Source: a virus
DNA: 64,000 bases
Virus record (IMG/VR): IMGVR_UViG_3300050821_001227
Coordinates: 19,211 to 83,210 of that record
Strand: one strand, 5' to 3'
Shown here: piece after piece, positions 1 to 64,000 of the stretch
How the letters are laid out: the number at the start of each line of letters is the position of its first letter
How positions within the stretch are numbered: position 1 is the first letter of the stretch
Notes under the pieces: generated by a model
The model's database searches: none
What the model was told of the DNA's origin: nothing
The model's input: the letters and a program-made list of their open reading frames with translations, nothing else
Made by a program: the position numbers and the translations under genes

Positions 1-1
1 C

Positions 2-1663
2 CTCGACTTCCGTGTGCGTGCAAGTCTTGCCGCACTTCGTGCACTTGTACGTTTCGATGGCGAGGTGCGCTTCGTTGCGCGTGGCGCGTTTGCCGCAGCA
101 CTTCGAGTTCTTGAGCCCGATGATGTCTTCGTCGGGTGGACCTGCGACGAAGCAGGCGCGAGTCTCCTTATCATGAGGAAGATTCTGGCCATTAGGCCCG
201 CTACTAGAACTGCGGCCTGTGTCAGCGTCGTATTGGTTGTACTGCGGGTGCAGCCTGTGATCGTGCGGGTTGATCCAACCCTCTTCGTCGTTGTCTTTTG
301 CCGGGGCATCGTCTTTCCATTCTGTCACCCACGTCATGCCGTAGGTGCCGATTTCCTTCGCGATCTTGCGGTACTCTGATAACGCTTTGCAGATCGGAAT
401 GTGCTCGTACTTCTCCAGCACCTCAGAAGCCGTAGACTTCATCTTCTCCAGCCCATCGACTTGATGCAGGACATCCTTGATCTGCGTCGGAGAGTTGTAG
501 TTGATGAACGCCTCACCTTGACAGGTCTCGGACTTCGTCCTGCGCGACGTGTTGGCTTTCTTCATGTCGCTGTGCGCAGTCTTCAGCGCCGTGCGGTTGT
601 CTACGATTAGCTTGTCGGCGTCTGTGTATACAGAATGCTTCTTGCCGTCCTCGCCCACGACTTCGCCGATAGCCTTCGGCAGCTTGATCGATTTCCATCG
701 CTCCTCAGCGTCTGTGATCTGCTTCTCTGAATAGGCTAGACCACCCTTCTTGCCAACGTAGTGGATGAACTCCTGATCCAATTCGGCCAGCGAGACGACT
801 AAGTCCAACTTACGTTTCTCGACCTTCGCGGTCCAGCGCGGGATGTCGATACAGTCGCCATGAACGGTCATGTCTTGGAATGATCCGATAGCATCATTCT
901 CAATCTGGCAAATTTCTTTCAGGTTGTCGCCACAGCACTGCGCAGGGATGTTAATCCAGCGCGGGAGCCGGTTATGGATCATGCCACGTGTGACCATGTC
1001 CTGCGCCGACTTGATAACGAATGGATACCGTACGTCACCGCAAGCGTAGAAGATTTGCTCGTCGCTCAACGGGTCTGTCATGTTGAATGATGCCTGATAT
1101 TCTTTGTCGATGTCTTTGCGGAGCCAGCGACGGATGACCGACCGCATACTGAACATGTCGTACCGCTTGAGCGGCAGCCTGCCCGCGTAAATGGCTTTCT
1201 CGACCATCATACAATCGTAGAAATTCTGCGACCGCAGACCGAACAACCAGTAGTGCGAGAGATATTCGAAGCCCAGATTGAAGCCGACCTTCTTGTGCTT
1301 GCGCTCACACAAATACGGACGCAGTGTGTCAACCAGCTTCTTGAGCCGCCAGTCCATGTGCTTGCCGTAGTGGCCTTGGCTGTCCCGCAGGATGGCCGAG
1401 TCATTGCCGACGATACCAAGCAGGTCGATCAGGAACTGCTTCTCCACGTTACCGAACTGCATGGTGCGTGCCCTGCGCCAATAGAAGTCGCGCAACGGCG
1501 TTGTTTCAATGTCCCAACCGAACTCAGGATGAGCGTCCAGCCATGTGGTCAACTCGTCAAGCTGATCGATGTCGGTGATTACCGTGATGTCTGGAGGAGT
1601 CTTGAGTTCGAGCATCGGAAGATACTCTTCCTCAACCTCCGATTTCGCTTTGGCTGTAGCCAT
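2..1663 (-). CDS. polA: Family A DNA polymerase (3'-5' exonuclease plus start of polymerase domain); partial, continues beyond window start
   Basis: Not in the ORF track because it has no stop in the window. Manual translation from ATG 1663 (MATAKAKSEV...) is open to the edge. ExoI WDIET, ExoII FNLGFEY, ExoIII YACGD and the PolA motif RLHPQYNQYDADTGRSSSSGPNGQNLP...RACF are present. Confidence 0.9.
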   Translation of the reverse strand, partial: MATAKAKSEVEEEYLPMLELKTPPDITVITDIDQLDELTTWLDAHPEFGWDIETTPLRDFYWRRARTMQFGNVEKQFLIDLLGIVGNDSAILRDSQGHYGKHMDWRLKKLVDTLRPYLCERKHKKVGFNLGFEYLSHYWLFGLRSQNFYDCMMVEKAIYAGRLPLKRYDMFSMRSVIRRWLRKDIDKEYQASFNMTDPLSDEQIFYACGDVRYPFVIKSAQDMVTRGMIHNRLPRWINIPAQCCGDNLKEICQIENDAIGSFQDMTVHGDCIDIPRWTAKVEKRKLDLVVSLAELDQEFIHYVGKKGGLAYSEKQITDAEERWKSIKLPKAIGEVVGEDGKKHSVYTDADKLIVDNRTALKTAHSDMKKANTSRRTKSETCQGEAFINYNSPTQIKDVLHQVDGLEKMKSTASEVLEKYEHIPICKALSEYRKIAKEIGTYGMTWVTEWKDDAPAKDNDEEGWINPHDHRLHPQYNQYDADTGRSSSSGPNGQNLPHDKETRACFVAGPPDEDIIGLKNSKCCGKRATRNEAHLAIETYKCTKCGKTCTHTEVE

Positions 1664-1771
1664 CTAATCCTCGTCGTCTTCGTCCAGTTCTTCCAGTATT
1701 TCTCGGTCGTATTCGTGCACGAACATCGCTTGAATCTTCTGCCAGTGGTGCTCGTACTCTTCTTCGCTCAT
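1664..1771 (-). CDS. Small acidic hypothetical protein (35 aa, MSEEEYEHHW...)
   Basis: Fills the gap between primase-helicase and polA; its stop abuts the polA ATG. Confidence 0.45.
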   Translation of the reverse strand: MSEEEYEHHWQKIQAMFVHEYDREILEELDEDDED

Positions 1772-1802
1772 TCTTTTCAGAACTTCCGTAGTCGGATAGG
1801 TG

Positions 1803-3956
1803 TCACCCCTCTGATACGGTTGTATTCGTTTGGCTGCCACTGAATTCTCCTTCCGACTCTCTTACCCACTTCCACGTATTGCCCGCTTTGAACGCACGGA
1901 TATTCAGTGTCGTTCGTCCGCGACTAATCTGATTGATGGATATGCCTCTCGCCCCAGCCTGCTCGATGAGCGGAGCAGCATCCAGCGTTTGGCCCACAGC
2001 AATCACCGACTTCAGGAAGTTGATGGCGGGCTGTGTGACCTTGTCTTTGAAATCCTCTCCCTGACTGATTATGTTCTCGGCTGTGGCCTGACTTGCGCCC
2101 AAGTATTCAATGCCCGCAACGCCGACATCTTTCCCACGAAGTGGGATGGTCACCGTCTTGGTGGTATACTTGATACCGGGGAACTTACCCAAGTTCTCTT
2201 TCATCTGGAGCATCAACTTGTGATCCGGATTCTCAGGGTCACGCATGAACGTCCAGCCCATACGAGCGACACCAGCGTTGCCCACGGCTCCAATCGTCTT
2301 GTGCATCGCGCTTCGTCCTTGCGCCTTACTGTTGTGCATGACAGTGACGATTGACACGTTGAACTCTTGCGCCAGCTTGCTAAGAGGCATCAGGATGCTA
2401 CGCACTTCCTGTTCGCTATTGCCGTTCTTTGCGCCGTAATAGTTGCTCAATGGATCGATGATGATGAGCCTTACGTTCGGACACTGCTCCAAGCGCTCCC
2501 GCAAGATGAGCAAATCCTTGTCCAACCGGAACGACCGTTCTTGATCGTTCTTCTCCGCGACCATTTCCAGCACATGAATCTTACTGCGGTCGGCGTGCAT
2601 TCCAATTAAACGCGGACCGATGATGGTGCGAGGGTCATCTTCATCCGAGAATACGATGGTCTCGAATACACCGTTGTCGTTGACGCATCCATCCACGAAG
2701 TTGTCGCCAATGCTACCGCGTGCAGCAAGGTCGAACAGGATGAGGGTCTTTCCAAGCGACGGGTCGCCAGCGAAAATCGTGTTCGCTCCAAGCGGCAAGC
2801 GCTCAGGCCACAACCATTGTAACTCCTCGGGCTCAATCTCTTCGAACGTCTTCCACTTCTGGATGACAGGCGTTAATACTTCGGCCTGCGGTACTCCGAT
2901 GATAAGAGAGCGCGGGCTGAAATAGAACTTCTCCTTGCCCGATTCTTTCTCGACCTTGGCACGGAACTCTTTCCAGCCGTTGTTCGAACAACTCTCATGG
3001 AAGCAATGGAACCCGGCGATGCCGTTATCAGGCAAGAACACTGCCGCGATCCGGTCGCCTGTAGCGATGTGATCGGGATTGAATGGACAGCCATCCGTCA
3101 GAATCCACTTGCTGCCGATGCAAGGGCCGTGCGCTACGCCGTGGTGTTCCAAGAACGCTTCGATTTTCTCAGGTGTGAATACGGTGCTCGTGCTTGTGCC
3201 CGTGAACGCGGGAGCCGTGGAAGGCGTTGCTGCCGCGATCTGCGTGCCAGCCAACGCCTGCAACTGCGCGAGGGTCACCAGTCCTTCGGGGTAGCTCATG
3301 ACTTCGGCAACGCGATGAGGACGATCTTCTGTGTCGTCGCCCTTCGCAGATAGCGTGCCGTACGCCTTGACGATTCTAGCAGCGTTGAACACACTCGTAT
3401 CGACCTTGGCAAACTCGGTGTTGAACTGCGTGGCCAGTGCTTTGAGCACAGTCTTGATTAGTTCCATCGACTCGACATCGTTTGGCAGGTCGATGTTGTA
3501 AATCAGATGGAACCCGTTGCCGCTCTTGGCAGTCAAGGGCATGGCCCATCCTAAAGCCTTCAGGTGTTTGAACACGGCAGCGGTAACTTCCCGCGCTTGC
3601 TTAATCTCGTCATCGGTAGCTGACACGCCAGCGGGCCGAACAGGATCGATGTCAATCAGCAAGTGGATACGGCGTAAGATGTCGTGATCGGACGTTGTAA
3701 CCTGCGCCCGGTATTCGAGACGGTCTGCCGCACGGGCGTAGAGTGCTTCCTTGCATGGATTGAGGGTGACGTAGATGCCGTCGTACTGCCCGGACAGCTT
3801 CTGAAGCGCCTCGGCCAGCAACTTACCGTCGCCTACACGAAAGTAACCACTGATTGTCTTGTACTTCCCAGCCTTCGGCACTCGCACTTCCACGATGTCT
3901 GTCTCGACGAACATCGCTGCGATGCCTTGCATGATTAAATCCAGAGTGTCGGTCAT
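1803..3956 (-). CDS. DNA primase-helicase (AEP-like primase, Zn-binding region, AAA_25/RepA-like helicase)
   Basis: Primase motifs DIDP, SGNGFHL and DTSVFNAARI; CPF..H...CFHESC; Walker A GDPSLGKT; Walker B LIIIDP. Confidence 0.88.
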   Translation of the reverse strand: MTDTLDLIMQGIAAMFVETDIVEVRVPKAGKYKTISGYFRVGDGKLLAEALQKLSGQYDGIYVTLNPCKEALYARAADRLEYRAQVTTSDHDILRRIHLLIDIDPVRPAGVSATDDEIKQAREVTAAVFKHLKALGWAMPLTAKSGNGFHLIYNIDLPNDVESMELIKTVLKALATQFNTEFAKVDTSVFNAARIVKAYGTLSAKGDDTEDRPHRVAEVMSYPEGLVTLAQLQALAGTQIAAATPSTAPAFTGTSTSTVFTPEKIEAFLEHHGVAHGPCIGSKWILTDGCPFNPDHIATGDRIAAVFLPDNGIAGFHCFHESCSNNGWKEFRAKVEKESGKEKFYFSPRSLIIGVPQAEVLTPVIQKWKTFEEIEPEELQWLWPERLPLGANTIFAGDPSLGKTLILFDLAARGSIGDNFVDGCVNDNGVFETIVFSDEDDPRTIIGPRLIGMHADRSKIHVLEMVAEKNDQERSFRLDKDLLILRERLEQCPNVRLIIIDPLSNYYGAKNGNSEQEVRSILMPLSKLAQEFNVSIVTVMHNSKAQGRSAMHKTIGAVGNAGVARMGWTFMRDPENPDHKLMLQMKENLGKFPGIKYTTKTVTIPLRGKDVGVAGIEYLGASQATAENIISQGEDFKDKVTQPAINFLKSVIAVGQTLDAAPLIEQAGARGISINQISRGRTTLNIRAFKAGNTWKWVRESEGEFSGSQTNTTVSEG

Positions 3957-3994
3957 TGGTTACCAGCGTAACATACTTGAAACCGACCTGTCAA
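3957..3994 (-). promoter_or_regulatory. sigma70-type promoter, probably near-leaderless, for primase-helicase
   Basis: TTGACA(3994-3989)-18 nt-TACGCT(3970-3965)-8 nt-ATG; no Shine-Dalgarno. Confidence 0.6.
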
Positions 3995-4030
3995 GTTCAC
4001 GCTTGGCAGGCCGGGAGTTGTAACGTCATC

Positions 4031-4837
4031 CTAGAAAGGAATGTCTTCGTCACTGATTGGTGCGGTGGCTGGGGCTTCCTCAGCTTCGGCTGCGGCAAGC
4101 TGCGCACGGAGCGCGGCGAGTTTCGCGGCCTTGAGGTCCACGGTCGGGGCAGCGGCGGGAGCAGCGGCGGGAGCAGGAGTCACGGTCCGTGCCTGACGGA
4201 TGGTGCCTGCGCGATTCGCCGGGGCTGCGGCCTTGGGCGCTGCGACTGGAGCGGCAACCTGCGCCTGTTCTTCAACGGGCTGGATTTCTTCCACTTCAGG
4301 TTCCGCAACGGGAGCAGGAGCGGTAACCTTGGGCGCGGTCTTCTTCAACTGCGCTGCGGCTTTCTTCTGCGTTCCGCCCTGAGTCTTGCCCTGCTTCTGC
4401 TTCTGCTTTTCAGAGTAGCGGACGAAGTCATCAGGGATGGCCAGACGCTGTGTGCCCTTCGGCACTTTCAGGATGGCCACGATGTTGGTGTACGTCTTCT
4501 CGCCAGACTCGGTGGTCTCGACGACAAGCTGATTGTTGATGCCCAGCAGTTCTTCCAAATCGAACTGTCCGGACACGTCTGCGCCGAGAATGCTCTTGAG
4601 AGCCTTGCGCAGATTTGCCTTCTCGTGAAGGCTGGCAGTGTAGAACGCAGAGACGAAGTAGGGTTCGCCTTCGGAGTTCAACGTGTCGAGCATCCACTTG
4701 ATTTGTACTTTGGGCTTCACGCCGAATCCGGTCTGGACTTCGCCCAGATCGATTACGTCAACGATGACGCCAATGTACTGCCCGTCCTCCGGGCGTTCCC
4801 AGTCTTTCTGGGTTGGTTCTGAAACAACTATTGCCAT
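4031..4837 (-). CDS. Single-stranded DNA-binding protein with Ala/Pro-rich linker
   Basis: Beta-rich N-terminal domain, low-complexity linker and acidic C-terminal DEDIPF tail. It lies next to replication genes; start placed at MAIVVSEP after GGAG. Confidence 0.75.
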   Translation of the reverse strand: MAIVVSEPTQKDWERPEDGQYIGVIVDVIDLGEVQTGFGVKPKVQIKWMLDTLNSEGEPYFVSAFYTASLHEKANLRKALKSILGADVSGQFDLEELLGINNQLVVETTESGEKTYTNIVAILKVPKGTQRLAIPDDFVRYSEKQKQKQGKTQGGTQKKAAAQLKKTAPKVTAPAPVAEPEVEEIQPVEEQAQVAAPVAAPKAAAPANRAGTIRQARTVTPAPAAAPAAAPTVDLKAAKLAALRAQLAAAEAEEAPATAPISDEDIPF

Positions 4838-4884
4838 GGTGCAACTCCATTTCCGGAACCTGTCATCGGTTCCTATCGAGACTG

Positions 4885-4913
4885 AGATTACCAAAGTAAT
4901 CGCAATCTGTCAA
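4885..4913 (-). promoter_or_regulatory. sigma70-type promoter for the replication arm
   Basis: TTGACA(4913-4908)-17 nt-TAATCT(4890-4885). Confidence 0.7.
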
Positions 4914-4934
4914 GCACAAAGTTAACGAAGTTTA

Positions 4935-5221
4935 TACAAGAAATCATACCCTGCCTACAAGAAATCATATCTTAGGGTATGATTTGTTGAAGGTTGTTTG
5001 TTTTCAAGGGGCTGGCGGGAAGAAATCAAGAAATCAAGAAATCAGCGTTTTTATTCAAAAGGTCAGGCGTAGGCATAATGTAGAGGCTAAGTGTATTCTT
5101 ATGTATATAGTACATTACATAGTAGTCCTTAATTCTTACAGGTGAGTTAAGCTGACCCTTACAAGTGAACGAAGCAATTCAGGTGATTTCTTGATTTCTT
5201 GATTTCTTGATTTCTTGATTT
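4935..5221. repeat. Inverted arrays of the 8-mer AAGAAATC flanking an AT-rich core; candidate replication origin
   Basis: AAGAAATC at 4938, 4959 and 3x tandem at 5020-5043; reverse complement GATTTCTT 4x tandem at 5185-5216. The region sits at the divergent strand switch. Confidence 0.7.
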
Positions 5222-5242
5222 GAGACAAAAATAAAATAGAGC

Positions 5243-5271
5243 TTGACAGGTCACTATTACTTTAGTACCAT
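5243..5271 (+). promoter_or_regulatory. sigma70-type promoter, probably leaderless
   Basis: TTGACA(5243)-17 nt-TACCAT(5266)-7 nt-ATG(5279). Confidence 0.7.
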
Positions 5272-5278
5272 GGTAACC

Positions 5279-5551
5279 ATGTCGAAGAAGAAACCTCGCC
5301 CACTGGCGATTTTGGAGGGCAATAAATCACCGAAGTATTGGGACAAAGTTCTTTCCAGTGAAGGGCTTAGCATGGATGCAGGGATACATAGGTTCCGCGA
5401 TCTGTCGGGTGTTCGCAGGTACAGGCTGTCGTTCGTAGGAGGGTCCGGGGAAGTGGACTCGATCTACGAGATGCTGGTAGGAGACAACGGCAAAGTCAAG
5501 CCGAAGGGCGCAGGCCCGGACATGGAGGGTAACGGTGAGGGCCGCTCCTAA
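5279..5551 (+). CDS. Hypothetical protein
   Basis: ORF directly behind the promoter, start MSKKKPRP. Confidence 0.65.
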   Translation: MSKKKPRPLAILEGNKSPKYWDKVLSSEGLSMDAGIHRFRDLSGVRRYRLSFVGGSGEVDSIYEMLVGDNGKVKPKGAGPDMEGNGEGRS

Positions 5552-5888
5552 AATATATTTTACAAACGTCAGCATTTGTTTTCAATAAGCTGCGGGTATA
5601 GGCACAACAATTATCGCCAAGTTGTCCCATTCTACTAGAGAGGGGTGCAGCAATACTGCGGTCTACCCTTATTGACGCGGACACAAGCTCCCTCACACAT
5701 CGAACAAACGCCGTATAAGAATCACCCCGGCTTGCAGGAAGCCGTGAACAGGTTATAAAGAAACGGACGGGCTCCTCCACCAGCAGCAATGCTGGTCCCG
5801 TTCCGACATCAGCCGCGATTACGCTTGCCGGACACGCTAGAAGTTACCCGGAGGTAGTCGCGGCAATATTTTTGCTCTGGAGGAGACC

Positions 5889-6407
5889 ATGGCATATACA
5901 CCCGACTCTGCGCTCGAAGAGTCCCGACTTTACAACGCCAAGTTGGTGATTCAGACGTTGGCCAATTTGCCGGGCACGGATGTATTACCTGCCAACTTCG
6001 ACACATTCGCGAACAAGGTTTCCAAAAAGATTGGGCTCGAATTTCTGTATCTCGGGCGCGGGCGCTATCGAGTGATACTCGACATCGTGCATCCTGAAAT
6101 AGACTTGGGTCTTGTACTCAAGATTGGCAATCAGCAAAGCATCTCGCGGGACATCGCATTGTCCATGAAGTTTCCGGAAGACCGCCCCAAGTTGTACGCG
6201 GCTTTTGGATACGGCTTAGTGGCAGAGCGCGTCAGTACGGTGACCGGAGTTGACGACGGACGGCTGAAGACACCTGAGTTTGCGGCACGCATCGCGAAGT
6301 TGAACGAGCGTTATATAGGCCTTTTGAACGAAGACATCGGGTTCGCAGATGACAGGATTGTAGTCATCGGCAGTAGCACGCGGCTTGTGAACAACGGCAG
6401 ACGGTAA
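5889..6407 (+). CDS. Hypothetical protein with degenerate protein-kinase-like motifs
   Basis: Strong RBS; LGRGRYRV, VLKIG, GLVAERV and GLLNEDIG..RIVVIG occur in kinase order, but the catalytic Asp residues are absent. Confidence 0.5.
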   Translation: MAYTPDSALEESRLYNAKLVIQTLANLPGTDVLPANFDTFANKVSKKIGLEFLYLGRGRYRVILDIVHPEIDLGLVLKIGNQQSISRDIALSMKFPEDRPKLYAAFGYGLVAERVSTVTGVDDGRLKTPEFAARIAKLNERYIGLLNEDIGFADDRIVVIGSSTRLVNNGRR

Positions 6408-6426
6408 CATTCTCTGGGAGGAGAAA

Positions 6427-6828
6427 ATGGAAAATAACAACGACTTTGAAAAGGCGCTCGAATTGAATGAGCGTATACACGAATCGGTGGTAGCACAGGA
6501 TCATTCGCCTGAACGGGCGGTTGAGCTACCGACCGATGAGGTCAATATCGAGGCAGCGGTCAAGACGTTCACGCACGGCCCAATCACGGATTCCGTGACG
6601 GTTTCAACAAACGTTGAAATCAACGAGAAGTTGAACGATTTGATGACCGAGATTGATCCATTTGCCAGCGAAGACGAGAATGAAGTCGTCGCTTGTGCTT
6701 GTTCGGACTGCGTCGAATCGAGCACGGATACAGACTTGGAATTAATCGTCGCCGATATGTCGGAGCGGTTGGCCAGTTTGGAAGCGAGAGTTGCCGCGTA
6801 TAACGCGAAAGCATCGCATAAGATTTAG
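6427..6828 (+). CDS. Hypothetical acidic protein
   Basis: ORF with GGAGGAG RBS; CACSDC motif and C-terminal coiled coil. Confidence 0.7.
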   Translation: MENNNDFEKALELNERIHESVVAQDHSPERAVELPTDEVNIEAAVKTFTHGPITDSVTVSTNVEINEKLNDLMTEIDPFASEDENEVVACACSDCVESSTDTDLELIVADMSERLASLEARVAAYNAKASHKI

Positions 6829-6834
6829 TCATGT

Positions 6835-6972
6835 TTGAAAGTTTGCAAACGCGGTCACAGTTTGAAAGGCGATAACGTCTTGGAACAGATACGCGATGGA
6901 AGTATTCGCCGATCTTGTAAGAAATGTCAACTAGCACGGAACAAGGTCTGGCAACGAAAGAGGGTATCATAG
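6835..6972 (+). pseudogene. Zinc-finger fragment of an HNH-type endonuclease
   Basis: Frame reads KVCKRGHSLKGDN...RRSCKKC, the CxxGH...CxxC module also seen at the N-terminus of the 24426 protein; no nuclease domain. Confidence 0.5.
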
Positions 6973-7448
6973 TGGCTCAACTCACAGCACAGACAGTCGC
7001 GAAAAGACTGACCTACATGGCGGACGCGAAGAACAACATTCAAGAAGCACCCGGAACCGCCCACGTCACACCCGCCGATGGTAGCAACCCCGGTAACGGG
7101 TTGACCCCCGGCAAGAACGTTAGCATTTTCCGCATTCCAAAACCGGGAGACGGATTCCCGACCGGAAAAAGCGCGACACATTCCGCAGGCACGTACAAGC
7201 CGTTGGTGACTGCTATCCTTCAGCAAAGCAACAACACCGTTGCTGGTCAAGGAACCGCAACACCTGTGGGTTTGGCTGTTGTGGCCGATCCGCACACAGG
7301 CGGAAGATTGCAGAACAGTCTCCAGAACGATGTTTCCGTGATGTCCGCAGCCGCGCAAGCCGCTGGCACGGGCAAGAGCACTCCTACCGTTATCGCGGGC
7401 GGGGCAGCGGGAGACGGTCTGTCGCAAGGCGCAGAAACAATCAACTAA
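6972..7448 (+). CDS. Hypothetical Gly/Ala/Thr-rich protein, possibly virion-associated
   Basis: ORF track 6924..7448; GTG 6972 follows AGAGGG. Confidence 0.65.
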   Translation: MAQLTAQTVAKRLTYMADAKNNIQEAPGTAHVTPADGSNPGNGLTPGKNVSIFRIPKPGDGFPTGKSATHSAGTYKPLVTAILQQSNNTVAGQGTATPVGLAVVADPHTGGRLQNSLQNDVSVMSAAAQAAGTGKSTPTVIAGGAAGDGLSQGAETIN

Positions 7449-7511
7449 CGATCTTCCATCAACATTCGGTGACAGCAAAGCGATTCGCTACTGCTAGTCC
7501 GAATGCCTCAA

Positions 7512-7548
7512 AGGCGGATGCCCTAACATCCGCCTACTTTCTTTAGGG
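7512..7548 (+). promoter_or_regulatory. Hairpin/pseudoknot leader over the RBS of an HNH gene (copy 1)
   Basis: Stem AGGCGGATG/CATCCGCCT; loop CCCTAA is complementary to TTAGGG 7543-7548. Confidence 0.65.
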
Positions 7549-7557
7549 AGAAAGCAA

Positions 7558-8004
7558 ATGAGTTTAGAAACACAACGAGCCGCAAAGCGTCGTTGGAAAG
7601 CCAAACACCCAGAATGGCAAAAGCGTTGGAATGCGGAACATTCGGAGTTAGTTGCTCAAATGTCTCGCCGACAAGCTGCACACTGGAACGCTGCTCATCC
7701 CGAACAAAGAAAAGCGCAGCAGCGTAAAGATAGTAGAAAACGCAAGGCACATAAGCGCAATGCATCGGGAACTTTCACGGAGCAAGAGTTCAACATTCTC
7801 AAAACGTTTTACGGTAACAAGTGCCTTTGCTGTTTGCGTCCCGAAAGGTTGCTTAACGCTCTCGGTATACAGATTGTGCCTGACCACGTTGTGGCTTTGG
7901 CAAAAGGCGGGACTAACGATATCGGAAACATTCAACCGCTTTGTCACGGTAAAGGCGGCTGTAATAACCGCAAAGGCGTAAAGCACGAAGACTACCGAGG
8001 ATAG
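7558..8004 (+). CDS. HNH homing endonuclease
   Basis: CLCC...DHVVALAKGGTNDIGNIQPLC...CNNRKG. Confidence 0.9.
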   Translation: MSLETQRAAKRRWKAKHPEWQKRWNAEHSELVAQMSRRQAAHWNAAHPEQRKAQQRKDSRKRKAHKRNASGTFTEQEFNILKTFYGNKCLCCLRPERLLNALGIQIVPDHVVALAKGGTNDIGNIQPLCHGKGGCNNRKGVKHEDYRG

Positions 8005-8006
8005 CC

Positions 8007-8435
8007 ATGCAATCGACTGTACGCGTGAAAAGAACACAGGCAGCGTACTTTAGAAAGCTGGCCCTCGCGGAAGCAAGGAAGTCGGGCAAAGAAATTCAAG
8101 CGTACTTGGTGGGACATGTTGTCTCACCGCAACTCGTTGTTGTGGACTCGTTCCATTACACGAAGAAGTATGCCGACCAGACCACGTGTTTCGTGCGCTG
8201 GTTCGAAGACGATTATCAAGTCATCAAAGCTGCCGCAGAGGCAGCAGGCAAGCATATCATCGGTGACGCCCACAGCCATCCCGAGTGGGACGCGGTATTA
8301 AGTCCGACCGATTATATTTCGCACATTCAGGAAGGTTACCGCATCGCGGGAATCTGCTCGACGAACAAGGGCCGCACGCGGCTCCGATTCTGGGTAGCAG
8401 AGAGCGCCCTCCCCCTGAAAATAGAGTATAATTAG
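8007..8435 (+). CDS. Stand-alone JAB/MPN (JAMM) metalloprotease
   Basis: E(IQAYLVG)...IIGDAHSHP...LSPTD matches the E-xn-HxH-x7-S-x2-D motif. Confidence 0.8.
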   Translation: MQSTVRVKRTQAAYFRKLALAEARKSGKEIQAYLVGHVVSPQLVVVDSFHYTKKYADQTTCFVRWFEDDYQVIKAAAEAAGKHIIGDAHSHPEWDAVLSPTDYISHIQEGYRIAGICSTNKGRTRLRFWVAESALPLKIEYN

Positions 8436-8454
8436 CCATGCTCTGGGAGGAGAC

Positions 8455-8679
8455 ATGAAGCGCCACACACGCGATACCATCATCGCGCAGATTAACAAAA
8501 AGATAGCCAGCGGCAAAGCGAACAACGCTGAAGTCGTGTTGGTGTGGATGCGCCTCATGTTGACCGAGCCCGAAGTTTGGGGACCACGGTTCGATAAGTG
8601 GTGCACCAAATCGAACAACATCACGCCTGCCGATCAGATACCGGACAACGATCCGTATGCTGGAAACGGAGGCAGATGA
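8455..8679 (+). CDS. Hypothetical protein
   Basis: ORF with GGAGGAG RBS. Confidence 0.7.
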   Translation: MKRHTRDTIIAQINKKIASGKANNAEVVLVWMRLMLTEPEVWGPRFDKWCTKSNNITPADQIPDNDPYAGNGGR

Positions 8680-8945
8680 TGGGCGTCACGACCAAGTATG
8701 AAATCACTCGCACCGAAGTCGATAGACTCGCGCTGGAGTGGTGCAAGGCGAAGCACGTTGTCGTCATGCTAGACGATGTTGCGAGAAACTTCGCAAGAGA
8801 CATCGCGAATAAAGTTCTCCGCGACTTTGTACAGAGTATTGCAGAGATACAAGCAGCGAAAAAAGCAGCAGCTACGGGCGAACCTGCCCCGGCTGCCGCT
8901 CCCGCAGCGACCCCGACGAAACCTTCCATCATCCTGACAGATTGA
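8676..8945 (+). CDS. Hypothetical protein
   Basis: ATGA overlap with the previous gene and GGAGG RBS. Confidence 0.65.
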   Translation: MMGVTTKYEITRTEVDRLALEWCKAKHVVVMLDDVARNFARDIANKVLRDFVQSIAEIQAAKKAAATGEPAPAAAPAATPTKPSIILTD

Positions 8946-8946
8946 C

Positions 8947-9017
8947 GCGGAGCCTTAATCTAAACCTGCTCCGCATTCAAAGCGCGGGCAGTGAGTGAGA
9001 TTAAGCCTGCCCGCGCT
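8947..9017 (+). ncRNA. Candidate structured RNA: two hairpins with complementary (kissing) loops
   Basis: Stem 8947-8953/8968-8974 and stem 8981-8991/9007-9017; loop CTTAATCT (8954-8961) is the exact complement of AGATTAAG (8998-9005). Confidence 0.5.
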
Positions 9018-9078
9018 GTAGGGATTCTTATGAAGGGTTAAGTTAGAACATAAATCTGTGGATTCGCTATCTACAGAC

Positions 9079-9121
9079 GGAGGATGTCTTTCCGGCATCC
9101 TCCAAATTCTCACCGGAAGGA
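9079..9121 (+). promoter_or_regulatory. Hairpin/pseudoknot leader over the RBS (copy 2)
   Basis: Stem GGAGGATG/CATCCTCC; loop TCTTTCCGG is complementary to CCGGAAGGA 9113-9121. Confidence 0.65.
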
Positions 9122-9128
9122 GAATAAT

Positions 9129-9674
9129 ATGAACGCACGCTGCATTGATTTGGCAGGTTCAAGGATTGCCAATGGAGAGGTCGAGGTACTTAGAAAAGTA
9201 CCCAATCCAAACAGCAATACTAGCACGCAGGCATTTTGGGAATGTCTTTGCTCGTGCGGCAATGTGTTTACGACCGCAGGACAAGCAGCGCGAAGATTGA
9301 AGACTGGATGCAGACGATGCTTCGCCGCCAGAAGCAGGATTATGGGAGCAGCCCTAAGTTTCCTATTTTCGCAGTATCGCAATGAGGCGCGGCAGGCTGA
9401 TAGGGCGTTTGAGTTGACGCTTGAAGAGTTCCGAAAGCTGGTCAGCAGCAATTGTGCTTATTGTGGCTTGCAGCCGCAGCAGGTTATTAAGACTGCACAC
9501 GATGTGCTCTTGTATAACGGCATCGACCGAATTGACAGCCGAAAGGGTTATGTTATAGGCAACTGCAATCCCTGTTGCAAAATTTGCAATTACGCCAAGC
9601 ACAACAAGTCCAAAGAAGAGTTCTTGATTTGGCTAAAGCGCGCCTACGAGTTCAATTTCGGGAGTACCCTATGA
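9129..9674 (+). CDS. HNH homing endonuclease
   Basis: WECLCSCGN N-terminus; CAYCG...GIDRIDSRKGY..GNCNPCCKICNYAK. Confidence 0.88.
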   Translation: MNARCIDLAGSRIANGEVEVLRKVPNPNSNTSTQAFWECLCSCGNVFTTAGQAARRLKTGCRRCFAARSRIMGAALSFLFSQYRNEARQADRAFELTLEEFRKLVSSNCAYCGLQPQQVIKTAHDVLLYNGIDRIDSRKGYVIGNCNPCCKICNYAKHNKSKEEFLIWLKRAYEFNFGSTL

Positions 9675-10201
9675 AAGGCGTTCTCGACGGAGCGGATGGA
9701 AAGCCCGTGCTTTACGTAGGAGATGACTCTGATGACGAAGAAGCCCAGAAGCGTGGCTACGCTATACTTTCGGCCTGTAAGGATGGTGCCTACGGGCATC
9801 GTCATTTTCTAGGTTACAAAGAACGCGGAGCGCCGAAAGGCGATCACTACTTCCACGCAACGCGAGGAAAGAGGATGGTCTTAAACCTCCTCGACTTAGA
9901 AGACCCAGAGTTCATCAAGGAAGACGTTATCTTCCCGGCATTGAAGTTCATCAACAAACATCTGAAGGCTGGCGACAAAGTCCTTGTGCACTGTAATGCC
10001 GGACACAGTCGCGGCCCGACAATCGGGATGATGTTCCTCTGTACAATCGGGGAACTCCCCGGAGGCTTTCTGACATCGGAGAAGGTGTTCAGGGCGCTGT
10101 ACCCGAAGTACAATCCCAAAGCAGGTATGAGGACGTTCGCACGGGATCACTGGCAGCAACTAAAGGACAACTTCTATTATGGAACTGACGAACCTCGCTG
10201 A
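9671..10201 (+). CDS. Dual-specificity / protein-tyrosine phosphatase
   Basis: KVLVHCNAGHSRG is the HCxxGxxR active-site loop; downstream NP motif; ATGA overlap start. Confidence 0.88.
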   Translation: MKGVLDGADGKPVLYVGDDSDDEEAQKRGYAILSACKDGAYGHRHFLGYKERGAPKGDHYFHATRGKRMVLNLLDLEDPEFIKEDVIFPALKFINKHLKAGDKVLVHCNAGHSRGPTIGMMFLCTIGELPGGFLTSEKVFRALYPKYNPKAGMRTFARDHWQQLKDNFYYGTDEPR

Positions 10202-10844
10202 TCTTGCTGCGAAGTCCAGTATCGCAGCGCCTGACAAAGGCACCGCAGGCGAACTCGGAGCAAAGCAACAGAACGTGGACGAGTACAACAACGCAACCAA
10301 GCCGACGCCTACGGCAGAACCAGCGAAAGATACAACTCCCTCCCCCAAAGATCGAGTTGCCCCAAAGGCGCGATATGGAGCGCGGCCCGGAGAGAAGCGA
10401 ATCGACACAACGTCGATGACGAAACCTCTCGGCAGTTTTGAGAAGGGGACATCACATGTTCCCAAGACCGGAATCTACAAACTGCACGAAGGCGAAGCAG
10501 TGATTCCAAAGGACAAGAACATGGATAGCATGAAAGACAAGATGATGGATTCTCTCGGCGGCGAGAAAAAGCCGAAGAAAGAAATCAAAGAGATGCACAT
10601 CCGCAAGACTGCGAATGGCAAACACATCGTCACCCACAAGCATCATCATCCCGAGCATCACCCCGACGAGGAGCACTCCATGGAAGACATGGGCGCTCTG
10701 CATCAGCACATGGAAGACCACGCTGGTACGCCGAATGACGGTGAAGGCGCAGAGAGCGCACCGCCCGCAGGCGCAGCGCAGATGACAGCAGCCCCGTCAC
10801 CCGCAGCCGCACCCGCCGCTGGTGCATCGCCGACAGGCATGTAA
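10179..10844 (+). CDS. Hypothetical His-rich protein
   Basis: 221-aa ORF with LHEGEAVIP and HKHHHPEHHPDEEH. Confidence 0.7.
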   Translation: MELTNLADLAAKSSIAAPDKGTAGELGAKQQNVDEYNNATKPTPTAEPAKDTTPSPKDRVAPKARYGARPGEKRIDTTSMTKPLGSFEKGTSHVPKTGIYKLHEGEAVIPKDKNMDSMKDKMMDSLGGEKKPKKEIKEMHIRKTANGKHIVTHKHHHPEHHPDEEHSMEDMGALHQHMEDHAGTPNDGEGAESAPPAGAAQMTAAPSPAAAPAAGASPTGM

Positions 10845-10855
10845 GGAGATTTAAT

Positions 10856-11068
10856 ATGGCTGAGCACAGTCCAGAGGAAAAGGCCCATTTTGCCCGTTCG
10901 ATGCATAAATTGCACGGGGGCGCACTTCACAGACATTTCGGAATACCAGAGGGAGAAACCATCCCTGAAGAAAAGAAAGAAGAAGCCGCCAATAGTTCCA
11001 ATCCTCACGTAGCGGCCATGGGACGCATGGCGAAAGCTATGGCAGGATGGCATCACGGCAGTAAATAA
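10856..11068 (+). CDS. Hypothetical protein
   Basis: AAGGAG RBS, 70 aa. Confidence 0.7.
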   Translation: MAEHSPEEKAHFARSMHKLHGGALHRHFGIPEGETIPEEKKEEAANSSNPHVAAMGRMAKAMAGWHHGSK

Positions 11069-11088
11069 GCCATCGCATCGGAGGATGT

Positions 11089-13182
11089 ATGGCTGGTGAA
11101 CTGGAGATTCTACAGGCTGAGTTTGTAGCAGCCTTCCAGAACAAGAACTATCAACACAAAGGAATGCCAGAAGATGAGTACGACACTCTGGCATTGACGG
11201 CATTTGGTCACTACACGAATAAGCAGCAGTTCGATGCGATGCAGTCGTGGGTGATTTTCAATGGCGGAAAGCGCAAGGCTGGACTCCCGGCTCCCGGCAG
11301 TTGTGAATACGATCATCTGCGGCTAACGGTTGCGCGTTATCGCTTCATGTGCCAGACGAACCTGTTCTTCCTTTGCAAGATGTTGGGTTACTCCAAAGTC
11401 ACCGACAGAGAGTACAACTGGTTCAATCCCCAGACAAAGGGTTGGGAGACGCACAACACGCACGAGGAAATCTGTAACGAGTTCTTTGTGCCGAAAGACC
11501 CGGCGCACTTCGCCACCTTCGAAGCGTTCGCGACCGACGCGACCGCGAAGAGAATGTACAAGCAGCGATTGCTGCTCGTTCCTCGTGGCGGATTCAAATC
11601 GTCCATCAACATGGCCGACTGCGTTCAGTGGATTCTGTGTTTCCCTGAAGTCACCATCGGCATCTTGACTGGAAAGTTAGGATTGGCTGAAGACTTCGTC
11701 GGAGAAGTCAAGGCGCACTTCACCCTTGATGAGAACTTCGAGAAGGACAGCGAGTACAAGGGCTTCCGCCCGCGACTCCTGACAAACAAGTTCACAGGCG
11801 CTCAAACCGTATCTATGCTTCAGGTGTTGTTTCCCGAGCATTGCGTAAAGCCTCAAGAAGGCAAAGCCACTGAGTTCCAGACACCCGCCGTCACGGCTGG
11901 TGACAAAGAGCCAACGATTCGCGCTACAGGTATTGAGCAGTCATTGGCTGGATCACACTTCTGCTTACTGAAGCTGGACGACGTGGTCACCGAAGAGAAC
12001 GTTGAGACCGTAACCCGCATTGAGGGCATCAATCACCGCATCGGTGTTGACAAAGCCTTGATGCACGCATTCGGTTTCTTCGACGTAATCGGTACGTGGT
12101 ACGATGAGAGAGACTACTACGGTAAGCAAATCGCTTACGACGACAAGTTGTTCTTGGCTTCACAGCGCAACCCGGCGATGAAGATTTACCGCCGCGCTGT
12201 ATGGTGGCCAACCGCCGAATGCTTGGCGGCTGGTAAGATTGAGTCCGAGTGGACTGAACAAGACGTACATCTCTGGTTCCCCGCAGTTCTAACGTTCGAC
12301 TTGATGAAAGCGTCGGCGATGACGGAGCCCGATGTATTTGCCATCAAGTATCTGAACGATCCTCGTCAGATCAACAAGATTAAGTTCCCGCGCGAACTCT
12401 TGATTCGCCGCACGATTAACCATAATCTGTGCCCGCATCAAGGCATGATCGTTACGACCGTGGATACGGCCTACTCGACGCAGAGTTGGGCAGACTATAC
12501 CGTCATCATGACGGCAATCATCCATGGCGGGAGATTCTACATCATCAACATGGTGCGCGGAAGGTTCAACGAGTACGAACTTCCAGCGGTCATCGCGACT
12601 GTCGGGTATAAGTGGAAGCCGAAGCAGATCATCATCGAGGAGGTGATGGGCACTGCATTCGTCAAACGCGAAATCCGGCGCGAGATGGAAAAGCTGAAGA
12701 TTAGTATTCCGCTCCGTAGCGCAGGTCTGGGTCAAGGCAACAAAGCCAGATCGAAATCCATGAAAGCCAAGCCAGTCCTGAGACTGCTTGGCGACCAACG
12801 CATGTTCTTCGTCAACTCTTGTGAAAGTCTCGAAGAAATTTATACCGAGATGTCTCAGTTCACTGGGACAGCGGACGACAAGCATGACGACATCATCTCA
12901 GCAATTTCTCTGCTGGCTGAGGTCTTCGCGCCGTACGCGGACATGCACTCACAAATTAACGCGGTTGAAACTTCGTACGCGGCGGACGCGCAGTCTTACG
13001 AGCATCACCAGATGATTTACGGTCTGGGTAAGTACGCTCAACAGAATCCGGCCTTCGCAACGGATGACAACCCGAACACGCAGTTTCAGTTAGAGCAGGC
13101 CGCGCAGGCCGTTGAGCAGTCCGACGATAATCCGTTGGATGACTTGTTCGGCGGTGACCGTGCGCTGAAGACGGTGATCTGA
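11089..13182 (+). CDS. terL: Terminase large subunit
   Basis: Walker A-like PRGGFKS, Walker B LLKLDD, IGTWY, nuclease VDTAYS...DY and HDDIISA; located upstream of the portal. Confidence 0.9.
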   Translation: MAGELEILQAEFVAAFQNKNYQHKGMPEDEYDTLALTAFGHYTNKQQFDAMQSWVIFNGGKRKAGLPAPGSCEYDHLRLTVARYRFMCQTNLFFLCKMLGYSKVTDREYNWFNPQTKGWETHNTHEEICNEFFVPKDPAHFATFEAFATDATAKRMYKQRLLLVPRGGFKSSINMADCVQWILCFPEVTIGILTGKLGLAEDFVGEVKAHFTLDENFEKDSEYKGFRPRLLTNKFTGAQTVSMLQVLFPEHCVKPQEGKATEFQTPAVTAGDKEPTIRATGIEQSLAGSHFCLLKLDDVVTEENVETVTRIEGINHRIGVDKALMHAFGFFDVIGTWYDERDYYGKQIAYDDKLFLASQRNPAMKIYRRAVWWPTAECLAAGKIESEWTEQDVHLWFPAVLTFDLMKASAMTEPDVFAIKYLNDPRQINKIKFPRELLIRRTINHNLCPHQGMIVTTVDTAYSTQSWADYTVIMTAIIHGGRFYIINMVRGRFNEYELPAVIATVGYKWKPKQIIIEEVMGTAFVKREIRREMEKLKISIPLRSAGLGQGNKARSKSMKAKPVLRLLGDQRMFFVNSCESLEEIYTEMSQFTGTADDKHDDIISAISLLAEVFAPYADMHSQINAVETSYAADAQSYEHHQMIYGLGKYAQQNPAFATDDNPNTQFQLEQAAQAVEQSDDNPLDDLFGGDRALKTVI

Positions 13183-13412
13183 TGAGCGATATAGAAATCA
13201 TACCCGCGAATCCGCCGATCAACTCGGCGCGTATCAACCAATCGCGAGTCATCAACACTACGCTGTCTCTACGGGACCGCAGACAAGAACCAGTAGTCAT
13301 CCCGCCTCCTCCGGTTGACGAGAAAGTAGAAGTGCTGAAGGTACAACGACGGCACTTCGTAGCACCAGAGATAAGCGCACCGGAGCAAGTATTCCGGCGC
13401 ACCCGGCGCTAA
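13182..13412 (+). CDS. Hypothetical protein
   Basis: TGATG overlap with terL. Confidence 0.6.
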   Translation: MSDIEIIPANPPINSARINQSRVINTTLSLRDRRQEPVVIPPPPVDEKVEVLKVQRRHFVAPEISAPEQVFRRTRR

Positions 13413-13430
13413 CTTAGGGAAAGGGGGCGT

Positions 13431-15560
13431 ATGGCTCAGTTACCAATCGATGGAAATCCAAATCGCGCCCTCACTGAACAGGACTATAAGGTCTCTGGAG
13501 AGTTGAAGTCCGACGCGGCAGCGGTAGCCCTAGTCAACGGTTGCGCAACCGCAGCCGAGCAGTTTATTTCGAACAAGCAGTGGAACCTGCTGTGGCGCGA
13601 TAGCGATCTTTTGTATCAATCGCCGCGTCCTATGTCGGTGTACGAGAACACGTACATCTTGGAACCGAACGTTCAGCGGTTCACGGTGGCGAAGGTTGTG
13701 AACGCAATCGTCCCTCAGCTTTACAAGGGACTGTTCTACGACGATCCACCGATGTTAATGCGGCCTATGCCGGGAACTGAGCAAGCTGAAGTTGACGCCA
13801 AGACGGCGGTCTTCTCCTACTTGCTGAACGCTTGTAACTTCAAGCGCAATACCAAGTGGGGACTTGAACAGATGGCCCACCTTGGAACGGGCGTCTGGAA
13901 GTGGGGAATCCGCTATGAGAAAATAGTCGTCAAGACTCGTAAGCCAACCGTCTATAAGGACGGCGACAATCCGGCAGTGCCAACGTTCGATAAACCGGAC
14001 ATTGAGAGAAAGATTCGAGTTGTGCCGCGACCGTTCTTCGAGTGGCGTCCGCTCGACAAAGTATTCTTTGATCCAAACACGCGAGTGGGCGATGCCCGCG
14101 AAGCGCGATGGGCAATCGACATCCGCAACCTCGACTTCTATGAAGTCCTTGCGATTAAGAGAGCCATCGAAGGTCTACCCGACGATGCGGAAGAACGCAA
14201 GGGTTGGATGTGGCCGGGAGATGGTTCCGACAGGGCTCTACAGCAATTGTGGATGCCGCCAGTCGAACAAGGTGCGATTGAGTTGATGTCTGACTCATCC
14301 ACCCATGTCACAGAGATTGTCCACCATTCATTGGACGATTCACAAAATTCCACGCCGGATATTCTCCGACGCAAGATGGAGTTGCTGGAGTATTGGGACA
14401 AGGGTCGCAAGATCATCGTCCTCGACCGCAAGAAAGCGATTTACACTGGCAAGAATCCGTTCGCCGAAATCGGTATCGAGAACTGCATTCCGTTCCTTTC
14501 CGCCAACTGGTGGAACCGCCCGAAGGCGTTTTACGGAATGGGCCTCGGTCTAATCGTTGGTCAGAACCAGCGCGTAGATCAGGGTACGATCAACTCGATC
14601 CTGAAGATATTGTCATTTGGTGTCAACCCAATCTATCTGCGCCGACGCGATTCCAATACGCCAACACAGATGATTCGAACAGGTATCGGGCGAATCCTCA
14701 CCGTTGATGTTAAAGAAGGTCGGCCAGTCGGCGATGCTTACGGCATCCTCGAACAGCCGAAGGTGCCATCCGAAGTCTGGGCAGCACTCAGTGAATCTGA
14801 AAAGAACACTGAGTCTACATCAGGCGCAGATGCGCAGTTGGTGCAAGGTAGCAGCGCTGGTCCCCGCAGTTCGATGGGCCGCACTGCAACAGGAGCCTCG
14901 CAACTCGGCGCAGCAAGCGCAACTCGGTTGGACGGTCCTCTCGATAACTTCATCGAGCAGGTGTTCACGCCATTCTTGTACATCTTGGACGACTTGGTTG
15001 AAGAGTACCTTTCCGATGGTGAGATTCACTTCATCTGCGGAGAAGAGTTGGGCAAGGCATACATGCTCAACTTGGCACGGTACCACGAAGCCAAGATGGA
15101 GTTTGAAGTGCTGGCGGGCGCAAGCCTTTCCGCCAAGCGCATCATGGCTCAGTCCCTGACGCTCATCACGCAAATATTTGAGAACCCGCAGATTCAACAG
15201 AACCTCGCGGAAATCAACGGAGAGTACATCGACTTCAAGCCGATACTCTCGATGTGGATGGAAGCGTCGGAGTGGAAGAACCGCAACGACATCATCAAGA
15301 AACTTACGCCGGAAATGAAGCAGGCTCAACAGGCAAAGTCAGCGCAGGCACAGGCAAACAGCAAGCTGCAAGCGCAACAGTCTTTGAACACGCAGAAGTT
15401 CCAGCAGAAACAGCAGTTAGAGGACCAAGCGAACCAGAACCGCGTACAGCGGGACATTGTTCGTGAGTCTTTCCGCAACTCGGCCATGAGCGAAGCAGTT
15501 ACAGGACAGCCAAGCGCAGGCGGCTTGGAAGGTTCCGCTGAGACAGGCTCAGTTGTGTAA
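13431..15560 (+). CDS. Portal protein
   Basis: 709 aa after terL; GTGVWK, FFDP, ELLEYW, FYGMG and RTATGAS motifs; Gln-rich C-terminal barrel. Confidence 0.88.
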   Translation: MAQLPIDGNPNRALTEQDYKVSGELKSDAAAVALVNGCATAAEQFISNKQWNLLWRDSDLLYQSPRPMSVYENTYILEPNVQRFTVAKVVNAIVPQLYKGLFYDDPPMLMRPMPGTEQAEVDAKTAVFSYLLNACNFKRNTKWGLEQMAHLGTGVWKWGIRYEKIVVKTRKPTVYKDGDNPAVPTFDKPDIERKIRVVPRPFFEWRPLDKVFFDPNTRVGDAREARWAIDIRNLDFYEVLAIKRAIEGLPDDAEERKGWMWPGDGSDRALQQLWMPPVEQGAIELMSDSSTHVTEIVHHSLDDSQNSTPDILRRKMELLEYWDKGRKIIVLDRKKAIYTGKNPFAEIGIENCIPFLSANWWNRPKAFYGMGLGLIVGQNQRVDQGTINSILKILSFGVNPIYLRRRDSNTPTQMIRTGIGRILTVDVKEGRPVGDAYGILEQPKVPSEVWAALSESEKNTESTSGADAQLVQGSSAGPRSSMGRTATGASQLGAASATRLDGPLDNFIEQVFTPFLYILDDLVEEYLSDGEIHFICGEELGKAYMLNLARYHEAKMEFEVLAGASLSAKRIMAQSLTLITQIFENPQIQQNLAEINGEYIDFKPILSMWMEASEWKNRNDIIKKLTPEMKQAQQAKSAQAQANSKLQAQQSLNTQKFQQKQQLEDQANQNRVQRDIVRESFRNSAMSEAVTGQPSAGGLEGSAETGSVV

Positions 15561-15660
15561 GACAGGAGGGGCAGGGATTCGCCGACGTGGCGAGTCCTCC
15601 TAGCCATCTTTCAAATAGGTGACTAGGTCCGCCCCGTTATATCTCTGGGAGGAGACGATT

Positions 15661-16059
15661 ATGGTTGACCCCGATCTGGAGTTGACACCAACCGAGCGAT
15701 CCGATCTTGCGATGATGTTCCAAAGTAAAGGATGGCAGGTTGTACTGAAGTTGTTCCGCATCATTGTCGAGCAGTTCCGAGTGGACTTAGACAATGCCGA
15801 TCACGCGAATCCCAAAGATGTGCTTGCAAAGCACGCGCTCTCCCGAGCGGCTGGTACCGTGGTCACAATCATCATTCACCGTATCGCTCAGGAAGTCGCA
15901 TCTCTCCAAGAGGCGCGAAGCCGCCAAGGCAGCCCTGAGAACCCACAAGAATCTGCTCCCGGCCTAGAAATGGACGCGATTGAGCACGCAGTAGAAGGAC
16001 TACCCAACCTGCTGGGCGATGTAACCTACATCTCCGAAGAGGACGATGACGAGCGTTGA
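15661..16059 (+). CDS. Small post-portal protein
   Basis: RBS motif before ATG 15661; SKGWQVV pattern typical of the small gene that follows podovirus portals. Confidence 0.7.
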   Translation: MVDPDLELTPTERSDLAMMFQSKGWQVVLKLFRIIVEQFRVDLDNADHANPKDVLAKHALSRAAGTVVTIIIHRIAQEVASLQEARSRQGSPENPQESAPGLEMDAIEHAVEGLPNLLGDVTYISEEDDDER

Positions 16060-16073
16060 GGAGCGCTAAGACA

Positions 16074-17405
16074 ATGAGTAAGTATTCCAAAGCTGTCGTC
16101 GATGCAATGACGAGCGAACAGTACCGTGAGAACTTTAACAACGATCCGGAGTTCCGGACGTACATCGATGGTGAATACAGCAACAACGCTCCCACGGAAG
16201 CCGTTGCCGCACCCCCGCAAGTCGGGAGACGTGGCCCCCGCGACCGCAAGGAAGTAGCCGCAGTATCCCCCGTCGCAGCGCCGACACGCGTATTTGATCC
16301 GTCATTCGACGACGATCCGAACGGTGCACCGCCAGCCGCAGCAGCGGCAGTTGAAGTGCCCGTAGAACCGCCTGTTGCGCCCGTGCCCGCCGCAGTTGTT
16401 CCCCCGGTCGTTGAGACCCCGGCTGAACTGCCCGAGAAACGCCATGAGTATGATATCGTGGACAAGAAGGGCCGCAAGATCGGCGGACGACAAGTATTCA
16501 AGCACAAGACCGATGCTGAGTTGATCGAACAGTTGACCAAGTCGAACATCAACCTGCGCGTCATGGTGCAAGAGATTCGCGAAAAGCAGTTGCTCGAAGG
16601 CACAGAACTGCCGGAAGAAACCACAGCGGTTCAACCGTTGTCGCTTCGCCCGGTTCTGACTGCCGAAGAACGCGCTGCGACCGAAGCCAAGCTGCAAGAC
16701 CCGGCAGAATCGGCCCGCGCCCAGTACGTACTGGATCAAGACGACAACCGTCGCGTCCAGAACGATCTGTTGACCAGTAATTTTGAGAGCCGCGTGTTAC
16801 TGGCTCTTGAGAGTTTCAAGAATCGCAACCGTGATTATGTCCCGACCCAAGATAATGCCGCCAAGTTGGTGGGCTTTATTGAACGTCGCGGCCTTGATCC
16901 AACGAATGCAAAGAACTACCAAAGAGCGTTCGACGTGCTCCGTGATAACGGCAGCCTCGACGGCGCTTCTGAGAATCAGGTGACTGAGCCCGTATTGGCC
17001 TCAGCACCTCCTATAGTGCGTGAGGAAAAGACGGCACCCGTTGCGACGGTGCCCGTGGTTGAACCCACTCGGATTAGTGAGGTAACGCCACCGCCAGCTA
17101 GGGTTGCAGCCCAAGTTCCAACAGGGCTATCGAGTGCCGATCAGACATCCGATATCGACAACCCCTTGCCACAAGCACCTTGGTTAACAATCAGGGTTCA
17201 CTTGAAAGACGCAAAGGGTCAGCCGACCAGCCAGTACCAAGAGTTCAATAACCTCGACGCAATCGACCACTGCGACGACAAAACGTTGAAGCACATCATC
17301 GCCGATCAGTCACCCAGAGGCAAGGCATTACGAGCCGCGTGGGATAACGCTGAAGCGGAGAAGCAGCAACGTTTGGCCGACCAGCGGCGTAAGCGTGGGT
17401 ATTAA
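16074..17405 (+). CDS. Putative capsid scaffolding protein
   Basis: Pro/Ala/Glu-rich, lies between portal and capsid genes, basic C-terminus. Confidence 0.7.
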   Translation: MSKYSKAVVDAMTSEQYRENFNNDPEFRTYIDGEYSNNAPTEAVAAPPQVGRRGPRDRKEVAAVSPVAAPTRVFDPSFDDDPNGAPPAAAAAVEVPVEPPVAPVPAAVVPPVVETPAELPEKRHEYDIVDKKGRKIGGRQVFKHKTDAELIEQLTKSNINLRVMVQEIREKQLLEGTELPEETTAVQPLSLRPVLTAEERAATEAKLQDPAESARAQYVLDQDDNRRVQNDLLTSNFESRVLLALESFKNRNRDYVPTQDNAAKLVGFIERRGLDPTNAKNYQRAFDVLRDNGSLDGASENQVTEPVLASAPPIVREEKTAPVATVPVVEPTRISEVTPPPARVAAQVPTGLSSADQTSDIDNPLPQAPWLTIRVHLKDAKGQPTSQYQEFNNLDAIDHCDDKTLKHIIADQSPRGKALRAAWDNAEAEKQQRLADQRRKRGY

Positions 17406-17463
17406 AGAACTCCCGTTGTATCTCTCTGGGAGGAGAGTGAACAACAGAAAGATTGGATAATTT

Positions 17464-19431
17464 ATGACGGGTTATAGTCCCGCAATTAACAATCAGTCGA
17501 ACCTCCCGCAATCGACTGTGAAGTATTCATAGTACTTCTCCCTAGCATTCGATTGCGTAGTAAATGTATGACAAGAAGTTCAGGGAAAACTTGAAGGCCC
17601 AGACTCCCTTCGTGGCTTGTTCAGAACGTTTGGATTTGCCGATGAAGTCTGGTAACCAGTATGAGATTTCAGAAACATGATAGTCCCATACAGTTTAAAA
17701 TCTTGCTAAATCGGTGAAGGTCTGTTAAAATCAGATAATACCGAGGAAACTTGTGAAACGAAAGACAGCACAGTACATGGCGGGACTTATGGACGCGGAA
17801 GGAATGTTCGACATCGAACGTGCCTTCAGAAGCGATGATAGGAACTGCTACAACTATACCGTAAAGATTGTGCTTACCAATACAAATATTGCCCTGATGA
17901 AGTGGGCCGTTAAGTACTTTGGGGGCGTTTACAAAAAGCGCAAACCTGAGGTTGGTAAGAAACAAGCTTATGATTGGATAATCTCTAATCAGAAGCACGG
18001 GCTGTCGTTCATCTCCCAAATATTTCCGTTCCTTGTGGTCAAAAGAGCAGAAGCACAAACGTTAGTTGACTACTATGCCATGTATGGCAAAGAGTTTCCA
18101 GAACGACGTGAACAACTGTTCTTCAAAAACAAAGAATTGAAATGGGACAAAAGTTCCGTAACGACTGACATGCAAGATATCTCTAATGCTTATGCGGCAG
18201 GGTTTGTAGATGGCGACGGGAGTATAGACACTCCGCACCGTTTAGCAGTATCCAACGCATGCAAAGTCTTGATTGATTTGTTCAAAGCAACGTATGGCGG
18301 GTCGTATTATTTGGATGTCCGTGAGGAACCAAATCAAAACGATTCTCACGTGTGGTATCTTTCTAATCCTACAAAGGTTGAAAAGATAGTGCTTTCGTGG
18401 CTGCCATACTTGATTGATAAACATCATCGAGGCGAACAGGTGCTAAAACGCCTGCGAGATAAAGATACAGTCTGAACTAACGGGCGACCGTTAGAGTGAA
18501 CCTGACGGAAGTCAGGGTTACGAAGCCGTTCTGGTTTCGTATTCATCCAAAACACAGTTGGTTCATGTACGTTCCGTTGGCAGCCAACACTTCGACCACC
18601 GTTGAAGGAACCGTTGGGACTTCCATTCCGGTCAGCGTGCTGAACACCACCGCTGTCATCGGCGAATACGCCGACTACGCTAACTTCTCCTCGCTGTCTT
18701 TGGCCACTGCCATCGACAACACCGTCGAGAACGTCGCGAAGGAACTGTCGTACCGCTTGGGCGAGTCTTTGAGCGCTCTGGTTCGTGCGACCGCAGACGG
18801 CGCGTCCGCCATCGACTCCAGCGTGCTTGTTGAACTGGGTGCTACCAGCACTTCCAGCTTCACCGCTCTGTCTTTGAGCCAAATCCGTAACTCTGTCCAG
18901 TCTCTGGCAGGTCGTTCGGTTCGGCCCTTCGATGAAGCAAGCAAAGCATTCTGCGGTGTCATCCATCCGTTCGCCCTTGGCGACGTTCTGGCTGACAACA
19001 GCAACGATTCGCCGCTCGACATGTTGAAGCACACCCCCGTGGGTATGGCCAAGATGGAAGAGTTGGTGAGCGTTGATCTGACCGAGGTCATTGAATTGCC
19101 CGCTTCTGGCGTGCATTTCTTCCAGACCAACCAGATCACCACGACTTCGAACTATCAGACTGTCACTGGTCTGACGGCTCTCCGCACCTACATCTTCGGG
19201 CGCGATGGTATCTACTCCATCAACCTTGGAGCACAGGGCGACACCGGGTTCGGCGACGGTGAATGGCAGAACATTAAGTGCAACATCAAGCAGAACGTTG
19301 AACCCAGCGTTGCTGACCCCGAAGGACTCATCCCCGGATGGACTTCGTATCGTGTGCACTTCACCACGTCTCTCGGACCTGACACGACCATTCGCCAGCG
19401 CCAGATCGACGCGGCTAGCGCCATTTCCTAA
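17464..19431 (+). CDS. Major capsid protein (N4-gp56-like), three exons: join(17464..17526,17567..17667,18561..19431), 344 aa
   Basis: The join restores MTGYSP...TVKY|YDKKFRENLKAQTPF...LPMKSGNQYE(M)FMYVPL...EGT...EYADY...GVIHP, matching the family pattern YYDKK...LP..SG...F..Y..L; position after the scaffold gene. Confidence 0.85.
17527..17566 (+). other. 40-nt core-less group I-like mini-intron in the capsid gene
   Basis: Splits KY|YDKK, contains an in-frame TAG and shifts the frame. Exon GAAGTAT pairs with GTACTTC (P1, U.G at the junction), TCATA pairs with 3' exon TATGA (P10), and the insert ends in G. Confidence 0.7.
17668..18560 (+). mobile_element. Group I self-splicing intron (893 nt) with LAGLIDADG ORF
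   Basis: P1 GTATGAGAT/GTCCCATAC with U.G; P3 ATCTTGC 17700/GCAAGAT 18172; P4 TCGGT/ACCGA; P6 GGAAACTT/AAGTTCC; P7 GACTG 18163/CAGTC 18468; P8 TATCTC/GAGATA; S element AAAGATACAGTC; P9 TAACGG-GCGA-CCGTTA; P10 ACATGA/TCATGT; terminal G. Removal restores the frame. Confidence 0.92.
17753..18475 (+). CDS. Intron-encoded double-motif LAGLIDADG homing endonuclease
   Basis: YMAGLMDAEG and YAAGFVDGDG motifs; FPFLVVK and LPYLIDK; lower GC than flanking genes. Confidence 0.9.
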   Translation: MKRKTAQYMAGLMDAEGMFDIERAFRSDDRNCYNYTVKIVLTNTNIALMKWAVKYFGGVYKKRKPEVGKKQAYDWIISNQKHGLSFISQIFPFLVVKRAEAQTLVDYYAMYGKEFPERREQLFFKNKELKWDKSSVTTDMQDISNAYAAGFVDGDGSIDTPHRLAVSNACKVLIDLFKATYGGSYYLDVREEPNQNDSHVWYLSNPTKVEKIVLSWLPYLIDKHHRGEQVLKRLRDKDTV

Positions 19432-19439
19432 AGGAATCT

Positions 19440-19910
19440 ATGGCACTAAAAAACGTACCCAAGTCTCCTGAGCACCGCGCCAAGCTTATTCAAGTTTTGG
19501 AGCGTACTTGGGAGAATAGACCTAACAAGCACAAGATTCAAGCGATTGATAAAGTCGCAATGACTGGCTGCTGTGTCACCTGTGGTCAAGTTCCTTTGAA
19601 AGTAGTACGTCATCGGAACAACAAGCAGGGATATGTTAGAGACCAGTATCTATGCTGGGTCGGTTCGCTACGAAGCGGCGAAGCACAAGTTTCCTATGCG
19701 GGTCAGGCACTAGAAATGCTTGACTCGCAGAAGGGTAACTGCGCTTTGTGCGAACAGCCTCTTGACCGTTTTGACATGGTTTTAGATCACGACCATGAAA
19801 CGAAACTCATTCGCGGGTTTCTTCATCAAAACTGTAACAAAGGGCTAGGCATGCTTGGAGATAATCCGAGCATTCTCAAACGAGCCATCGACTACCTAAC
19901 AAAGAAATAG
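19440..19910 (+). CDS. Endonuclease VII-type homing endonuclease
   Basis: QKGNCALC...LDHDHET..IRGFLHQNCNKGLG..GD. Confidence 0.88.
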   Translation: MALKNVPKSPEHRAKLIQVLERTWENRPNKHKIQAIDKVAMTGCCVTCGQVPLKVVRHRNNKQGYVRDQYLCWVGSLRSGEAQVSYAGQALEMLDSQKGNCALCEQPLDRFDMVLDHDHETKLIRGFLHQNCNKGLGMLGDNPSILKRAIDYLTKK

Positions 19911-19929
19911 ACAACGAAAGGACATCAAC

Positions 19930-20487
19930 ATGGCAGATACACAAGAATCGTATCCTACCCCGACTACGGGGAAAAACCTGCCTCTCTTCATGGAACTGTC
20001 GGGTCAGGGCGTAACGAACGCCAACCCTCAGACGGGTTCGGGCGCTTTGGTCGGTGGAAACAACACCTACAAAGTCACCCTGTCCGTTGCCAATTCCCAG
20101 AAGGCGAATGTGTCGGCGACCGTTGTTGTGACGGTGAACTTGTTTGACCTTGCGGGAACTGCGCAAGGCATCAAGAGTTCCGTTACCGCAGTGTCGTACA
20201 ATGCCGCTCCGACCAGTTCGAGCGGGACGCAGGAATCGTACCCGGCCCCTCTCACCACCATTGGCGAGATTGCGACCGTGGGAACGGTGTCGTACTCAGC
20301 TTCGGCTGGCACGGCCACCATTACCCCCATCACTCCGGGGCAAGCAGTTGTGGAGTTCGAGTATCCGTTCGGTCTGAATGCGAACAACACCGCAGCCGTC
20401 GAACCGGGGCCGCAACCCGGTGGCGCTCTCGGGTTCCAGCAGAACGACATGGTGTACTCCCAAATCCTAGTCCAAGTTATCCCTTGA
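19930..20487 (+). CDS. Putative capsid decoration / Ig-like virion protein
   Basis: Beta-rich T/S/V/A composition; follows the capsid gene; TQESYP occurs twice. Confidence 0.55.
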   Translation: MADTQESYPTPTTGKNLPLFMELSGQGVTNANPQTGSGALVGGNNTYKVTLSVANSQKANVSATVVVTVNLFDLAGTAQGIKSSVTAVSYNAAPTSSSGTQESYPAPLTTIGEIATVGTVSYSASAGTATITPITPGQAVVEFEYPFGLNANNTAAVEPGPQPGGALGFQQNDMVYSQILVQVIP

Positions 20488-20531
20488 GGATTTGGGATTC
20501 ACAAGATTCACAGACGTTATAAACCTGTGGA

Positions 20532-20568
20532 GAGGGGCTGTTCGAGCAGTCCCTCACTTCTTCTCGAA
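20532..20568 (+). promoter_or_regulatory. Hairpin/pseudoknot leader next to the RBS (copy 3)
   Basis: Stem GAGGGGCTG/CAGTCCCTC; loop TTCGAG is complementary to CTCGAA 20563-20568. Confidence 0.65.
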
Positions 20569-20577
20569 AGGAAGTAC

Positions 20578-21042
20578 ATGAAACACGAAACAGAAGCAGA
20601 ACGTTTGGCGTATAACGCCTATTACCGAAACTATCGCAAGCAGTGGTCTCCTGAGATGAAGGAGAAAGAACGGCAGCGTAAGCGAGATTGGATTGCAGCA
20701 CATCCAGAGCAGCATCGTACAAACACTCGTCGTGCTGCGCGAAAGCGCCGGATTATAATTCAAGCGCATCCCGAGTTTCAAAAAGCAGCACAGGTTCAGT
20801 TCAACCATTCAATAAGTCTGGAAGAATATGAATGTAGGCTGCGCGACCAAGGCGGCATTTGCCGTCTTTGTAATAAGCCGTTCACGGACGATAATCCTCC
20901 CGTGCTCGACCACAATCACGACACTGCGCAGTTGCGAGATTTTATCCATCGGCAATGTAATGCGGCTCTTGGATTATTTAAAGACAGTGTTGAGGTTTGC
21001 AAGTTGGCCGCTGAATATTTAGAGCGGCACAGTAGAGGATGA
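20578..21042 (+). CDS. Endonuclease VII-type homing endonuclease
   Basis: QGGICRLC...LDHNHDT..LRDFIHRQCNAALG.FKD. Confidence 0.88.
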   Translation: MKHETEAERLAYNAYYRNYRKQWSPEMKEKERQRKRDWIAAHPEQHRTNTRRAARKRRIIIQAHPEFQKAAQVQFNHSISLEEYECRLRDQGGICRLCNKPFTDDNPPVLDHNHDTAQLRDFIHRQCNAALGLFKDSVEVCKLAAEYLERHSRG

Positions 21043-21062
21043 ATCTCTGGGAGGAGAAGATC

Positions 21063-21365
21063 ATGGACGGTGAGGAGTACGTCATGGCGCAGCAGATTAT
21101 TGCTGGCCAAAAAAGTTTGGTTGTACAGGCGTTAGAAGAAACGGTCGAAGAGTTGCGCGGCGAGATTGAGTTTCTTAAAGAGGAAAACAAGCGGCTGCGA
21201 AATGTTTCCAAAGCAACGCGCATGACCAACCGCAAGGTTAGAGCCGACGTGAAGGCTTTGGTCGATCAAGTCGAAGAGATGGGACAACATATCATGGACA
21301 TCGCCGTCGAAGAGGCGGCACAAGAGGATTTGGGCAGCACGTCCGCTTCGGAACCGACGACTTAG
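21063..21365 (+). CDS. Hypothetical coiled-coil protein
   Basis: ATG 21063 follows TCTCTGGGAGGAGA; heptad pattern. Confidence 0.65.
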   Translation: MDGEEYVMAQQIIAGQKSLVVQALEETVEELRGEIEFLKEENKRLRNVSKATRMTNRKVRADVKALVDQVEEMGQHIMDIAVEEAAQEDLGSTSASEPTT

Positions 21366-21536
21366 CCATCATACGAATCGTCAGTTCATGGTTGGACACA
21401 AGGACACGTACACGAAGGCCAAGGGTACGGCGTCGGTCGGCACCTGTTGTGGGAAGTCATGAGCCCCGGAGGACCGATTCTCAAATAATGGCGTAAGGCT
21501 CTAATTCTTAAGAGCCTGCTTAGGAAGAGGAGCCTA

Positions 21537-22253
21537 ATGCCATCAAACAAAGATTTATTGGCGCAACGCGCCGAAGAACAAGCAGAGTTCAACAAGCAGG
21601 TTGACCTACTGCCGATGCCCGAATTGACAGATGAACAAATTGCTCGTACCCAAGGGACGAGAAAGTCAGAAAAAGCCCCGTGGGAGACTTATAACGAGCA
21701 GATGACAGAGACGCTTGACCCGGAGCTAGAAGCGGCCATCGCAGAGTTCGCTTCGCATGACCCGCACGGGCACACCGATTCCCAGACGCAAGAAGAACTC
21801 TGTCGAATCAAAGAAGAGAACGACAACCTCGCACGGGACTACCAATGGTTGAGTCCGGACGAGTACGAAGATGAGAAGGCCCGCATAGGCCGCATCATGC
21901 ACTCCTCGGAGCTAATCAAAAAGCTGACCGAAGAATGCCGTTTGAACGCACGGTACAAGTCCCACCCACAGCCAAAGCGTATCACGCTTCTGGTTGATAT
22001 TACCCAAGGCATAAAAGGCATGGAAGTTGCCTGTTGGGTACAGTTCGGGTACATGCCAGAGTTCAGCATCTGCAATTTCGATGACCACGGAGTTGTATTG
22101 CAGGAGGCATATCGCGGCTGGCGCACAGTGTTGCTCCAGTTGCTGGTCAAACGCATGATTGACGAGGAAACAATCAATCGCGTGTTCGGAGAAGCGGTTG
22201 GTCCGGCATCAAGGAAATATAACCAACTCGTGCAAGGATTTAGAAAGGGCTGA
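21537..22253 (+). CDS. Hypothetical protein
   Basis: 238-aa ORF with GAGGAG RBS. Confidence 0.75.
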   Translation: MPSNKDLLAQRAEEQAEFNKQVDLLPMPELTDEQIARTQGTRKSEKAPWETYNEQMTETLDPELEAAIAEFASHDPHGHTDSQTQEELCRIKEENDNLARDYQWLSPDEYEDEKARIGRIMHSSELIKKLTEECRLNARYKSHPQPKRITLLVDITQGIKGMEVACWVQFGYMPEFSICNFDDHGVVLQEAYRGWRTVLLQLLVKRMIDEETINRVFGEAVGPASRKYNQLVQGFRKG

Positions 22254-22264
22254 GGAGACCCCAT

Positions 22265-22945
22265 ATGAGCAACGTCAACAATCAAGAAGATATCAACGAA
22301 GTACACAAAGTAGTCGCAAAAGTCATCAAAGAACAGACCCCGGCACAAGCCGAGCGCGTCGAAATCGTCCGAGCCATATCCGAGATGTCCACGGAGGAAA
22401 TCAACCGGGAACTGGCGGCGAAAGAACTGCAACTGAAGCGCCTCGAATTGATGGAGCGCGAAGCCAACTTGGAAGACATCCGAGAACGTCTCGCGGACCG
22501 CAAGCTGAAGCGTAAGAGCCAAGGCGATGTGTTCCGTGGCCACGGTCAGAACCTGAAGCAGGGTGCGATTAACCGCGTAGCGAAGCAGACGATCTGTAAC
22601 CACCGCAAAGGTGGAGACGGCGCGAATGGCGTCATCGGCGGACAAGGCGATGACATGCAGTACGCGATTCTGCGGCACATCATGGGCAATGGCGACATTT
22701 GGATTCGCTGCCTGCGCTGCGGCAAGACTTGGAAGCGACCGCTTCTGAACGGAAGAACCGAAGCCGAAATGAAGGCTTCAGCGGAATGGGCCGAGTACGA
22801 TTTGATGCTACGCGCTCAGACCCGAAACCACACGTCAGGCACGCATACGTTCCAATGGGGCGTAGTGCAAAATGCCGAGACAGGCAAGTTGGAAGGCGGG
22901 CCAGAGTTCTACAGAGAGAAAATGAAATCTGTGACTTTGGAGTAA
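22265..22945 (+). CDS. Hypothetical protein (coiled coil plus CxH...CxxC Zn motif)
   Basis: CNHRKGG...CLRCGKTW. Confidence 0.75.
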   Translation: MSNVNNQEDINEVHKVVAKVIKEQTPAQAERVEIVRAISEMSTEEINRELAAKELQLKRLELMEREANLEDIRERLADRKLKRKSQGDVFRGHGQNLKQGAINRVAKQTICNHRKGGDGANGVIGGQGDDMQYAILRHIMGNGDIWIRCLRCGKTWKRPLLNGRTEAEMKASAEWAEYDLMLRAQTRNHTSGTHTFQWGVVQNAETGKLEGGPEFYREKMKSVTLE

Positions 22946-22960
22946 TCGCCCACGAAGTAA

Positions 22961-22997
22961 AGAGGGATGGGCACAAACGCTCGTCCCTCTATTTTTT
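22961..22997 (+). terminator. Intrinsic terminator
   Basis: AGAGGGATGGGC/GCTCGTCCCTCT stem followed by ATTTTTT. Confidence 0.7.
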
Positions 22998-23009
22998 ATT
23001 GGAGACAAC

Positions 23010-24341
23010 ATGACAGGTCAAAATTCCACCATCACGCTACAAGATATTTCGGACCAAGCGAGTTCCTTTGGAGACATAGCTCCCGCACTGGCAACAGGCG
23101 GTTACTCGACGCAGCCCGCCCAAAGCATCGCGAACGACGTGATGACGGCATTCCTGCAAGGTACAGGGGACGGCAACCCGTTCAACTGGAAGTTCAACAG
23201 CTTCAACGTCACACCGTTCTACACGATTAGTCTTCAGCAGGACTATTTCGTACCCGGCGTCGTGAACTTGGGCTGGCTCGAATCCTCGTATGCGATCAAC
23301 ATCAACCAGACGAGCAATCCGAAGCAGAAGTTGTATCAGGAAGTTCACCGTGCGGAGGAAGTCACCTTCGACCAGACAGGATACCCCGGCAAGATTTGTT
23401 GGATGCAGAATGATACGATGCAGTCAGGTACATGGGGACAAACGCAGTTGGCGTCACCCAGCGGCCTGCTGAACCCCGGCGTAGGAGTTGAGTATATCAA
23501 CCCGGCTGGCGCTCCGCAGAACCCGACCAACCCGACAACCTGCATCACGGACCCTTACGGCAACCTCTGGGCTGTGACGTTCGGTGTCAATCAGGCAACC
23601 GCGACATGCGGAACCTTCAATCCGTTCAAACCTATTGTGACGGCGACTTCGGTCACCAGCAATGTAATTACGGTCACGGCGCAGCACAGTTTGTCTGTCG
23701 GTACGCAGGTCAAGCTGCAAGGCACCGCCGAGTCTGGCGTCAACGGCCAACTGTTGACCATCGCTACTGTCATCGGAAGCGCTCCTAACTACACAGGCTT
23801 TACGGCAGCGCTGACCATCGGCAACTACAGCAACGCTTCAGATACGGGCAATGTTCAGATCGTGCCCGCATACCCGGTGTATCAGGCCGGGAATCCTTCA
23901 GTCTCTAGCACCGTGGCGACCACGGTTGCTGATGGCACTGTTGTTTGGACAGCGGTCAACCCAAAGGGTCAAGGATTCAGATTGAGTCCCATCCCTCCCA
24001 ACAGCGGAGTCGTTTGGCAGGTCAACCCGGTCGCGCAGATGCGCGTACCGCGCTTCAGTTCGATGCAGCAGACTCTCGAACCGATTCCTGATGACTGGGA
24101 GATGTTCTTCAAGAACGGCTTCTACGCACAATGCTATCGGCACAGTCCGGACCCGAAGGTTCGTCTGAAGTTCAAAGACGAATGGGCGCTGTTTATGCAG
24201 TCGCTCGACAACGCAGTCAAGCAAGGACAGCGTGAGACAGACGATTTTGGATTTTACCCCGGATCACCGGGCGTTATGGACACTGGGTTTTGCATCAATC
24301 CTGTTAATCCCGCGTGGCCGTACGGCCCTTATTGGGGCTAG
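23010..24341 (+). CDS. Putative head-tail adaptor / tail tubular protein, paralogue 1
   Basis: Position in the tail module; helical N- and C-termini around a beta-rich insert; shares motifs with 28488..29441. Confidence 0.6.
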   Translation: MTGQNSTITLQDISDQASSFGDIAPALATGGYSTQPAQSIANDVMTAFLQGTGDGNPFNWKFNSFNVTPFYTISLQQDYFVPGVVNLGWLESSYAININQTSNPKQKLYQEVHRAEEVTFDQTGYPGKICWMQNDTMQSGTWGQTQLASPSGLLNPGVGVEYINPAGAPQNPTNPTTCITDPYGNLWAVTFGVNQATATCGTFNPFKPIVTATSVTSNVITVTAQHSLSVGTQVKLQGTAESGVNGQLLTIATVIGSAPNYTGFTAALTIGNYSNASDTGNVQIVPAYPVYQAGNPSVSSTVATTVADGTVVWTAVNPKGQGFRLSPIPPNSGVVWQVNPVAQMRVPRFSSMQQTLEPIPDDWEMFFKNGFYAQCYRHSPDPKVRLKFKDEWALFMQSLDNAVKQGQRETDDFGFYPGSPGVMDTGFCINPVNPAWPYGPYWG

Positions 24342-24379
24342 TGTGGTATAATATTATCGCAGTGTCGCACATTGCGGTA

Positions 24380-24418
24380 GGGAGCACGACTTTCAACGTG
24401 CTCCCGTTCTTTTGAAAG
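24380..24418 (+). promoter_or_regulatory. Hairpin/pseudoknot leader next to the RBS (copy 4)
   Basis: Stem GGGAGCACG/CGTGCTCCC; loop CTTTCAA is complementary to TTGAAAG 24412-24418. An extended -10 (TGGTATAAT) lies upstream at about 24344-24352. Confidence 0.65.
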
Positions 24419-24425
24419 GGAACAA

Positions 24426-24923
24426 ATGACTGAAAGATTCATAGGTCCGCACCGTAAATCGGGGCGTAGACCGAGACTACAGTGCAAGCACGGGCACGCG
24501 ATGACGGCAGACAATCTATACGTCTACAATTCTCCGCAAGGATATGTTGTACGAGAGTGCAAAATCTGTGTCACCGATAAGAACCATACACGCCATCAGC
24601 AGCTTCGCGAAAATCATTTGAATCGCAACTTCAATATCACGCAAACACGATACGATGCTTTGCTCTCGGAGCAGGGCGGCAAGTGTAAGATTTGTGGAAC
24701 GACGGAGCCCGGTGGTATGGGAGCGTTTCATATCGACCATGCCCACTCATGTTGTCCCGGCAAGAAGTGTTGCGGCAAGTGCATACGCGGACTGCTTTGT
24801 CGTAGATGCAACGACATGCTTGGTAAAGTTGCGGATAGTATAGAAGTGCTGAAGGCAATGATTGCCTACTTGGAGAGTTTCAAATGCAACACAACATCTT
24901 CGCTTTCACCGACATTGGTCTAG
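24426..24923 (+). CDS. Endonuclease VII-type homing endonuclease
   Basis: CKHGH...CKIC; QGGKCKICG...IDHAHSCC...CGKCIRGLLCRRCN. Confidence 0.9.
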   Translation: MTERFIGPHRKSGRRPRLQCKHGHAMTADNLYVYNSPQGYVVRECKICVTDKNHTRHQQLRENHLNRNFNITQTRYDALLSEQGGKCKICGTTEPGGMGAFHIDHAHSCCPGKKCCGKCIRGLLCRRCNDMLGKVADSIEVLKAMIAYLESFKCNTTSSLSPTLV

Positions 24924-25099
24924 CCCCGCAGTTTCTCTCAATAAATCACAACGGAGAAGGCCGCTTTGAGGTAATAGCACGGTCCGCTCCCATGGGCGAT
25001 GAGGCGTATGGCGCGACGGCAGCCGTTGTGTTGAATGCCAAACAACTTCGTGAACTGGCTGAGACGCTGTTCTCCTTCGCATGCACGAGCGGAGCCTGA
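24884..25099 (+). CDS. Hypothetical protein
   Basis: 71-aa ORF with GGAGAG upstream. Confidence 0.55.
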   Translation: MQHNIFAFTDIGLAPQFLSINHNGEGRFEVIARSAPMGDEAYGATAAVVLNAKQLRELAETLFSFACTSGA

Positions 25100-25100
25100 C

Positions 25101-25355
25101 ATGACGCAATTCAACAAACCGTTATATGAGCAATCGTGTCCGATTTGCGGGGACAATTGCTCGGGTAAGAAGCAAACAGCCGCAGACCACTGCCACGCCA
25201 CATTGAGGTTTCGAGCAATCATTTGTCAAGCCTGCAATGTTGCACTTGGTGCGGCACGGGAGCGTGCCGAGTTGCTTGGAGACGGCGCATTGGGGAAGTA
25301 TGTTCGGCAGCATAGTCTGCCAAGGGAGAACGCATATGCCGTTGGGCAAGGTTAA
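25101..25355 (+). CDS. Minimal endonuclease VII-like protein
   Basis: CPICG...DHCHAT.RFRAIICQACNVALG. Confidence 0.75.
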   Translation: MTQFNKPLYEQSCPICGDNCSGKKQTAADHCHATLRFRAIICQACNVALGAARERAELLGDGALGKYVRQHSLPRENAYAVGQG

Positions 25356-25920
25356 TTCTGGAGACTATCGTAACGGAAATCCTGTGACGTGGACTCCATC
25401 ACCAACGCACTTTGGCACCCCGGTTTCAAATCCCGAGCCGCAAGGCAACGTGATTCCGCAATCGAATGCTACGCTAGACGGCAATCCAGTGACGTGGACG
25501 CCAAGTCCTAAGCACTTCGGCAATACGGTTGAATTTTCACTGCAACCGGTGCCACCCATCGTTATCGTTGAGGCTGGCGGGTCTGGGTCAGTCAACATAA
25601 ACTTGACCCAACTTTTGGACTCTCCCACGGCCACACTAACGTACACGGGAGCACCTGTCGGTGTTACAATTTCTTTCGCGCCCAATCCTGACACTGGAAC
25701 AAGTGTTGCGGAGATTACGGTCGCGGCTTCCGTCCCTGTCGGAAAATACACCATCGAGGTAGACGGAGCAGGAGCGCAAGAAACAAACCACACAAACATT
25801 CACCTTGTTGTTGTGGGCACAAGTGTTCCGGGCGAAGCCTTTGGCTTCTTGCTTGAAAATGGATCGGGTGTGCTTCTGTTGGAAGACGGCACCATACTCT
25901 TGCTGGAAAATCAGAGTTAA
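25336..25920 (+). CDS. Virion protein with Ig-like domain
   Basis: Duplicated GNPVTWTPSPxHFG; Ig-like GAPVGVTISFAPNP...VPVGKYTIEV; C-terminal LLENG..LLLEDG..LLLE motif. Confidence 0.65.
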   Translation: MPLGKVNSGDYRNGNPVTWTPSPTHFGTPVSNPEPQGNVIPQSNATLDGNPVTWTPSPKHFGNTVEFSLQPVPPIVIVEAGGSGSVNINLTQLLDSPTATLTYTGAPVGVTISFAPNPDTGTSVAEITVAASVPVGKYTIEVDGAGAQETNHTNIHLVVVGTSVPGEAFGFLLENGSGVLLLEDGTILLLENQS

Positions 25921-25929
25921 GGAGAATTT

Positions 25930-27525
25930 ATGGCAAATACAAAAATTAGTGCGCTGCCCTCGGGTAATCCAGCGCAGGCGGGAGACATCATTCCGATTGA
26001 CCGAGCAGGAGCAAATTTTGGCATCACTGCGGGCAGCGTCGGAACGTTGTTTAGCGGTATCGGGTCGGCAGTGATTTTGGCTGACGATATGGTGGGAGCC
26101 GACTGGGGCGCGAAAGTTCAAGCAGCCGATACGCAACTCGGCGTCACTGCCGGGGAGATTTGGATCACGCAAGCAGCAGGAACATCTGCGCCTGCGGCAA
26201 ACATCACTTTGAACAACGGCCACGTTCTGCGGTTCTTGCAAGGCGGGACATGGGCATTGGGTGCGCATAGCATCATCATTCCTGCTGGAGTTCTCGGTGC
26301 CGCTATTATCGGCTCAGGCGGAATCGAGACCACCGGACTGACTTATACCGGAACCGGGTTCGCCATTGTGGTTGGAGCAGCAGGGGCAACGCTAACTGAA
26401 GGCGTAACCCTACAAGATTTGTTCATTCAATGTCAGAGCGCATCAGATAACGCCGGATGCGTGCAACTTTTGGTCACGCTGTTTGTTAACCTCGTGCGAT
26501 GCTCATTAGCCTGTAACACGGCGCATGCTCAATACGGCGTTCTGTCAGATGGAACAGGTAACTTTTCATCCTACACGACGCTCCAATTCTGCACAATCAA
26601 CCTCGCTAAGTTCGCTGTTAAGTTCACAGGATCAAGCAACGCCAACATTCTTATTGGGGGCAGCGCTACGGGAAACTTATCGGTTGTTGCTGGGTCGATT
26701 GGCGTGGATATCGACAACGGCGACAGTTGCAACTTGATGAATTTTGACATTGAGAGTTATGCAATTGGGCTGCGCTTAAATTCATCCCACACATTGGTGA
26801 ATGCTCTACGTTCCGAAGCCAATACAACGGATGTGAACTTCACAGCCTCGGCCACTTCCAACAAAGTTTTTACGATTGATGCATCGGGAACTCTGACCGT
26901 CGTTAATTCTGGAGGAGCGACTAACCAGATTTTGTATTCGGACCAAGCGCTTGCTTTAGCGATAGCCGACATCAACACATCGGGGCAAGTAACCGCCACG
27001 CACCTTGCAGCGGCATTGCCAGTGAATCAGGGAGGGACTTCTCAGACGCAAGCAGGCCAGTACGGCCTGATGATTGCCCGTAGCGCCGTTAACGTATTGC
27101 AATCCACTCAAGCCGAGGCTGTGGTCTTTACCGCTACTATTCCAGCGGGATTTCTTACCGCTAATGGAGTGGTTGATATTGCACTTGCTGTGCGCAATTT
27201 GACGGTTACGGGTTCGAATACGTATCGCATTCGTGTAGGCGCTCACGGAAGCGGTCTGACCGGAGCAATCATTGCGAGTACCGCATCGGCTAGTTCAAAT
27301 ATTCAGATGACTTTTCGAGGGACACTGGCCAATCGAGGAGCAACCAATTCTCAACTTGGGGCCTTCCTCATTCAGTCAGCCAACACCGTGGATGGTTCCT
27401 CGCAGCACAGTACCGCATCGGTTGACACCACCGCTGCATGGGACATAGTCGTCACAATGCAGCAAACAAATGCAGACGCCAGTGGCGCAGATTTTCAAAG
27501 CGCGTGCGTCATCGTTTATCCATAA
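25930..27525 (+). CDS. Tail spike / fibre with right-handed beta-helix (putative depolymerase)
   Basis: MANTKISALP N-terminus; Asn/Gly/Ile-rich beta-helix-like repeats; LPVNQGGT motif. Confidence 0.7.
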   Translation: MANTKISALPSGNPAQAGDIIPIDRAGANFGITAGSVGTLFSGIGSAVILADDMVGADWGAKVQAADTQLGVTAGEIWITQAAGTSAPAANITLNNGHVLRFLQGGTWALGAHSIIIPAGVLGAAIIGSGGIETTGLTYTGTGFAIVVGAAGATLTEGVTLQDLFIQCQSASDNAGCVQLLVTLFVNLVRCSLACNTAHAQYGVLSDGTGNFSSYTTLQFCTINLAKFAVKFTGSSNANILIGGSATGNLSVVAGSIGVDIDNGDSCNLMNFDIESYAIGLRLNSSHTLVNALRSEANTTDVNFTASATSNKVFTIDASGTLTVVNSGGATNQILYSDQALALAIADINTSGQVTATHLAAALPVNQGGTSQTQAGQYGLMIARSAVNVLQSTQAEAVVFTATIPAGFLTANGVVDIALAVRNLTVTGSNTYRIRVGAHGSGLTGAIIASTASASSNIQMTFRGTLANRGATNSQLGAFLIQSANTVDGSSQHSTASVDTTAAWDIVVTMQQTNADASGADFQSACVIVYP

Positions 27526-27678
27526 GATTCACCGTGGCGCGCCGACCAACGCAATTGGGACGGCTGTTTTCGCGGTTGATTTTATCGTAGAATGTTTAGG
27601 TAATTAAGCAAGACGTGGAACAGAGGACTTCTAAAGAAGGCCACGTAAATATGTGCTCTGGAGGAAAAGGAAACGACA

Positions 27679-28479
27679 ATGAAGAATCTGTTACTAGCCG
27701 CAGTTCTGGCCCTGAGCACATTGTGCGTCGGCCAAGAAGCCACCACGATTTCAACCACGCCCGCTCCCACACAGGCGACCCAGTCACTCGCGAGTAGCGT
27801 CTACAAAGCTGTGACGCTGCTCTACAGTCAGGACGAAAACGGCGGGATGCACATGCACTGTACGGCCACCGCGTACAAGAAGACGGAAAAGGGATATCGG
27901 TTCGTGACCGCGTCCCATTGCGTACCGGGCGAGTCTCCCGAGGAGCAAGCAGACACCAAGTATTTCATCACGGCGGACGCCGAAGGTGAGAAGACGTACA
28001 TCAAGGCGACACTCGTTGCGGCCAGCGACAAGACTAGCGGCGAAGACTTCGCGATCTTCCAAGTGGACACGAAGGCGAACTTCGAAGTCATCCCACTGGG
28101 AGACAATGCTAAGCTGCATCTGGGATCGCAAGTCATCGACGTAGCCGGGCCTCTTGGTCTAGGCAAGCAGTTCTTCCAAGGATACGTCAGCAACCTGAAG
28201 TTGGATCGTCCCAAGCTGGACGCTGGCGAGATTCAATGGAAAGACGTGATGCTCGTTGTGATCGGTGGCGGACCCGGTTCTAGCGGATCGTCCATCGTCT
28301 CCGAAGAACAGAAAGCAATCGTCGGTTTCCTCGTCGGTAGCTTCAGCGCGAACATCGGCGTCATTTGCGTTCCTGTCGATGATTTCAAAGTGTTCGAAAG
28401 CAAAGTTGATGCCGGATCGTACGGCGACAAATCGGCCCTCGAACGGATGATTAAGAAAGTCATCAACGAGAAGAAATAG
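27679..28479 (+). CDS. Trypsin-like serine protease with N-terminal signal peptide
   Basis: MKNLLLAAVLALS signal; VTASHC (His), EDFAIF (Asp), GPGSSGS (Ser). Confidence 0.85.
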   Translation: MKNLLLAAVLALSTLCVGQEATTISTTPAPTQATQSLASSVYKAVTLLYSQDENGGMHMHCTATAYKKTEKGYRFVTASHCVPGESPEEQADTKYFITADAEGEKTYIKATLVAASDKTSGEDFAIFQVDTKANFEVIPLGDNAKLHLGSQVIDVAGPLGLGKQFFQGYVSNLKLDRPKLDAGEIQWKDVMLVVIGGGPGSSGSSIVSEEQKAIVGFLVGSFSANIGVICVPVDDFKVFESKVDAGSYGDKSALERMIKKVINEKK

Positions 28480-28487
28480 GAGTTACC

Positions 28488-29441
28488 GTGGCACTCGCAA
28501 CGAATACAATACTGGGCTCGATGGAGTGGGCGAAGCGATTTAACTTCAACCGACCATCGGGCATCGGCAGCCGTCTGGAGCCTGCAAAGACCAGCGCAAA
28601 CATCGTGATGCAGACGATCCTCAGTCCGCCATTCAAATGGTGGTGGAATAATGAGGAGTGGACGTTCACATGTTCGCCCACGCCTCTCACTGCTACACCC
28701 ACAGGTAACGTTAGCATCACTGCTGGCATCCTCACCATGACGGTGACGACCACAATTGGCGTGCAGCAGATCATTCTGTTGAGCGGCTTCACGGCAGCAA
28801 CTGTGCTGAACGGCCAGTCGGCAGTCATGCTGACGAACAACGGAACCACGATTACGGCGCAGATCAACCTGCCCAATCTGACTCCTACTGCGGCAACAGG
28901 CGGGCTAATCACTGCCGGGAGCACGCAGGATTATTCGCTATTGATTCCCGAGTTCAGCCACATTGAGCACGCCAGCGTTCTCGACATATCTAAGACCCCG
29001 AACAAGTGGATCGAACTGACCGTGAAGGACAGTCTGGCACTCGATAGCAACACCGGGCGTCCTGAGTTCATCGAACCGCACATACAGGACGCGGCAGGCA
29101 ATGTCACGTTCCGTCTCATGAAGGCTCCGAACTTGGCGTACCCTGTGTCGATACACATCCAAAAGACGGCAGTGCAGGTCACTAGCCTCAACCAAACGTG
29201 GGCTCCGATTCCGGACTTCATGGAGTACATCTACAATCAAGGATTCTTGGCTGCCATGTACGCCTTCTCCGACGATCCTCGTCGCGCCGAAGCAAGTCAG
29301 AAGTTCGTCACCCATCTGTTGGGACGACAATCTGGCATCTCGGCCACCGACCGCAATATCTTCTTGAACAACTGGAATGACCTGACCGAACTGGAAAAAA
29401 TGACCATGAGCCAAGGAGTTCAGGCGCGAGGAAATGGATAA
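28488..29441 (+). CDS. Putative head-tail adaptor / tail tubular protein, paralogue 2
   Basis: AN.VM..IL.PPFKWWWN and FRL...QT.APIPD...GFLA motifs are shared with 23010..24341. Confidence 0.6.
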   Translation: MALATNTILGSMEWAKRFNFNRPSGIGSRLEPAKTSANIVMQTILSPPFKWWWNNEEWTFTCSPTPLTATPTGNVSITAGILTMTVTTTIGVQQIILLSGFTAATVLNGQSAVMLTNNGTTITAQINLPNLTPTAATGGLITAGSTQDYSLLIPEFSHIEHASVLDISKTPNKWIELTVKDSLALDSNTGRPEFIEPHIQDAAGNVTFRLMKAPNLAYPVSIHIQKTAVQVTSLNQTWAPIPDFMEYIYNQGFLAAMYAFSDDPRRAEASQKFVTHLLGRQSGISATDRNIFLNNWNDLTELEKMTMSQGVQARGNG

Positions 29442-29443
29442 CC

Positions 29444-29857
29444 ATGCAGTGTATCATCTGCCACGGTGAGTTTGAGCAAACACGGTCCAATCGAGTCTGT
29501 TGCTCACACAAGTGTGCGCAGGCGAAGTGGTTTCGCGACCAAGGGGCTAACTACTTCGCAGATAGATATGCAGCAAACCCAGAAGCTGCAAAGGCTGCGG
29601 TAAAGAGGCACACCGCAAAATTAAAAGATATTGTCTATCTGGCTACTGTAATAGACCCAAAGTTTCTAACGCTCGACCACGTCAATAACGACGGGCACGA
29701 GCATCGCAAAGTTTTGAAGCATCGCAATCCTGCAACGCTATATCGCTGGATTATAGAGAACAACTTCCCACCGATGTTTCAGGTACTCTGCTTTAACTGC
29801 AACTGTGGCAAGAATGTAAATGGCGGCATCTGTCCGCATTTCGGAGATAAATTATGA
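29444..29857 (+). CDS. HNH-like endonuclease, probably internally deleted
   Basis: FLTLDHVNNDG...FQVLCFNCNCGK..NGGICPH; the CxxC normally preceding it is missing. Confidence 0.7.
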   Translation: MQCIICHGEFEQTRSNRVCCSHKCAQAKWFRDQGANYFADRYAANPEAAKAAVKRHTAKLKDIVYLATVIDPKFLTLDHVNNDGHEHRKVLKHRNPATLYRWIIENNFPPMFQVLCFNCNCGKNVNGGICPHFGDKL

Positions 29858-31053
29858 GTGCTCCTACAAAGGTGCAATTGGTTGGTGGGCATTTCCAAGA
29901 CACGATGGGCAACATTCTCGCAGAAGGCTCCTTGGTGATGGAGTTGGTGCAGGATGAGCAACTCTCCAACAGCACTGGGCAGGTTTGCGGCGGCATAAAA
30001 ATTACCGTACCACTGGACGAGGAAGGTAACGTGTTCGGTACCTCTGGTGATGAGTCGGAGCCTAACCAGTACGTATGGCCCACTGACGTGATGACGCCTT
30101 CGGGCGCTTCTTATACTGTGTGGGGATATGCGGCAGATGGGCAGCTTGCTTGGGGTCCGAATTACAATCTTCTGGTTCCCAGTGGCGCAACGTTTGATGT
30201 TGATAACTGGATTCCTAATTCGACGGGGAACAATGGTGCCGGAAATACAGGCGGCATCACTCTTCAAACAAACGGAACCAATAACGGCAGTCAGCAGTTA
30301 CTTGATTTACAACAAGGTGCGAACATTACTTTGACCGACAACGGTTCTGGGCAGATTACAATTTCGTCTGCCGGGTCGAGTGGTCCGAGAAACCGAAGCT
30401 GGCATGGTTGGACTACGGATGGTTCGGATGCAGTCATTTCTCCAGTAGACGGTTTTGGTTGTACACCTTCGGGTTCAAGTTCCTCCGGTCTTGGTGTCGC
30501 ACCAACTGCTGCACTACCAGCGATGGTAAACATCAACACAGGTGCCGCGTCAAGCGTTCAGTACGTAGCTGCGAATGGGTCTCCTCACACAGTTGGCAAA
30601 ACTGTTACATTAGGCATTTTGGGGTTGGTTGAGTTAAAAGCGCAGCAACCCGCGACAACTACGAAGCGCGTATGGATTGGTTTGTTGGGCGGTATGCCAA
30701 ACAATGCGACATTTTATGCATCGGATACTCCAGTCGAACCGACGTGCGCATTCAGGTACTCGACCCATGCAAGCGATACCGCGTGGGAATGTGTTGTCAC
30801 GGACGGTACGACCCAGTTGACCGTTAGTTCGAGCGTTGCTATTGACACCGCACTGCACACATTCGCGATTCAATTCACGACTCCAAATGTTTTGTTTTTC
30901 ATTGACGGAGTATTGGTCGCAACTGTAGCAATTACGACTACAACCCTGACCACGGCTACGGGGTTCTGTCCGTGCATGACGGTGGATAACGTTGGGTCAA
31001 GTAACAATGTGTCGTCGAATCTCAGTTACATTTATTGGGACACAAACGTCTAA
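29854..31053 (+). CDS. Tail / fibre-associated virion protein (C-terminal lectin-like beta domain)
   Basis: T/S/G-rich; ...HTFAI...FFIDGVLVAT motif; tail module context. Confidence 0.6.
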   Translation: MSAPTKVQLVGGHFQDTMGNILAEGSLVMELVQDEQLSNSTGQVCGGIKITVPLDEEGNVFGTSGDESEPNQYVWPTDVMTPSGASYTVWGYAADGQLAWGPNYNLLVPSGATFDVDNWIPNSTGNNGAGNTGGITLQTNGTNNGSQQLLDLQQGANITLTDNGSGQITISSAGSSGPRNRSWHGWTTDGSDAVISPVDGFGCTPSGSSSSGLGVAPTAALPAMVNINTGAASSVQYVAANGSPHTVGKTVTLGILGLVELKAQQPATTTKRVWIGLLGGMPNNATFYASDTPVEPTCAFRYSTHASDTAWECVVTDGTTQLTVSSSVAIDTALHTFAIQFTTPNVLFFIDGVLVATVAITTTTLTTATGFCPCMTVDNVGSSNNVSSNLSYIYWDTNV

Positions 31054-31063
31054 GGAGCACTAA

Positions 31064-34000
31064 ATGCCAGCACAGATTCCAGCAAATGGCGGACAGCCAC
31101 AGAAACCTACGAAGTCGGCGTCCCTGTACACTGGACGATTTTTCCAAGGTCTTAATACAAACAGAAGCCCGCTGCGTATGGGCGGGATGACTTGGATTTA
31201 CGAGAAGTTCTACGGCGGGCAGAACGATGCTTTGATCGGCGGACTTAACACAGAAATCAGCAATCGTCTGACCCTGTGCCGTCGTCCCGGCAACCCTGTC
31301 TACACCAATCCCACGAGTGGTGTAGTCAGCGCCACGTTTGACGACGTGGATCGTTTTGAGTCGTTCCACTTGCTTGGTCCCACGACCGAGGACATTGATG
31401 TTATGATCGACACCGTTGGAACCTCTGGTGGCGATCAGCCTAGCATCTGGACAGGTCTGGATGCTACTGGCGTACGCGGAACCTTTCCGGGCGGAAGCAA
31501 AAAACAACTTGTGTTCCAGAAGTCTGTGGCGCAGCAAGCGTACATGGAATCGGTCGGCAACACTCTGTTCTTTGGTGATGGCGCTGAACAGCGTAAATGG
31601 CTGGAGACGGTCATTACGTGGGCAAGCATTCCTTCGGGCGTGCTCTCAGCCGGACAGTACCCGTACTACACGACGTACCTTGTCGATTCGAATTTTAACA
31701 TCCAACAATTGATCGGCACGATTCTAAACAACTCGGGCAGTTCCAACCACGTCACTATCGCCTCCGATGGCGTCACGGTGACGTTGAACTTTGCGTCTGC
31801 TGGCGTTGTCACGAACTCAGGGCTGGTATCTGGTACCACGGCACTGCCGCAATCTGGCAGCCCGGTTACCTTCATCGACTTTACAACCGTCACACAGTTG
31901 AACGGCCAGCTTGGGTACGTCACCAATATCGCGGGAGCCGTTGTGACCGTGGTTCTGACTACCGCAGTTGCGCCTCACTCTGTTGTGTCCGATCCCGGCA
32001 ACATGATTATCGTGAATGGCGGAACACCGACCAAAGGTAACAGCGAACCGACATGGGCAACTGTCGCGCTGGCACCCGCAGCCGTGTGGCCTTTCCCTGA
32101 TAACGTTCTCACCATCGACGGCACCGCGCTGTGGATCAATCGCAGCCTAGTCACGTCTACACAAGCCGCAGGTATTTTCAACTGGGGTATCAAGGGACCG
32201 ACAGGGCAATTGGCCAAGGTCTCGCCGAATATTGGCAGCGGAACATGGCAGCCGAACACGTACTACTCGCTCGATGGCGTACTGATCGATAGCAACGGAA
32301 ACCTTCAACAGGTCTCCACGGTTGGCACTGGCGGAGCAGTAACCCCGACTTGGCAGACGAGTGTTGGTCTGGTCACCAGCGCAACAGGCGGAACCGCAAA
32401 ATGGACGATGATCCAGACTGCGGCTTCTCTGACGTACGCAAGCGGCACCGTGTACTGTCCAGAGCACGTCGATCCTATTTCCGGGCAACCTGTGAATGGG
32501 ACCGGACAGTACATCAAGCAGAACGCTGCTGGCGTACCTTGCTTGTTTCAGCTTCAACCGAACATCCAGCCGCAAATCATTCAGCAAGCGGCAACACCGT
32601 CGAACACTAACATGAGTGCGGGCGACTATGTTGATCTGTGGTACTACGCTGGAGACGGCAATTCCGGATTATTCAAACCCGTGCCAGCCACAACTGGTGG
32701 CGCAACGGCGACCGCAAAAGTCAACAGTTTGATTTTCAATCCCGGTCCGGACCCGAACGAACAACCCATGGTTAATGCTACGCTGAACCAAGCGGGCGAA
32801 ATCACGGGTGTCACGACTCCGTGGGCAAGCGCGACCGCGAATTACAGCATGGTGGCTTTGTTCTCTGTCCTCATCACGCCAGAGTTCATGTTGGCTACTG
32901 GCGGACAATGCCAGTTGCTCATAAGCCACGATGACGGAATGGTCATCGGCTGCGCTCAGTCGAACGTGACATGGGCAGGCCCGCAGAACCTCAACGGTCA
33001 GTCAGTGTCAGCCCTGAACAGCTTCGCTCTGATTGGCGGAAACAACGTCAATGGCGATGTTGAAGATACCGGAATCATCACCTTCCCGAACGCGGGCGTG
33101 TATGATTTCGAAATCAACTACTTTCAAAACATTAACGAACAAACACTTGTCGTGCAGATGAACGGCTTCACGCCTCCTCCTGCTGTCGGTCCTTACACCG
33201 TCACATCCTGCGCTAATGCATCGGCAGGAAGCACTGTGTACGCCGGGACGTTCCCGGTTGGTGTTGCAAGTCCAGTCGGACAGACGTTCGACGTTACGGG
33301 CTTCGTCACGAATCCGGGCAACAATGGGTACTGGCCTTGCACAGCAGCGACGACCACGCACTTGACGTTGACCAACCCGAACGGTGTTGCAGAGACGGCA
33401 ACCGCTGTGGCGACGTGTAAGAGCATTCGTACGATGGCAGCAGCATCGGCACCTTCTTGGCCCTCATGGGGCGTAGGAAGTGCGCCGGGCTATCCTTCTG
33501 TCACAGAGCAAGGCAGCTATCCCGGTAATGGGCACGGTGTGTACGCCCCCACGGGCGGAACCGCGACATGGAACAACCATGGGCCTGCGGCAGACTTTGT
33601 GTTCAAAGCGAACCAGAGTTTTACGCTGGCTGACACCATCACTACGGATGTCAACCAGAATCAAGAAGCGCCCTATCGAACGGGCTACACTTCTACGGTT
33701 CAACCGACTTGGCAGAAGGCGCTCAACGCGCTGACCACCGATAACCCGAATCTGGTATGGATCAATCAAGGTCCACAGGCTTCGACCGCAAATCCGACGA
33801 CACTGACCGCAGCTTCTGGTTGGAAGTACGGAGTCGCGCTTGTCAACTCTCTTGACGACACCGTATCCAATATGTCTCAGTTCTCACCGACTACAGGGCC
33901 AGTGACGAATGCGTCATACATCAACATCCCAGCAGGGTACGGCTTGCCGCCGATTGCGCAGATCGACCCGCAAGCAGACTATGTCAACATCTACCGTACG

Positions 34001-35266
34001 ACAGATGGTGGAGCAATCCCTCTTCTGATCCCCGGCGTTGACAACAGCGGTTACACGATCCCCCTGAACGAGTACCTGAAGAACGGATTTCAAGACACAA
34101 CTCAGGACACCGGGTTGAACACTGAAATAACAGGAGCACAGGCTGGAGAGAACACCCCTCCCGCTCTCGGCGCGATAAACTTGGTCTATCACCTGAATCG
34201 TCTCTGGTACAGCATCGGAAACGTAGTTTATTATACGACCGGCCCGGCAACCCCGGATGGTAACGGGTTGAACGGAACGGCCCCACTGAACTTTGACCAG
34301 ATGCCTTCACTCGTCAAGAGAATGTTCCCGACTTCAATCGGTCTTCTCGTGTTCACCATTTCCGATGTGTACATCATTGCGGGACAAGGAACCACGACCA
34401 ACCCGATTCAGCCCGGCGAACCTTATCTGCCGGGAGTCGGACTACTGAGCTACAACGCGCTAGACAACTGTGGCACCATCATCGGCCTTCTGACAACAGA
34501 CGGAACTCAGATGATGATCGACCCCGGTGGAGGTTTCATTGACTCCGGTCAGCCCATTGGTAACAACTTTGCGCTCCGGAAGAACGACGTTCTCGGTCAG
34601 AACTGGAACCCGTCCGATGCATACGTCGCATGGTACGTGAACGGCGAAGATCAAGCATGGTATATCGCGGATGGACAGACGGGATGGTACAGACTGTGTG
34701 CCACGCCTGCTCCTGAAACGGGATATAGTTGGTCACCCTTTGCTCAGATCGCTGGCGGAACTAATGATTCGCCTTCGATACAAGCTGTGCAGAGTATTGA
34801 AGTTCAGCCCGGCATCAAGAGACTTTTGAGCGGACCCTTTGGGACTGGTCAGATTCTGCGGCGTGCATCTCTGGCAACCCCATCCTTCACAGATGGAGCG
34901 GCAGCGTATCGTGCGTATGCAGACATAGGCTCCTTGGTACTGGTTGACCCCGGCCAAGCAGCAGGCGTGAACTTCGTGACCACAGAGTGTGTGAAGGTAG
35001 GAACTCCACTCACCCTCGGCATGTTGTTCGACGAAGCCGAACCGTACACCAACGTGCCGTTCTCCATTCTACGGAACTGGGAGAATGATCCACCTAACCG
35101 TCCCAAGTCCCGCAGTCTTCTGTCACAGCGTTTCTATGTGTCAGACGACGAAGACATCGACGCAATTTGTCGGAACATTCAGTTGCGGGTAGACTGGGGC
35201 ACCGATACAGTACAGAACGAATTGCTCACTTATAGTGTGTTCGGTTCGTACTATGCTGAAAACTAG
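31064..35266 (+). CDS. Large tail protein (nozzle / stabilisation type) with inserted PA14-like and carbohydrate-binding-like modules
   Basis: 1400 aa; N.EI......RRPG N-terminus; NIYRTTDGG; SHDDG...GVYDFEINYFQ (PA14-like); WQPNT.Y repeats. Confidence 0.7.
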   Translation: MPAQIPANGGQPQKPTKSASLYTGRFFQGLNTNRSPLRMGGMTWIYEKFYGGQNDALIGGLNTEISNRLTLCRRPGNPVYTNPTSGVVSATFDDVDRFESFHLLGPTTEDIDVMIDTVGTSGGDQPSIWTGLDATGVRGTFPGGSKKQLVFQKSVAQQAYMESVGNTLFFGDGAEQRKWLETVITWASIPSGVLSAGQYPYYTTYLVDSNFNIQQLIGTILNNSGSSNHVTIASDGVTVTLNFASAGVVTNSGLVSGTTALPQSGSPVTFIDFTTVTQLNGQLGYVTNIAGAVVTVVLTTAVAPHSVVSDPGNMIIVNGGTPTKGNSEPTWATVALAPAAVWPFPDNVLTIDGTALWINRSLVTSTQAAGIFNWGIKGPTGQLAKVSPNIGSGTWQPNTYYSLDGVLIDSNGNLQQVSTVGTGGAVTPTWQTSVGLVTSATGGTAKWTMIQTAASLTYASGTVYCPEHVDPISGQPVNGTGQYIKQNAAGVPCLFQLQPNIQPQIIQQAATPSNTNMSAGDYVDLWYYAGDGNSGLFKPVPATTGGATATAKVNSLIFNPGPDPNEQPMVNATLNQAGEITGVTTPWASATANYSMVALFSVLITPEFMLATGGQCQLLISHDDGMVIGCAQSNVTWAGPQNLNGQSVSALNSFALIGGNNVNGDVEDTGIITFPNAGVYDFEINYFQNINEQTLVVQMNGFTPPPAVGPYTVTSCANASAGSTVYAGTFPVGVASPVGQTFDVTGFVTNPGNNGYWPCTAATTTHLTLTNPNGVAETATAVATCKSIRTMAAASAPSWPSWGVGSAPGYPSVTEQGSYPGNGHGVYAPTGGTATWNNHGPAADFVFKANQSFTLADTITTDVNQNQEAPYRTGYTSTVQPTWQKALNALTTDNPNLVWINQGPQASTANPTTLTAASGWKYGVALVNSLDDTVSNMSQFSPTTGPVTNASYINIPAGYGLPPIAQIDPQADYVNIYRTTDGGAIPLLIPGVDNSGYTIPLNEYLKNGFQDTTQDTGLNTEITGAQAGENTPPALGAINLVYHLNRLWYSIGNVVYYTTGPATPDGNGLNGTAPLNFDQMPSLVKRMFPTSIGLLVFTISDVYIIAGQGTTTNPIQPGEPYLPGVGLLSYNALDNCGTIIGLLTTDGTQMMIDPGGGFIDSGQPIGNNFALRKNDVLGQNWNPSDAYVAWYVNGEDQAWYIADGQTGWYRLCATPAPETGYSWSPFAQIAGGTNDSPSIQAVQSIEVQPGIKRLLSGPFGTGQILRRASLATPSFTDGAAAYRAYADIGSLVLVDPGQAAGVNFVTTECVKVGTPLTLGMLFDEAEPYTNVPFSILRNWENDPPNRPKSRSLLSQRFYVSDDEDIDAICRNIQLRVDWGTDTVQNELLTYSVFGSYYAEN

Positions 35267-35274
35267 GAGCAACT

Positions 35275-35976
35275 ATGCCCTCAGTCCAAGACGCAATCAA
35301 CGCAGATCGTTCGAAGCTGACACCTATCAGTGACGCGCAGCAGATGGATCAAAAACCACCTGCTGCGCAAAGCGATTCGCGCCTCAATAGTTTGTTGAAG
35401 TCGCCCTACGCACGCTGTCCACTGCCTGCGTCGAACAACTCAGCCGACTCGTTGCGTCAATGGGGACAAGGCACGGATGTTCCAGTGTTTCGAACATCGG
35501 CACCTCCACTCAATTCCAACAATGGGGGCGGCAGCACCATAATCAATAGTAGTGCCACATCTTCAAGTAGCTCCGGTGGCACTACACCAGCTACTCTGCC
35601 GAGTTCGCAGAACGCCAGCGTAACAACGCCGACGTTAGCACCCGGCCAAACATGGACAGGCACGTTGCAGATGGCGAAGTCCTTCATCGTAGTTCAGGTG
35701 ACTGGTAGTGCATTCTGCCGCGTCGAACTGTATGGCACCAAGATCGCGCAGACGCTCGATATAGGCCGTCCGGTTACGCAGGGTCCATCGAACACCACGA
35801 CGGGTCTCATCTTAGATGTAGCGTTGCTAACCGCCAAGACATGGCAGGTTCTGGACTGTGTAGGATCGAACGATGATTCGACGCGGTCGGCAACGATCTA
35901 CATCACGGTCACAAATCTTTCAACGGGCGCAGGAGCAATCACGGCCTCGTTGTTGTTTGTACCAGAGGAAAGTTAG
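35275..35976 (+). CDS. Virion protein
   Basis: AGGAG RBS; beta-rich C-terminal half. Confidence 0.65.
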   Translation: MPSVQDAINADRSKLTPISDAQQMDQKPPAAQSDSRLNSLLKSPYARCPLPASNNSADSLRQWGQGTDVPVFRTSAPPLNSNNGGGSTIINSSATSSSSSGGTTPATLPSSQNASVTTPTLAPGQTWTGTLQMAKSFIVVQVTGSAFCRVELYGTKIAQTLDIGRPVTQGPSNTTTGLILDVALLTAKTWQVLDCVGSNDDSTRSATIYITVTNLSTGAGAITASLLFVPEES

Positions 35977-36812
35977 AGGGTATTTATACGTCGGGAACCG
36001 CACAAATATTTCCGGTTGTAGGTTCGAATCTAAACATCCCCAACCCTCTGCCCACTAACGTTACTGAATGGGACAGTACCACATTGACCGGGGCACCTAC
36101 CAATTGGGGAACCGCGCCATCTGGACTCGTCATCGGCGGGAACGTAGAACTATTTGCAGGCAATTCGGCTCTTGTGTGCGATGGGTCGAGCCGCCTGCTT
36201 GTTAACATTGGAGCAGGCTCTGTCGGCATTGCAGGCTCAGTCGTCGCTACAGTCTCGGGCAATGTTACGGTGAATCAAGGAACGTCCCCGTGGGCTAGTA
36301 AAGATGCGGCGGATATGTCAGGGACGGTGCCCGGAACGGCACCATCTTCAACAGTAATTGTCGGAGAAATTTACAACAGCGCGGCCCCGGTCCCTATGGC
36401 AGGGCAGACGTTGCCAATACAGGCCGATGCTTACGGCAATGCATTTACACGAACCTCGCGACGGAGCCTTACAGTTGCACAGGCTACAACCATCGCAAGT
36501 TCGACAGCAGTAACTACGGTTTTGGCAGCGCAAGCTGCTAATGTGTTTGCCGATATCACTGATTTGGTTATAACCGTGACGCCGCAGTCCGTTACAGGCG
36601 TGACAGGCACGGCAACGCTTTCGGATGGTACCAATAGTTATGTGTTTGATATCGTGGACGCCACTCTTACGGGTACGGTGAGCGCGCTCGTGATGAATTT
36701 CACTACACCCTTGGCCGCAGCGACGGCAGCGACAGCATGGACAATTGCCCTTAGTAATGGTACAATGACAGTGCACGTCGTAATTAATGCTGTTTTGCAG
36801 AAAGTTTCATAG
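35976..36812 (+). CDS. Virion protein with uncertain start (first canonical start TTG 36084)
   Basis: The frame is open and protein-like from about 35976 (EGIYTSGTAQIFP...); VTVNQGTSPW motif. Confidence 0.6.
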   Translation, partial: EGIYTSGTAQIFPVVGSNLNIPNPLPTNVTEWDSTTLTGAPTNWGTAPSGLVIGGNVELFAGNSALVCDGSSRLLVNIGAGSVGIAGSVVATVSGNVTVNQGTSPWASKDAADMSGTVPGTAPSSTVIVGEIYNSAAPVPMAGQTLPIQADAYGNAFTRTSRRSLTVAQATTIASSTAVTTVLAAQAANVFADITDLVITVTPQSVTGVTGTATLSDGTNSYVFDIVDATLTGTVSALVMNFTTPLAAATAATAWTIALSNGTMTVHVVINAVLQKVS

Positions 36813-36819
36813 AGGACAC

Positions 36820-37026
36820 ATGCCGCAACTAACTACCAATAGTACGCCCGTCGTTGTGGAGGGTTTTGAATCACCTCTGTTAGAAATTCTCGGAGCGATT
36901 CTTTTAGAACTTCGCGCCCTTAGACTCGCCACGGTCGCACTTGCAACCGAGGGCGGATTGGCAAAAGAGGCAGATTTTGACCCAGCTTTGTTAAAGACGG
37001 AGTTGGATGTATTGACGCAGCCATAG
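36820..37026 (+). CDS. Hypothetical protein
   Basis: AGAGGA RBS; ILLELRAL helix. Confidence 0.65.
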   Translation: MPQLTTNSTPVVVEGFESPLLEILGAILLELRALRLATVALATEGGLAKEADFDPALLKTELDVLTQP

Positions 37027-37045
37027 GCTGAGAAACGAGAAATTT

Positions 37046-37690
37046 ATGGCTTTAATGCAAGGTAATCAAGGTCAGGCTGGAAAACAGACTGGCCAGAATT
37101 TGACAGCAGGACTCGGAGAATATTCCGAGATATTGGCATCAGAGTTGATGCCTCGGTACTACGAGCAGAACTATCGTGGCAACGTCTTCAACGCCTCGAA
37201 TCAGGCCGCTGTCACTGCGCCTGCCGCTTTAACCGCTTCGAGTGTCAACTTCACTCTGTATAACCCGCTTGGTTCTGGAGTCAACGCGGTTTTGAATTTT
37301 GTTGACATCACGGTTGCTCAGTTGACCGAAACGACTGCGGGCTCGTATCAAGTGTTGTTGGTAGCGAACACCGTCCCCGGCCAAGCTGCGCCTTCAACGA
37401 CCACCTCGCTGACGGCACAATCTTCGTTACTTGGTAGTTCCGCCACACCAAAATGTAAAGCCTACAGTACCGCCACGCTGGCGGCTGTACCCACTGTTGT
37501 CAAGCCGCTTTTTTCTATAACTTCAGCAGCGACAATTAGCGGAGCAATTGCAAACGGTTCGTCTGACAATATCGGAGGGTCACTCATCCTCACTCCCGGT
37601 TCTTACATAAGTGTGCAAGGAATCGGAACTTCAGAAACAACGTCGCCCGGACTAATTGTAGGAATGTCGTGGATGGAAGTCCCGGTCTAA
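37046..37690 (+). CDS. Virion protein
   Basis: RYYEQNYRGNVF...LYNP.GSG.N...W.EVP pattern. Confidence 0.65.
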   Translation: MALMQGNQGQAGKQTGQNLTAGLGEYSEILASELMPRYYEQNYRGNVFNASNQAAVTAPAALTASSVNFTLYNPLGSGVNAVLNFVDITVAQLTETTAGSYQVLLVANTVPGQAAPSTTTSLTAQSSLLGSSATPKCKAYSTATLAAVPTVVKPLFSITSAATISGAIANGSSDNIGGSLILTPGSYISVQGIGTSETTSPGLIVGMSWMEVPV

Positions 37691-37704
37691 CTTCTAGGAG
37701 CCCC

Positions 37705-38115
37705 ATGATAACCAGCCGAAGAATAAGTGAAGAAGATCGGGCAGGCATCGAACAGGCACTCGCCCGAGACTTCTTTCATCCCGGCACGCAGTCATCTGTG
37801 TTCTTCGAGCCGGGCACGGTCACAAATATCTATGAGGAAGATCACCAACCAGTTCTTCTTGTAAAGGTGTACAAGTGCTTGCACCTAGATTTGATGTGCT
37901 ACGACAATGCCGACACCGTAAGAAACAGAGCGGTGCTTCAAGCAGGCTGGATCAGGCTAATCGCTGACGCAAAAGCGAATGGCTTCAAAGAGATTGTAAC
38001 TTCCGTGAATGGACCCGCTCTACTTAAGTTCCTGACCAAGAAGGTCGAGGATGGCGGCTTCGGGTTCGAGGAAGTGAACGTCGATGGTCAAATCGCCCTG
38101 AGACGGGCGCTGTAG
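37705..38115 (+). CDS. Hypothetical protein, possible GNAT-fold
   Basis: AKANGFKEI...L.KFL...FGF; occupies the position before internal virion genes where podoviruses often have an acetyltransferase-like gene. Confidence 0.5.
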   Translation: MITSRRISEEDRAGIEQALARDFFHPGTQSSVFFEPGTVTNIYEEDHQPVLLVKVYKCLHLDLMCYDNADTVRNRAVLQAGWIRLIADAKANGFKEIVTSVNGPALLKFLTKKVEDGGFGFEEVNVDGQIALRRAL

Positions 38116-38124
38116 GAAGGACAC

Positions 38125-38595
38125 ATGGCTGGAAAGATAAACACAAGTTTGATCGGGCCGCGTTTGAAGCATCGAGGCTTCTTCAGTCAGCGCGTGTACA
38201 CGGCACGCTATTTTGAGAAGCTGGGGCGGGCAAGAGTATTTACGCCCGAACAACGGGAAGCAATGCGAATCACCACCAAAGAATGGTGCCGTGTCCAGTA
38301 TCGTACGAGTGAAGAGTACCGCTTCTCGAAGCGGGTAGCCAAGTTAAAACTGGTTCATGAGTTCACCTTGGCACAGTACAAACAAATGCTTGTTGAACAA
38401 GGCAACGCTTGTTGGATTTGCCATCGTAAGTTTTCAGCGGAAATGCCTCCGTGTATCGACCACGATCACGAAGCGCGCATTGTGCGGCATTTACTATGCG
38501 ACCCGTGTAACATCGGTATCGGCACCTTTCAGGAATCTATTGAGTGGTTGCGGAGAGCGGCGTTATATCTTGAGACGCATCGGAAAGGAATATAA
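38125..38595 (+). CDS. Endonuclease VII-type homing endonuclease
   Basis: QGNACWIC...IDHDHE..IVRHLLCDPCNIGIG.FQE. Confidence 0.88.
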   Translation: MAGKINTSLIGPRLKHRGFFSQRVYTARYFEKLGRARVFTPEQREAMRITTKEWCRVQYRTSEEYRFSKRVAKLKLVHEFTLAQYKQMLVEQGNACWICHRKFSAEMPPCIDHDHEARIVRHLLCDPCNIGIGTFQESIEWLRRAALYLETHRKGI

Positions 38596-38596
38596 T

Positions 38597-39295
38597 ATGT
38601 GTCTCGGAGTGGGAGCAAGTTCAGGCTCTAAAGCAATCAACAACGAAGCGGGGGCCGTCTATGGAACGGCCATTACACAGGCCAAAGCTGAGTTCGGAGA
38701 CGCCAACACGGTGTTTAACGATCTAGTCAAAAGCACGGCCCCGATTGTTGCTGCGGGTCCGGAACAAACAGGATTCTCGGCACAGCAAGAATCCGCTATC
38801 AACGCGGCTACCATCGACCAAACTGCGGCTCAGTACAAGAACGCAGCCACAGCCGTCAAGAGTGACATCGCTGGTCAAGGTGGAGGCAATATTGCCCTGC
38901 CGTCCGGCGTAAACATCGCCACGGAAGAAGCGCTGGCGGAAGCTGGCGCACAACAGACCGCGTCAGGTTTGCGCTCGAACCTACAGGCTGATTACGCTGC
39001 GGGCAACCAGAATTGGGAATTTGCTACAGGCGCGCTCACCAAAGCGCCCGGCGTATTCTCGGACGCTAACACAGCGACCGCCGATACAGCCAAGCTGGGC
39101 GATACTGCACTTCAGTCCCAAAGCGTTATCAACGCGGCTCCATCATGGCAGAAGATTGCGATGGGTGCACTGGGTTCAGGTATTGAAGCTGCCTCGAATT
39201 TTATCCCCGGCGCAGGCCCGGTGCTGGGAGCCGTTTCAAATGTTGCCGGGAATGCCGTTTCGGGTGCTGTAGACAGTTCCGGACAGAGCAGCTAA
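38597..39295 (+). CDS. Internal virion / ejection protein
   Basis: MC start after AAGGA; Ala/Gln/Gly-rich helical composition. Confidence 0.65.
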   Translation: MCLGVGASSGSKAINNEAGAVYGTAITQAKAEFGDANTVFNDLVKSTAPIVAAGPEQTGFSAQQESAINAATIDQTAAQYKNAATAVKSDIAGQGGGNIALPSGVNIATEEALAEAGAQQTASGLRSNLQADYAAGNQNWEFATGALTKAPGVFSDANTATADTAKLGDTALQSQSVINAAPSWQKIAMGALGSGIEAASNFIPGAGPVLGAVSNVAGNAVSGAVDSSGQSS

Positions 39296-39308
39296 TCAGG
39301 AGATTATT

Positions 39309-41546
39309 ATGGCAGACCCACAAACTAACACCGCAGACATCGGCATGGCCACCGGGCCCGCTCCCACTCCCGCAGCCCCGAGCGCAATTCAGCCCAATCC
39401 TGCTGCACAGCCGGACACCGCTCAGCCGGGCGATAATTCCAACAAGCCTGATGCGCAGACGCCCGCAGCGAAAAGTATGCCGTCCAATTTGGTGAACAAT
39501 CCTCAAGTTGAGTCGCAGAAGCTGGCCACGCAGACCGATGCCAACAAGAACAGTCCCGCGCCATTCCACACCATGTTGCGCCACGCAGCCATGGAGATGT
39601 TAGGTGGGCAGCAATACAAGACCGACTACAAGCCCGATGGCACCGCAGTACGCACCCCCATTGAGCCGTCGTTGGCTCATCTCGGACTTGCGCTTGCGGC
39701 AGAAGTTTTGAAGGGCGGCATCGCTGGCGGCAACGCCAAGGATTCCGTAGCAGCCGCGCAGGCCGGACAAGCGTCCGCCGCGAAAGCTGCGGCAGCGCGC
39801 AAGCAGGCATCAATCGACCAAGACGCTCAAGTGAAGGCCGATCAAAATCACAAGCTGGCTGTGACCAAGAACAACTTGGAACTTCACCAGTTGGCGCTCA
39901 ATGTCGGCAAGCAAGACTTGGACATGAACAATGCCATGGTCAAGAGCTACGAGCCCGTAGCCAGCATGCTTGAGAACCATCCGGACATAATTAAGGAAGA
40001 CATTACTGAAGATCAGATTCCTGCCGCGATGAAGAAATACAACATCACGAAGGATATGTTCATTCCCCACGGCGATCCAGTTCCTGTAATGGACCCGACG
40101 ACTGGACAACAGAAAGAAGTCAACGGCGTCCCGGTTTGGAGTCACAACTACTATGTCATCGACGGCGCAGCCAAGGGTCAACTGACCAAAGAGATTCAGG
40201 ACATGGGCTACAAGGTTGGTAAATTCCGTGGCCCGGACGGCGAACGTGTGAACGTTCCGACCAACTCTGAATATCCAATGGCGACGATTGGCAAGTACGC
40301 AACCGATTTCGCTCAGATTCAGACCGCCGAAGAACAGCTTGAAAATCACAAGAACGATCTTCTTGGCGACAAGGCAGGTCCACGTCAAAGCATGGCGGAC
40401 CAAGTTGCCCACGACCCGAACATGATGCAGGCCGTGAAGGACTACTCGCGGTTTCTAGGCGCTGGAGACATCGACGACGTTTTCGCCGCAATGATGGCGA
40501 ACGGAAAAGGCGACTCTGCCGCACGGCTCATGAATTTCATGGGCGTAACGCCGGACGACGTTCGCGATTTCGAGAACCAGAAAGCCAAGGAAGCCAAGGA
40601 AGCGACCACGGTTGCAAAGCCTCTGACTCAAGAACAGAAGGACGAAATTGGAGCACGCACCGATCTTCTCAAGGCCGAAAAAGAAACGCAGGGAACGGTT
40701 CAGAGCAAGAATCGTGAGGACGTTGCGAAGCTGTCAGCAGAAAAGCGGCATCTCGATGCCGAGACCGATAAACTGTTGACTGACAAGAATGGCACCGATG
40801 CTCTCATCGACGCCATGGGTAAGGGAAGCGTTTCTGCCGAACGTATCGGCTACATTCTGGCTAAGAAGCCAGAGTTGATCGACGCGGTCGCCAAGAAGTA
40901 TCCTGACTTCTCAACGTCTCGTGCAGAAGCGTATCCGAAAGTTTACGCTGAGTTCACGAGTACGAAGCCCAAGACTGCTGGAGCGCAAATCAATAACGGC
41001 GCAACGGCATTCCGTCACTTGAACGATTTGTTGGCATTAAACACCAACACCAGCCACATCCCCGGCACGCCCGCTTATAAGGCTTATAAGAGTCAGATGA
41101 ACACGGTCGTGGACGAGTTGGGTCAGTTCTACGGAACCTCAACCATCCCCGGATTGGAAGGCTTCAAAGAGACTCTGGATTCGACGCTCCCCGGTAACAG
41201 GGAATCGGCCATCCGAACTCAGGCTCACTCCATGGGTGTCAAGATGGATTCGTTCGTCCAGCAATGGAAGAACGCGGCCCCGAGTAAAGCGTACGAAGGT
41301 CCGATGCCCTTCTACAGTGACGAGGCTCAGGCAGCACGTCAGCATTTGACAGGCGAGACAGGAACCAACATTCCTACGTTGACGACTGAGCAGAATGCTA
41401 ACGCTCCTAAGACCTTCAAGTCGGCGGACGGAACGTCTTACAACCTTGACGCAAACGGAACCTTTTCGGCCCACGGCGCGCAGTATAAAGTCGGACCAGA
41501 CGGCAAGGCTCACAAGGTAGTGACACCAGCACCAGCGACAAAGTAA
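39309..41546 (+). CDS. Internal virion / ejection protein
   Basis: 745 aa, helical, in the ejection-protein position. Confidence 0.65.
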   Translation: MADPQTNTADIGMATGPAPTPAAPSAIQPNPAAQPDTAQPGDNSNKPDAQTPAAKSMPSNLVNNPQVESQKLATQTDANKNSPAPFHTMLRHAAMEMLGGQQYKTDYKPDGTAVRTPIEPSLAHLGLALAAEVLKGGIAGGNAKDSVAAAQAGQASAAKAAAARKQASIDQDAQVKADQNHKLAVTKNNLELHQLALNVGKQDLDMNNAMVKSYEPVASMLENHPDIIKEDITEDQIPAAMKKYNITKDMFIPHGDPVPVMDPTTGQQKEVNGVPVWSHNYYVIDGAAKGQLTKEIQDMGYKVGKFRGPDGERVNVPTNSEYPMATIGKYATDFAQIQTAEEQLENHKNDLLGDKAGPRQSMADQVAHDPNMMQAVKDYSRFLGAGDIDDVFAAMMANGKGDSAARLMNFMGVTPDDVRDFENQKAKEAKEATTVAKPLTQEQKDEIGARTDLLKAEKETQGTVQSKNREDVAKLSAEKRHLDAETDKLLTDKNGTDALIDAMGKGSVSAERIGYILAKKPELIDAVAKKYPDFSTSRAEAYPKVYAEFTSTKPKTAGAQINNGATAFRHLNDLLALNTNTSHIPGTPAYKAYKSQMNTVVDELGQFYGTSTIPGLEGFKETLDSTLPGNRESAIRTQAHSMGVKMDSFVQQWKNAAPSKAYEGPMPFYSDEAQAARQHLTGETGTNIPTLTTEQNANAPKTFKSADGTSYNLDANGTFSAHGAQYKVGPDGKAHKVVTPAPATK

Positions 41547-41556
41547 AGGACATCCA

Positions 41557-43584
41557 ATGGCACAGATCGACTCGCAGACCGCAAACCCGGCGCAACCACA
41601 AGGCGCGCCGGACACAATTGATGCGGCCCCTGACACAATCGACGCCGCTGCCGCACCCGACACACTGGATGCAGCCGCTCCTCCTGATCCCAACAAGGTG
41701 TTGGCTAGCACCAAGTACGCTGGCGCGCCGTCCACAGAGCAGCCGGGGTTCGTTCAAAGAACCATGGAAAACTCTGGGGCAGCAGGAATCGGCAATCTCA
41801 TCGGTCAGACTGGTGGATACGTCGGCACTATGCCCGGACGCACGTTCAATCGTGTAAAGGGTATTCAGGCTGCGTATGAGGCTTTGAAACAGGGCGACCT
41901 GAAGAAGGCTTCGATGATCGCGCACACTCTGGCGACCGGGCCTGACGATCCTGTTACCGAGATGGCGAAGAACATCATCAAGATGCCTTTCGAGGAAGCC
42001 GCAGAAGCCTACAAATCTTTGCGCGACAATCCTGACAAGGTATCCGCAGTTCTTGAAGCGGCCCAGCACGGCATTCGTTCAATCCCAGTGATTGGAGCGG
42101 GCGCTGAACAAGTCGGCAATAACATCGCTGAAGACTTTCACAACAATAACTGGACTGGATTGTCCGGCGACATCGTCGGCATCCTGCCTGCGTTACTGTT
42201 CGGTGGAGAAAATCGTGCAGCCGCAGCCGCAGAAACCTCTGGCGCAGAAGGCGCAGCAGAAGCTGCCATGGAAGCCAAGAAGAACGCGATTCGGCCAAGT
42301 CAGCGCATGATTGGGAAAACGCCAGTCCCTGTGACGGCTTTACAAGAAGCTGATCCCACACTACGCGCCCGCATGTTAAAGACGGTCGCCAATGATCCTG
42401 CTGCTGCTCAGTCGCGATTCATCGCAGAGCACACGCAGCCCGCAGCGGCCACCGCAGCCGTAACCACTCTCGAAGATGTCGCCCGCAAGCACATTCAGAT
42501 GGTGCGTGAAGAACTTGGAAACCATGCGCCGTTTGAAGGCGACATGGGAACCATCGGCAAACAAGCCAATGCCATGCGTGAGTCGGCATCGGACATCTAT
42601 CAGAAATTTGACAAGGCTTCTGACGCCGAGCAGGAAGCGTACAAGACCCAGACGGCTCTCGACAAAGAACAGTTCGAGAACGCTCAGGTCGAAAAGGAAA
42701 AAGCATTCGACGAGGCGCAAGCAGCCAAGAAAGAAGATTTCGAGAAGACTGAACAAGCCAAGGTCAAGGCTGGCGCAGGGAAAGCAACTCCCTACAAGGC
42801 CAAGCCCTTCAAGGCCGAAAAGTTTGAAGGCGAAAACTTCGAGCCTGAAGAACGTCCTCTTACATTCGATGAGTTGCAACATCAACGTGCACAGATCACA
42901 AAGGCGATGCAGCGTAACGCTGTGCCGTTCTCTGACGGTCAGGACGCTCTCCAAGCAGTCGAACAGAAGATGGATGACTTCGCTGAACGTCACGCAGACG
43001 TTGTATCTCCCGAAGAGTATAAGCTGGCGAATGAGACCTACAAGGCCGCAACGAAGCATGACTTCATAGCAGACCGCTTGAAGATCGCACTCGGTACCGA
43101 CGAGATACCGACCAAGATCAGCAAGGGTAGTCTGAGTTCGATTCAGCAAGCATTCGATTCCAACAAGAAGTTTGGACCCGGCGCGTTCGAGCAGTATCTC
43201 GGACCCGAGGGAATGAAGAACTTCCAATCCATCCGAGACGTTCTTGAGAACCCTGTGCAGAGCAGCCCGTTCTTAAGACTGGCGAAGATGTTGATGGGCG
43301 AAGCCGCTGGCGCTGGCGTTGGAGTTTTGTCAGGCACAGGCACTGAAGGTGCGATAGCAGGCATGGCTGCAAAGTACGGCATCGGTCATATAGCAGAGAA
43401 CCTGCTGTTCAACCCCGAGTACGGTCAGACAATGTTGGCCGCTTGGAAGAGACTTCACACACTGCCGAACTCGCAAGTTGGTAGACTAGGTGTTGGGGCT
43501 GGTCAAATAGCTCCCGTAGCACCGCGACCGAGCGAAGCAACACACGTCTGGTCACCAGAGCAAGGCGTAACACCGATACAATAA
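41557..43584 (+). CDS. Internal virion / ejection protein
   Basis: 675 aa, helical; N-terminal APDT(I/L)DA x3. Confidence 0.65.
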   Translation: MAQIDSQTANPAQPQGAPDTIDAAPDTIDAAAAPDTLDAAAPPDPNKVLASTKYAGAPSTEQPGFVQRTMENSGAAGIGNLIGQTGGYVGTMPGRTFNRVKGIQAAYEALKQGDLKKASMIAHTLATGPDDPVTEMAKNIIKMPFEEAAEAYKSLRDNPDKVSAVLEAAQHGIRSIPVIGAGAEQVGNNIAEDFHNNNWTGLSGDIVGILPALLFGGENRAAAAAETSGAEGAAEAAMEAKKNAIRPSQRMIGKTPVPVTALQEADPTLRARMLKTVANDPAAAQSRFIAEHTQPAAATAAVTTLEDVARKHIQMVREELGNHAPFEGDMGTIGKQANAMRESASDIYQKFDKASDAEQEAYKTQTALDKEQFENAQVEKEKAFDEAQAAKKEDFEKTEQAKVKAGAGKATPYKAKPFKAEKFEGENFEPEERPLTFDELQHQRAQITKAMQRNAVPFSDGQDALQAVEQKMDDFAERHADVVSPEEYKLANETYKAATKHDFIADRLKIALGTDEIPTKISKGSLSSIQQAFDSNKKFGPGAFEQYLGPEGMKNFQSIRDVLENPVQSSPFLRLAKMLMGEAAGAGVGVLSGTGTEGAIAGMAAKYGIGHIAENLLFNPEYGQTMLAAWKRLHTLPNSQVGRLGVGAGQIAPVAPRPSEATHVWSPEQGVTPIQ

Positions 43585-43596
43585 CTGAAGGGAATC

Positions 43597-46500
43597 ATGG
43601 ACGCTCCCGAGACGATTCAACCGGAACAAACACAGGCACCAGCGATCATCGACCCGCAAATGGACACGAATAAAGTCTATGAGCAGGAGCATGAACGCCA
43701 GCATGCAATCTCTGACGATCAGCCGACACAGTTGGCACAGAACGATGTGCCGACGTACACGCTAGGGAGTCCAGCAGGACTTCTTGAGCCCGGCAACATT
43801 GACTTGAATAACCGCCCGCTTGTTCACAATGCTGACGGTTCGCACAGTACCGAGTATTCAACATCGTTTGGAGATGAGAAGGGTCGAGAGGTTCTTGTTC
43901 CCACCGTGGTCAACGGTAAGTTCTTGACGCCGGATGGCAGGAAGCCTGCCGAACGAAGTCCAGCCGAGAAAGCTATGTTCAGGCGTGCACAAGCGCACTA
44001 TGAACAGACGCATGAGCATATGGGCATTTTTGATTCCCCAGAGAACTCTGACGCGTACGCCAACATCGTACACAATCGGCAAGATGCTCGTGTGCCTACG
44101 AGCGATACGCATAACATTGTTCAGGCTCCAGATGGGGCAAAGGTGGCGTTCCCCAAGGGCACGTCCCCTGAGACGATGCACGCAGAGATGACGAAGTGGT
44201 GGCAGCCTCGTGTTCAGCAAGCAATGCAAGCATGGGACGCAGTACGCAACGCGGCATCGAACGCAGCGCAGGCAATCGGCCTCCCCAGCGACATGCCTGA
44301 GTTGCAACTACAGACCGACGAGTTCATGCGTGATCCAGTCGGAAAGACTGGAGACGTTGTAGGCGCAGTCGTAGGCGGGCTTGCACACGGATTCAATGCT
44401 ATCATTCCGAATACTACCGAGAACCGAGCTATGGTTCAGCGCGCCCAAGCAGAGCACGCGCAGGGAAACAACATTGCCGCAGCTACCACGCTTGTGCCGT
44501 TAGTCGGAGACGGTCTGGCCAAGGCCGTGAAGCAGGCGCAGGACAAAGATTTCTCAGGATCAATCGGAACCACTCTTGGTGTCGCTGCACCATTCCTTAC
44601 CGAAACATTCAAGGCCGAACCGGAACTTCCGGTCAGTCGTGAGCAGGCATACGCTGGCGCAGAACGACGCGCAGCCGCAGCCTCCGAAGCCCCTGCTTAT
44701 GCAGGTGCAGAACGCCGTGGCGCTTTGATGAGCCCGACTGAGATTGAGAACAACCTCAAGACTGGACGACCAGTCTATACGCCGTTCGACAGTACCGAAG
44801 GCGCAATGGATACGATTAACCGCGATCTGGCAACGCGCTTGGAGAAGCAGCCAGAACCTGTAGCAGTTAATGCTTCGGGCGAATCCGCCGCTTCGCAGGA
44901 AGCGATCAATCGTACGGCCAGTCAGAAGGTACAAGGCATCAAGACGTTCCGTGTGGATAGCCGCACGGGCAACGCAACGCCTGTTCTGGGTGTTGACGCC
45001 GCAGACGCTACAGCGCATCCGTATGAGCACGTCGTTCAAGTCAAAGACGGGCAAGTCACGGTGCAAGATTCAGGCAAAGGAGCACGCCCGCTCGACGAGC
45101 AGAAGTTGCTCAAACAGACAGGTGGCGAACTTCCCAAGCAGATCGTAGGTACCGCAGAGGGCGCAGTCCGAGATTCAGAACTGTTCGCGCAGGCGAAACA
45201 GAAGCTGGGTCCAGACGCATCCTTCTCGCAGATTGCGACCGAAGCACAGCGCATGAAGACTGCGGGCGAAGACGTTCCGATTCAGGTTCGTCATTGGTCG
45301 AAACAGCGCGTTCCTCTAACCGAAACCAATCCTGAGATGTTCGGCACAGGCCGAGCGGGTGCGGAACGGTCACGGGCGAATGAGCCCGGATTCTTGCCGC
45401 GTACTTATTTCGGCATGGACGGTTACCGCGAACCCGAAGTCCAGTCCGGCCTCGAACACACGGCCACGCTGGACCGCAGCAAGTATTACGACATCAATGC
45501 AGACAAGGACGGCATCTGGCAGAAGGGCTTCCAAGAAGGTGGCGCAACCGCCGCAGAGAAAGCTGTGAAGGATGCGGGATACTCAGGGTACTATTCTCCT
45601 GAGCAGCAAGTCGCCGCATCGTTCGACAAGGTTCCGGTCAAGGTCCGTAAGGGTCCAGTCGCCGAAGCCGCAGACAGCTTCAACGCAGAACATGGCCGTC
45701 CTCCGGTCGAACATAAAATAGTCAGTGCTCCGGAACACGCGAAAGCGATTGCCGACGAGTATGAGCACATGGCTCACGATCCTAACAATCCTGCCGTTCA
45801 ACGCGCCTACGGCGCAATGAAAAACGACATCGACGAGCAATGGGATTACGCAACCAAGAAGATGGGCATCACTATGGAGCCATGGACTGGAGAAGGCCAG
45901 CCCTATAAGAACTCCAAGGAGATGACCGCAGATGTAAAGAACAACAAACATCTGTATTTCTTTACAGGTGGTGACATGCCTGTCGATCATCCGTTAGCAG
46001 AGGATGCTGGCGAAGGATTGAATTACAATGACAAGTTGCGGGCAGTTCATGATTTGTTCGGTCATGCAGCCAACGACAACCAGTTCGGCCCCCAAGGCGA
46101 AGAACGTGCATGGCAAGAACATCGTCAAATGTTCAGCCCTGAAGCAATCCCCGCCGTCACTACAGAAACTCGTGGACAGAATAGTTGGGTAAACTTTGGA
46201 CCGCACCTGAGAGACGCCGAAGGCAACATCCCCGGCAAAGGTGAGCCCGGAGCAATCCCGCCCGCCAAGCGTCCGTTCGCCGAACAAAAAGCTGGCTTAC
46301 TGCCGGAATGGGCAACCCGCCCCGAAGGCGTGCCAACCGATGCTGCGACTGCGCAGAAAACTTTAGAACACATCAAGTCGGGGAAGCCATTCGCTATCTT
46401 GACGGCAGAGAACCCGCTCAATACCCGCATCGGAGACGCCGAGAACGCGGCACGGAATGCTGCGCTCGAAGACGATCTTAAAGCCCGTGGGTACGAGCCT

Positions 46501-48066
46501 ACGCACGTAATCGGCAACAACCGAGATGTGGCAGGCGAGAAAGAGCACTCTTTGTTTGTACCCGGCATCTCTCCCGAAGAGGCTGCGGAACTTGGCCGTA
46601 AGCACGGCCAGCAAGCCGTTCTGACGAACGAGGGTCTACATGACCTTCAGTCGAACACGATTATGCCGTCTGACAACACGAACGTGATGTTGGATGACGC
46701 AGCCCGTAAGCAGCCGTACTACTCGACTGTAGGCGGGCAGGATTTCAGCGTTCCTTTGGGTGAGTCTGAGCCTAAGCAGTTCAGCAATCTCAAAGAAGCC
46801 GCAAAAAATTTGTGGACGGACGAGACGGGCACGTATACGTCTGGTCAGTTCATGAAGTACCTTGCCAAGAATAAACTTATGAGCAAGGCTGGGCAAGACA
46901 CACTGGAAACCGCCTCGAAAGAGAAGGTAGTTCCGGGTTGGGCCGAAGTCTCGAAGTTTCTGACCCCCGAAGATCGGGCACAAGCTAGTGCCTCAGTTCA
47001 GCGTAACGTTGTTGATCTGGTGAACAAGTTCAATCCCAAATGGGTTGAGGACGCCGCGAAAGCGGGCTCCGCAGCTAAGGGATGGTACTCGCGGGCAACC
47101 GCTCTAATCGATCACATGTTCGGTGATGAGGCACACCGCTTCACGAATTTCGTGGCGTCATTGTCTCCGCAGAAGGACGTTGAACAGAATCTTACAGATG
47201 CACTCAATTTCTACAACCTCTGGCAAGAAGCGGGAAAGCCGCTTGGCCCGGAGAACGAGAAGGTCATTCGCGACCTTACTGAGCGTGCCGAAGTTGGCAT
47301 GTCTGGTCAGGTGGCCCGCAATCAGTTGTACGAAAATCTCGTCAACGACGTGCAGCCTACAGGTCCGAAAGTTTCCAACTTCGCCCGCAACCTCAAAGGC
47401 AATATGGATGCCGTCACCAAAGATCGGTGGATGGCGTACCTGTTCGGCAACAACGACCGTATGTTCCGCTGGTTCAAGGAGGGCTCACCAAAGCCCGCCG
47501 TACACATGGCGGCAGATGCGCTTGTTCGCGCAGTCGGCCAGAACATCGGAATGCTTCCCGCAGAGGTACAAGAAACCGCTTGGAGTTTCTTGCGAACTGT
47601 GGTAAACTTAACCGAGAAACAAGGTATCAGTACGAAAGCAGCCGTTGGCAGCATCAACGACGCGCTGATACGGGAAGGTGCCAGTGATCTTACAAGACTC
47701 ATCGCAGACAGCCCCAAAGTCCAGTCTGCCCTCAACCGACTCGCAACAGCAACCGGAGACGAGCGCTTTAGAGCAGTCAATCTCCAAAACTCTCCAAAGT
47801 TTAAGCAACTCCTCGCAGAGCACCAAACCCAAGCGCCTACCGCAGGCGGTATTGGAGCCACTAATCGTGCGGGTCTTGAACGGGGTGTCAACAAAGCTAT
47901 CGAAGCCCGGTCCTCGTTAAGCAAAGAGAAGACCGCCAAGGCCAAGAAGGCAGCCGCTAAATCCCAAGCGCCGAAGGTAGATAAGGACACCGAGTTCAAC
48001 CCCGATGACCTTAGCAACAACTTCACCCCTTCACTCAGCAACAAGATGAGGGAAGCGCTTTCATAG
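43597..48066 (+). CDS. Large multidomain (polyvalent-type) internal virion protein
   Basis: 1489 aa; GNIDLNNRP domain, ART-like H...G.G...YF, AVHDLFGH...ETRGQNSW, DUF3293-like FAILTAENP, HhH-like WY...LSPQ...GPKV..F...D.WM. Confidence 0.7.
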   Translation: MDAPETIQPEQTQAPAIIDPQMDTNKVYEQEHERQHAISDDQPTQLAQNDVPTYTLGSPAGLLEPGNIDLNNRPLVHNADGSHSTEYSTSFGDEKGREVLVPTVVNGKFLTPDGRKPAERSPAEKAMFRRAQAHYEQTHEHMGIFDSPENSDAYANIVHNRQDARVPTSDTHNIVQAPDGAKVAFPKGTSPETMHAEMTKWWQPRVQQAMQAWDAVRNAASNAAQAIGLPSDMPELQLQTDEFMRDPVGKTGDVVGAVVGGLAHGFNAIIPNTTENRAMVQRAQAEHAQGNNIAAATTLVPLVGDGLAKAVKQAQDKDFSGSIGTTLGVAAPFLTETFKAEPELPVSREQAYAGAERRAAAASEAPAYAGAERRGALMSPTEIENNLKTGRPVYTPFDSTEGAMDTINRDLATRLEKQPEPVAVNASGESAASQEAINRTASQKVQGIKTFRVDSRTGNATPVLGVDAADATAHPYEHVVQVKDGQVTVQDSGKGARPLDEQKLLKQTGGELPKQIVGTAEGAVRDSELFAQAKQKLGPDASFSQIATEAQRMKTAGEDVPIQVRHWSKQRVPLTETNPEMFGTGRAGAERSRANEPGFLPRTYFGMDGYREPEVQSGLEHTATLDRSKYYDINADKDGIWQKGFQEGGATAAEKAVKDAGYSGYYSPEQQVAASFDKVPVKVRKGPVAEAADSFNAEHGRPPVEHKIVSAPEHAKAIADEYEHMAHDPNNPAVQRAYGAMKNDIDEQWDYATKKMGITMEPWTGEGQPYKNSKEMTADVKNNKHLYFFTGGDMPVDHPLAEDAGEGLNYNDKLRAVHDLFGHAANDNQFGPQGEERAWQEHRQMFSPEAIPAVTTETRGQNSWVNFGPHLRDAEGNIPGKGEPGAIPPAKRPFAEQKAGLLPEWATRPEGVPTDAATAQKTLEHIKSGKPFAILTAENPLNTRIGDAENAARNAALEDDLKARGYEPTHVIGNNRDVAGEKEHSLFVPGISPEEAAELGRKHGQQAVLTNEGLHDLQSNTIMPSDNTNVMLDDAARKQPYYSTVGGQDFSVPLGESEPKQFSNLKEAAKNLWTDETGTYTSGQFMKYLAKNKLMSKAGQDTLETASKEKVVPGWAEVSKFLTPEDRAQASASVQRNVVDLVNKFNPKWVEDAAKAGSAAKGWYSRATALIDHMFGDEAHRFTNFVASLSPQKDVEQNLTDALNFYNLWQEAGKPLGPENEKVIRDLTERAEVGMSGQVARNQLYENLVNDVQPTGPKVSNFARNLKGNMDAVTKDRWMAYLFGNNDRMFRWFKEGSPKPAVHMAADALVRAVGQNIGMLPAEVQETAWSFLRTVVNLTEKQGISTKAAVGSINDALIREGASDLTRLIADSPKVQSALNRLATATGDERFRAVNLQNSPKFKQLLAEHQTQAPTAGGIGATNRAGLERGVNKAIEARSSLSKEKTAKAKKAAAKSQAPKVDKDTEFNPDDLSNNFTPSLSNKMREALS

Positions 48067-48075
48067 GAGGAAGAT

Positions 48076-48498
48076 TTGCTTCGTCAAGATGACTACGTAA
48101 AAGCCCTTGTCGTCACTGAATGTTGGCGACAAGGGAAAGATTTTGGGAATCACCAGATTCCTACAATCATCGCTGGATGTTTGTCGAACCGTGTTCGCCT
48201 CGGTTGGGGCTCATGGCTTGATATGCTGAAGAAGATTCCAAACTATTCAGCAGTTCTCGTTCAACCAAATCGTGGGGAACTGCCAGACCTTTGGTCTCCC
48301 GACTTTATAAAATTGCTTCACAACATCGACGGCATCTACGATGGCAGCATCGCAGACCCAGCCATGGGTGGCATCTATTGGGCCGACCTGAGCAAGGGCC
48401 GTAACGGTGTCACGAACCCGTGGTTCCAAGAGAAGATCATAGATTCGGCAGCACATTTGCCCTGTGCTAATCAGGGGCCATTTACTATATTCAGGTAG
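48076..48498 (+). CDS. SleB / Hydrolase_2-like cell-wall hydrolase, possibly inactive
   Basis: IA..L.NRV..GW...DP.MGG.YW...NPWF...G.F.IF pattern; WRQG where active members have WxE. Confidence 0.55.
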   Translation: MLRQDDYVKALVVTECWRQGKDFGNHQIPTIIAGCLSNRVRLGWGSWLDMLKKIPNYSAVLVQPNRGELPDLWSPDFIKLLHNIDGIYDGSIADPAMGGIYWADLSKGRNGVTNPWFQEKIIDSAAHLPCANQGPFTIFR

Positions 48499-48508
48499 AA
48501 AGGATGTT

Positions 48509-48733
48509 ATGAACTTTTGTGCAATCTGGGCACGTCTGACGAACGACGCCCATGTGCCTATTGCGCTGACAGTGTTTGCCGTCACAAGCGCCATGCACTT
48601 CTGGCATCACATTGATTTGGGTGCTAACTACACCAATTCGATTTACGCACTCTATGGATTTCTGAGCGCACACGCGGCCTCACAGCAAGTTTGGCCGGAT
48701 AAGGCACAAGGAGGTTCCAATGGAGGCCAGTAG
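48509..48733 (+). CDS. Small membrane protein, putative holin
   Basis: Two hydrophobic segments; AAGGA RBS. Confidence 0.5.
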   Translation: MNFCAIWARLTNDAHVPIALTVFAVTSAMHFWHHIDLGANYTNSIYALYGFLSAHAASQQVWPDKAQGGSNGGQ

Positions 48734-49025
48734 CATTCCAGTTTGGGTTGAACAGATAAAATGGTTTGCCTCAGTAGGTGGAGGATTTTGGGCAGCGTTC
48801 ACGGCGTACAATTACGTTAAGAATGCTCTTGCCAGTACGCAAGAAGGTGTTGTCGGCATCAAAGCCGAACTGACATCTCAAACACAAGCCATCGTAAAAG
48901 CCACTGATACACAAACCAGTGAACTAAGAGAACTTCGAACCGATGTGGGACGGTTAGTGCAGTCTATGATGACCCCTCCACCCCGAGCCCGCGCAGCCAG
49001 AGCATCCGGTCGCCGCAAGAAATAA
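48720..49025 (+). CDS. Membrane-anchored coiled-coil protein (lysis-module type)
   Basis: One hydrophobic segment, coiled coil and basic tail. Confidence 0.55.
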   Translation: MEASSIPVWVEQIKWFASVGGGFWAAFTAYNYVKNALASTQEGVVGIKAELTSQTQAIVKATDTQTSELRELRTDVGRLVQSMMTPPPRARAARASGRRKK

Positions 49026-49028
49026 CGC

Positions 49029-49057
49029 TTGACAGGGAGTGGGTACTTTGGTAACAT
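49029..49057 (+). promoter_or_regulatory. sigma70-type promoter
   Basis: TTGACA-17 nt (ending TACTTTGG)-TAACAT. Confidence 0.7.
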
Positions 49058-49081
49058 GCTCCCTAGAGTAAGAAAGGAATC

Positions 49082-50743
49082 ATGGCAAAGTCGAAGGTAA
49101 CCAAGGCGCAACTGATTGCCGACATTAAGGCAGTTGCTGGCAAGAAACCCGCTATTACTCGTGCCGAGTACATCCTCGGTGGACAGTTCAAGAAGGCGTA
49201 CGAGACGTACTTCGAGACGTTCGATCAATTCCGTGCAGCCGCGAAGCTAGTCGCGCCGAAGGATTTGGTGGACGGCAAAGAGCGAGTCGCTGAACGTAAG
49301 GAGCCGTTACCGGAAGCAGGCAAGGTCAGTCGCTACATCCTGACTTCTGCACAGAACAACACCAAGGTGCACAAAGAGTTTTGGGCAAACCTCAAAGCCT
49401 TCGCAGATCACTACAGCGCGAAGATTATGATCGGGACGTTCTCATACAACCAGAACCAGTACGGTAAGCTGTCCGTCAAGCGCGGTAAAGAGAATCCGAC
49501 AGGCAATCAGTTGTGGTTCGACGCAGACATCGAGCAGTACCTGAACGACGAGCGCGTTGAACTGGCACCCGGCCTTGTTTGGTGCGGTGATCAGAACATC
49601 ATGCCGACCGAAGAGAACCCGTTGTCCGGCCTCGAATCGTTCGCCCACGGCAAGAGCGCGATCTTCCCACATACCAAGATCGAGATGCGTTCAATCGCAG
49701 TTCCCGAAGGTATGCCAGTGAAGATGAACTTCACCACAGGCGCAGTCACTCAACTGAACTACATTCAGAAGAAAGCTGGTCTGAAGGCAGAGCATCATCA
49801 CCGCTATTCATTTTTGATTGTCGAAGTGGACGACAAAGGAAACTGGTTCGTGCGCCAAGTATCGGCCCGCAAGAATGGCTGCAACATTCAAGACCTGAAC
49901 ATCGAAGTCGAAGACGGCGTTGTCGTATCGACGGACGCCAAGGTCGAAGCAATCACATGGGGAGATTTGCACGCAACCAACTCCCAGCCGGAAGTTGTCG
50001 ATGCATCACAAGAGATGCTCGACGAGTTGCACCCGAAGTACCAGTTTATTCACGACGTGATGGAAGGTGTCAGCATCAACCGACACTACATCAAAGCCGC
50101 TCCGTTGCCACATCTGTATTTCCATCGTTGGTTGCGTGGTCTGCATCGCGTCGAAGACGAGTTGAAGCGTACCCGCGCCATCGCAGAACGTTATCTGCGC
50201 CCGTGGTGTACGACCGTCGCGCCGGACGCCAACCATGACGCATGGTGGCTCCAGTCATGGCTCAATCGTTACGACTACCGTTTCGATCCAGCCAACGCAG
50301 AAATCTTCCTGCGCCTGCAACTGTTCATGTACGAACAGATCAGAGCGGGCAAGCTGCCCAAGAACGTTAACATCATGCAGCGTGTGATGGAGACGGAAGC
50401 GGGCATGAAGCCCGGTAGCATGAAGTTCCTCCTACCCGATGAGTCATTTGTGGTAGGGGAAATCGAGTGTGGTCAGCACGGCCACCTCGGACCGAATGGT
50501 AACTTCGGCAACCCTGCCAATCTCTCGAAGATCGGCAAGAAGATGACTACCGCACACACGCACTCAGCGGGCATCTATCACGGCCTGTTCGTAGCAGGCA
50601 CTTCTTCAAAACTGACGGCGGGTTGGGATTACACAACCGGACCATCAAGCTGGGGCTGGAGTCACGTCGTCCAGTACGACAACGGCCAGCGCGCCATAGT
50701 CACCATGAAGATGGTTGACGGCAAGGCACGCTGGAGAGCGTAG
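49082..50743 (+). CDS. Calcineurin-like metallophosphoesterase
   Basis: GDLH, IHDV, ANHD, HGH and AHTH motifs in the expected order. Confidence 0.8.
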   Translation: MAKSKVTKAQLIADIKAVAGKKPAITRAEYILGGQFKKAYETYFETFDQFRAAAKLVAPKDLVDGKERVAERKEPLPEAGKVSRYILTSAQNNTKVHKEFWANLKAFADHYSAKIMIGTFSYNQNQYGKLSVKRGKENPTGNQLWFDADIEQYLNDERVELAPGLVWCGDQNIMPTEENPLSGLESFAHGKSAIFPHTKIEMRSIAVPEGMPVKMNFTTGAVTQLNYIQKKAGLKAEHHHRYSFLIVEVDDKGNWFVRQVSARKNGCNIQDLNIEVEDGVVVSTDAKVEAITWGDLHATNSQPEVVDASQEMLDELHPKYQFIHDVMEGVSINRHYIKAAPLPHLYFHRWLRGLHRVEDELKRTRAIAERYLRPWCTTVAPDANHDAWWLQSWLNRYDYRFDPANAEIFLRLQLFMYEQIRAGKLPKNVNIMQRVMETEAGMKPGSMKFLLPDESFVVGEIECGQHGHLGPNGNFGNPANLSKIGKKMTTAHTHSAGIYHGLFVAGTSSKLTAGWDYTTGPSSWGWSHVVQYDNGQRAIVTMKMVDGKARWRA

Positions 50744-50747
50744 AATT

Positions 50748-51221
50748 ATGAACTGGCTTGAGCGTTTCTGGAATCGCGTTGAGTTTGACGGCCCGATTCC
50801 AGAAGCCTGTCCCGAACTAGGAAATTGCTGGCTTTGGGCAGGCGCGAAGTCGAGAGACTACGGTCACGTTCGTAGCGGTTCAAAAATGTTGGCGGTGCAT
50901 AGAACCGCCTTCGAAATTCAGAACCATGTTGCGGTTCCAGAAGACTTGGATGTTTGTCATCGTTGCGATAACCCATCCTGTGTTAGAGGTACGCACCTGT
51001 TTGCAGGTAACGGATTTCAAAACCTGCAAGATGCCGTGCGAAAAGGTAGAGCAAGGTTTCACAAAGTAACTCCAGCGCAAGCACGGGAGATTCGTCAGAG
51101 ATACAAGAACGGAGAAAGTCAAACGGCACTCGCGGTAGAGTTTGGTGTTTGTCAATCAAACATATCAAAGATAGTGCATAACGTCACATACAAAGAGGAG
51201 GTATTGTGCGCGTCTATATAG
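50748..51221 (+). CDS. HNH homing endonuclease with C-terminal HTH
   Basis: CWLW.G...YG...HR...VCHRCDNPSCV...HLFAG...N..D; LAVEFGVCQSNISKI. Confidence 0.92.
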   Translation: MNWLERFWNRVEFDGPIPEACPELGNCWLWAGAKSRDYGHVRSGSKMLAVHRTAFEIQNHVAVPEDLDVCHRCDNPSCVRGTHLFAGNGFQNLQDAVRKGRARFHKVTPAQAREIRQRYKNGESQTALAVEFGVCQSNISKIVHNVTYKEEVLCASI

Positions 51222-51727
51222 CTTCAAATTTTGCCGACAAAGACCGCGTGAAAGCACGGGGAGAAGAACTCGCTGCCATGGGCATTGAGTGTACTTCCCG
51301 TTGGGCTCTGGAAACAGTGCCACATAACTGCAAGATTACAGACAAGCCCGCGCAGTACATGCGGGAGACTGCCGTGTTCGATGTCCAAGACATCCTATCG
51401 GCGGACAAAGTCGTTCTGACCGTACCTACGCCAGAGCAGTTGATGAACCTGACACCACATCAGATGTCACGTGGCGGACGGACATTCGAGTCCGGCTTGA
51501 TGTACGGCTTGATTCTGGCCCAGTGGCTGGCAATCGGCGGCGAACTGTATACGCAGTACGCCAAAGAGATGCGTGGCTGTTCATCCGAACTGATTGTGAT
51601 GGGCGAAAAAGAGAACGTGTTCCACTTCCTTGACGGCACCGAGACGGCGAAAGACCTTCCGGTGGTCGTTGTGATCCCAACATGGGAAGGCGTCAAGGAA
51701 TACCTCGCCTCCCAACTACCCAAATAG
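51206..51727 (+). CDS. Nucleoside 2-deoxyribosyltransferase-like protein
   Basis: MRVYIAS...D..DI..AD.VV...GGR.FE.G. Confidence 0.7.
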   Translation: MRVYIASNFADKDRVKARGEELAAMGIECTSRWALETVPHNCKITDKPAQYMRETAVFDVQDILSADKVVLTVPTPEQLMNLTPHQMSRGGRTFESGLMYGLILAQWLAIGGELYTQYAKEMRGCSSELIVMGEKENVFHFLDGTETAKDLPVVVVIPTWEGVKEYLASQLPK

Positions 51728-51737
51728 GAGCAAGTCA

Positions 51738-52328
51738 ATGTCGAGTAACAACGTATCAATCGCGCCCACATCGAAGGCGCTTGGAAGTAATCCCAAGGAT
51801 TTGCTGGGGGCAAAGAAACCTGACGCCTCAAAGATTCCCGCCGTAGCAATTGCATGGGAGTCTCTGGCGATGATGGACGGTGCAGGGAAATACAACGCTT
51901 ACAACTGGCGTGCGAACAAGGTCATCGCGTCGATCTACGTCGCGGCCTGCAAGCGCCATCTCGATATGTGGTTTGAAGGACAACGCAAGGCGGAAGATTC
52001 GGGATGTCATCATCTCGGACACGCACGCGCGTGCCTAGGCATACTGCTCGACGCCGAAGCCACGGGCAACTTGATTGACGACCGTCCGGTATCCGAAGGC
52101 TCATTGGAAGCCTACAGGGCTGTGATGGCAGAGATTGAGTCATTGATCCCTTTGATGTACGAGCGGCACAAGAAGTTCAAAGCCGAACAGGCTGCGAAGA
52201 AGGCCGCACAGCAAGGCGCTGTCGATGAAGTTCGGTGCGAACGTGGCCTTTCGGCTTACGCTTGGGCGGTCAACAGCGTCGATAAGCAGCTTCCATCCAT
52301 GCCGTCAGGCAACGGATTAAGCGATTGA
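51738..52328 (+). CDS. dATP/dGTP diphosphohydrolase (DUF5664)
   Basis: NPKD..G.KK...GA.KY..YNWR...RHL..W..G...DSG.HHLGHA.ACL.IL.DA...G.L.DDRP. Confidence 0.88.
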   Translation: MSSNNVSIAPTSKALGSNPKDLLGAKKPDASKIPAVAIAWESLAMMDGAGKYNAYNWRANKVIASIYVAACKRHLDMWFEGQRKAEDSGCHHLGHARACLGILLDAEATGNLIDDRPVSEGSLEAYRAVMAEIESLIPLMYERHKKFKAEQAAKKAAQQGAVDEVRCERGLSAYAWAVNSVDKQLPSMPSGNGLSD

Positions 52329-52391
52329 CATGGACTGGTACTGGGTGGTAGTATTTGTCTTGGTGATTATCCTAATGCCCCGGAGAGTACG

Positions 52392-52505
52392 ATGAATCCT
52401 ATTTACATTTTTCTTGCCGCTCTTGTGGGCGGCATCGTTGGAGGCTGGGTAACGAGCTACTTTCAACGTACCCGCGATCCCCGTCCTTACGATGTTGAGA
52501 AGTAG
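52392..52505 (+). CDS. Small membrane peptide (37 aa)
   Basis: MNPIYIFLAALVGGIVGGW...; GGAGAG RBS; the last 10 nt overlap tRNA-Asn. Confidence 0.45.
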   Translation: MNPIYIFLAALVGGIVGGWVTSYFQRTRDPRPYDVEK

Positions 52506-52571
52506 CCAAGCTGGTAAGGCAGCGCACTGTTAATGCGCCTACCGTAGGTTCGAATCCTACCTTCTCAGCCA
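52496..52571 (+). tRNA. tRNA-Asn(GTT)
   Basis: Acceptor TGAGAAG/CTTCTCA, anticodon arm GCGCA-CTGTTAA-TGCGC, GTTCGAATC, encoded CCA. Confidence 0.95.
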
Positions 52572-52581
52572 TATCAAATGT

Positions 52582-52655
52582 GGGTCGTTCGTCTAGTGGG
52601 AGGACACCTGCCTTGCACGCAGGGAACAGGGGTTCGAATCCCTTACGATCCACCA
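52582..52655 (+). tRNA. tRNA-Ala(TGC)
   Basis: Acceptor GGGTCGT/ACGATCC with G3.U70, anticodon arm CCTGC-CTTGCAC-GCAGG, GTTCGAATC, ACCA. Confidence 0.95.
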
Positions 52656-52733
52656 AAGCCAGAGCGTCTACGCTGCGGATGCGGGTAACCAGAATCCGCC
52701 GAAGTCGTATACCCCGTACCTCGGGGGTCCGTC

Positions 52734-52865
52734 CTTGACCACTGCCATAAGACGGGTAAAATAGGGAAGATGTTATGCCGTGGTTGTAATCTTGGTTTAG
52801 GGCAGTTCGAAGATGTAATTGAACGTCTTCAGAGCGCCATTGAGTATTTGCGAGTGAATCGCTGA
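52734..52865 (+). pseudogene. Endonuclease VII C-terminal remnant
   Basis: LDHCHKTGKIGKMLCRGCNLGLGQFED...AIEYL; in-frame stop upstream and no start codon. Confidence 0.7.
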
Positions 52866-52875
52866 AAGGTACTTT

Positions 52876-53145
52876 ATGTGTGATGGATGTGGACAGGCGG
52901 GATGCAAGTGTGCTCCTTATCCCAATAAGCCGATGACGGAGCACCAAACGATTCGCTCACGTACAACCGGGCGCAAGATTGAAATCTCAATGGGCATGCA
53001 CGGAGGCGGGTTGGTTAGTAAGAACCCCTTCGCCTCGCTTGCGCAGGCGGGCTACATGCACAGCCATCCAGAAATTCTCGGCAGCAAACTCAAGGAATGG
53101 GATGCAGCAACCAAGGGCAAACATCTGCCCAAGAGGGTGAAGTAA
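52876..53145 (+). CDS. Hypothetical protein
   Basis: ORF; PF.S.AQ..Y....PE...KEWD..TKG..LP.RV. Confidence 0.6.
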   Translation: MCDGCGQAGCKCAPYPNKPMTEHQTIRSRTTGRKIEISMGMHGGGLVSKNPFASLAQAGYMHSHPEILGSKLKEWDAATKGKHLPKRVK

Positions 53146-53336
53146 TGTATCAAGAAACGATCAAAGGCAAACCGGAGCGAGTCGGAAAGATTCCCGTCCC
53201 GCCGATCAAAGAGACGCAGGAACTGATGTCCTCGGCCAACCGAGCAATCGAGGACTACACTGCGAGGCCGACACAGGTCCGTCACCCCCTTGGTCACGGC
53301 ATACCTAAAACCAGCGAATTGTTGGGAGGAGAGTGA
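53145..53336 (+). CDS. Hypothetical protein
   Basis: TAATG overlap start. Confidence 0.55.
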   Translation: MYQETIKGKPERVGKIPVPPIKETQELMSSANRAIEDYTARPTQVRHPLGHGIPKTSELLGGE

Positions 53337-53338
53337 CA

Positions 53339-54097
53339 ATGAGTACCCCAAACATACTGACCCCGCCCACAGGACAAATCTGGACTGTGGCTAAAAACGA
53401 TTTAACATGGCTTCAAAAACACGAACGAGTGGCAATCGTTGCCCTTGTGCTGCTTGTTGGAGGTTTCTTGGGAAACAAGGCGTTGAATTATGACGCATCC
53501 CTTAAAGACGCCAAAGTGGCCGCACTGACGCAAGTCGTAGCTCAAGATAAGCAGAATACCGCCGCACTTGCGCTGGCGTCGGCTACAGCGCAGCAACAGT
53601 ATCAGATGACGCTAGACGCCGTTACCAAGCAAAATGTCGCGCTGGAGGCTTCCGTAGCGCAAATGGCGGCTAATTTGGGAAAGCAGCAAGCCGTGGATAA
53701 ACAAATGCCTTTGCCTCAATTGGGACAGCGGCTCCAAGCCCTAGTCCCTGCCGCGACGGGCGTAACGGCTACATCAACAGGATTGACTTTAGATTCAGTG
53801 AGTTCCGTGGCTGTCGTGCAGTCGCTCGAACAAGTCCCCGTCCTAAAGGACGAACTGACGAACGAGACGCAAGTTGCTGCAAACAATGCTGCTTTGCTAT
53901 CGGACGCGGACAAAGTTATCGACGCGGACGGTAAAGAGATCACAGGGCTCAACAAGGAACTGACCGATCAGCAGGCCGACACGAAGGCAATTATCGCGGC
54001 GGACAAGGTCAAGATCAAGAAGGCATGGCGCAGCGGATTCAAGTGGGGCTTCGGCCTCGGGTTCGCCACTGGCGCTTACGTGATGCACGCGTTATAA
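53339..54097 (+). CDS. Membrane-anchored coiled-coil protein (spanin-like)
   Basis: N-terminal hydrophobic segment, long coiled coil and C-terminal hydrophobic segment. Confidence 0.55.
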   Translation: MSTPNILTPPTGQIWTVAKNDLTWLQKHERVAIVALVLLVGGFLGNKALNYDASLKDAKVAALTQVVAQDKQNTAALALASATAQQQYQMTLDAVTKQNVALEASVAQMAANLGKQQAVDKQMPLPQLGQRLQALVPAATGVTATSTGLTLDSVSSVAVVQSLEQVPVLKDELTNETQVAANNAALLSDADKVIDADGKEITGLNKELTDQQADTKAIIAADKVKIKKAWRSGFKWGFGLGFATGAYVMHAL

Positions 54098-54107
54098 AAG
54101 GAGACTT

Positions 54108-54425
54108 ATGATCCTCACACCGCTGACTGCCGCAGAAACGGCAACCGAGGAAGCACGAGTGCTGGCAGAAGGATGGATCAAACGCAGCCTCGTAGCGTTC
54201 GACCAGTTCATTAACGTTACACTGTTTCGCGGGCGCAACGACGAGACGATCAGCGCTCACGCTGGCCGTGCATGTATCGAAGGCAGGTTGTGGGGCGAGA
54301 CTCTTGCGACCTTCCTGAATATTTTTCAAGTCAACCATTGTGTCAAGGCGATGGTCGGTGATGCGGTACGTGCTAAAGCAATTTTACAGACTGAGCAACA
54401 GTCTGGTGAAATTGCCAAGGTGTAA
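54108..54425 (+). CDS. Hypothetical phage protein
   Basis: DQF.NV.LF.G..DETISA.AGRA motif; AAGGAG RBS. Confidence 0.7.
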   Translation: MILTPLTAAETATEEARVLAEGWIKRSLVAFDQFINVTLFRGRNDETISAHAGRACIEGRLWGETLATFLNIFQVNHCVKAMVGDAVRAKAILQTEQQSGEIAKV

Positions 54426-54463
54426 AAAAGTTCGCCACTGTTCGTCTAGAAAAGGAGTAACAC

Positions 54464-54643
54464 ATGTTGTTCGATCCACTAAGTATTGGAGTAGGCGTTA
54501 TCGGAGGGGCTTTCATGCCTGCGATAGGCCGCAAAATCAAGGCGCTGTTTGTGAAGGAAACTATCGCTGCGAAAGCAGTCGTACAAGCAGACGCATCAAA
54601 AATTACTAGCGCAGTCGAAACGGCTGCCGTCAGTAAGCTGTAA
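54464..54643 (+). CDS. Small membrane protein (59 aa)
   Basis: AAGGAG RBS; MLFDPLSIGVGVIGGAF...; below the ORF-track length cutoff. Confidence 0.6.
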   Translation: MLFDPLSIGVGVIGGAFMPAIGRKIKALFVKETIAAKAVVQADASKITSAVETAAVSKL

Positions 54644-54647
54644 CAAA

Positions 54648-54682
54648 GAACGGGTGAGCATTACCGCTCACCCCGTTTCTTT
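54648..54682 (+). terminator. Intrinsic terminator
   Basis: GGGTGAGC/GCTCACCC stem followed by GTTTCTTT. Confidence 0.55.
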
Positions 54683-54948
54683 AGGGTGGTCAGTTTGGCA
54701 ACTGCCAAACGTTTTAGAACTGCCTTCCGCTGAGTGCGCGTGTTTAACTGCGGATAAACACCCCGAGAGAAAACGGGCTATTGGGCGAGATGCGCTCGTA
54801 CCAGCACAGAGACAAAACAAAAACGCAGAGCAGCATAGCAACAGGCCAACAATAGGCTGGCAGCTAGTACCTACGTTATTCTTTTGCCCGTAAGGCCGGA
54901 CCCGCCATAGAGGCGGACTGGTTGGAGGAGAGAAAGAGTAGCTTAACA

Positions 54949-56346
54949 ATGAGTAATGAAATTGTTTTACAGTGGAACCCGAGCTCAACTCCGGTTTCAG
55001 GTTACAACGTTTATCGTGGCAGTTTGCCCGGTAACGAAGGCGCGGCTCCCATTAACGCGAGTCTCGTCACAGTGTTCCCAACTTTGAACTTGTCGTCCGT
55101 TGCAGCGTCGGTTGGCGGTTCAGCAGTTTATTCCGGGTCGTTGCCCGGTGGAGCCGGAAATGCGTACGCGGGGTTTAGCTTCCTCGTCGCAGGATTCGGC
55201 GGCAGCAACAACAACGGAATGTTTGCTTGCACGGCTTCAACCACCTCAAGCATGACGCTGTCGAACGCAAATGCTACTGCGGAAACTCACGTCGCGCTTG
55301 CGAACCAGATTCCGCAATACACCGACACGGCTGTGTTCCCCGGCAAGTCGTACTCCTATGAAATTACCGCTGTCAGCGGTGGTGTAGAGAGTGCCGACTC
55401 TGTTGGAATCGAATCGGCTCCGGTGCCGTATGGACCGACCCCGGTCATCCCAGTTGTTAATGGGTTTGACAACTTCATGGTGCTGGCAGGTTCTACCATC
55501 ACCAGCACAGGTGAAACTCAAGTGTCTGGCGATATCGGCACTTATCCCGGTACGTCCATCACGGGGTTCCCTCCCGGCGTTATCAGCGGCGTGTTCCATT
55601 ATGCCGACTTTGTTTCTGCCGCAGGCGAGGCCGCAGCGCAACAGTTGTACAATGCGTTGATGTTGATGACCAGCACGGCGACCATTTCTGGCGACTTGGG
55701 CGGACAGACGCTCACGCCCGGCGTGTACACGTCTTCGTCCACCATCGGAATCACGGGCATCCTCACGTTGGATGCGCAAGGTGACCCGAACGCGGCATGG
55801 GTTTTCCAAATCGGAAGTGCCCTGACCACTGCGGCTTCGAACAGCGCAATTGTCCTGCTCAACGGTGCGCAAGCATCGAACGTGTATTGGCAGGTCGGCA
55901 GTTCCGCAACTCTTGGCGTTGGTACGTCCTTCGCCGGTACGATTGTGGCACAGACCAGCATTACCGCTAACACTGGCGCGAACATCGCGGGTCGCTTGTT
56001 TGCGATCACAGGGGCTGTTACTATGGACGACAATAGCGTCGTTCTGTTCCTCCAGTTCCCGTTCACAGGTGCTTGGCAAGCCAACCATGCTTATGCTTTG
56101 GGGCAGTTGATTTTTGACTGTCAGAGCAATAGCTACCAAGAAGTCCTTGTTGCTGGAATCAGTGGGGCTACCAAGCCCACGTTCTCTGGCACTCCAAATG
56201 ACCTAACCACGGACAATACCGTTACGTGGGCAGCAGTTTCTCCTGCAAGTTCATTCGTATTGATTGACTTGCCGCCATCACCGCCCAACATGGCTCCTGC
56301 GCCACCCGCAGCACCGACCGGGCTGATTATCAGTTTTGAAGACTAA
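54949..56346 (+). CDS. Ice-binding protein (DUF3494) fused to a split FN3-like domain and tail-type modules
   Basis: F.VLAGSTIT.TG.T...GDIG..PGTSITGFPPG...DLGG.TL.PGVY...LTLDAQGDPNA.WVFQIGS.LTTA...L.NGAQASNVYWQVGSSATLG...F.GTI.A..SIT..TGA...GRL.A..GAVT.D.N. Confidence 0.93.
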   Translation: MSNEIVLQWNPSSTPVSGYNVYRGSLPGNEGAAPINASLVTVFPTLNLSSVAASVGGSAVYSGSLPGGAGNAYAGFSFLVAGFGGSNNNGMFACTASTTSSMTLSNANATAETHVALANQIPQYTDTAVFPGKSYSYEITAVSGGVESADSVGIESAPVPYGPTPVIPVVNGFDNFMVLAGSTITSTGETQVSGDIGTYPGTSITGFPPGVISGVFHYADFVSAAGEAAAQQLYNALMLMTSTATISGDLGGQTLTPGVYTSSSTIGITGILTLDAQGDPNAAWVFQIGSALTTAASNSAIVLLNGAQASNVYWQVGSSATLGVGTSFAGTIVAQTSITANTGANIAGRLFAITGAVTMDDNSVVLFLQFPFTGAWQANHAYALGQLIFDCQSNSYQEVLVAGISGATKPTFSGTPNDLTTDNTVTWAAVSPASSFVLIDLPPSPPNMAPAPPAAPTGLIISFED

Positions 56347-56359
56347 AGGAAGGTGACCT

Positions 56360-56551
56360 ATGTCGGTTCTTAACGGAAAAGGCTCAGGCTCAAACCCTCT
56401 TGCAGCCACGGCAGACTGGAATCTCGCGATCCAGCCTGCTGGGGTTGTTTTAGTCTCAGACGGGTATGGCAACGTAGCAGGCTCGGGAGTATTACTCTCG
56501 ACCCTCGAAACGCAAAGTTTCGCAACCGACACTGATTGCGGAACTTTCTAG
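56360..56551 (+). CDS. Small virion-type protein ending DCGTF
   Basis: GGAAGG RBS; C-terminal motif shared with the next gene. Confidence 0.6.
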   Translation: MSVLNGKGSGSNPLAATADWNLAIQPAGVVLVSDGYGNVAGSGVLLSTLETQSFATDTDCGTF

Positions 56552-56562
56552 GAGAAATTTAA

Positions 56563-57078
56563 ATGTTAAATGTAAAAATTCAGACCTATCGTGGAACGTT
56601 GTCTGATTTGTCTACGCTGGCGACTACGGGATTCCCCGGAGTGCTTGCATGGACAACGGACAGCAACCAACTATTTGTTGACCTTGGCAGCGGTGCTGCG
56701 GGCTACGGCCCCGGCAAAGCATGGCAGCCAGTCAACGCGGCTCATAACGTGTTCACCGTATCTTCGACGGCAGGGCTAACAGCCTTGGCGGCGAACGTCG
56801 GCGATTTGGCAATTGACACTGGCAACGGAGTCACGTACATATTGACTTCGTTTCCCGCATCGTCGTTGCCGAACTGGACGGCTATTACCACGCCCGATGT
56901 TACACCTCTCGGAGCCCCTGTGGCTCATGAATGGGTGACGTACATCGACGCGTCTGGCGTTCAACACCTTTCTCAACCCGCCTTCACCGACATTTCTGGA
57001 CTGCTTGCGCAAACGCAACTGCCCGCAACCATCGGCGCAGGTAGCAGTCTCACGAACATCGACTGCGGAACATTCTAA
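56563..57078 (+). CDS. Tail-fibre-associated protein ending IDCGTF
   Basis: KIQ.YRG...G.LAWTTD..QLFV N-terminal module; A.VGDLAI...YIL...W. Confidence 0.65.
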   Translation: MLNVKIQTYRGTLSDLSTLATTGFPGVLAWTTDSNQLFVDLGSGAAGYGPGKAWQPVNAAHNVFTVSSTAGLTALAANVGDLAIDTGNGVTYILTSFPASSLPNWTAITTPDVTPLGAPVAHEWVTYIDASGVQHLSQPAFTDISGLLAQTQLPATIGAGSSLTNIDCGTF

Positions 57079-57085
57079 GGTTACC

Positions 57086-57478
57086 ATGGCACGTAACGTA
57101 GGCTTTCAAATTCTACGCGGCGTGAAGGCTAACGCTCCCGTGCTTGAAGCGGGGGAAAGTTACCTTGCGACGGACACCAACGAAATAGTTATCGGCACAA
57201 CCGGGGGCAACTTTGTCCTCGGTCGTCCGGTATTTAACGCAGCAGGCGTGCGTCAAATGACCGCGCATATTGTGGCAGACCGCGTCACGCTTAGTGGCGG
57301 GGCTGCAACCGTAACGTTAGTCGGAAGCGCGGCCTTTACGAACGCGACCAGTTACTCCACCGTCTTGTGTGATAGCACGGCCAATCATTCGGCCAAAATC
57401 ACACAAAACAGTGGGAGCAGCTTTACGATTGCAGGCACAGGCAGCGATGTAATTGAGTTCATATGCATCGGAACTTAA
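57086..57478 (+). CDS. Tail-fibre-associated protein
   Basis: FQILRG..AN.P.L.AGE.YLATDT.E..IG module. Confidence 0.65.
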   Translation: MARNVGFQILRGVKANAPVLEAGESYLATDTNEIVIGTTGGNFVLGRPVFNAAGVRQMTAHIVADRVTLSGGAATVTLVGSAAFTNATSYSTVLCDSTANHSAKITQNSGSSFTIAGTGSDVIEFICIGT

Positions 57479-57488
57479 GAAAGGATTT

Positions 57489-57662
57489 ATGAGCACAAGT
57501 GATCGATATACCAAGTTGATTGCTCCCCCGGCACCTTTGCCAGAGCCCACACCACTGGAACCTCTGCCTATTGTCGCCGTCATAGAGCAGCAGCCAGAAC
57601 AGATTGAAGCGCCCGCCGTAGCAGTGACCCTGCCGCGCATGTGGCGTGTACGAACGAGTTAA
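57489..57662 (+). CDS. Hypothetical Pro-rich protein
   Basis: AAGGA RBS before ATG 57489. Confidence 0.5.
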   Translation: MSTSDRYTKLIAPPAPLPEPTPLEPLPIVAVIEQQPEQIEAPAVAVTLPRMWRVRTS

Positions 57663-57684
57663 GTTCTAAAGCGGTTACTGCTAT

Positions 57685-57713
57685 AGCCCATCTTAATTGA
57701 TGGGCTTCTTTTT
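57685..57713 (+). terminator. Intrinsic terminator at the strand convergence
   Basis: AGCCCATC/GATGGGCT stem followed by TCTTTTT. Confidence 0.7.
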
Positions 57714-57819
57714 CTGTGCTTCAATCGCGGCCCGAACGTCACCCTCAATGCAGCCAATCCAGCCGCACGTCGCCGTGCATTATGTCTTTGACCTCTGGTC
57801 ATGTTGTCACTCATTCGAA

Positions 57820-58794
57820 CTACCCCGTGAGATGCGGAATCTGACGAGAGTAGACCGTGTAGATCAGTTCGTCGATCCATGCACTGTCCGCGCTTTCTCT
57901 CAATGTCGAGGATAGAGAGGCACTCTCAACCGCCACGAGAAGCCCCTCGATTTCCTCGGCAACCTGTTTGTAGTCCAACTTGCCCTGCTTGATTTCCAGA
58001 ATGTGTGCAGCATTCGGTAACGGGAATGTGATCCACCTGTACTTCAGCAACTCCAGCGCCTCATGGCCAACGCGCACAGCGTGCGACAGCGCCTTCCAGT
58101 CTACGCCTTCATTCGACTCAGCCATCCGGGCGCGCGCTCCGTAGTTCTCATGGATGCGCGTAAAGATGGACGCAGCCTCTTTGAGCGTGTTCTTGAAGCC
58201 AACCATGCGGTCGCAGCAGACGTAGTAGGTCTCGAAGTTCCCGCCCGTGGTTTCTTTCGTCACGACGGATGTGTGTGGCGCAATCTCGCGGTCGCCCGGA
58301 GCTATGTAATCGCCAACTTTCGCCGTGCTGCCAAACGATTGAATGAGTGCTTCGAACATATCCAAAGATTTCTTAGCTGCGGCAACCCGACTCCCTTTGA
58401 TGCCGTACTTGTTCGCCTGCGTCCGACAGTAGCTCACGAAGGCCGCACTCTTCTTGGTCAGCAGCCGTTCGCGGTTCATGCGCAGATGATCCCACAGCAG
58501 CGTTGATTCCTCTGGGTTCGGAGCGAACAACATGTCCACCGCGCCCGTCTGGCCCTCCCGCAGAAGCTGGAGGTAATAGTGCAGCGAGTAGCACTCGTTG
58601 TCCACGTCGGTCGTGAGGTTTCGTTCGCCCTCTTCTTTCTTGCGCCCAGTGCCCATGGACATCGTCCTCGGACAGCACTGAAGGATGATGTCGCGGGATT
58701 CGGGAATGAAGACCGACTTGTAATCAGTATCGCTTGTCGGCGTGTTGGTGCCGTACAGATGCGATCCAAACTTGATCCTGACGACAGTGTTCAT
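57820..58794 (-). CDS. Pol-beta superfamily nucleotidyltransferase
   Basis: FGSHLYGTNTPTSDTDYKSVFIP; DWKALSHAVR...LEIKQG. Confidence 0.88.
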   Translation of the reverse strand: MNTVVRIKFGSHLYGTNTPTSDTDYKSVFIPESRDIILQCCPRTMSMGTGRKKEEGERNLTTDVDNECYSLHYYLQLLREGQTGAVDMLFAPNPEESTLLWDHLRMNRERLLTKKSAAFVSYCRTQANKYGIKGSRVAAAKKSLDMFEALIQSFGSTAKVGDYIAPGDREIAPHTSVVTKETTGGNFETYYVCCDRMVGFKNTLKEAASIFTRIHENYGARARMAESNEGVDWKALSHAVRVGHEALELLKYRWITFPLPNAAHILEIKQGKLDYKQVAEEIEGLLVAVESASLSSTLRESADSAWIDELIYTVYSRQIPHLTG

Positions 58795-59135
58795 GCGACA
58801 CTCTTTAGGCGACGTGTGATGCTGGGAGAGATTCCAGCAGCCGCCAGTTCCTGTTCTTCCCTCTCTTGGATGATGCGCTTGTAGCCGTCACTCGGGCGCT
58901 CGTTCTCGTTTAGTTTAACCTCTTCCACAGTGACGAGGTAAATCTTCTTGTGCAGTTCAGGGCCAACTGGCTCGATGTCTCCAAGGTTCAAGGTGATGTT
59001 ACCCTTGTAGATATCAGAGCTCGTAGACCACGAAATGTCAGCCTTCAGGTCGAGGGTCACTTCGCCCGTATAGTCCATGCGTATCGCGCCACGGAGACCG
59101 TCGTTGTCGGGTGCGAAAATCTTAAATGCCTTCAC
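58791..59135 (-). CDS. Hypothetical protein
   Basis: Tightly packed ORF in the minus-strand operon. Confidence 0.6.
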   Translation of the reverse strand: MKAFKIFAPDNDGLRGAIRMDYTGEVTLDLKADISWSTSSDIYKGNITLNLGDIEPVGPELHKKIYLVTVEEVKLNENERPSDGYKRIIQEREEQELAAAGISPSITRRLKSVA

Positions 59136-59505
59136 AGTGTTTGAATCCCCAGTCTCGGGACTTTGGTCCCGTAATAATCAGCGACCAAGATGTTCCCTTC
59201 GGCGTCACCACGTTGTGACTGTAGTGAGCCGGATGGTACCACAAAGATAGCGGCCTGCGCCAGTAGAATCCGCTGGCGTTCTCTTCTAGATATCCCGGCC
59301 AAAGCAACAGCGTCACAAACCACCATGGGTGATCGTGGCACTGCTCATGCCATTGTGGCGCGGTCAGTTCGTGCAGATAGACGTTGAACCACCGGGTCTT
59401 CAGAAGCTGGTAGCGATAGAAGATTTCGCCAATAGGCTTCCACCCGATTTCCTTGTGCCGCAGATGTCGTCTTAGGAATTGTCCAATCATAATTCTTTTT
59501 GCCAT
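59122..59505 (-). CDS. Cupin-like protein
   Basis: VYLH...HDHPWWF.TL.L..GY.E...H.V...WSL.ITGP..R.WGF. Confidence 0.7.
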   Translation of the reverse strand: MAKRIMIGQFLRRHLRHKEIGWKPIGEIFYRYQLLKTRWFNVYLHELTAPQWHEQCHDHPWWFVTLLLWPGYLEENASGFYWRRPLSLWYHPAHYSHNVVTPKGTSWSLIITGPKSRDWGFKHCEGI

Positions 59506-59765
59506 CTCCTCTGGTCAGTAAACGACTGTGGTTGCTCCGGTCCTATTGGAGGAATCAAAGCCTTTGGTTCCTTCGGTTCTACTACTGGAGGAATCAAAGC
59601 CTTTGGTGGTTGCGGCGTTGCGTCAGGACCAACAGCCTGCCCAAGCTGTTCTTGAATCGTGTGAGCCTGTGTTTCGATGGTCGTGCCCTGATAAATCACT
59701 TCGGCAGACAGGCTCAGTATCAAGGCGATTAAGAAGATGAAGATTGATAGGCGCAGTTGAATCAT
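59487..59765 (-). CDS. Hypothetical membrane protein
   Basis: N-terminal hydrophobic segment; PKALIPP occurs twice. Confidence 0.6.
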   Translation of the reverse strand: MIQLRLSIFIFLIALILSLSAEVIYQGTTIETQAHTIQEQLGQAVGPDATPQPPKALIPPVVEPKEPKALIPPIGPEQPQSFTDQRRWQKEL

Positions 59766-59895
59766 ATCTGCCCCAGTTCAATGTTTTCGGCCAAGTCGCG
59801 GAGAGCGTCGGACATTGTTTCGCCAACGCCTTCCAGTTCAGTGTTCTCCAACGACGCGATGAACTCGCCTTCGTCAAAGCGTATCGTTACGTTGT

Positions 59896-60975
59896 TCACA
59901 GAATGTCCCCTTTGTCTTTGAGTGCGCCATGGATTCTGAACTGAGACCCTTCACGTTGGAAAGCCTTGAATGTGTACTTGCCGTCCTCGAAGTCAATCAG
60001 GACGCTTTCGTAGCCCAGCACCTGACCGCTACCTAGTATTCGTGCGATGGGCAGGCGTAGCTCTTTGTCAACTTCTCGTTTGATGTTGCGGGCTCCATAC
60101 TTTGAATCGTAGCCAGTCTTGATTAGTTGTGCCATGGCCACTTCGGTTGCCGTGAACATGACCTTGGGCACGCACTTGGTGAACACATCGAGTTGCAGCT
60201 TGCCCAGTTCAAGTTCCAAGATGTCCGCAATCTGCCCGGTGCTCAGGGCATTGAACGCGATTACGCCATCCAGACGGTTGATGAACTCGACCGAGAACTT
60301 ACGCTTCGCGGCCTCTATGCCAATGCGCTTTGTCTCAGCGGCCTCAAGTACGGAGGGTGGCGCGAAGCCAAGCCCGTCCTTCAGGTTCGAGAACCCAGCA
60401 TTCGAAGTCATAAGAATGATTGTCTGTTCAAGGTTGACGGCCTCGTTTGTGCCCAGCGTAATCGACGCCTTGTCGAGGATGCCAAGCATTATGTTCCATA
60501 AAGCGTCAGATGCTTTCTCAATCTCATCGAACAAGAGGATGGCGAACGGATACTCTAACACGGCTGACTGTAGCGAGGCGATGCGCTCACTGGACAGCAT
60601 GGGCTTGGTCTCGCGGTGACCGAGATAGCCGGGAGGGCTGCCGATCAACTTGGCAACATCGTGCGAGTGTTGGAACTCTCCGCAGTCGATACGCATGAGG
60701 TTGTTGCGCCAGTTACGGCTCAGGCGTCCTTGCAGACTCTCCGCAAACTTCTCAGCGCTGTAGGTTTTTCCGTTGCCAGTTGGCCCGGTCATGAGGACGG
60801 AGCCAATGGGACGGCCAGCTTCGTACAGGTTGCTGCGGAACTTTTCAACCAATTGGACGTAATAATCGATGGCGTCCGGCTGACCGACCAGTACCCGCTC
60901 CAAGTCTGTGCGAATGAGCGTGCCAAACTTCGTCTCCTGACCTGCATCAAGAAGCCTGCCGTTATTTTTTAACAT
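59896..60975 (-). CDS. ClpB/ClpA-like AAA+ ATPase (second nucleotide-binding domain only)
   Basis: VGQPDA, GPTGNGKT, RIDCGEF...HDVAKLIGSPPGYLG, LLFDEIEKA, MTSNAG, EFINRLD, GYDSKYGAR. Confidence 0.92.
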   Translation of the reverse strand: MLKNNGRLLDAGQETKFGTLIRTDLERVLVGQPDAIDYYVQLVEKFRSNLYEAGRPIGSVLMTGPTGNGKTYSAEKFAESLQGRLSRNWRNNLMRIDCGEFQHSHDVAKLIGSPPGYLGHRETKPMLSSERIASLQSAVLEYPFAILLFDEIEKASDALWNIMLGILDKASITLGTNEAVNLEQTIILMTSNAGFSNLKDGLGFAPPSVLEAAETKRIGIEAAKRKFSVEFINRLDGVIAFNALSTGQIADILELELGKLQLDVFTKCVPKVMFTATEVAMAQLIKTGYDSKYGARNIKREVDKELRLPIARILGSGQVLGYESVLIDFEDGKYTFKAFQREGSQFRIHGALKDKGDIL

Positions 60976-61363
60976 TGACCTTCTCCCAGTCTGGAGCAAC
61001 AAGCCCCATCTCAACCTCCATGTGGCAGTTACGGCACAGGAGCGCGCACTTCAACGCTTCTAAGAACATCTTTTCAACATTAGGGTTGCGGGCTGTACTC
61101 ACTTCGAATTCCTTGTCTTCAGGGTTGATGTGGTGAAAGTCTAACGCTTCTAGACACCGACAGTAGCCACATAGTTCGCACTGTCCACCGAGGAGGATGC
61201 GAACCAGTGCCTTATTCTGTCGTCTTCTCTCGATCACCTGAGAGATTAGAACTGTCTTGTGCGCTAGGTAGTACCGTTCCTTGCGAGGGCTCTTCCACAT
61301 ACTTTTCCCATCCTGTTCCTGTCCAACGTTGCTTGGGTCTTCCGATGACCTTGCCAGCCGCAA
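60962..61363 (-). CDS. HNH endonuclease (start uncertain)
   Basis: LGGQCELCGY...LDFHHINPEDKEF...KCALLCRNCHME. Confidence 0.85.
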   Translation of the reverse strand: MRLARSSEDPSNVGQEQDGKSMWKSPRKERYYLAHKTVLISQVIERRRQNKALVRILLGGQCELCGYCRCLEALDFHHINPEDKEFEVSTARNPNVEKMFLEALKCALLCRNCHMEVEMGLVAPDWEKVNVKK

Positions 61364-61420
61364 AATCTTTCGCGGCCACGTAGTTCTTTTCTGGGTTGAT
61401 TTTCTTGCCCCGACCCCGCA

Positions 61421-61687
61421 TTACTTGGCCAGCCTTTCGATGTCGATGAAGTCCTTCTCAAGGTGATCGTTGATGAAGTCTACCACAGTGTGCAGGTCTG
61501 TCAAGAGTTTTTTCTCTTTGTCCGTCAGCCAAGACGAACGCTTCTCCAGAATCTCGACGGCCAGTACCCAGTTGTCCCTCATGTGGATAATGTGCTCGGA
61601 ACGTGTTCCTACATCGTCCAGAGATATGCGCGTGATGCCGTAGTTGCTTTCAGCCACTGATGTCTCCTTTTTCTGTTTGTGAGTCAC
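61421..61687 (-). CDS. Hypothetical protein
   Basis: ORF in the operon; AAGGAG suggests a downstream GTG start. Confidence 0.6.
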   Translation of the reverse strand: MTHKQKKETSVAESNYGITRISLDDVGTRSEHIIHMRDNWVLAVEILEKRSSWLTDKEKKLLTDLHTVVDFINDHLEKDFIDIERLAK

Positions 61688-62139
61688 TGTGCTGCGCGGC
61701 GAAGCCAGCCTTTAAGGAACTGAGCCAAAGCGGGATTGGCGAGGACGAGATTCTGATAGTGCCGTCCCAAGGCTAGTCGATAATCACTGAGCAAAGAGTC
61801 GCCTGCGGCATTGACGGCTGCACAGGTTCCCGGTCCCCATATGCCATCCACAGTGACGCCGAGACAAGTCTGAAGGATACGGATAGCGGCGTGTCCCATG
61901 TTTACGCTCATGTCGAATATTTTGGTCGCCATGGGCTGTAACTGCACGGCATCGTAGTGCCAGAAGTCGCGTTGGTAGATAGCCGCAGCCGTCTCGCGGG
62001 TCAGGTTGCGGATATCCACAGTGGGGTAAGAACGCTGGCTAATGCCGAAGTTAGTAAGTCCTCCGGGGTCGGACGGGTTGTCCACCAATCCGCCTTCGTT
62101 TGTCAGCACGGTGTCGATTGCAAGGTTAAAGTCCGCCAT
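61684..62139 (-). CDS. Endolysin, glycoside hydrolase family 108 with peptidoglycan-binding domain
   Basis: NEGG..D.P.DPGG.TNFGI...Y.RDFW...FD.SVN.G...LQ..LG...DG..GP.T...F.KGWL.R. Confidence 0.92.
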   Translation of the reverse strand: MADFNLAIDTVLTNEGGLVDNPSDPGGLTNFGISQRSYPTVDIRNLTRETAAAIYQRDFWHYDAVQLQPMATKIFDMSVNMGHAAIRILQTCLGVTVDGIWGPGTCAAVNAAGDSLLSDYRLALGRHYQNLVLANPALAQFLKGWLRRAAQ

Positions 62140-62554
62140 TGGCAGCCTCCATGCTCACGATATTGCGGCCCGGAGACGATAACGTGATGATGCGGTCGTT
62201 GGTCGGATCGTATTCCTTCCACGTCTTGGCCCACGGTCCTCGGAACGATAACGCCCACGCGCTTCCTTCGGGAAGGACTTTGTGCATCGTGTTTCGAGAC
62301 GTGAACTTTACGTCCCCGGCTTTCCAACGCCGTAGGTTGAGCAACGTTGGCTTGCCGCTGGTCGGGCGAATGACTTCCATGACCGCGCCCTTTAGCCAGA
62401 ATGTCAACGCGTTGAACGCGTGCGAGTGGAAGTTCTCGCGGGTACCGCCAAACTTCATCAGCACAATCGAGAACAGAGATTTTATTTCGATCAAGAACAG
62501 GCCCGTAACTGGTGAGTCCGGACCGCCGTCTTTTGTAACTTCTAAGAATCGCAT
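62126..62554 (-). CDS. Cupin-like protein
   Basis: ENFHSHAFNA...G...E...HKV...ALSFRGPW. Confidence 0.65.
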   Translation of the reverse strand: MRFLEVTKDGGPDSPVTGLFLIEIKSLFSIVLMKFGGTRENFHSHAFNALTFWLKGAVMEVIRPTSGKPTLLNLRRWKAGDVKFTSRNTMHKVLPEGSAWALSFRGPWAKTWKEYDPTNDRIITLSSPGRNIVSMEAANGGL

Positions 62555-62784
62555 TAGTGTGACCCCTCCGGTAGATGATCGAGTTGAGTGAAGTTGGGAT
62601 CAGTGCCAGAGATGCGCCCAGACGCCGCTCCACTCTTCGCGCCGTTTGGTAATGTTGCCCTCCACAGTCGTATCTCGGCAATCATTGCCAGCACTTCTTC
62701 GTCGGGAAGACGAAAAGCGTTTGGTGCGCATCGTTCCCACTGTTCGCGGTAGGTCAAATCGTTTTCGCTAAGTGGCGTCTGCAT
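62554..62784 (-). CDS. Hypothetical protein
   Basis: Overlapping ORF chain. Confidence 0.55.
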   Translation of the reverse strand: MQTPLSENDLTYREQWERCAPNAFRLPDEEVLAMIAEIRLWRATLPNGAKSGAASGRISGTDPNFTQLDHLPEGSH

Positions 62785-62998
62785 AGAGAGTCCTCACGGC
62801 GGCTTCGGCCTTGTTGTAGTACAGGATGTCGCTCAGGCGCACCTGAATGTTCTTCTTGGCGTTCTTCACGAAAATGCTCTCCAAACGTCTCCGGTACTGC
62901 TCGGCCAATAATTGAAGGGCACCATTCTGACTGGTTCCCTCGGACACCAGAATCGGTGTCGCCTCGGTCTTGCTTGATACCCATCCGCCCTCGGTCAT
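62768..62998 (-). CDS. Hypothetical protein
   Basis: ATGA overlap chain. Confidence 0.55.
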   Translation of the reverse strand: MTEGGWVSSKTEATPILVSEGTSQNGALQLLAEQYRRRLESIFVKNAKKNIQVRLSDILYYNKAEAAVRTLYADAT

Positions 62999-63396
62999 TG
63001 CAGACCCTCAATCATTTTGTTTGCCTCGTCGATGCGTTGAGGCAATTTGGTTTGTTCTTCCAAGAGCCGACGTTTCTTGTCAACCCAGTAGTGGTGCGTT
63101 GCTGCGCGCCGGGCAGCCGCGTATTCGCTGCCGTCAGGAATAGCCTTCCAAAGATCATTCTGCTGATTGGTAGCAGCGGCAATTCCTACACCCACTTTGT
63201 CAACCCTGCCCTGCATCCAAAGATCGCGCAGGCGAGTGTGATTACGGCCATCTGTGTCCAGCGCCTTGGTGATGTCGGCGGAAGCGGAAGTACCGTGTTC
63301 GATAAGGTACGCATGAAATCTCTCGCTAAGAGACTCGGCTTGTGGCTGCACCGCACAAAAAGAGGCTGCGGCGGTCGGGCTGGTGTTGATTAACAT
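62995..63396 (-). CDS. Hypothetical protein, possible winged-helix
   Basis: Start at a TAATG overlap (MLINTSP); YL.EHG.SA..I..AL...RL.DL...G.V. Confidence 0.55.
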   Translation of the reverse strand: MLINTSPTAAASFCAVQPQAESLSERFHAYLIEHGTSASADITKALDTDGRNHTRLRDLWMQGRVDKVGVGIAAATNQQNDLWKAIPDGSEYAAARRAATHHYWVDKKRRLLEEQTKLPQRIDEANKMIEGLQ

Positions 63397-63818
63397 TATT
63401 GTGCTCCCACTGAGAATACGCCTTCCAGATTGTGGCAGGCCACGCCCTGAACAGCGGCATTTGCTTGGCGCTTGTAGACCAGTATCACTGGCCCAGATGC
63501 TTTGTTGATTAGTTCGTCGGTCGGCAGGCCGCACAGCATGACCTGTTCGGTATACAGAGCGAACGTACCGTACGGTTGGAACTTCAGATTGGTGGCGATG
63601 CGCTTGTCCGTCCTGATGACCGCAGCATCAGTGATGATGCCGAAGTTGTACATGAACGGGTTGGTGTACTCGATGACGGCTCCAAACTCGTTGGAGTGGC
63701 GGTTGGTCGAAGGCACTTCGCAGTGCGCCGTACCGAAGCCAATCAGCAGAACGAGCGCTATGCCCAGTATTCGGCCAAGCAGTGCGCCCGCGAATAGCGA
63801 CTTGGTTGTGTTATCCAT
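63396..63818 (-). CDS. Hypothetical membrane-anchored or secreted protein
   Basis: Hydrophobic N-terminus; ATG at the predicted +1 of the promoter. Confidence 0.65.
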   Translation of the reverse strand: MDNTTKSLFAGALLGRILGIALVLLIGFGTAHCEVPSTNRHSNEFGAVIEYTNPFMYNFGIITDAAVIRTDKRIATNLKFQPYGTFALYTEQVMLCGLPTDELINKASGPVILVYKRQANAAVQGVACHNLEGVFSVGAQ

Positions 63819-63999
63819 TCTCAGAATGTACCGCATTGTCAGCGGATTTGTCAAGGGCTTTCTTAGCCTTATTTTCCTTGCGCTTGGCGACGTAGTCTGT
63901 GATGGTCAGACCATACGCATCCAGCACGGCCTGTGCCCCGGCGTTGTAGCCCTTCGCACGCGCCATCTGTCGCGCCAGACTCAGGATGACGCCTTCAAT
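63811..63999 (-). CDS. 3' end of a hypothetical protein entering from beyond the window
   Basis: Open frame IEGVILSLARQMARAKGY...ENG*. Confidence 0.5.
   Translation of the reverse strand: MEGVILSLARQMARAKGYNAGAQAVLDAYGLTITDYVAKRKENKAKKALDKSADNAVHSENG
63825..63854 (-). promoter_or_regulatory. sigma70-type promoter, probably leaderless
   Basis: TTGACA(63854-63849)-18 nt-TACATT(63830-63825)-6 nt-ATG(63818). Confidence 0.7.
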
Positions 64000-64000
64000 C

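Follow-up and report, generated by a model that had tools for sequence, protein, structure and literature searches.

Four homing-endonuclease genes of an uncultured soil phage, all on the + strand, carry leaders of the same RNA architecture: a hairpin whose loop pairs with the ribosome-binding region of the gene behind it. We think that a cis-acting RNA family, so far uncatalogued, accompanies free-standing homing-endonuclease cassettes of uncultured soil-type phages, and that these leaders are probably members of it or close relatives in design; a pseudoknot and a second hairpin (H2) would hold translation down. A cmscan of the whole window (the 64,000-nt stretch of DNA analysed here) with Rfam 15 at gathering score returned two tRNAs only, and at E ≤ 10 no match overlapped any leader in 7300-9300 and 20300-24600. 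A literature search found no publication on such pseudoknot leaders.

In all four leaders the main hairpin, H1, is G+C-rich and 8-10 bp long. Its stem S1 (at least 8 bp) ends 16-35 nt 5' of the start codon, and its loop can pair with a complementary stretch of 6-9 nt (S2) whose end lies 7 or 9 nt from the ATG. In leaders 1-4 the complements measure 6, 9, 6 and 7 nt, with gaps to the ATG of 9, 7, 9 and 7 nt; each has at least 6 nt and at most one G.U pair and ends within 6-10 nt of the start. The first-pass annotation had described stem, loop, linker and loop complement at these four places, and all are present there on the + strand. The further hairpin it placed upstream is recovered by RNAfold as H0, just upstream of H1 in 4/4 leaders (z = -4.3, -2.5, -2.7, -5.0). 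The features are as follows.

7463-7505, + strand: H0 of leader 1 (RNAfold MFE and centroid of 7449-7575)
7512-7535, + strand: H1 of leader 1; S1 7512-7520/7527-7535, 9 bp; loop CCCTAA 7521-7526
7543-7548, + strand: complement TTAGGG of leader 1, after linker ACTTTCT; then 9 nt and ATG 7558
7537-7554, + strand: H2 of leader 1, CTTTCTT/GAGAAAG; contains TTAGGG 7543-7548 and the Shine-Dalgarno sequence (SD) GGGAG
7558-8004, + strand: HNH endonuclease gene, 148 aa (Pfam HNH, 1.4e-5)
9055-9077, + strand: H0 of leader 2 (RNAfold)
9079-9103, + strand: H1 of leader 2; S1 9079-9086/9096-9103, 8 bp; loop TCTTTCCGG 9087-9095
9113-9121, + strand: complement CCGGAAGGA of leader 2, one G.U, after linker AAATTCTCA; then 7 nt and ATG 9129
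9106-9125, + strand: H2 of leader 2, TTCTCA../..GGAGAA; contains CCGGAAGGA 9113-9121 and SD AAGGAG
9129-9674, + strand: EndoVII/HNH-superfamily nuclease gene, 181 aa (PHROG 1035 'endonuclease VII', 8.6e-20)
20507-20531, + strand: H0 of leader 3 (RNAfold), with GTTATAAAC in its loop
20532-20555, + strand: H1 of leader 3; S1 20532-20540/20547-20555, 9 bp, one G.U; loop TTCGAG 20541-20546
20563-20568, + strand: complement CTCGAA of leader 3, after linker ACTTCTT; then 9 nt and ATG 20578
20556-20575, + strand: H2 of leader 3, ACTTCTT/AGGAAGT; its loop is CTCGAA 20563-20568, its 3' arm SD AGGAAG
20578-21042, + strand: endonuclease VII-type gene, 154 aa (Pfam PF02945, 1.8e-13)
24344-24352, + strand: extended -10-like element TGgTATAAT 5' of leader 4 (read by eye)
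24355-24379, + strand: H0 of leader 4 (RNAfold)
24380-24405, + strand: H1 of leader 4; S1 24380-24388/24397-24405, 9 bp; loop ACTTTCAA 24389-24396
24412-24418, + strand: complement TTGAAAG of leader 4, after linker GTTCTT; then 7 nt and ATG 24426
24406-24423, + strand: H2 of leader 4, GTTCTTT/AAGGGAAC region; contains TTGAAAG 24412-24418 and the SD
24426-24923, + strand: endonuclease VII-type gene, 165 aa (Pfam PF02945, 1.1e-22)

All four downstream genes encode homing-endonuclease-type nucleases (Pfam, PHROG). The families first named for them, HNH and EndoVII, hold by Pfam for the HNH gene and two EndoVII genes, but gene 9129 lacks a Pfam match and joins EndoVII through PHROG 1035 (its second match is PHROG 3118, HNH, 2.6e-12). 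Two further EndoVII-like pieces lie in the window at 25035-25355 and 52722-52853. The endonuclease genes at 19440, 38125 and 50748, already noted to be leaderless, all adjoin an upstream stop and indeed have no leader. Within the leaders a promoter scan gave no hit, and it also passed over TGgTATAAT, whose -35 is weak.

The pyrimidine-rich linker is present as described, but it is actually the 5' arm of H2, which was overlooked at first and whose 3' arm is the SD. RNAfold predicts this pairing of the linker with SD purines in 4/4 leaders, at -5.0 to -5.4 kcal/mol and with the SD in one arm; in the window phage H2 is strong (6-7 bp). Hence the RNA would form either the pseudoknot or a twin hairpin, probably not both together, and a geometric argument suggests that pseudoknot and H2 exclude each other. 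For leader 1 the tail folds at -5.4 kcal/mol and the loop:S2 duplex at -7.6; the duplex of leader 2, whose H1 has 10 bp and a 5-nt loop in the MFE structure, reaches -14.1 kcal/mol. S2 overlaps the 5' part of the SD except in leader 3, where it abuts the SD without overlap and only H2 masks it.

The loop pairing in the leaders is not due to chance. Our criteria (stem at least 8, loop 6-9, linker 5-10, complement at least 6, at most one G.U) were fitted post hoc to the four leaders and applied to the full record of 83,210 nt. Of 34 hairpins on the + strand, only the four leaders have their loop complemented further downstream; of 33 on the - strand only one does, the mirror image of leader 1. 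One hundred dinucleotide shuffles gave a mean of 0.3 and a maximum of 2, with at least one in 25/100. When hairpins are instead picked without regard to loop pairing, a loop complement of at least 6 occurs before 44/46 nuclease genes, 3/67 non-nuclease genes and in 9/598 cross-pairs. In these comparisons the architecture is rarer before other genes and in shuffled sequence, and its tie to homing-endonuclease genes, several families of them among the relatives, stands.

It is extremely improbable that the leaders are a coincidence, or that they function at the DNA level (as operator, recombination site or cruciform) and not as folded RNA. The criteria were tailored to the four cases, and pyrimidine-rich loops facing purine-rich SD regions raise the background (in the ascertained set 18/240 cross-pairs also have a complement of at least 6). 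This reading is nevertheless largely refuted by the shuffles, 0/100 of which reach four, and by the selection-free comparison of nuclease leaders with cross-pairs. Furthermore, the G.U pairs suit a + strand transcript only, and inverted repeats that interleave (A-L-A'-L') characterise a pseudoknot rather than a protein operator. The window phage's contigs from RNA libraries are spliced and hence derive from real RNA; one covers 8663-9186 and spans leader 2.

Both helices covary, as had been claimed. S1 shows double changes in 12/12 pairs, a level reached by 0/500 shuffles, and among IMG/VR relatives compensatory changes occur in 8/8 pairs of S1 and 6/7 pairs of S2. For S1 and the pseudoknot S2 together, 14/15 pairs covary and 94.5% of cells are paired, versus 40-54% when slid. 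The pairing of the loop with the ribosome-binding site (RBS) is a real, conserved pseudoknot helix. Pairing takes up the loops from one end to the other (L1 = 0-2, L2 = 0-2), and the loop cores are free to vary.

A covariance model, R1, was trained on 17 relatives with S1 plus sequence, without the pseudoknot and without window sequences. It clearly matches leader 1 (7513-7560, 23.5 bits, E 4.7e-5), is borderline for leader 4 (13.2 bits, E 0.044) and is not significant for leader 2 (9.2 bits, E 0.6) or leader 3 (6.5 bits, E 3.8). However, R1 also scores a terminator plus SD at 22964-23012, 5' of the non-nuclease gene 23010, at E 3.2e-5. Since this terminator scores like leader 1, R1 without the pseudoknot is not specific.

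Such a score invites the idea that H1 is mainly a transcript-end element, one that either ends transcription of the late operon upstream (as an intrinsic terminator) or stabilises its 3' end, or else stabilises or insulates the 5' end of the cassette mRNA, with the loop complementarity secondary. We consider this unlikely. In a terminator scan H1 of leaders 4, 3 and 1 takes ranks 2-4 among 23 terminator-like sites in 6800-25600 and H1 of leader 2 fails; the first-pass annotation had missed this terminator-like score. A metatranscriptome contig (19257-20527, depth 14.6) breaks off within H0 of leader 3, 5 nt short of H1, a hint from one run only. Yet the 23 sites compare with 21.4 expected, which is no enrichment, and the linkers of relatives, including G001 and G004, are not rich in U (e.g. 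AACCTAC, CGACCT). Neither the compensatory changes in the variable loop/S2 core nor the constant spacing of 6-10 nt to the start codon would be explained, and for the hairpin before gene 23010 the loop complement is just 3.

Many related phages share this design. In different sequence, it stands before nuclease genes at seven sites in G001 and two in G004, where the ORFs behind are EndoVII (4), HNH (3), NUMOD3 (1) and 9129-type (1). The HNH gene at 7558 has a 43% identical, likewise leader-preceded relative in G001, the gene at 20578 is 42% identical to a G004 gene at 36509 that itself bears a leader, and the gene at 9129 has relatives in G001, G003 and G004. When IMG/VR was searched with a fixed-loop pattern, the 80 loci examined contained 87 matches, 31 of them with an S1 stem of at least 6 bp flanking the loop. 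Downstream ORFs are nuclease-like behind 27/28 stemmed matches versus 0/17 stemless ones; the families behind leaders are EndoVII, HNH and GIY-YIG/NUMOD3. The motif is present in only 3/80 diverse EndoVII loci. S2 ends 6-10 nt from the start in 44/44 cases, and the junction of S2 and SD reads GG-AGA or GG-AGG in 34/44. The usual loop of the relatives, 5'-CC-NNNN-A, pairs with 5'-U-NNNN-GG-AGR; CCCTAA/TTAGGG of leader 1 fits this consensus (CC-NNNN-A/U-NNNN-GG), and leaders 2-4 carry other loops.

The leader is also portable, as first proposed. In G004 a leader with its EndoVII gene separates two genes whose counterparts in the window phage overlap, so the leader is part of an inserted, portable cassette. 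Moreover, an identical loop CCTAGAA with its S2 precedes three nuclease types: EndoVII (15), GIY-YIG/NUMOD3-type (7, L116 counted) and 9129-type (3). The companion suggestion, that an RNA travels with the nuclease and binds it as cofactor, guide or autoregulatory operator, is very unlikely. The leader does travel with nuclease genes, and I-TevI is known to autoregulate, though via DNA binding (work cited in PMC3014915). But one loop and S2 serve unrelated families, the helices are free to vary save for the SD-related CC/GG, and the leader is only ~45 nt long and located on the RBS. Nor did the relatives show any conserved unpaired nucleotides suited to a binding site for protein or ligand.

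The last point bears on riboswitches as well. In preQ1-II and SAM-II/V riboswitches the 3' strand of an H-type pseudoknot includes SD nucleotides. These RNAs retain conserved unpaired nucleotides in the ligand pocket, whereas the loops here pair completely and vary freely. A ligand-binding, SD-sequestering riboswitch was therefore rejected: no such pocket was seen among the relatives, and there is no Rfam match even at the permissive threshold.

How could the leader act? A stable, G+C-rich H1 displays an anti-SD-like loop, which pairs with 6-9 nt entering the 5' half of the SD to form an H-type pseudoknot whose end lies 6-10 nt from the start codon. The 16S anti-SD needs the same G residues of S2, so the pseudoknot would compete with 30S binding, and we infer that less nuclease is translated. 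Whenever the pseudoknot opens, pairing of the C/U-rich linker with the SD purines in H2 would act as another lock. Because S2 takes in just 2-3 SD-core nucleotides in most relatives, and none in leader 3, the pseudoknot by itself may block the SD only mildly. Fully paired loops of 6-7 nt leave no nucleotide for crossing the S2 groove, and where S1 has 12-15 bp, a linker of 4-6 nt leaves little slack; hence the full pseudoknot may be strained or only partly formed.

Alternatively, the pseudoknot might be the translation-competent conformer and H2 the off state, so that the pseudoknot would switch on or time the making of the nuclease instead of blocking it, either by drawing the linker off the SD or as a standby or S1-docking platform beside it. 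We regard this as possible but not likely. IncI-alpha repZ and rpsO are precedents. The shallow reach of S2 into the SD core fits this reading, and in leader 3 the pseudoknot would free AGGAAG, which H2 buries. In several relatives a TTGACA-N17-TAnnAT promoter (by eye) lies directly 5' of H1, which would put the pseudoknot at the extreme 5' end of a monocistronic mRNA. Also, 5'-UTR pseudoknots of the toxin mRNAs timP and tisB activate translation (PMC11295053). However, H2 is weak outside the window phage: the relatives' tails fold at -0.7 to -5.1 kcal/mol in 11/12 tabulated cases (-7.2 in L016), and H2 complementarity, with a self mean of 3.91 pairs barely above the cross mean of 3.11, is largely compositional. 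Thus in most members there is little for a pseudoknot to relieve. The conserved CC of the loop pairs with the GG of the SD itself, and in leader 2 and L050 S2 spans nearly the whole SD.

Other systems combine similar parts. In the rpsO (S15) operator and in IncI-alpha/IncB repZ/repA a loop pairs beside the SD and hairpins are in equilibrium with a pseudoknot; these systems need a trans factor, namely S15 protein in the first and translation of a leader peptide plus antisense RNA in the second. Unlike the leaders here, they conserve their sequence in one gene family and are not leaders of mobile elements. The timP and tisB mRNAs share with our leaders a harmful product, an SD masked by co-transcriptional folding and conformers that include a 5'-UTR pseudoknot, but theirs activates under antisense-RNA control (PMC11295053), and the pseudoknot here includes SD nucleotides.

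Another close parallel is found in T-even-type phages. PMC3014915 documents RBS-masking hairpins for I-TevI, I-TevII, I-TevIII, Aeh1 mobE and segB, with a reduction of translation initiation shown or implicated. There, as here, a cis RNA structure sits on the RBS of a homing endonuclease, intron-encoded or free-standing. The predicted H2 of the four leaders is of this kind, as is a plain 12-bp SD-sequestering hairpin of the G004 EndoVII gene at 48159, a neighbouring design with the same purpose. The T-even-type structures are plain hairpins, and some of them contain a late promoter. In contrast, the leaders here add a covarying pseudoknot between the loop and the SD edge that is common to cassettes of several nuclease families and absent from Rfam. 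Such a leader is most likely a brake on making risky DNA-cutting enzymes.

The window is the final 64 kb of an 83,210-nt IMG/VR phage record. As the first-pass annotation claimed, four nuclease genes on the + strand are preceded by the same succession of elements: stem, loop, stem, a pyrimidine-rich linker, a stretch exactly complementary to the loop and, after a spacer of 7 or 9 nt, the ATG. A custom scan returns exactly these four leaders on the + strand.

Leaders of the window
Leader 1, + strand: before the nuclease gene at 7558 (HNH, Pfam)
Leader 2, + strand: before the nuclease gene at 9129 (PHROG match)
Leader 3, + strand: before the nuclease gene at 20578 (EndoVII, Pfam)
Leader 4, + strand: before the nuclease gene at 24426 (EndoVII, Pfam)

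Pfam places three of the genes in the HNH or EndoVII family. Gene 9129 has no Pfam match; its PHROG matches are to 'endonuclease VII' and to HNH families. In a PDB sequence search, its product (9129-9674) hits TAL-effector repeat proteins at E ~1e-5 with no passing stretch; these matches are probably compositional. The sole nuclease match in that search is PacI (E 0.015). Leaders are absent from three endonuclease genes (19440, 38125 and 50748) that adjoin an upstream stop codon, again as claimed.

Two further frames resemble EndoVII. A 106-aa ORF (25035-25355; PF02945 positions 23-74) starts 111 nt after the 24426 gene, has neither a leader nor an evident Shine-Dalgarno (SD) sequence, and may be a second copy that is truncated. 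The other, a short open frame at 52722-52853, follows tRNA-Asn and tRNA-Ala. Its match to Endonuclease VII is confined to the C-terminal half (PF02945 positions 38-81, E 2.1e-14), and it looks like the remnant of a decayed endonuclease gene.

All leaders fold as three tandem hairpins, H0-H1-H2 (RNAfold, z-scores -2.5 to -5.0). H1 carries the leader stem, S1. H0 lies just upstream, and H2 consists of the 'linker' paired with the SD purines, a pairing that had been overlooked. The loop complement sits in the H2 loop, in leader 1 partly in the H2 stem. Pairing of the H1 loop with its complement (helix S2, the pseudoknot) has an energy of -6.5 to -14.1 kcal/mol across the four leaders (RNAduplex), and H2 of about -5 kcal/mol. 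The SD is thus predicted to be maskable in two ways, by the pseudoknot or by H2. Only 0-2 nt lie between H1 and H2, which leaves no room for a full loop-loop helix and both stems. From this geometry we take the pseudoknot and H2 to be alternatives. Simultaneous kissing of the H1 and H2 loops was rejected, since 0-2 nt should not be able to join the stem ends of a coaxial complex.

Many relatives have self-complementary H0 loops, such as CTAATTA, TTTATAA or TTCGAA. One of them is locus L103 (27485-27510 of G004, a long IMG/VR relative), where the H0 loop contains the TAA that ends the upstream gene. Of the four H0 hairpins in the window, that of leader 3 (GTTATAAAC) alone resembles them.

Shuffled sequence produces this architecture less often. 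With criteria fitted to the four leaders (stem of at least 8 bp, loop 6-9, linker 5-10, complement of at least 6, at most one G.U), 4 of the 34 + strand hairpins of the whole record have a downstream loop complement, compared to a mean of 0.3 and a maximum of 2 in 100 dinucleotide shuffles. The - strand yields one such case among 33 hairpins, and this is leader 1 in mirror image. We used an exact-stem scan for the tests because an Lfold-based detector missed leaders 2 and 3, where the minimum free energy fold pulls loop bases into the stem. That detector also picked up G001 26316, in another long relative, which is absent from the stricter table.

Three non-nuclease genes of the record have a comparable hairpin (one outside the window, 23010 and 35275), with complements of only 3, 3 and 4. 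The 12-bp G+C hairpin before the 443-aa gene 23010 (22961-23012) ranks first among the terminator-like sites; a T-run comes after it, followed by GGAGACAACATG. With its loop complement of only 3 nt it serves as a negative control. Three other candidates were rejected. The site at 21496-21526 before ORF 21537 (stem 7, linker 3, S2 of 6 with a G.U) is taken as chance, because a 3-nt linker cannot bridge the stem. A match at 20148-20181 has no start codon after it. The same is true of 8939-8974, a weaker hairpin of 7 bp with one G.U, a 9-nt loop and, 6 nt downstream, a complement of 7 nt; the site lies where ORF 8598..8945 ends.

A covariance model, R1, was trained on 17 relatives and no window sequence, with the pseudoknot not modelled, and scored on the window.

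Scores of R1 in the window
Terminator-plus-SD before non-nuclease gene 23010, without loop complement: E 3.2e-5 (top match)
Leader 1: E 4.7e-5
Leader 4: E 0.044
Leader 2: E 0.6
Leader 3: E 3.8

By this score leader 1 is a member of the family by sequence. Leaders 2, 3 and 4 have the predicted design in common with it. The 23010 site scores like leader 1 without a loop complement. What discriminates is the pairing in the pseudoknot rather than the nested fold, and R1 without the pseudoknot is not specific in the window scan. A comparison with Rfam gives no match overlapping the leaders, even at E <= 10.

H1 of leaders 1, 3 and 4 passes a terminator scan as well. Terminator-like sites are not enriched overall and the linkers of the relatives are not U-rich. 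We consider it unlikely that H1 is mainly a terminator, and very unlikely that the element is a DNA operator or a binding partner of the nuclease.

The association of the pseudoknot with nuclease genes holds among hairpins that were not selected for loop pairing. We collected every perfect stem of at least 8 bp with a loop of 5-10 nt ending 16-35 nt before an ATG or GTG, provided that an SD-like word and an ORF of at least 90 aa were present (113 cases, loci L186 and L187 included). The 1.35 Mb searched were obtained via nuclease relatives or the loop pattern CCTAGAA and are a non-random sample of phage genes. A gene counts as nuclease-like if it resembles a reference set at phmmer E < 1e-5; the 28 ORFs that follow CCTAGAA leaders are part of that set.

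Hairpins with a loop complement of at least 6 nt (non-random sample)
Before nuclease-like genes: 44/46
Before nuclease-like genes, minus pattern-fetched CCTAGAA loops: 23/25
Before other genes: 3/67
Cross-pairs of loops and regions: 9/598

Among these hairpins the pairing is thus present in 44 of 46 before nuclease-like genes versus 3 of 67 before others, and two of these three other genes have endonuclease-like N-termini (by eye). S2 stops 6-10 nt before the start in 44/44. Among the 25 different loops the pattern is CC-NNNN-A; the stretches they pair with read U-NNNN-GG, with AGA or AGG next. Thus S2 extends 2-3 nt into the SD core.

Both helices covary. The alignment of the 17 relatives, counted with pseudoknot brackets, has compensatory changes in 8/8 S1 pairs and 6/7 S2 pairs, its rows having been chosen for a loop length of 7 with S2 of at least 6. 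With three rows one column out of register retained, 94.5% of cells are paired, and 0/500 shuffles reach as high.

Holding the loop fixed gives the same picture for S1. The pattern CCTAGAA-N13-25-TTCTAGGAGA matched 82 IMG/VR stretches, 80 of which were analyzed (L106-L185; L186 and L187 were left out by the loop bound). They contain 87 matches, 31 with an S1 of 6-15 bp flanking the loop and 56 with 0-3 bp. Tabulating the downstream genes, as the first-pass annotation suggested, we find that 27 of the 28 ORFs behind stemmed matches are nuclease-like (phmmer and PHROGs); Pfam assigns 15 to EndoVII, two to GIY-YIG, two to NUMOD3 and one to SegE. None of 17 ORFs behind stemless matches matches a nuclease family. 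Among the 28 distinct stems, selected for an S1 of at least 6 bp, 12/12 pairs have compensatory changes and 88% of S1 cells are paired, compared to 40-54% when slid (0/500 shuffles as high).

The design extends beyond this phage: IMG/VR relatives of the HNH protein have leaders with other sequences and the same design. We scanned four long records, G001 to G004. G001 has seven clean leaders and G004 two, all directly before an ATG; whole-record scans of G002 and G003 found none. The nine ORFs behind these leaders comprise four EndoVII, three HNH, one NUMOD3 and one relative of gene 9129.

Nuclease-like genes with a leader
This phage: 4/7
G001: 7/~13
G004: 2/8

The leaderless nuclease-like genes of these three phages adjoin the upstream gene, with the exception of the EndoVII gene at G004 48159 (48060-48160). 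Upstream of this gene stand TTGACA and a plain hairpin of 12 bp (TCTTCTCCTATT/AATAGGAGAAGA) in which the SD is buried, the classical hairpin design within the same phage group. Among 80 diverse EndoVII loci the motif occurs only in L016, L050 and marginally L009. Together with the tallies, this indicates a motif enriched in one lineage, not universal. L009 was excluded as a member (S2 of 8-9 nt, gap 15, linker 3), as was L018:2148, before an 80-aa ORF without Pfam match. A related-locus search found no relatives of the 24426 protein. In a Megablast search of the phage collection, 7000-21500 had a single weak match, a Tunturiibacter phage portal gene (74%), uninformative on leaders.

By eye, a promoter-like TTGACA-N17-TAnnAT ends a few nt before H1 in many related cassettes, namely L114, L115, L141, L146, L162, L123 and L163/L183; in the first four the spacer holds an operator-like near-palindrome of the ACACGGGTTGCAACCTGTGT type. 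CTAG directly 5' of H1 occurs in only 11/44 cases, and we no longer count it among the defining features.

The leader belongs to the inserted cassette. G004 is syntenic with this phage across the structural genes. One leader of G004 and the EndoVII gene behind it (27496-28015) are flanked by the orthologues of 9575..10201 and 10179..10844, two genes that overlap one another in the window. H1 follows the upstream stop at a distance of just 12 nt. The leaders at G001 628 and G004 36509 have the same loop, CCTAGAA, the same S2, TTCTAGG, and unrelated S1 stems.

Soil metatranscriptome contigs contain RNA of this phage. They join across 17526-17567 (X3 skips 40 nt) and 17667-18561 (X3 and X4 skip 893 nt); hence both capsid-gene insertions are removed in RNA, as two spliced introns. 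The larger holds a 240-aa ORF (17753..18475). One contig covers leader 2 and another ends within H0 of leader 3, 5 nt before H1, showing presence only. Contigs of X3 cover little or nothing after leader 3 (20662-21903) and over most nuclease genes, and contigs cannot rank expression.

Homing endonucleases are selfish nucleases whose expression must suffice for spread without harming the phage. To our knowledge, the one means of control described for them is a simple hairpin that covers the ribosome-binding site (RBS) in T-even phages. Comparison cases for the leaders are repZ and rpsO. The literature searched on homing endonuclease pseudoknots, RBS/Shine-Dalgarno and RNA motifs gave no account of a leader like this. 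Homing-endonuclease leaders that mask the RBS are known; new here is the pseudoknot variant.

We propose that the leader probably acts as a brake on translation of the nuclease. The H1 loop would mimic the 16S anti-SD (CCU...) and rival the ribosome for the G residues of the SD, and the C/U-rich linker would take over the masking once the pseudoknot opens. Such a brake agrees with the plain SD hairpin of the neighbouring cassette at G004 48159. It also agrees with the habit of homing-endonuclease genes to mask their own RBS, as described in PMC3014915.

Alternatively, the leader could activate or gate translation, given that many members cover the SD only in part and that pseudoknots activate translation of the toxin mRNAs timP and tisB (PMC11295053). 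We consider this unlikely. A broader version, which we regard as doubtful, is a self-contained, exchangeable two-state switch that moves between cassettes independently of the nuclease and gates synthesis rather than merely damping it. Pseudoknot and linker:SD hairpin would then be alternative conformers; as in timP and tisB mRNAs, one of the two would be an 'on' state that is timed or triggered, and free variation of the 4-nt loop core would stop cross-pairing among the many leaders of one genome.

In many uncultured phages, a compact pseudoknot with compensatory changes in both helices precedes nucleases of the EndoVII, HNH and GIY-YIG/NUMOD3 kinds; it lies within the mobile cassette. If confirmed experimentally, brake versus activating switch would become a directly testable question, and a widespread RNA family would be added to the catalogue. 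It would provide a sequence signature by which metagenomes can be searched for free-standing endonuclease cassettes and for the borders of each cassette, and a small, portable and tunable translation lock: an element of ~45 nt with a programmable 4-nt core and no trans factor evident.

What the first reader, a model, noticed from the sequence alone, without database searches (positions are those of the whole stretch)
17520..17575. 40-nt core-less group I-like mini-intron in the essential capsid gene, next to a complete ribozyme intron
Seen: the capsid frame MTGYSP...TVKY (17464-17526) stops at TAG two codons later and resumes in another frame at 17567 as YDKKFREN; removing exactly 17527-17566 restores KYYDKK. 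The insert has group I splice-site features: exon GAAGUAU pairs with insert GUACUUC with U.G exactly at the junction (P1), the first insert bases UCAUA pair with the 3' exon start UAUGA (P10), a small hairpin follows (CUAGCA...UGCGUAG), and the last base is G. It has no room for P3-P8. Established: group I splicing needs the P3-P8 core, and cores can act in trans on P1 substrates in vitro. Inference: this is a dependent (satellite) intron excised by the core of the intron 101 nt downstream, in cis or in trans. That would make the big intron indispensable and could gate capsid synthesis. Skipping directly from exon 1 to exon 3 is out of frame, so both excisions are required. Alternatives: translation restarts at the in-frame ATG 17564 (no SD visible, loses the N-arm), or the ribosome hops TAT to TAT.
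Basis: partly seen in the sequence, partly recalled or inferred. Interest (0 to 1): 0.93.

Follow-up and report, generated by a model that had tools for sequence, protein, structure and literature searches.

The report
Core-less mini-intron spliced from phage mRNA
A 40-base insert that breaks a soil phage's capsid gene is cut out of the messenger RNA exactly where predicted, although it has only the splice-site guide of a group I intron and no ribozyme, so it most likely borrows the ribozyme of the complete intron 101 bases downstream.

Summary
Window 17527-17566 is a 40-nt insert in the major capsid gene. Relatives read straight through this site.

The key result comes from RNA. In one soil metatranscriptome, a 1523-nt contig matches the window without a single difference over 1154 nt. 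It lacks exactly 17527-17566 and exactly the 893-nt intron 17668-18560. The DNA run holds both. A ribosome hop or a restart is therefore not needed.

Related phage capsid genes carry 34-72-nt inserts at six sites. All 18 tested have a U.G splice-site pair, an adjoining P10-P1 guide and a final G. Full-length group I introns occupy three of the same sites in other genomes.

Every mini-bearing gene also holds a full-length intron: 12 of 12 complete genes, against 9 of 81 without a mini. The neighbouring intron is the only ribozyme core detected in the 83-kb contig.

Best reading: a non-autonomous group I intron spliced by a borrowed core. The excision is supported by RNA data; the identity of the catalyst is inferred.

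This scan had noted such mini-introns in seven other genomes, all without RNA data. The closest published things are 56-81-nt degenerate group I introns of fungal rDNA and engineered "spliceozymes".

The parts
17464..17526 (+). Capsid exon 1 (MTGYSPAINNQSNLPQSTVKY). Its last 7 nt, 17520-17526 (GAAGUAU), are the exon strand of P1.
   Evidence: Homologous to the N-terminus of Tunturi_3 gp6. Under purifying selection in mini-bearing genes: synonymous/non-synonymous codon differences are 8/0, 7/0 and 4/1 for the window against L250, L087 and L066. Joined to 17567 in the RNA contig.
17527..17566 (+). 40-nt core-less mini-intron. P10 guide 17527-17531 (UCAUA); P1 guide 17532-17538 (GUACUUC); post-guide UCCCU 17539-17543; J3/4-P4-like remnant GAUUGCG 17551-17557; terminal G 17566.
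   Evidence: Absent from RNA contig X3 record 5, present in DNA contig X1 record 1. P1 7 bp with U.G, P10 5 bp; 16 of 20,000 shuffles reach both. No Rfam match. Variants of 40-71 nt lie at the same site in relatives.
17567..17667 (+). Capsid exon 2 (101 nt, YDKKFRENL...SGNQYE + AT). 17567-17571 (UAUGA) is the exon strand of P10. 17582-17586 (AGGGA) can pair with the post-guide UCCCU.
   Evidence: a unique T...G junction solution. The RNA contig keeps all 101 nt with no difference. The post-guide pairing is seen in 6 of 12 variants.
17668..18560 (+). Full-length group I intron (893 nt), the candidate helper. It starts after U and ends in G. J8/7-P7' element at 18463-18475; P9 hairpin at 18477-18494.
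   Evidence: Precisely missing from RNA contigs of two studies (X3 record 5, X4 record 12). Weak RF00028 match, 19.8 bits, E 0.024. Its ORF-less homologue at the same site in L066 scores 55 bits against a gathering score of 50. It holds the only F1/F2-type core motif in the 83 kb.
17753..18475 (+). LAGLIDADG homing endonuclease gene inside the intron (GTG start, GAGGA upstream). Its last codons overlap the J8/7-P7' element.
   Evidence: Pfam LAGLIDADG_1, E 4.4e-11. ORF listed. Overlap seen by comparing.
18561..19431 (+). Capsid exon 3, stop codon included.
   Evidence: 83.7% identical to Tunturi_3 major head protein over 289 aa. Joined to 17667 in RNA.

Best explanation
Window 17527-17566 is a non-autonomous, core-less group I intron.

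Origin (inferred): it arose from a full-length group I intron by an internal deletion. The deletion left the 5' guide, which is a P10 strand directly followed by a P1 strand, plus a few bases of J3/4-P4 and the last ~10 nt with the terminal G.

Folding (shown by the sequence): in the pre-mRNA the guide pairs with the end of exon 1, with U.G at the splice site, and with the start of exon 2.

Catalysis (inferred): this P1/P10 helix docks into the catalytic core of a complete group I intron. The most likely one is the LAGLIDADG intron 101 nt downstream in the same transcript. That core carries out the two transesterifications and joins 17526 to 17567. Its own excision joins 17667 to 18561. Only the doubly spliced mRNA encodes the 344-aa capsid protein.

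Shown here: the insert and the intron are precisely absent from RNA, and the group I splice-site anatomy is present and recurrent. Inferred here: the chemistry is group I chemistry, and the neighbour's core is the catalyst. Whether it acts in cis or in trans is open.
For: 1. RNA. A 1523-nt contig from a library on record as a soil metatranscriptome (X3 record 5, depth 15.4) covers 17200-17526, 17567-17667 and 18561-19286. The pieces are directly adjacent in the contig, with 0 other letters and 0 gaps. DNA contig X1 record 1 is continuous through both inserts.

2. Same allele. The nearest IMG/VR relatives are at most 92% identical in exon 3 and 76-84% in exon 2. Near-identical intron-less partners of other mini-bearing contigs differ in the exons next to the introns: 3 of 70 nt, 74% identity and 83% identity. 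The RNA contig shows 0 differences in 1154 nt, so it comes from the insert-bearing allele.

3. Not a repeat-mediated skip. The joint keeps both TAT codons and shares only one letter between its two sides.

4. Anatomy. All 18 short inserts tested, at five sites (A, B, D, E, C), have a 5' exon ending in T, a T.G junction pair, P1 of 6-9 bp, a directly adjoining P10 of 5-8 bp and a last base G. At most 28 of 20,000 shuffles per insert reach both pairings. A sixth site (L279, 34 nt) shows the same features by eye.

5. The guide follows the exon. It differs at each site and always matches the local exon. At site A, position -7 pairs as G-C (3), U-A (3) or C-G (1).

6. Same sites as full-length introns: A (L115), B (eight contigs) and D (window, L066, L085, L039, L093).

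7. Co-occurrence. Of 93 distinct complete genes, 12 have a mini plus a full-length intron, 0 have a mini alone, 9 have only a full-length intron and 72 have neither (Fisher 7e-10, not corrected for relatedness). Three partial genes with a mini also have a full-length intron. All 20 metagenome loci with a site-A mini hold a full-length intron or end inside one. By contrast, 8 of the 9 genes with only full-length introns carry a single insertion.

8. Only core in the contig. There is one core motif in 83 kb. Rfam gives no other group I match at E <= 1 in the window or in the first 19 kb. Only the capsid gene is interrupted when compared with Tunturi_3 ORFs.

9. The helper is active and genuine. 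It is spliced out in RNA of two studies, and its ORF-less homologue passes the RF00028 threshold.

10. Exon 1 stays under purifying selection.
Against: - All RNA evidence is from assembled contigs, not reads. Only one of three RNA runs laid shows the 40-nt joint.
- In X4 the contigs over the insert are unspliced. Record 11 covers 17406-17556. Record 12 starts at 17564, so it carries the last 3 nt of the insert, yet it already lacks the big intron. So the insert can persist after the helper has left. That fits trans action or dead-end molecules, but not a strictly cis, helper-last order.
- RNA libraries can hold DNA.
- No base-pairing tether between mini tails and helper introns was found; all z scores were above -2.
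- Within site A, only one of the 12 pairs was free to vary, because the search pattern fixed the others. That pair is unpaired in 7 of 14 variants.
- Co-occurrence could partly reflect hitch-hiking. Exons around introns look imported together with them.
- In L279 a 34-nt mini lies 777 exon-nt from the only full-length intron, so proximity is not required.
- The contig is about 86% complete, and the host was not examined.
- Published work claims that a 67-nt fungal intron splices by itself (PMC3160393).
Confidence: 0.62

Rival explanations
1. Autonomous minimal ribozyme. The 40-nt insert, helped by flanking exon structure, splices itself, as has been claimed for the 56-81-nt degenerate group I introns of fungal rDNA. 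The neighbouring intron is only a travelling companion.
For: PMC3160393 (parts 1-2 read) reports that the 67-nt PaSSU intron has P1, P7, P10 and a mid-intron to 3'-exon pairing, and splices in vitro when about 300 nt of exon are present. Here the segment after the guide pairs with exon 2 nt 12-20 in 6 of 12 site-A variants, with three sequence types that follow the Arg codon. The window insert can form a 3+3-bp hairpin with a bulged G. Exons and introns seem to move as blocks, which could explain the co-occurrence.
Against: None of the 15 mini-bearing gene sequences and none of the 20 metagenome loci lacks a full-length intron, although 72 of 93 complete genes are intron-free and 8 of 9 genes with only full-length introns carry just one. 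The interior is not conserved: window and L066 differ at all 12 middle bases, and lengths run from 34 to 72 nt. No conserved P7-like element is present. The terminal base is G, not U. The 34-nt member leaves 22 nt outside its guide.
Confidence: 0.08
2. Group I chemistry, but with another core: a group I intron of the host, or one in the roughly 14% of the phage genome missing from the contig, supplies the ribozyme in trans.
For: The contig is estimated at 86% complete. L279 shows that a mini can lie 777 exon-nt from the only full-length intron in its gene, so distance is not limiting. X4 shows mini-bearing RNA after the neighbour has been removed.
Against: Every mini-bearing gene has a full-length intron in the same gene, which a host or distant helper would not require. 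No other core was found in the 83 kb.
Confidence: 0.08
3. The joint in the RNA contig does not report splicing of this allele. It would come from DNA or RNA of an otherwise identical allele without insert and intron. The insert-bearing gene would then be read by a ribosome hop from TAT 17524 to TAT 17567, by a restart at ATG 17564, or not at all.
For: Near-identical genomes with and without introns coexist. Only contigs were laid, and RNA libraries may hold DNA. In X4 the insert is retained. TAT/TAT, a stop one codon after the take-off codon and a hairpin over the take-off codon recall T4 gene 60 (recalled, no call). A 43-nt hop gives an open frame. An in-frame ATG ends the insert.
Against: The RNA contig has 0 differences in 1154 nt, including exon 2, the stretch that differs most between alleles. 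Library X3 also holds the intron interior as a separate contig at lower depth, but no exon-intron junction. The insert ends in ATG, TTG, CTG or AAG in relatives, and lengths of 40-71 nt shift the frame freely. Site B minis have no matching take-off and landing codons. The P10-P1 guide recurs at six sites and tracks the local exon, which translation models do not need.
Confidence: 0.08
4. Protein-catalysed excision: an endonuclease cuts at the hairpin and an RNA ligase rejoins the exons.
For: The relative Tunturi_3 is annotated with two RNA ligases and an RNA 2'-phosphotransferase.
Against: No RtcB, RNA_ligase (PF09414) or PTS_2-RNA match in the 83-kb contig. Tunturi_3, which has those genes, has no insert in its capsid gene. 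The U.G pair, the P10 pairing and the terminal G are group I rules, and the inserts sit at group I insertion sites.
Confidence: 0.03

Closest known systems
Self-splicing group I introns of phages (Rfam RF00028; T4 td/nrdB/sunY and Twort orf142 with three introns, the latter cited in passages of PMC10136302; the T4 names are recalled)
   Same: 5' splice site after a U paired with G in P1; an internal guide that also pairs with the 3' exon (P10); a terminal G; insertion in a conserved phage structural gene; the same insertion sites as full-length relatives; precise exon ligation in RNA.
   Different: No P3-P9 core and no G-binding P7. Length is 34-72 nt, against about 180-1200 nt for the full-length introns in these genes. 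It cannot be its own catalyst.
Small degenerate group I introns of fungal nuclear SSU rDNA (PaSSU 67 nt; class of 56-81 nt; PMC3160393, parts 1-2 of 3 read)
   Same: Tiny remnants of group I introns thought to have arisen by internal deletion. They keep P1 and P10, show a mid-intron pairing with the 3' exon, and are spliced in vivo.
   Different: The fungal introns are reported to keep a P7 with a G-site, to end in U, to self-splice in vitro, to be monophyletic at one rDNA site and to lie in rRNA. The phage minis end in G, show no conserved P7-like element, lie at six or more sites of a protein-coding gene, and are always accompanied by a full-length intron.
Engineered 'spliceozymes': Tetrahymena ribozyme variants that remove an intron from a separate pre-mRNA (PMC4094466, abstract read; PMC4509937, search listing only)
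   Same: A group I core removes an internal segment that has no core of its own and joins the flanks, in vitro and in E. coli. The removed segment is constrained near the splice sites only.
   Different: In the engineered system the guide sequences are on the ribozyme. Here the guide lies in the removed segment. The engineered system is artificial; this would be a natural case.
Cooperation of tandem group I introns (exon skipping in Twort orf142 and Coxiella 23S rRNA; engineered pairs that form one ribozyme; PMC10136302, passages read)
   Same: Two group I elements a short exon apart in one transcript, where one core can use splice sites belonging to the other.
   Different: In those cases both partners are complete introns and the outcome is exon skipping. 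Here one partner is core-less and the exon between them is kept.
Programmed translational bypassing (T4 gene 60, 50-nt gap; mitochondrial 'byp' elements) - recalled, no call
   Same: A short untranslated insert in an essential phage gene, a hairpin over the last codon before it, and identical codons on both sides at site A.
   Different: In bypassing the gap stays in the mRNA. Here an RNA contig lacks it. Minis at other sites have no matching codons.

Membership tests
Group I intron (RF00028) | 5' splice site follows a U that forms a U.G pair in P1 with an internal guide | tested here: met
   GAAGUAU / GUACUUC with U17526.G17532. All 18 of 18 related minis show a T.G junction pair.
Group I intron (RF00028) | The guide also pairs with the start of the 3' exon (P10), and the intron ends in G | tested here: met
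   UCAUA / UAUGA; G17566. P10 is 5-8 bp and the last base is G in 18 of 18 minis.
Group I intron (RF00028) | Conserved catalytic core P3-P9 with a guanosine-binding P7 | tested here: not met
   Only 28 nt lie outside the guide. No Rfam match over 17527-17566 at gathering score or at E <= 10. The interior is not conserved between window and L066.
Group I intron (RF00028) | Precise excision with exon ligation at the RNA level | tested here: met
   X3 record 5 joins 17526 to 17567 with no extra letters. The evidence is a contig, from one of three RNA runs laid.
Group I intron (RF00028) | Self-splicing with guanosine as cofactor (G added to the 5' end of the intron) | not testable with these tools
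   Needs in vitro transcription and splicing assays.
Small degenerate group I introns of fungal rDNA (PaSSU type) | P7-like hairpin with an unpaired base beside a G-C pair | tested here: inconclusive
   The window can form CUA-GCA ... UGC-G-UAG. The element is absent or different in L066, L085, L089 and L084.
Small degenerate group I introns of fungal rDNA (PaSSU type) | Terminal U instead of G; a single site in nuclear SSU rDNA; monophyletic | tested here: not met
   Terminal G in 18 of 18. Six sites in a phage capsid gene. Remnant motifs suggest derivation from two intron families.
Small degenerate group I introns of fungal rDNA (PaSSU type) | [quoted passage not shown] | tested here: inconclusive
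   An anchored helix of 5-8 bp in 6 of 12 site-A variants, in three sequence types. An unconstrained shuffle test is not significant.
Programmed translational bypass (T4 gene 60 type) | The coding gap is retained in the mature mRNA | tested here: not met
   The gap is absent from X3 record 5. It is retained in the low-depth X4 contigs.
Programmed translational bypass (T4 gene 60 type) | Matching take-off and landing codons | tested here: inconclusive
   TAT/TAT at site A in all 14 variants. No match at site B (L039, L080; read by eye).
Trans-acting group I ribozyme ('spliceozyme'-like) | The catalyst is a different RNA element from the segment removed | not testable with these tools
   Indirect only: strict co-occurrence with full-length introns and a single core in the contig.

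The most novel reading that the evidence does not exclude
The full-length intron's ribozyme acts as a shared splicing enzyme for a whole family of core-less mini-introns. These minis would be parasites of a parasite, spreading through soil-phage structural genes. Some genes have one core serving two minis, one of them 777 exon-nt away (L279). This would be a natural 'spliceozyme'. It would also be a group I counterpart of the split between small catalytic RNAs and passive introns that is usually invoked for group II introns and the spliceosome.
Probability: 0.4. Interest if true: 0.95.

Novelty: new variant of a known kind. Interest (0 to 1): 0.9.

Why it matters
Group I introns are defined by catalysing their own removal. 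A 40-nt intron cannot do that, yet here it is removed from an essential phage mRNA. If the neighbouring ribozyme does the work, several things follow.

- Natural group I ribozymes can act on foreign P1/P10 substrates inside cells.
- Introns can lose their catalyst and survive as dependants, much as non-autonomous transposons do.
- The helper intron becomes indispensable to its host gene.

The finding also has a practical side. Gene callers will report such capsid genes as broken or N-terminally truncated. The elements are common: minis were found in 15 of 101 distinct capsid gene sequences sampled here. In this sample, frame breaks beside group I introns in this group of soil phages were mostly not pseudogenes.

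The system is small enough (about 1.3 kb) to test directly in vitro.

Tried and rejected
**Restart at ATG 17564.** Rejected as a general mechanism. The last three bases of site-A minis are ATG, TTG, CTG or AAG, and the RNA contig lacks the insert.

**Ribosome hop TAT to TAT.** It gives an open frame but is not needed given. It has no counterpart at site B.

**Frameshifting.** Rejected, because insert lengths of 40, 41, 42, 43, 44, 56, 68 and 71 nt shift the frame freely.

**Base-pair tether between mini and helper.** RNAduplex of each mini tail against the first 130 and last 170 nt of every co-resident full-length intron, with 40 shuffles each, gave no z below -2. The first attempt, with 200 shuffles, timed out.

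**Thermodynamic signal.** The fold of 17510-17585 is not unusual (z -1.41). The minimum-energy structure prefers a competing hairpin, ACUGUGA with UCAUAGU.

**Covariation within site A.** This is only weakly informative, because the 17-nt search pattern fixes 11 of the 12 pairs. The covariation score is reached by 14 of 500 shuffles.

**Post-guide pairing with exon 2.** An unconstrained shuffle test is not significant. The anchored comparison is suggestive only.

**Phage RNA ligase route.** No RtcB, RNA_ligase or Tpt1 family match in the contig.

**More minis or introns in other genes of this contig.** Compared with Tunturi_3 ORFs, only the capsid gene is interrupted. All 23 other apparent gaps checked are in frame and free of stops.

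**Other cores.** None were found by motif or by Rfam. Sensitivity is limited: the known big intron itself is not reported in the whole-window scan at E <= 1.

**17-mer matches outside capsid genes.** I took them as chance matches and did not study them further.

**RNA runs without cover.** Run X5 has no cover over the insert, and X4 has none over the intron interior. Neither is used as evidence.

**Literature.** Eight searches were answered. None gave a natural core-less group I intron in a phage or bacterium. The library lacks most subscription journals, and supplements were not opened. The Tunturi paper (PMC11924767) has 0 occurrences of 'intron' in its main text.
Full report
**What is in the window.** The window is part of an 83-kb IMG/VR phage contig, about 86% complete. 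It is related to Tunturiibacter phage Tunturi_3: its major head protein is 83.7% identical over 289 aa.

The capsid gene is in three pieces:
- exon 1, 17464-17526 (MTGYSPAINNQSNLPQSTVKY);
- a 40-nt insert, 17527-17566;
- exon 2, 17567-17667;
- an 893-nt intron, 17668-18560, carrying a LAGLIDADG gene (Pfam E 4.4e-11);
- exon 3, 18561-19431.

Tunturi_3 gp6 and most relatives read ...STVK(F/Y)YDKKF... without a break. Removing both inserts gives a 344-aa open frame, with 290 of 344 aligned positions identical to gp6. Keeping the 40 nt stops translation at codon 23. Skipping exon 2 is out of frame.

**RNA evidence.** The look-up of sequencing runs returned 24 runs. I laid four of them: one DNA run that may be the source (X1) and three runs on record as metatranscriptomes (X3, X4, X5).

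- X1 record 1 (22.5 kb) is continuous over 17200-19500.
- X3 record 5 (1523 nt, depth 15.4) lies on 17200-17526, 17567-17667 and 18561-19286. The pieces are adjacent in the record (positions 1154-828, 827-727 and 726-1), with no other letters and no gaps. So it lacks exactly the 40 nt and exactly the 893 nt.
- X3 record 6 (801 nt, depth 6.7) is the intron interior, 17683-18483.
- X4 comes from a different study. Its record 12 joins 17667 to 18561 but begins at 17564, so it still carries the last three bases of the insert. Its record 11 covers 17406-17556, which is unspliced.
- X5 does not cover the region.

In short, one RNA run shows the mini excised, and one shows it retained on RNA that has already lost the big intron.

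Caveats stated by the tool: these are contigs, RNA libraries may contain DNA, and contigs drop rare variants.

**Is the joint splicing, or an insert-less allele?** Four points bear on this.

- The nearest IMG/VR relatives of the window are at most 92% identical in exon 3 and 76-84% in exon 2.
- Near-identical genomes with and without introns do exist: L081/L080, L110-112/L084 and L123/L133. In each pair the exons next to the introns differ far more than the backbone: 3 of 70 nt against 1 of 1687; 83% against 99.9%; 74% against 99.6%. An insert-less allele would therefore be expected to differ in exon 2. The X3 contig does not differ at any of 1154 positions.
- The joint keeps both TAT codons and shares only one base between its two sides. 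A repeat-mediated reverse-transcriptase skip or assembly collapse is therefore unlikely.
- The joint falls exactly where homology and the group I rules place it.

I put about 0.9 on real RNA-level excision.

**A family of such inserts.** Two protein-guided scans of IMG/VR kept 80 loci each. Together the IMG/VR scans gave 150 loci with a capsid gene, representing 101 distinct gene sequences, and the metagenome scan gave 20 further capsid loci.

Ungapped protein chaining and junction refinement found short inserts at six sites:

| Site | Position (aa) | Lengths (nt) |
|---|---|---|
| A | 20\|21 | 40-71 |
| B | 22\|23 | 49, 72 |
| D | 54\|55 | 45-48 |
| E | about 301 | 52 |
| C | 307\|308 | 46-47 |
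| F | 313\|314 | 34 |

All 18 tested have a 5' exon ending in T, a T.G junction pair, P1 of 6-9 bp, a directly adjoining P10 of 5-8 bp and a terminal G. Shuffles of the insert reach both pairings 0-28 times in 20,000. The guide differs at each site and always matches the local exon. At site A the one pair not fixed by my search pattern is G-C (3), U-A (3), C-G (1) or unpaired (7), which is only modest support.

**Origin.** Full-length introns sit at exactly the same phosphodiester bonds in other contigs: site A in L115; site B in eight contigs; site D in the window, L066, L085, L039 and L093.

Two families are visible.
- One carries LAGLIDADG genes. Its ORF-less member in L066 scores 55 bits on RF00028, against a gathering score of 50.
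- The other carries Endonuclease_7 genes.

By eye, the site-A and site-B minis keep a GAUUG(A/C) motif and a GUAA..UG tail like the second family. The site-D minis keep the guide and the ACA..UUG tail of the first. The minis therefore look like internal-deletion derivatives of full-length introns. This is inference from motif resemblance.

**Dependence on a helper.** Among 93 distinct complete genes, 12 have a mini plus a full-length intron, 0 have a mini only, 9 have only full-length introns (8 of these have a single insertion) and 72 have none. Fisher's test gives 7e-10, not corrected for relatedness or for the pattern-based sampling. Three partial mini-bearing genes also have a full-length intron. 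All 20 metagenome loci have one or end inside one.

In the window's contig, the neighbour is the only core found by motif or by Rfam. Only the capsid gene is interrupted relative to Tunturi_3.

Two points argue against a simple cis picture. L279 has one 208-nt intron and two minis, one of them 777 exon-nt away. No base-pair tether between minis and helpers was detected.

Hitch-hiking with mobile introns may add to the co-occurrence. It cannot explain how a core-less insert is removed.

**Other readings.**
- Autonomy has a published precedent in the fungal 56-81-nt introns (PMC3160393). An anchored pairing of the post-guide segment with exon 2 in 6 of 12 variants recalls their 'PM' helix. However, the phage minis lack a conserved interior, end in G, and never occur without a full-length intron.
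- Protein ligation is not supported.
- Restart and hop do not generalise.

**Selection.** Exon 1 differs from its homologues in L250, L087 and L066 by 8, 7 and 4 synonymous codons and by 0, 0 and 1 non-synonymous codons, so it is still translated. The mini itself is more conserved than the exons: 39 of 40 and 38 of 40 bases are identical to L250 and L087, although exon 2 is only 76% identical to L087.

**Known or new.** Eight literature searches found no natural core-less group I intron in phages or bacteria. The closest published items are:
- the fungal small introns;
- engineered spliceozymes (PMC4094466, abstract);
- cooperating tandem introns (PMC10136302, passages).

This scan had already noted the same kind of element in seven other genomes, in capsid and portal genes, each time without RNA data. 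The present window adds the RNA junction.

**Verdict.** It is a new variant of a known kind. Confidence in the helper mechanism is 0.62, and interest is 0.9.

Noticed in passing
L279, capsid gene aa 313|314 (stretch printed): A 34-nt mini-intron, the shortest seen. P1 is CCCGGAU/GUCCGGG, P10 is GGUCU/GGACC, and the last base is G. The gene has only one full-length intron (208 nt, at aa 54), which lies 777 exon-nt away, plus a second mini at aa 20.
   Followed up: partly
window 17539-17543 with 17582-17586; L066, L085, L102, L226, L219: The bases right after the P1 guide can pair with exon 2 nt 12-20. There are three sequence types that follow the Arg codon (AGG, CGC, CGU), seen in 6 of 12 site-A variants. 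This recalls the 'PM' helix of the fungal small introns. An unconstrained shuffle test was not significant.
   Followed up: partly
L084 vs L110-L112; L133 vs L123; L080 vs L081: Genomes that are 99-99.9% identical differ by the presence of all capsid introns and minis. The exons next to the inserts are only 74-95% identical. The intron-bearing segments look imported as blocks (co-conversion).
   Followed up: partly
L133 about 6480-6997, 7621-8035, 9423-9992: Three further insertions, absent from the 99%-identical L123, lie downstream of the capsid gene. They may be more mobile elements or introns in other genes.
   Followed up: no
window 17527-17566 vs L250, L087: The mini is more conserved (39/40 and 38/40 bases) than the flanking exons (exon 2 is 76% identical to L087; 8 of 21 exon 1 codons differ from L250). 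This suggests constraint on the whole insert or recent spread between lineages.
   Followed up: partly
window 19440-19907 and 20578-21039: Two free-standing Endonuclease_7 family genes lie directly downstream of the capsid gene. They belong to the same family as the ORFs inside the second intron family.
   Followed up: partly
window 17683-18483 (RNA run X3, record 6): The intron RNA contig lacks the first 15 and last 77 nt of the intron. Contigs cannot show true ends, so this may be an assembly effect or may reflect a processed or circularised intron.
   Followed up: no
window 17515-17533: An alternative hairpin, ACUGUGA with UCAUAGU, competes with P1 in the minimum-energy fold.
   Followed up: no
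PP885686 (L162) 823-2049, 7272-8462, 14650-15207: Tunturi_3 is annotated with two RNA ligases and an RNA 2'-phosphotransferase. The window's contig has no match to these families.
   Followed up: partly
L281 (G000 1-19210) 17254-17533, minus strand: A permuted tmRNA (RF04321, 74.4 bits) is encoded by the phage just upstream of the window.
   Followed up: no

Follow-up and report, generated by a model that had tools for sequence, protein, structure and literature searches.

A modular DUF3494 protein of a podovirus-like soil phage, probably displayed on the phage particle

Viruses in soil have to withstand freezing again and again, by means that are hardly understood. The locus analyzed here raises the question of whether a soil phage carries an ice-binding protein on its particle. 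It lies in a window of 64,000 nucleotides, by which we mean the whole stretch of DNA that was analyzed (from the IMG/VR virus record IMGVR_UViG_3300050821_001227), and it encodes a 465-aa protein with a domain of the DUF3494 family, whose fold serves cold-adapted microbes in gripping ice. A preliminary description, based on the letters of the sequence, had presented this protein as phage-encoded and built like a virion appendage.

The record is that of a podovirus-like soil phage. Its nearest isolate is the Tunturiibacter phage Tunturi_3 (PP885686.1): TerL shows 46.6% identity across 98% of its length, a 1400-aa protein of the window shows 42.9% identity to gp19 across 86%, and the order of the structural genes is similar. 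Tunturi_3 is described as a podovirus with an Acidobacteriota host from Arctic tundra soil, and its relatives are reported to occur in temperate and tropical soils as well (PMC11924767). The host of Tunturi_3 bears the name psychrotolerans. Every run that holds DNA of the window is a soil metagenome. Cold soil, peat or permafrost had been suggested as the setting to look for in the sample metadata: soil is borne out by all runs, and the Arctic origin of the nearest isolate is a hint of cold. Runs X5-X7 (5% of sampled words) were rejected as evidence for the phage or its habitat, as they contain DUF3494 genes of other organisms; in X5, most pieces cover only positions 55853-55917 (a conserved core motif) and then diverge from the window. 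Runs X3 and X4 consist of short contigs, and the parts that they leave uncovered are uninformative.

We consider the 465-aa gene almost certain to be a real phage gene. Its reading frame is open upstream to a TTG at 54922, and the orthologues begin at ATG in the alignment of relatives. The gene and the parts of its product are located as follows.

54949..56346 (stop codon included), plus strand: gene of the 465-aa FN3/DUF3494 modular protein, from open reading frame and homology
54949..55071, plus strand: first part of the FN3, residues 1-41, beginning at strand B
55072..55314, plus strand: module 1, a small beta-barrel inserted in the FN3, residues 42-122
55315..55434, plus strand: second part of the FN3, residues 123-162
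55444..56055, plus strand: cap-less DUF3494/IBP-1 beta-solenoid with flanking helix, residues 166-369 (Pfam core 178-364, helix 221-238)
56065..56256, plus strand: module 2, about 60 aa with spaced W/Y/G/P motifs, residues 373-436
56257..56343, plus strand: Pro-rich linker and conserved terminal strand resembling an FN3 A strand, residues 437-465

The N-terminus of the translation, read directly, presents neither a basic n-region nor a hydrophobic run and is already an FN3 strand, in agreement with the earlier statement that the protein has no signal peptide. Characterised microbial members of the DUF3494 family usually do have a secretion signal, although it does not strictly define the family. 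A crude heuristic found a signal-peptide-like start in only 3 of 79 viral DUF3494 ORFs. The protein matched 0 PHROG families at E 1e-3, hence it is without a known structural family, and 0 of 50,697 cultured-phage records. An AF2 model of the protein reached a pLDDT of 85.3.

We then analyzed the DUF3494 domain itself. The Pfam family PF11999 matches residues 178-364 (E 1.8e-58; 198.1 bits against a cut-off of 28.7). The domain is complete, since 207 of the 208 profile positions (1-207) are aligned, as the preliminary description had claimed and proposed to verify by an HMM search. When the protein was compared with PDB sequences using phmmer, 25 of 25 matches were named ice-binding, antifreeze, DUF3494 or, for 6bg8, "Ig domain protein, group 2", and the best match was EfcIBP (6eio; E 4.3e-50; 44% identity). 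The modelled domain superposes on AnpIBP (7bwx) with a Z of 33.3 and an rmsd of 1.1 A over 201 residues (42% identity), and on 5uyt with a Z of 32.1. In this model, the domain is a right-handed beta-solenoid with one long helix (221-238) packed alongside.

The putative ice-binding face was mapped by carrying over the strands of the AnpIBP site (PMC7277481) through the HMMER alignment. Replacing S153 or T156 of AnpIBP by Tyr is reported to leave its activity at 17% (PMC7277481), and the strand that holds both residues (SSATLG) is letter-identical in the 465-aa protein at residues 318-323. Counted on the AnpIBP mapping, T, S, A or G occupies 22 of the 24 positions that face outward. T185, S264, S318 and T358 are invariant across 35 members of the protein's family, and the Thr ladder is kept in the great majority of 69 unique viral DUF3494 domains (T185 in 65, T321 in 68 and T358 in 66). 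Judged from these alignments, the face that AnpIBP uses for ice binding is conserved in the 465-aa protein. The chances of a measurable ice affinity in vitro seem slightly better than even. The conserved hydrophilic array is a trait of the whole DUF3494 family and is not peculiar to the 465-aa protein. It also counts against ice binding that mesophilic soil genera are among the nearest genome matches of the domain (Streptomyces, 57%; Amycolatopsis, 51%).

The 465-aa protein shares its Pfam family, fold and B-face strand pattern, SSATLG included, with EfcIBP (6EIO) and AnpIBP (7BWX/7BWY). In contrast to these small, secreted, single-domain proteins of an Antarctic bacterium and a fungus, it is phage-encoded and without a signal peptide, and its domain has an FN3 with a barrel insert on one side and module 2 and a Pro-rich tail on the other. 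SfIBP_1 of Shewanella frigidimarina (6BG8; E 2.4e-30; 33% identity) combines DUF3494 with Ig-like beta-sandwich modules, of which the full protein carries several repeats. However, SfIBP_1 is a bacterial protein, cell-associated or secreted, with another type of sandwich, another domain order and no phage context.

An FN3-like segment with a Pro-rich FN3 strand at the C-terminus had been read from the sequence. The Pfam fn3 family stays below its gathering score of 25, with 16.7 bits on the whole protein and 19.3 bits on residues 1-175, and this sub-threshold match is limited to residues 2-23 (profile positions 13-36). In the fold comparison, the AF2 model aligns with the FN3 of 5g56 (Z 9.6; 78 aligned; 35% identity) over residues 1..162 around the insert at residues 42-122 that splits it, with the FN3 of 3mpc (Z 9.0) and with many others at Z 7-8.5. 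The top matches of the FN3 are Fn3 modules of bacterial glycoside hydrolases (33-35% identity). The first 17 or so residues of the solved FN3 chains find no counterpart in these alignments, so the N-terminal A strand is missing. The C-terminal Pro-rich strand is present and is the best-conserved part outside the domain, with N447, P450, P453 and P456 invariant in 35 sequences, but it is not paired with the FN3 in the monomer model, where no strands follow residue 439 and the FN3 alignments end by residue 164. Within the window, a profile of this strand matches only the 465-aa protein.

The protein was also said to share two modules with the 1400-aa protein. Profiles of both module families were run against the 662 ORFs of the window, and both modules were recovered there.

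31064..35266, plus strand: 1400-aa conserved structural-block protein, homologue of Tunturi_3 gp19
33191..33415, plus strand: module 1 copy, residues 710-784 of the 1400-aa protein (profile E 2.3e-16)
32243..32416, plus strand: module 2 copy, residues 394-451 of the 1400-aa protein (profile E 2.3e-5)
33599..33763, plus strand: second, weaker module 2 copy, residues 846-900 of the 1400-aa protein (E 0.012-0.013)

BLASTP gives the same correspondence, aligning residues 48-118 with 713-783 for module 1 (43% identity; E 1e-5) and residues 373-436 with 392-456 for module 2 (32%; E 2e-4). Module 1 is mobile within the family of the 465-aa protein. Its best fold leads are an E1 FCCH domain (Z 8.2), a head-to-tail protein of phage FCWL1 (7.7) and the phi92 endosialidase (7.2), all with Z values in the range of common arrangements. 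Pfam finds no family for module 1 alone or for module 2 with the tail, and the impression that module 2 resembles CBM5/12 was dropped as unsupported. The ESM Atlas returned unnamed viral clusters only, with low-confidence leads (CBM_5_12, Phage_stabilise, crAss_MUZ and E1_FCCH) at 0.88-0.92.

The Tunturi_3 homologue of the 1400-aa protein is annotated as a "head decoration protein". Pfam assigns no family to any of its 23 aligned members, PHROGs none to the protein of the window, and a profile of the 23-row alignment retrieved one match among PDB sequences (E 0.2). The AF2 model of its residues 880-1400, built from the same alignment, was too poor for a fold search (pLDDT 44.7). Homologues of this protein in other phages bear DUF3494 or PA14 inserts: among the 120 relatives listed, PA14 is present in 4 and DUF3494 in 2.

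We extended the search to other viral sequences, where 100 IMG/VR stretches encode relatives of the 465-aa protein, and the best 80 of these 100 (79 loci) were examined. The full PF11999 domain was present in 53 of 53 representative ORFs scanned. Five representatives are tail sheaths by PHROG (E 1e-30 to 1e-38), plus one weak case, and one tail-sheath DUF3494 ORF also has the Pfam domain Phage_sheath_1C. The domain is thus fused in-frame, as an add-on, into tail-sheath proteins of other phages; once it is masked, 17 loci cluster with sheath proteins. In 6 further loci, the protein is a collinear homologue of the 1400-aa protein of the window with DUF3494 as an insert, and DUF3494 is likewise present in two relatives of the 1400-aa protein that are closer to it (72-74% identity). 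Altogether, at least 39 of the 79 loci examined belong to the target-like, 1400-aa-type or sheath-type groups. The cassettes fused into sheath and 1400-aa-type proteins (L030, L039, L044, L049 and L084; L059-L083) contain the same domain with a conserved B-face, and the DUF3494 hosts of the 1400-aa type share modules 1 and 2 with the 465-aa protein. They differ in that each is inserted in-frame in a large core protein, known from unpublished metagenome sequences, whereas the 465-aa protein is free-standing and has its own FN3.

The placement of the 465-aa orthologues near structural genes is also conserved (L007, L008, L010, L012, L014 and L020). In L010, the major head protein is at -1 and a collagen-like fibre at +1; in L014 and L007, a fibre gene is at +1; and L008 presents the same two fibre-like genes downstream as the window. 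These neighbors, together with the fusions to sheath-type and 1400-aa-type proteins and the fibre unit of the window, lend good comparative support to the description of a phage-encoded protein built like a virion appendage. The genomic comparisons suggest that the phage particle probably displays the DUF3494 protein, and we hold with good confidence that the 465-aa protein would be virion-borne.

The genes around the locus were inspected for the same reading. The 465-aa gene was said to be followed by three tail-fibre-type genes; three small ORFs do follow on the plus strand, and two of them are supported as fibre-like, but the 63-aa ORF is without a family.

56360..56551, plus strand: 63-aa ORF with no family match; its C-terminal motif is common with the 171-aa ORF (E 0.006)
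56563..57078, plus strand: 171-aa fibre-like protein, with an 85% identical counterpart in the syntenic locus L008
57086..57478, plus strand: 130-aa tail-fibre-type protein (phrog_32740; Mtd_N below threshold)
54652..54673, both strands scored: GC-rich terminator-like hairpin after the upstream 59-aa ORF, from a consensus scan
57685..57706, plus strand: terminator-like hairpin at the convergence with the minus-strand block, from the consensus scan only

The 171-aa ORF matches phrog_5207 (function unknown) and minor tail proteins of Arthrobacter phages (E 8e-5). The 130-aa ORF matches the tail fiber family phrog_32740 with an E of 3.5e-14, scored on the longer reading of 57005-57478 (157 aa), as well as tail fibre and spike genes of Burkholderia phages (E 2e-13). 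The 465-aa gene appears to form a unit with these downstream fibre-like genes. The hairpin at 54652..54673, followed by a leader of about 275 nt, is likely the 5' limit of the transcription unit and the hairpin at 57685..57706 is likely its 3' limit, both from a consensus scan that is weak evidence, as it gave 8 sites where shuffles led one to expect 6.8. The plus strand of the 275-nt leader showed no sigma-70-like promoter.

How might such a protein act? It would be a non-secreted, non-enzymatic protein of the particle surface, either a decoration protein or a fibre accessory. The split FN3 and the Pro-rich C-terminal strand would constitute the constant frame of the family and probably its attachment to the virion or to neighboring proteins, and this frame would project the barrel of module 1, the cap-less DUF3494 solenoid and the ~60-aa module 2. 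The solenoid may expose its flat face, rich in Thr, Ser, Ala and Gly, in the way that AnpIBP and EfcIBP do to order water and adsorb to ice. In soil that freezes seasonally, the particle would then attach to ice and hold back its recrystallisation locally, which may shield the capsid or tail from freeze-thaw or keep the particle within those unfrozen films in which hosts live on. We infer the presence in the virion, the ice affinity and any benefit; the statement as a whole, that ice binding is the selected function of a virion-surface protein adsorbing to ice, is one that the sequence comparisons let us put forward tentatively, at somewhat less than an even chance. A similar concept is known from T4 Hoc, a non-essential, surface-exposed beta-sandwich decoration protein with an attachment element and weak adhesion, but Hoc has no sequence relation to the 465-aa protein and no DUF3494.

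Alternatively, the protein could be a virion-displayed adhesin whose ligand is not ice. The DUF3494 face and modules 1 and 2 would reversibly grip a repeating hydrophilic surface, such as host exopolysaccharide, envelope glycans or the mineral and organic surfaces of soil, and so raise host encounter or retention, much as the Ig-like, FN3 and carbohydrate-binding decorations do in other phages. We regard this as possible but rather doubtful, and adhesion to host slime is the main rival to ice binding. The evidence for a virion context serves an adhesin equally well. DUF3494 proteins are found all over the world, the tropics and hot springs among the places, and Raymond proposed other periodic substrates for them (PMC7783341). 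Because the hydrophilic array is family-wide, because DUF3494 also occurs in warm habitats and because relatives of the 1400-aa protein carry PA14, a domain of the carbohydrate-binding type, the host-surface alternative keeps its full standing; the 4 PA14 against 2 DUF3494 occurrences are better matched by a pool of modules for adhesion than by one specific to the cold. The origin of the best FN3 matches in bacterial glycoside hydrolases points the same way, as does the resemblance of module 1 to the barrels of the phage head-to-tail protein and the phi92 endosialidase (Z 7.2-7.7), although such values are in the common-arrangement range. PF11999 was also detected in 9 of 81 sampled genomes from the class of a Terriglobia MAG, which suggests that the likely host group has DUF3494 proteins of its own. 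Against the adhesin, all solved relatives were deposited as ice-binding or antifreeze proteins and both residues that are critical in AnpIBP are identical in the 465-aa protein. We know of no DUF3494 protein with a demonstrated non-ice ligand, which also counts against it.

Another reading is that of the literature on viral DUF3494. The only virus-encoded ice-binding-like genes that we found in the literature are those of Rahlff et al. 2024 (PMC11515562) and its preprint, where three Arctic vOTU genes annotated PF11999 are read as auxiliary genes that protect the host; like the 465-aa protein they are virus-encoded, but the available text of that paper reads them without architecture or virion context. 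By analogy, the 465-aa protein could be a non-structural, AMG-type cryoprotectant that is intracellular or released at lysis and protects the host or the progeny. Its gene indeed lies outside the main structural block, about 4 kb past it, with an HNH gene, a dNTP pyrophosphatase-type gene and two tRNAs ahead of it, and thus near nucleotide-metabolism and tRNA genes. The lack of a PHROG structural family would also fit, as would identical fragments that we found in a soil RNA library, a type of library that can contain DNA. However, microbial ice-binding proteins act outside the cell (PMC7277481), and this protein has no signal peptide. Its modules are common to a structural-block protein, its domain is fused in-frame into tail sheaths elsewhere and its orthologues adjoin capsid and fibre genes. 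Furthermore, the Synechococcus phage S-SKS1, a cultured phage named in PMC11515562 as having homologues, gave no PF11999 match at E 0.01 in a search that yielded matches in other sets.

The domain tree also argues against an auxiliary gene recently taken from a host. The target falls in an 18-row clade (SH-aLRT 99) formed by 16 members of its family and 2 proteins from metagenomes, separate from the named bacterial sequences and from the domain clades of the sheath and 1400-aa types; two P0109 rows (Eisenbacteria MAG) were also taken into this tree. This family-specific clade indicates that DUF3494 is an old resident of this phage family, and a recent host capture of the domain is not supported. 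We therefore consider the auxiliary cryoprotectant unlikely. Tunturi_3 differs from the phage of the window in this respect, as a profile search found no DUF3494 anywhere in its genome, and ice binding is mentioned 0 times in the available text of its description (PMC11924767).

It is also conceivable, but quite unlikely in our view, that the DUF3494 solenoid is a rigid spacer or scaffold without a ligand and that binding is left to module 1, module 2 or the downstream fibres. Phage fibres commonly contain beta-solenoids as rigid elements, modules 1 and 2 are the parts seen to pass from one protein to another, and generic beta-helix tail proteins are among the weak BFVD matches. A mere spacer, however, needs no conserved outward Thr/Ser face, and this reading is weakened by the four residues invariant in 35 members and by the pattern kept in the 69 viral domains; in the sheath proteins, moreover, it is added on and does not serve as a spacer. 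Of the viral entries among the 50 BFVD matches listed, the only ones that bear the name DUF3494 are Hyperionvirus proteins from giant-virus metagenome bins (E 2.9e-16 to 5.2e-9), which have different architectures and belong to a eukaryotic giant virus, whereas the 465-aa protein comes from a phage.

Finally, an assembly artefact that joined a host DUF3494 gene to phage DNA is barely credible: the record is a metagenome-derived contig and the sole run with a contig spanning the whole stretch may be its source, but orthologues at 72-73% identity with the same downstream genes recur in independent IMG/VR contigs, a synteny that excludes the chimeric host insertion which the preliminary description had named as a refutation. 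Moreover, 34 full-length relatives from several source collections (metagenome clusters from jgi, ena, Logan and ncbi) were aligned, whereas 185,579 species genomes yielded domain-level matches only and no full-length relative. The GC-content across the gene region is flat (0.53-0.54), and near-identical pieces of the region occur in runs from two other studies. No contig of an independent run bridged the gene borders by at least 31 letters, and the piece that comes closest (54806-54956) includes only 8 letters of the gene.

Returning to ice binding, a broader and more speculative proposal is that a wide guild of soil phages not yet cultured, among them Acidobacteriota podoviruses and unrelated contractile-tailed phages, carries functional ice-binding domains on capsid or tail ("antifreeze virions"), drawn from a phage-resident pool of swappable DUF3494 cassettes. 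The 465-aa protein would be the free-standing form, with a permuted FN3 clasp whose C-terminal strand completes the FN3 of a neighbor and chains copies onto the particle. We consider this proposal, taken whole, rather improbable.

If the ice-binding reading is true, it would provide a concrete mechanism for the survival of viruses and the location of their particles in frozen soil, and for their encounter with hosts. A virus particle would be credited with an ice-binding function for the first time, and virus particles would constitute a new context for a family that is studied with a view to cryopreservation and food. Should the ligand turn out to be host slime or minerals, the locus would reveal a second, adhesive role of this "ice-binding" family, which has been suspected but never demonstrated. 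Either way, the result corrects the habit of reading virome PF11999 genes as host-protecting auxiliary genes, because at least 39 of the 79 loci are, or associate with, virion proteins.

The source of the window is a phage. It forms the final 64 kb of an 83,210-bp IMG/VR virus record (CheckV completeness estimate, 86%), and the whole record contains a single match to PF11999, the DUF3494 profile. The left part of the window encodes a DNA polymerase and a primase-helicase on the minus strand. The long plus-strand block that comes next encodes the large terminase and the portal and contains a weak match to a major head protein; several large proteins (1400, 745, 675 and 1489 aa) and a 'DNA transfer protein' are encoded there too. 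This block is followed by an HNH gene, a dATP/dGTP diphosphohydrolase-type gene, tRNA-Asn, tRNA-Ala, a few small genes and the gene of the 465-aa DUF3494 protein:

9084-9674, 17753-18475, 19440-19910, 20527-21042, 38125-38595 and 50715-51221: HNH and endonuclease VII genes
43597-48066, plus strand: 1489-aa protein with DUF3293 (E 2.9e-15) and DUF7178 (E 2.9e-12)
51738-52328, plus strand: 196-aa protein with a dATP/dGTP diphosphohydrolase N-terminal domain (PF18909, E 8e-22; phrog_2252, phrog_801)
52496-52571 and 52582-52655, plus strand: tRNA-Asn (GTT) and tRNA-Ala (TGC); the nucleotide-metabolism gene lies before them and the 465-aa gene after
53333-54097, plus strand: 254-aa protein, hydrophobic in an N-terminal segment and at the C-terminus, with a long middle part rich in Ala and Gln
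54949-56346, plus strand: 465-aa gene, start ATG 54949
56360-56551 and 56563-57078, plus strand: ORFs of 63 aa and 171 aa

The 1489-aa protein lies after the 745-aa and 675-aa proteins and before the 'DNA transfer protein' (phrog_1745), and by gene order these proteins look like podovirus internal or ejected virion proteins. The structural block is interspersed with an unusually large number of HNH and endonuclease VII genes. Enzymes of the dATP/dGTP diphosphohydrolase type are linked to phages that replace a DNA base. A search for a family match to the 254-aa protein found none; judging by its sequence, it could be a lysis or membrane protein.

The reading frame of the 465-aa gene is open from TTG 54922, and the start equivalent to the ATG is found in 34 aligned relatives. 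The preliminary description had reported a complete DUF3494 domain, and the profile search bore this out: PF11999 matches residues 178-364 over profile positions 1-207 of 208 (E 1.8e-58; 198 bits for a cut-off of 28.7). When searched against all PDB sequences with phmmer, the protein retrieved 25 distinct chains at E <= 0.01, the best being the ice-binding protein EfcIBP (6eio, E 4.3e-50). All of them carry ice-binding, antifreeze or DUF3494 protein names in their entries, except 6bg8 (the DUF3494 domain of SfIBP_1), which is entered as 'Ig domain protein, group 2'. An AlphaFold2 model built from the 35-row family alignment reached a mean pLDDT of 85.3. With this model, Foldseek retrieved 6eio (44% identity) and the ice-binding protein AnpIBP (7bwy; 42% identity, rmsd 0.9 A), and an independent wide fold search retrieved AnpIBP 7bwx (Z 33.3, rmsd 1.1 A, 201 of 203 residues).

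Outside this domain, residues 1 to 162 of the model match solved FN3 domains (Z 7-9.6), most closely the Fn3 modules of bacterial glycoside hydrolases (33-35% identity); the Pfam fn3 profile stayed below threshold in the 465-aa protein. In the solved FN3 chains the alignment does not begin until about residue 18, so the N-terminal FN3 appears to begin at strand B and to lack strand A. At the C-terminus, a Pro-rich stretch leads into a sequence that resembles an A strand. This tail is the best-conserved part outside the DUF3494 domain, with four invariant residues in 35 sequences; the monomer model shows it without strand structure and undocked from FN3. In the model, the FN3 is split by a separate small barrel, module 1 (residues 42-122). 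Its best fold matches have Z values of 8.2 (FCCH domain of E1 enzymes), 7.7 (phage FCWL1 head-to-tail protein) and 7.2 (phi92 endosialidase), a range in which a match may mean no more than a common arrangement. For module 2 (residues 373-436), no Pfam family was found.

Both modules had been described as shared with the 1400-aa tail protein, and BLASTP agreed (43% identity, E 1e-5, and 32% identity, E 2e-4); the observation as a whole was confirmed. We then built module profiles from the family and searched all 662 stop-to-stop ORFs of the window. The module 1 profile matched only the 465-aa gene and the 1400-aa protein (E 2.3e-16), and the module 2 profile matched the 1400-aa protein twice (E 2.3e-5 and 0.012) and, weakly, a 443-aa ORF at 23010-24341 (E 7.5e-5). 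Within the aligned family, the roughly 75-aa module 1 moves like a cassette, as seen across the metagenome relatives P0009, P0012, P0013 and P0015/16/18: it is doubled in P0009, a second copy lies inside the DUF3494 domain of P0012 and a copy lies inside module 2 of P0013. Family members of 387 aa do not carry it.

Against 50,697 cultured-phage records, the 1400-aa protein matched a single genome, that of Tunturiibacter phage Tunturi_3 (gp19; 42.9% identity over 86%). Gp19 is annotated as a 'head decoration protein' and sits among genes annotated as tail fibres; the terminases of the two phages are 46.6% identical. According to the Tunturi_3 paper, this podovirus infects Tunturiibacter psychrotolerans (Acidobacteriota) and comes from meadow soil of the Arctic tundra, with relatives in permafrost peat and also in temperate US soils; the paper lists a tRNA-Asn and makes no mention of ice binding (PMC11924767). 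Our search of the Tunturi_3 genome found no DUF3494. An acidobacterial host fits, since a Terriglobia MAG encodes a module 2-like segment of 55% identity. PF11999 exceeded its cut-off in 9 of 81 genomes sampled from the class of this MAG and in 0 of 14 control genomes. Module 2-like segments also occur in proteins of 712 aa and 1107 aa on Acidobacteriota and Terriglobia MAG contigs (L093 and L094), and these segments match phrog_20658 'head decoration' (E 1e-6 and 5e-4). The two proteins may be encoded by prophages or sit on the cell surface in the likely host group.

Four lines of evidence suggest that the 465-aa protein is probably displayed on the particle: a survey of IMG/VR, the 1400-aa-type proteins, the neighbours of related loci and the local gene unit. 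The survey, conducted with the family alignment, yielded 153 pattern matches and 100 confirmed relatives, the best 80 of which (79 loci) were used. All 53 non-duplicate ORFs scanned outside the target family contain a full PF11999. PHROG profiles identified tail sheath proteins at L030, L039, L044, L049 and L084 (E 5.5e-30 to 1.3e-38), with Pfam Phage_sheath_1C also present at L084, and a weak sheath match at L055; the DUF3494 domain of these sheath proteins sits N-terminal to the conserved sheath core. Single-linkage clustering with DUF3494 masked grouped 17 loci with these sheath proteins, 16 with the target and six with the 1400-aa protein of the window. Four loci (L063, L070, L072 and L074) encode giant phage proteins of 916-2288 aa with a common N-terminus and one to three DUF3494 copies; they gave no PHROG match.

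The six 1400-aa-type proteins (1354-1476 aa) are collinear with the 1400-aa protein (39% identity at the N-terminus, 31-33% in the C-terminal half) and carry modules 1 and 2 plus a DUF3494 insert near the C-terminus. Among 120 of 417 relatives of the C-terminal half, at least two possess PF11999 (72-74% identity) and at least four possess PA14 (PF07691; P0145, P0172, P0178 and P0214). The 1400-aa protein thus seems to serve as a base on which surface modules can be exchanged.

Neighbours were inspected at 14 target-like loci. The two genes downstream at L008 are the same as in the window (the 171-aa one is 85% identical). L010 has a major head protein on one side (-1) and a collagen-like fibre on the other (+1); in both L014 and L007 the +1 gene encodes a fibre. 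Position -3 is taken by a 1407-aa tail protein in L012 and by a fibre in L020. L016 is located after a terminase, and the neighbours at L009, L017, L018, L019 and L021 were uninformative. In the window, terminator-like hairpins, which the consensus scan finds at about chance frequency, flank the 465-aa gene together with three small ORFs. These ORFs had been taken for three tail-fibre-type genes; two of the three match tail proteins of cultured phages. The 63-aa and 171-aa ORFs have a short C-terminal motif in common (pairwise E 0.006), which may be an attachment or processing element of small fibre proteins. Two results count against presence in the virion: no PHROG family was found for the 465-aa protein, and its gene lies outside the main structural block.

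We inferred a quick maximum-likelihood tree from 98 domain rows, 69 unique viral and 29 from named bacteria or unnamed metagenome proteins (partial domains of <= 150 profile positions were dropped and identical rows merged). The target clade (SH-aLRT 99) comprises 18 rows: 16 family members, P0045 and P0080, the latter from a 17-kb contig labelled as part of a Saccharimonadales MAG. The sheath and 1400-aa-type cassettes fall in other clades, and sequences of Cryobacterium, Arthrobacter and Streptomyces stand apart. The association of DUF3494 with this phage protein family is thus old and does not reflect a recent host capture. An assembly artefact was ruled out: GC-content is flat across the gene region, orthologues of 92-44% identity from independent assemblies keep the full 465-aa architecture, synteny is preserved, and near-identical pieces occur in soil runs of two further studies. 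One of these runs is an RNA library with seven identical contigs, two inside the 465-aa gene; these represent only a hint of expression, since DNA can occur in RNA libraries.

DUF3494 proteins and phage decoration modules are kinds already known. Among the full-text matches listed, virus-encoded PF11999 appeared only in one study and its preprint, which interpret three vOTU genes as host cryoprotection (PMC11515562). Synechococcus phage S-SKS1, a cultured phage named there, gave no PF11999 match. None of the matches listed for ice-binding with tail or virion mentions ice binding, and the 50 matches listed from BFVD place DUF3494 only in Hyperionvirus proteins.

The preliminary description had proposed that the virion displays the domain for freeze-thaw survival or for attachment to ice or host surfaces. 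We mapped the site strands of AnpIBP (PMC7277481) onto the 465-aa protein by alignment, which predicts ice-binding (B-face) strands at residues 182-187, 202-205, 264-269, 290-295, 318-323, 336-341 and 355-360. The strand holding two key AnpIBP residues, whose Tyr mutants lose 83% of activity (PMC7277481), is identical. Thr occupies the fourth position in five of six B-face strands, outward positions are T, S, A or G in 22 of 24 by our own count, and the pattern is kept across the 69 unique viral domains. Ice binding, which we rank first, is tentatively predicted from these residues. Several observations count against it. The hydrophilic array is a trait of the whole DUF3494 family, whose members are also known from tropical and hot-spring sites, and other substrates with a repeating structure have been suggested by Raymond (PMC7783341). 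The nearest genome matches include Streptomyces and Amycolatopsis, and PA14 occurs among relatives of the 1400-aa protein. Adhesion to something other than ice ranks second and is somewhat less likely. The runs containing the window DNA are labelled only 'soil metagenome'. Many unrelated contigs from three soil runs match 40-65 nt limited to the conserved core motif at 55853-55917 and then diverge, which indicates that many different DUF3494 genes coexist in these soils. The proposed interpretation is supported in part: ice binding remains tentative, and the DUF3494 protein is real, conserved, resident in a phage and probably displayed on its particle.
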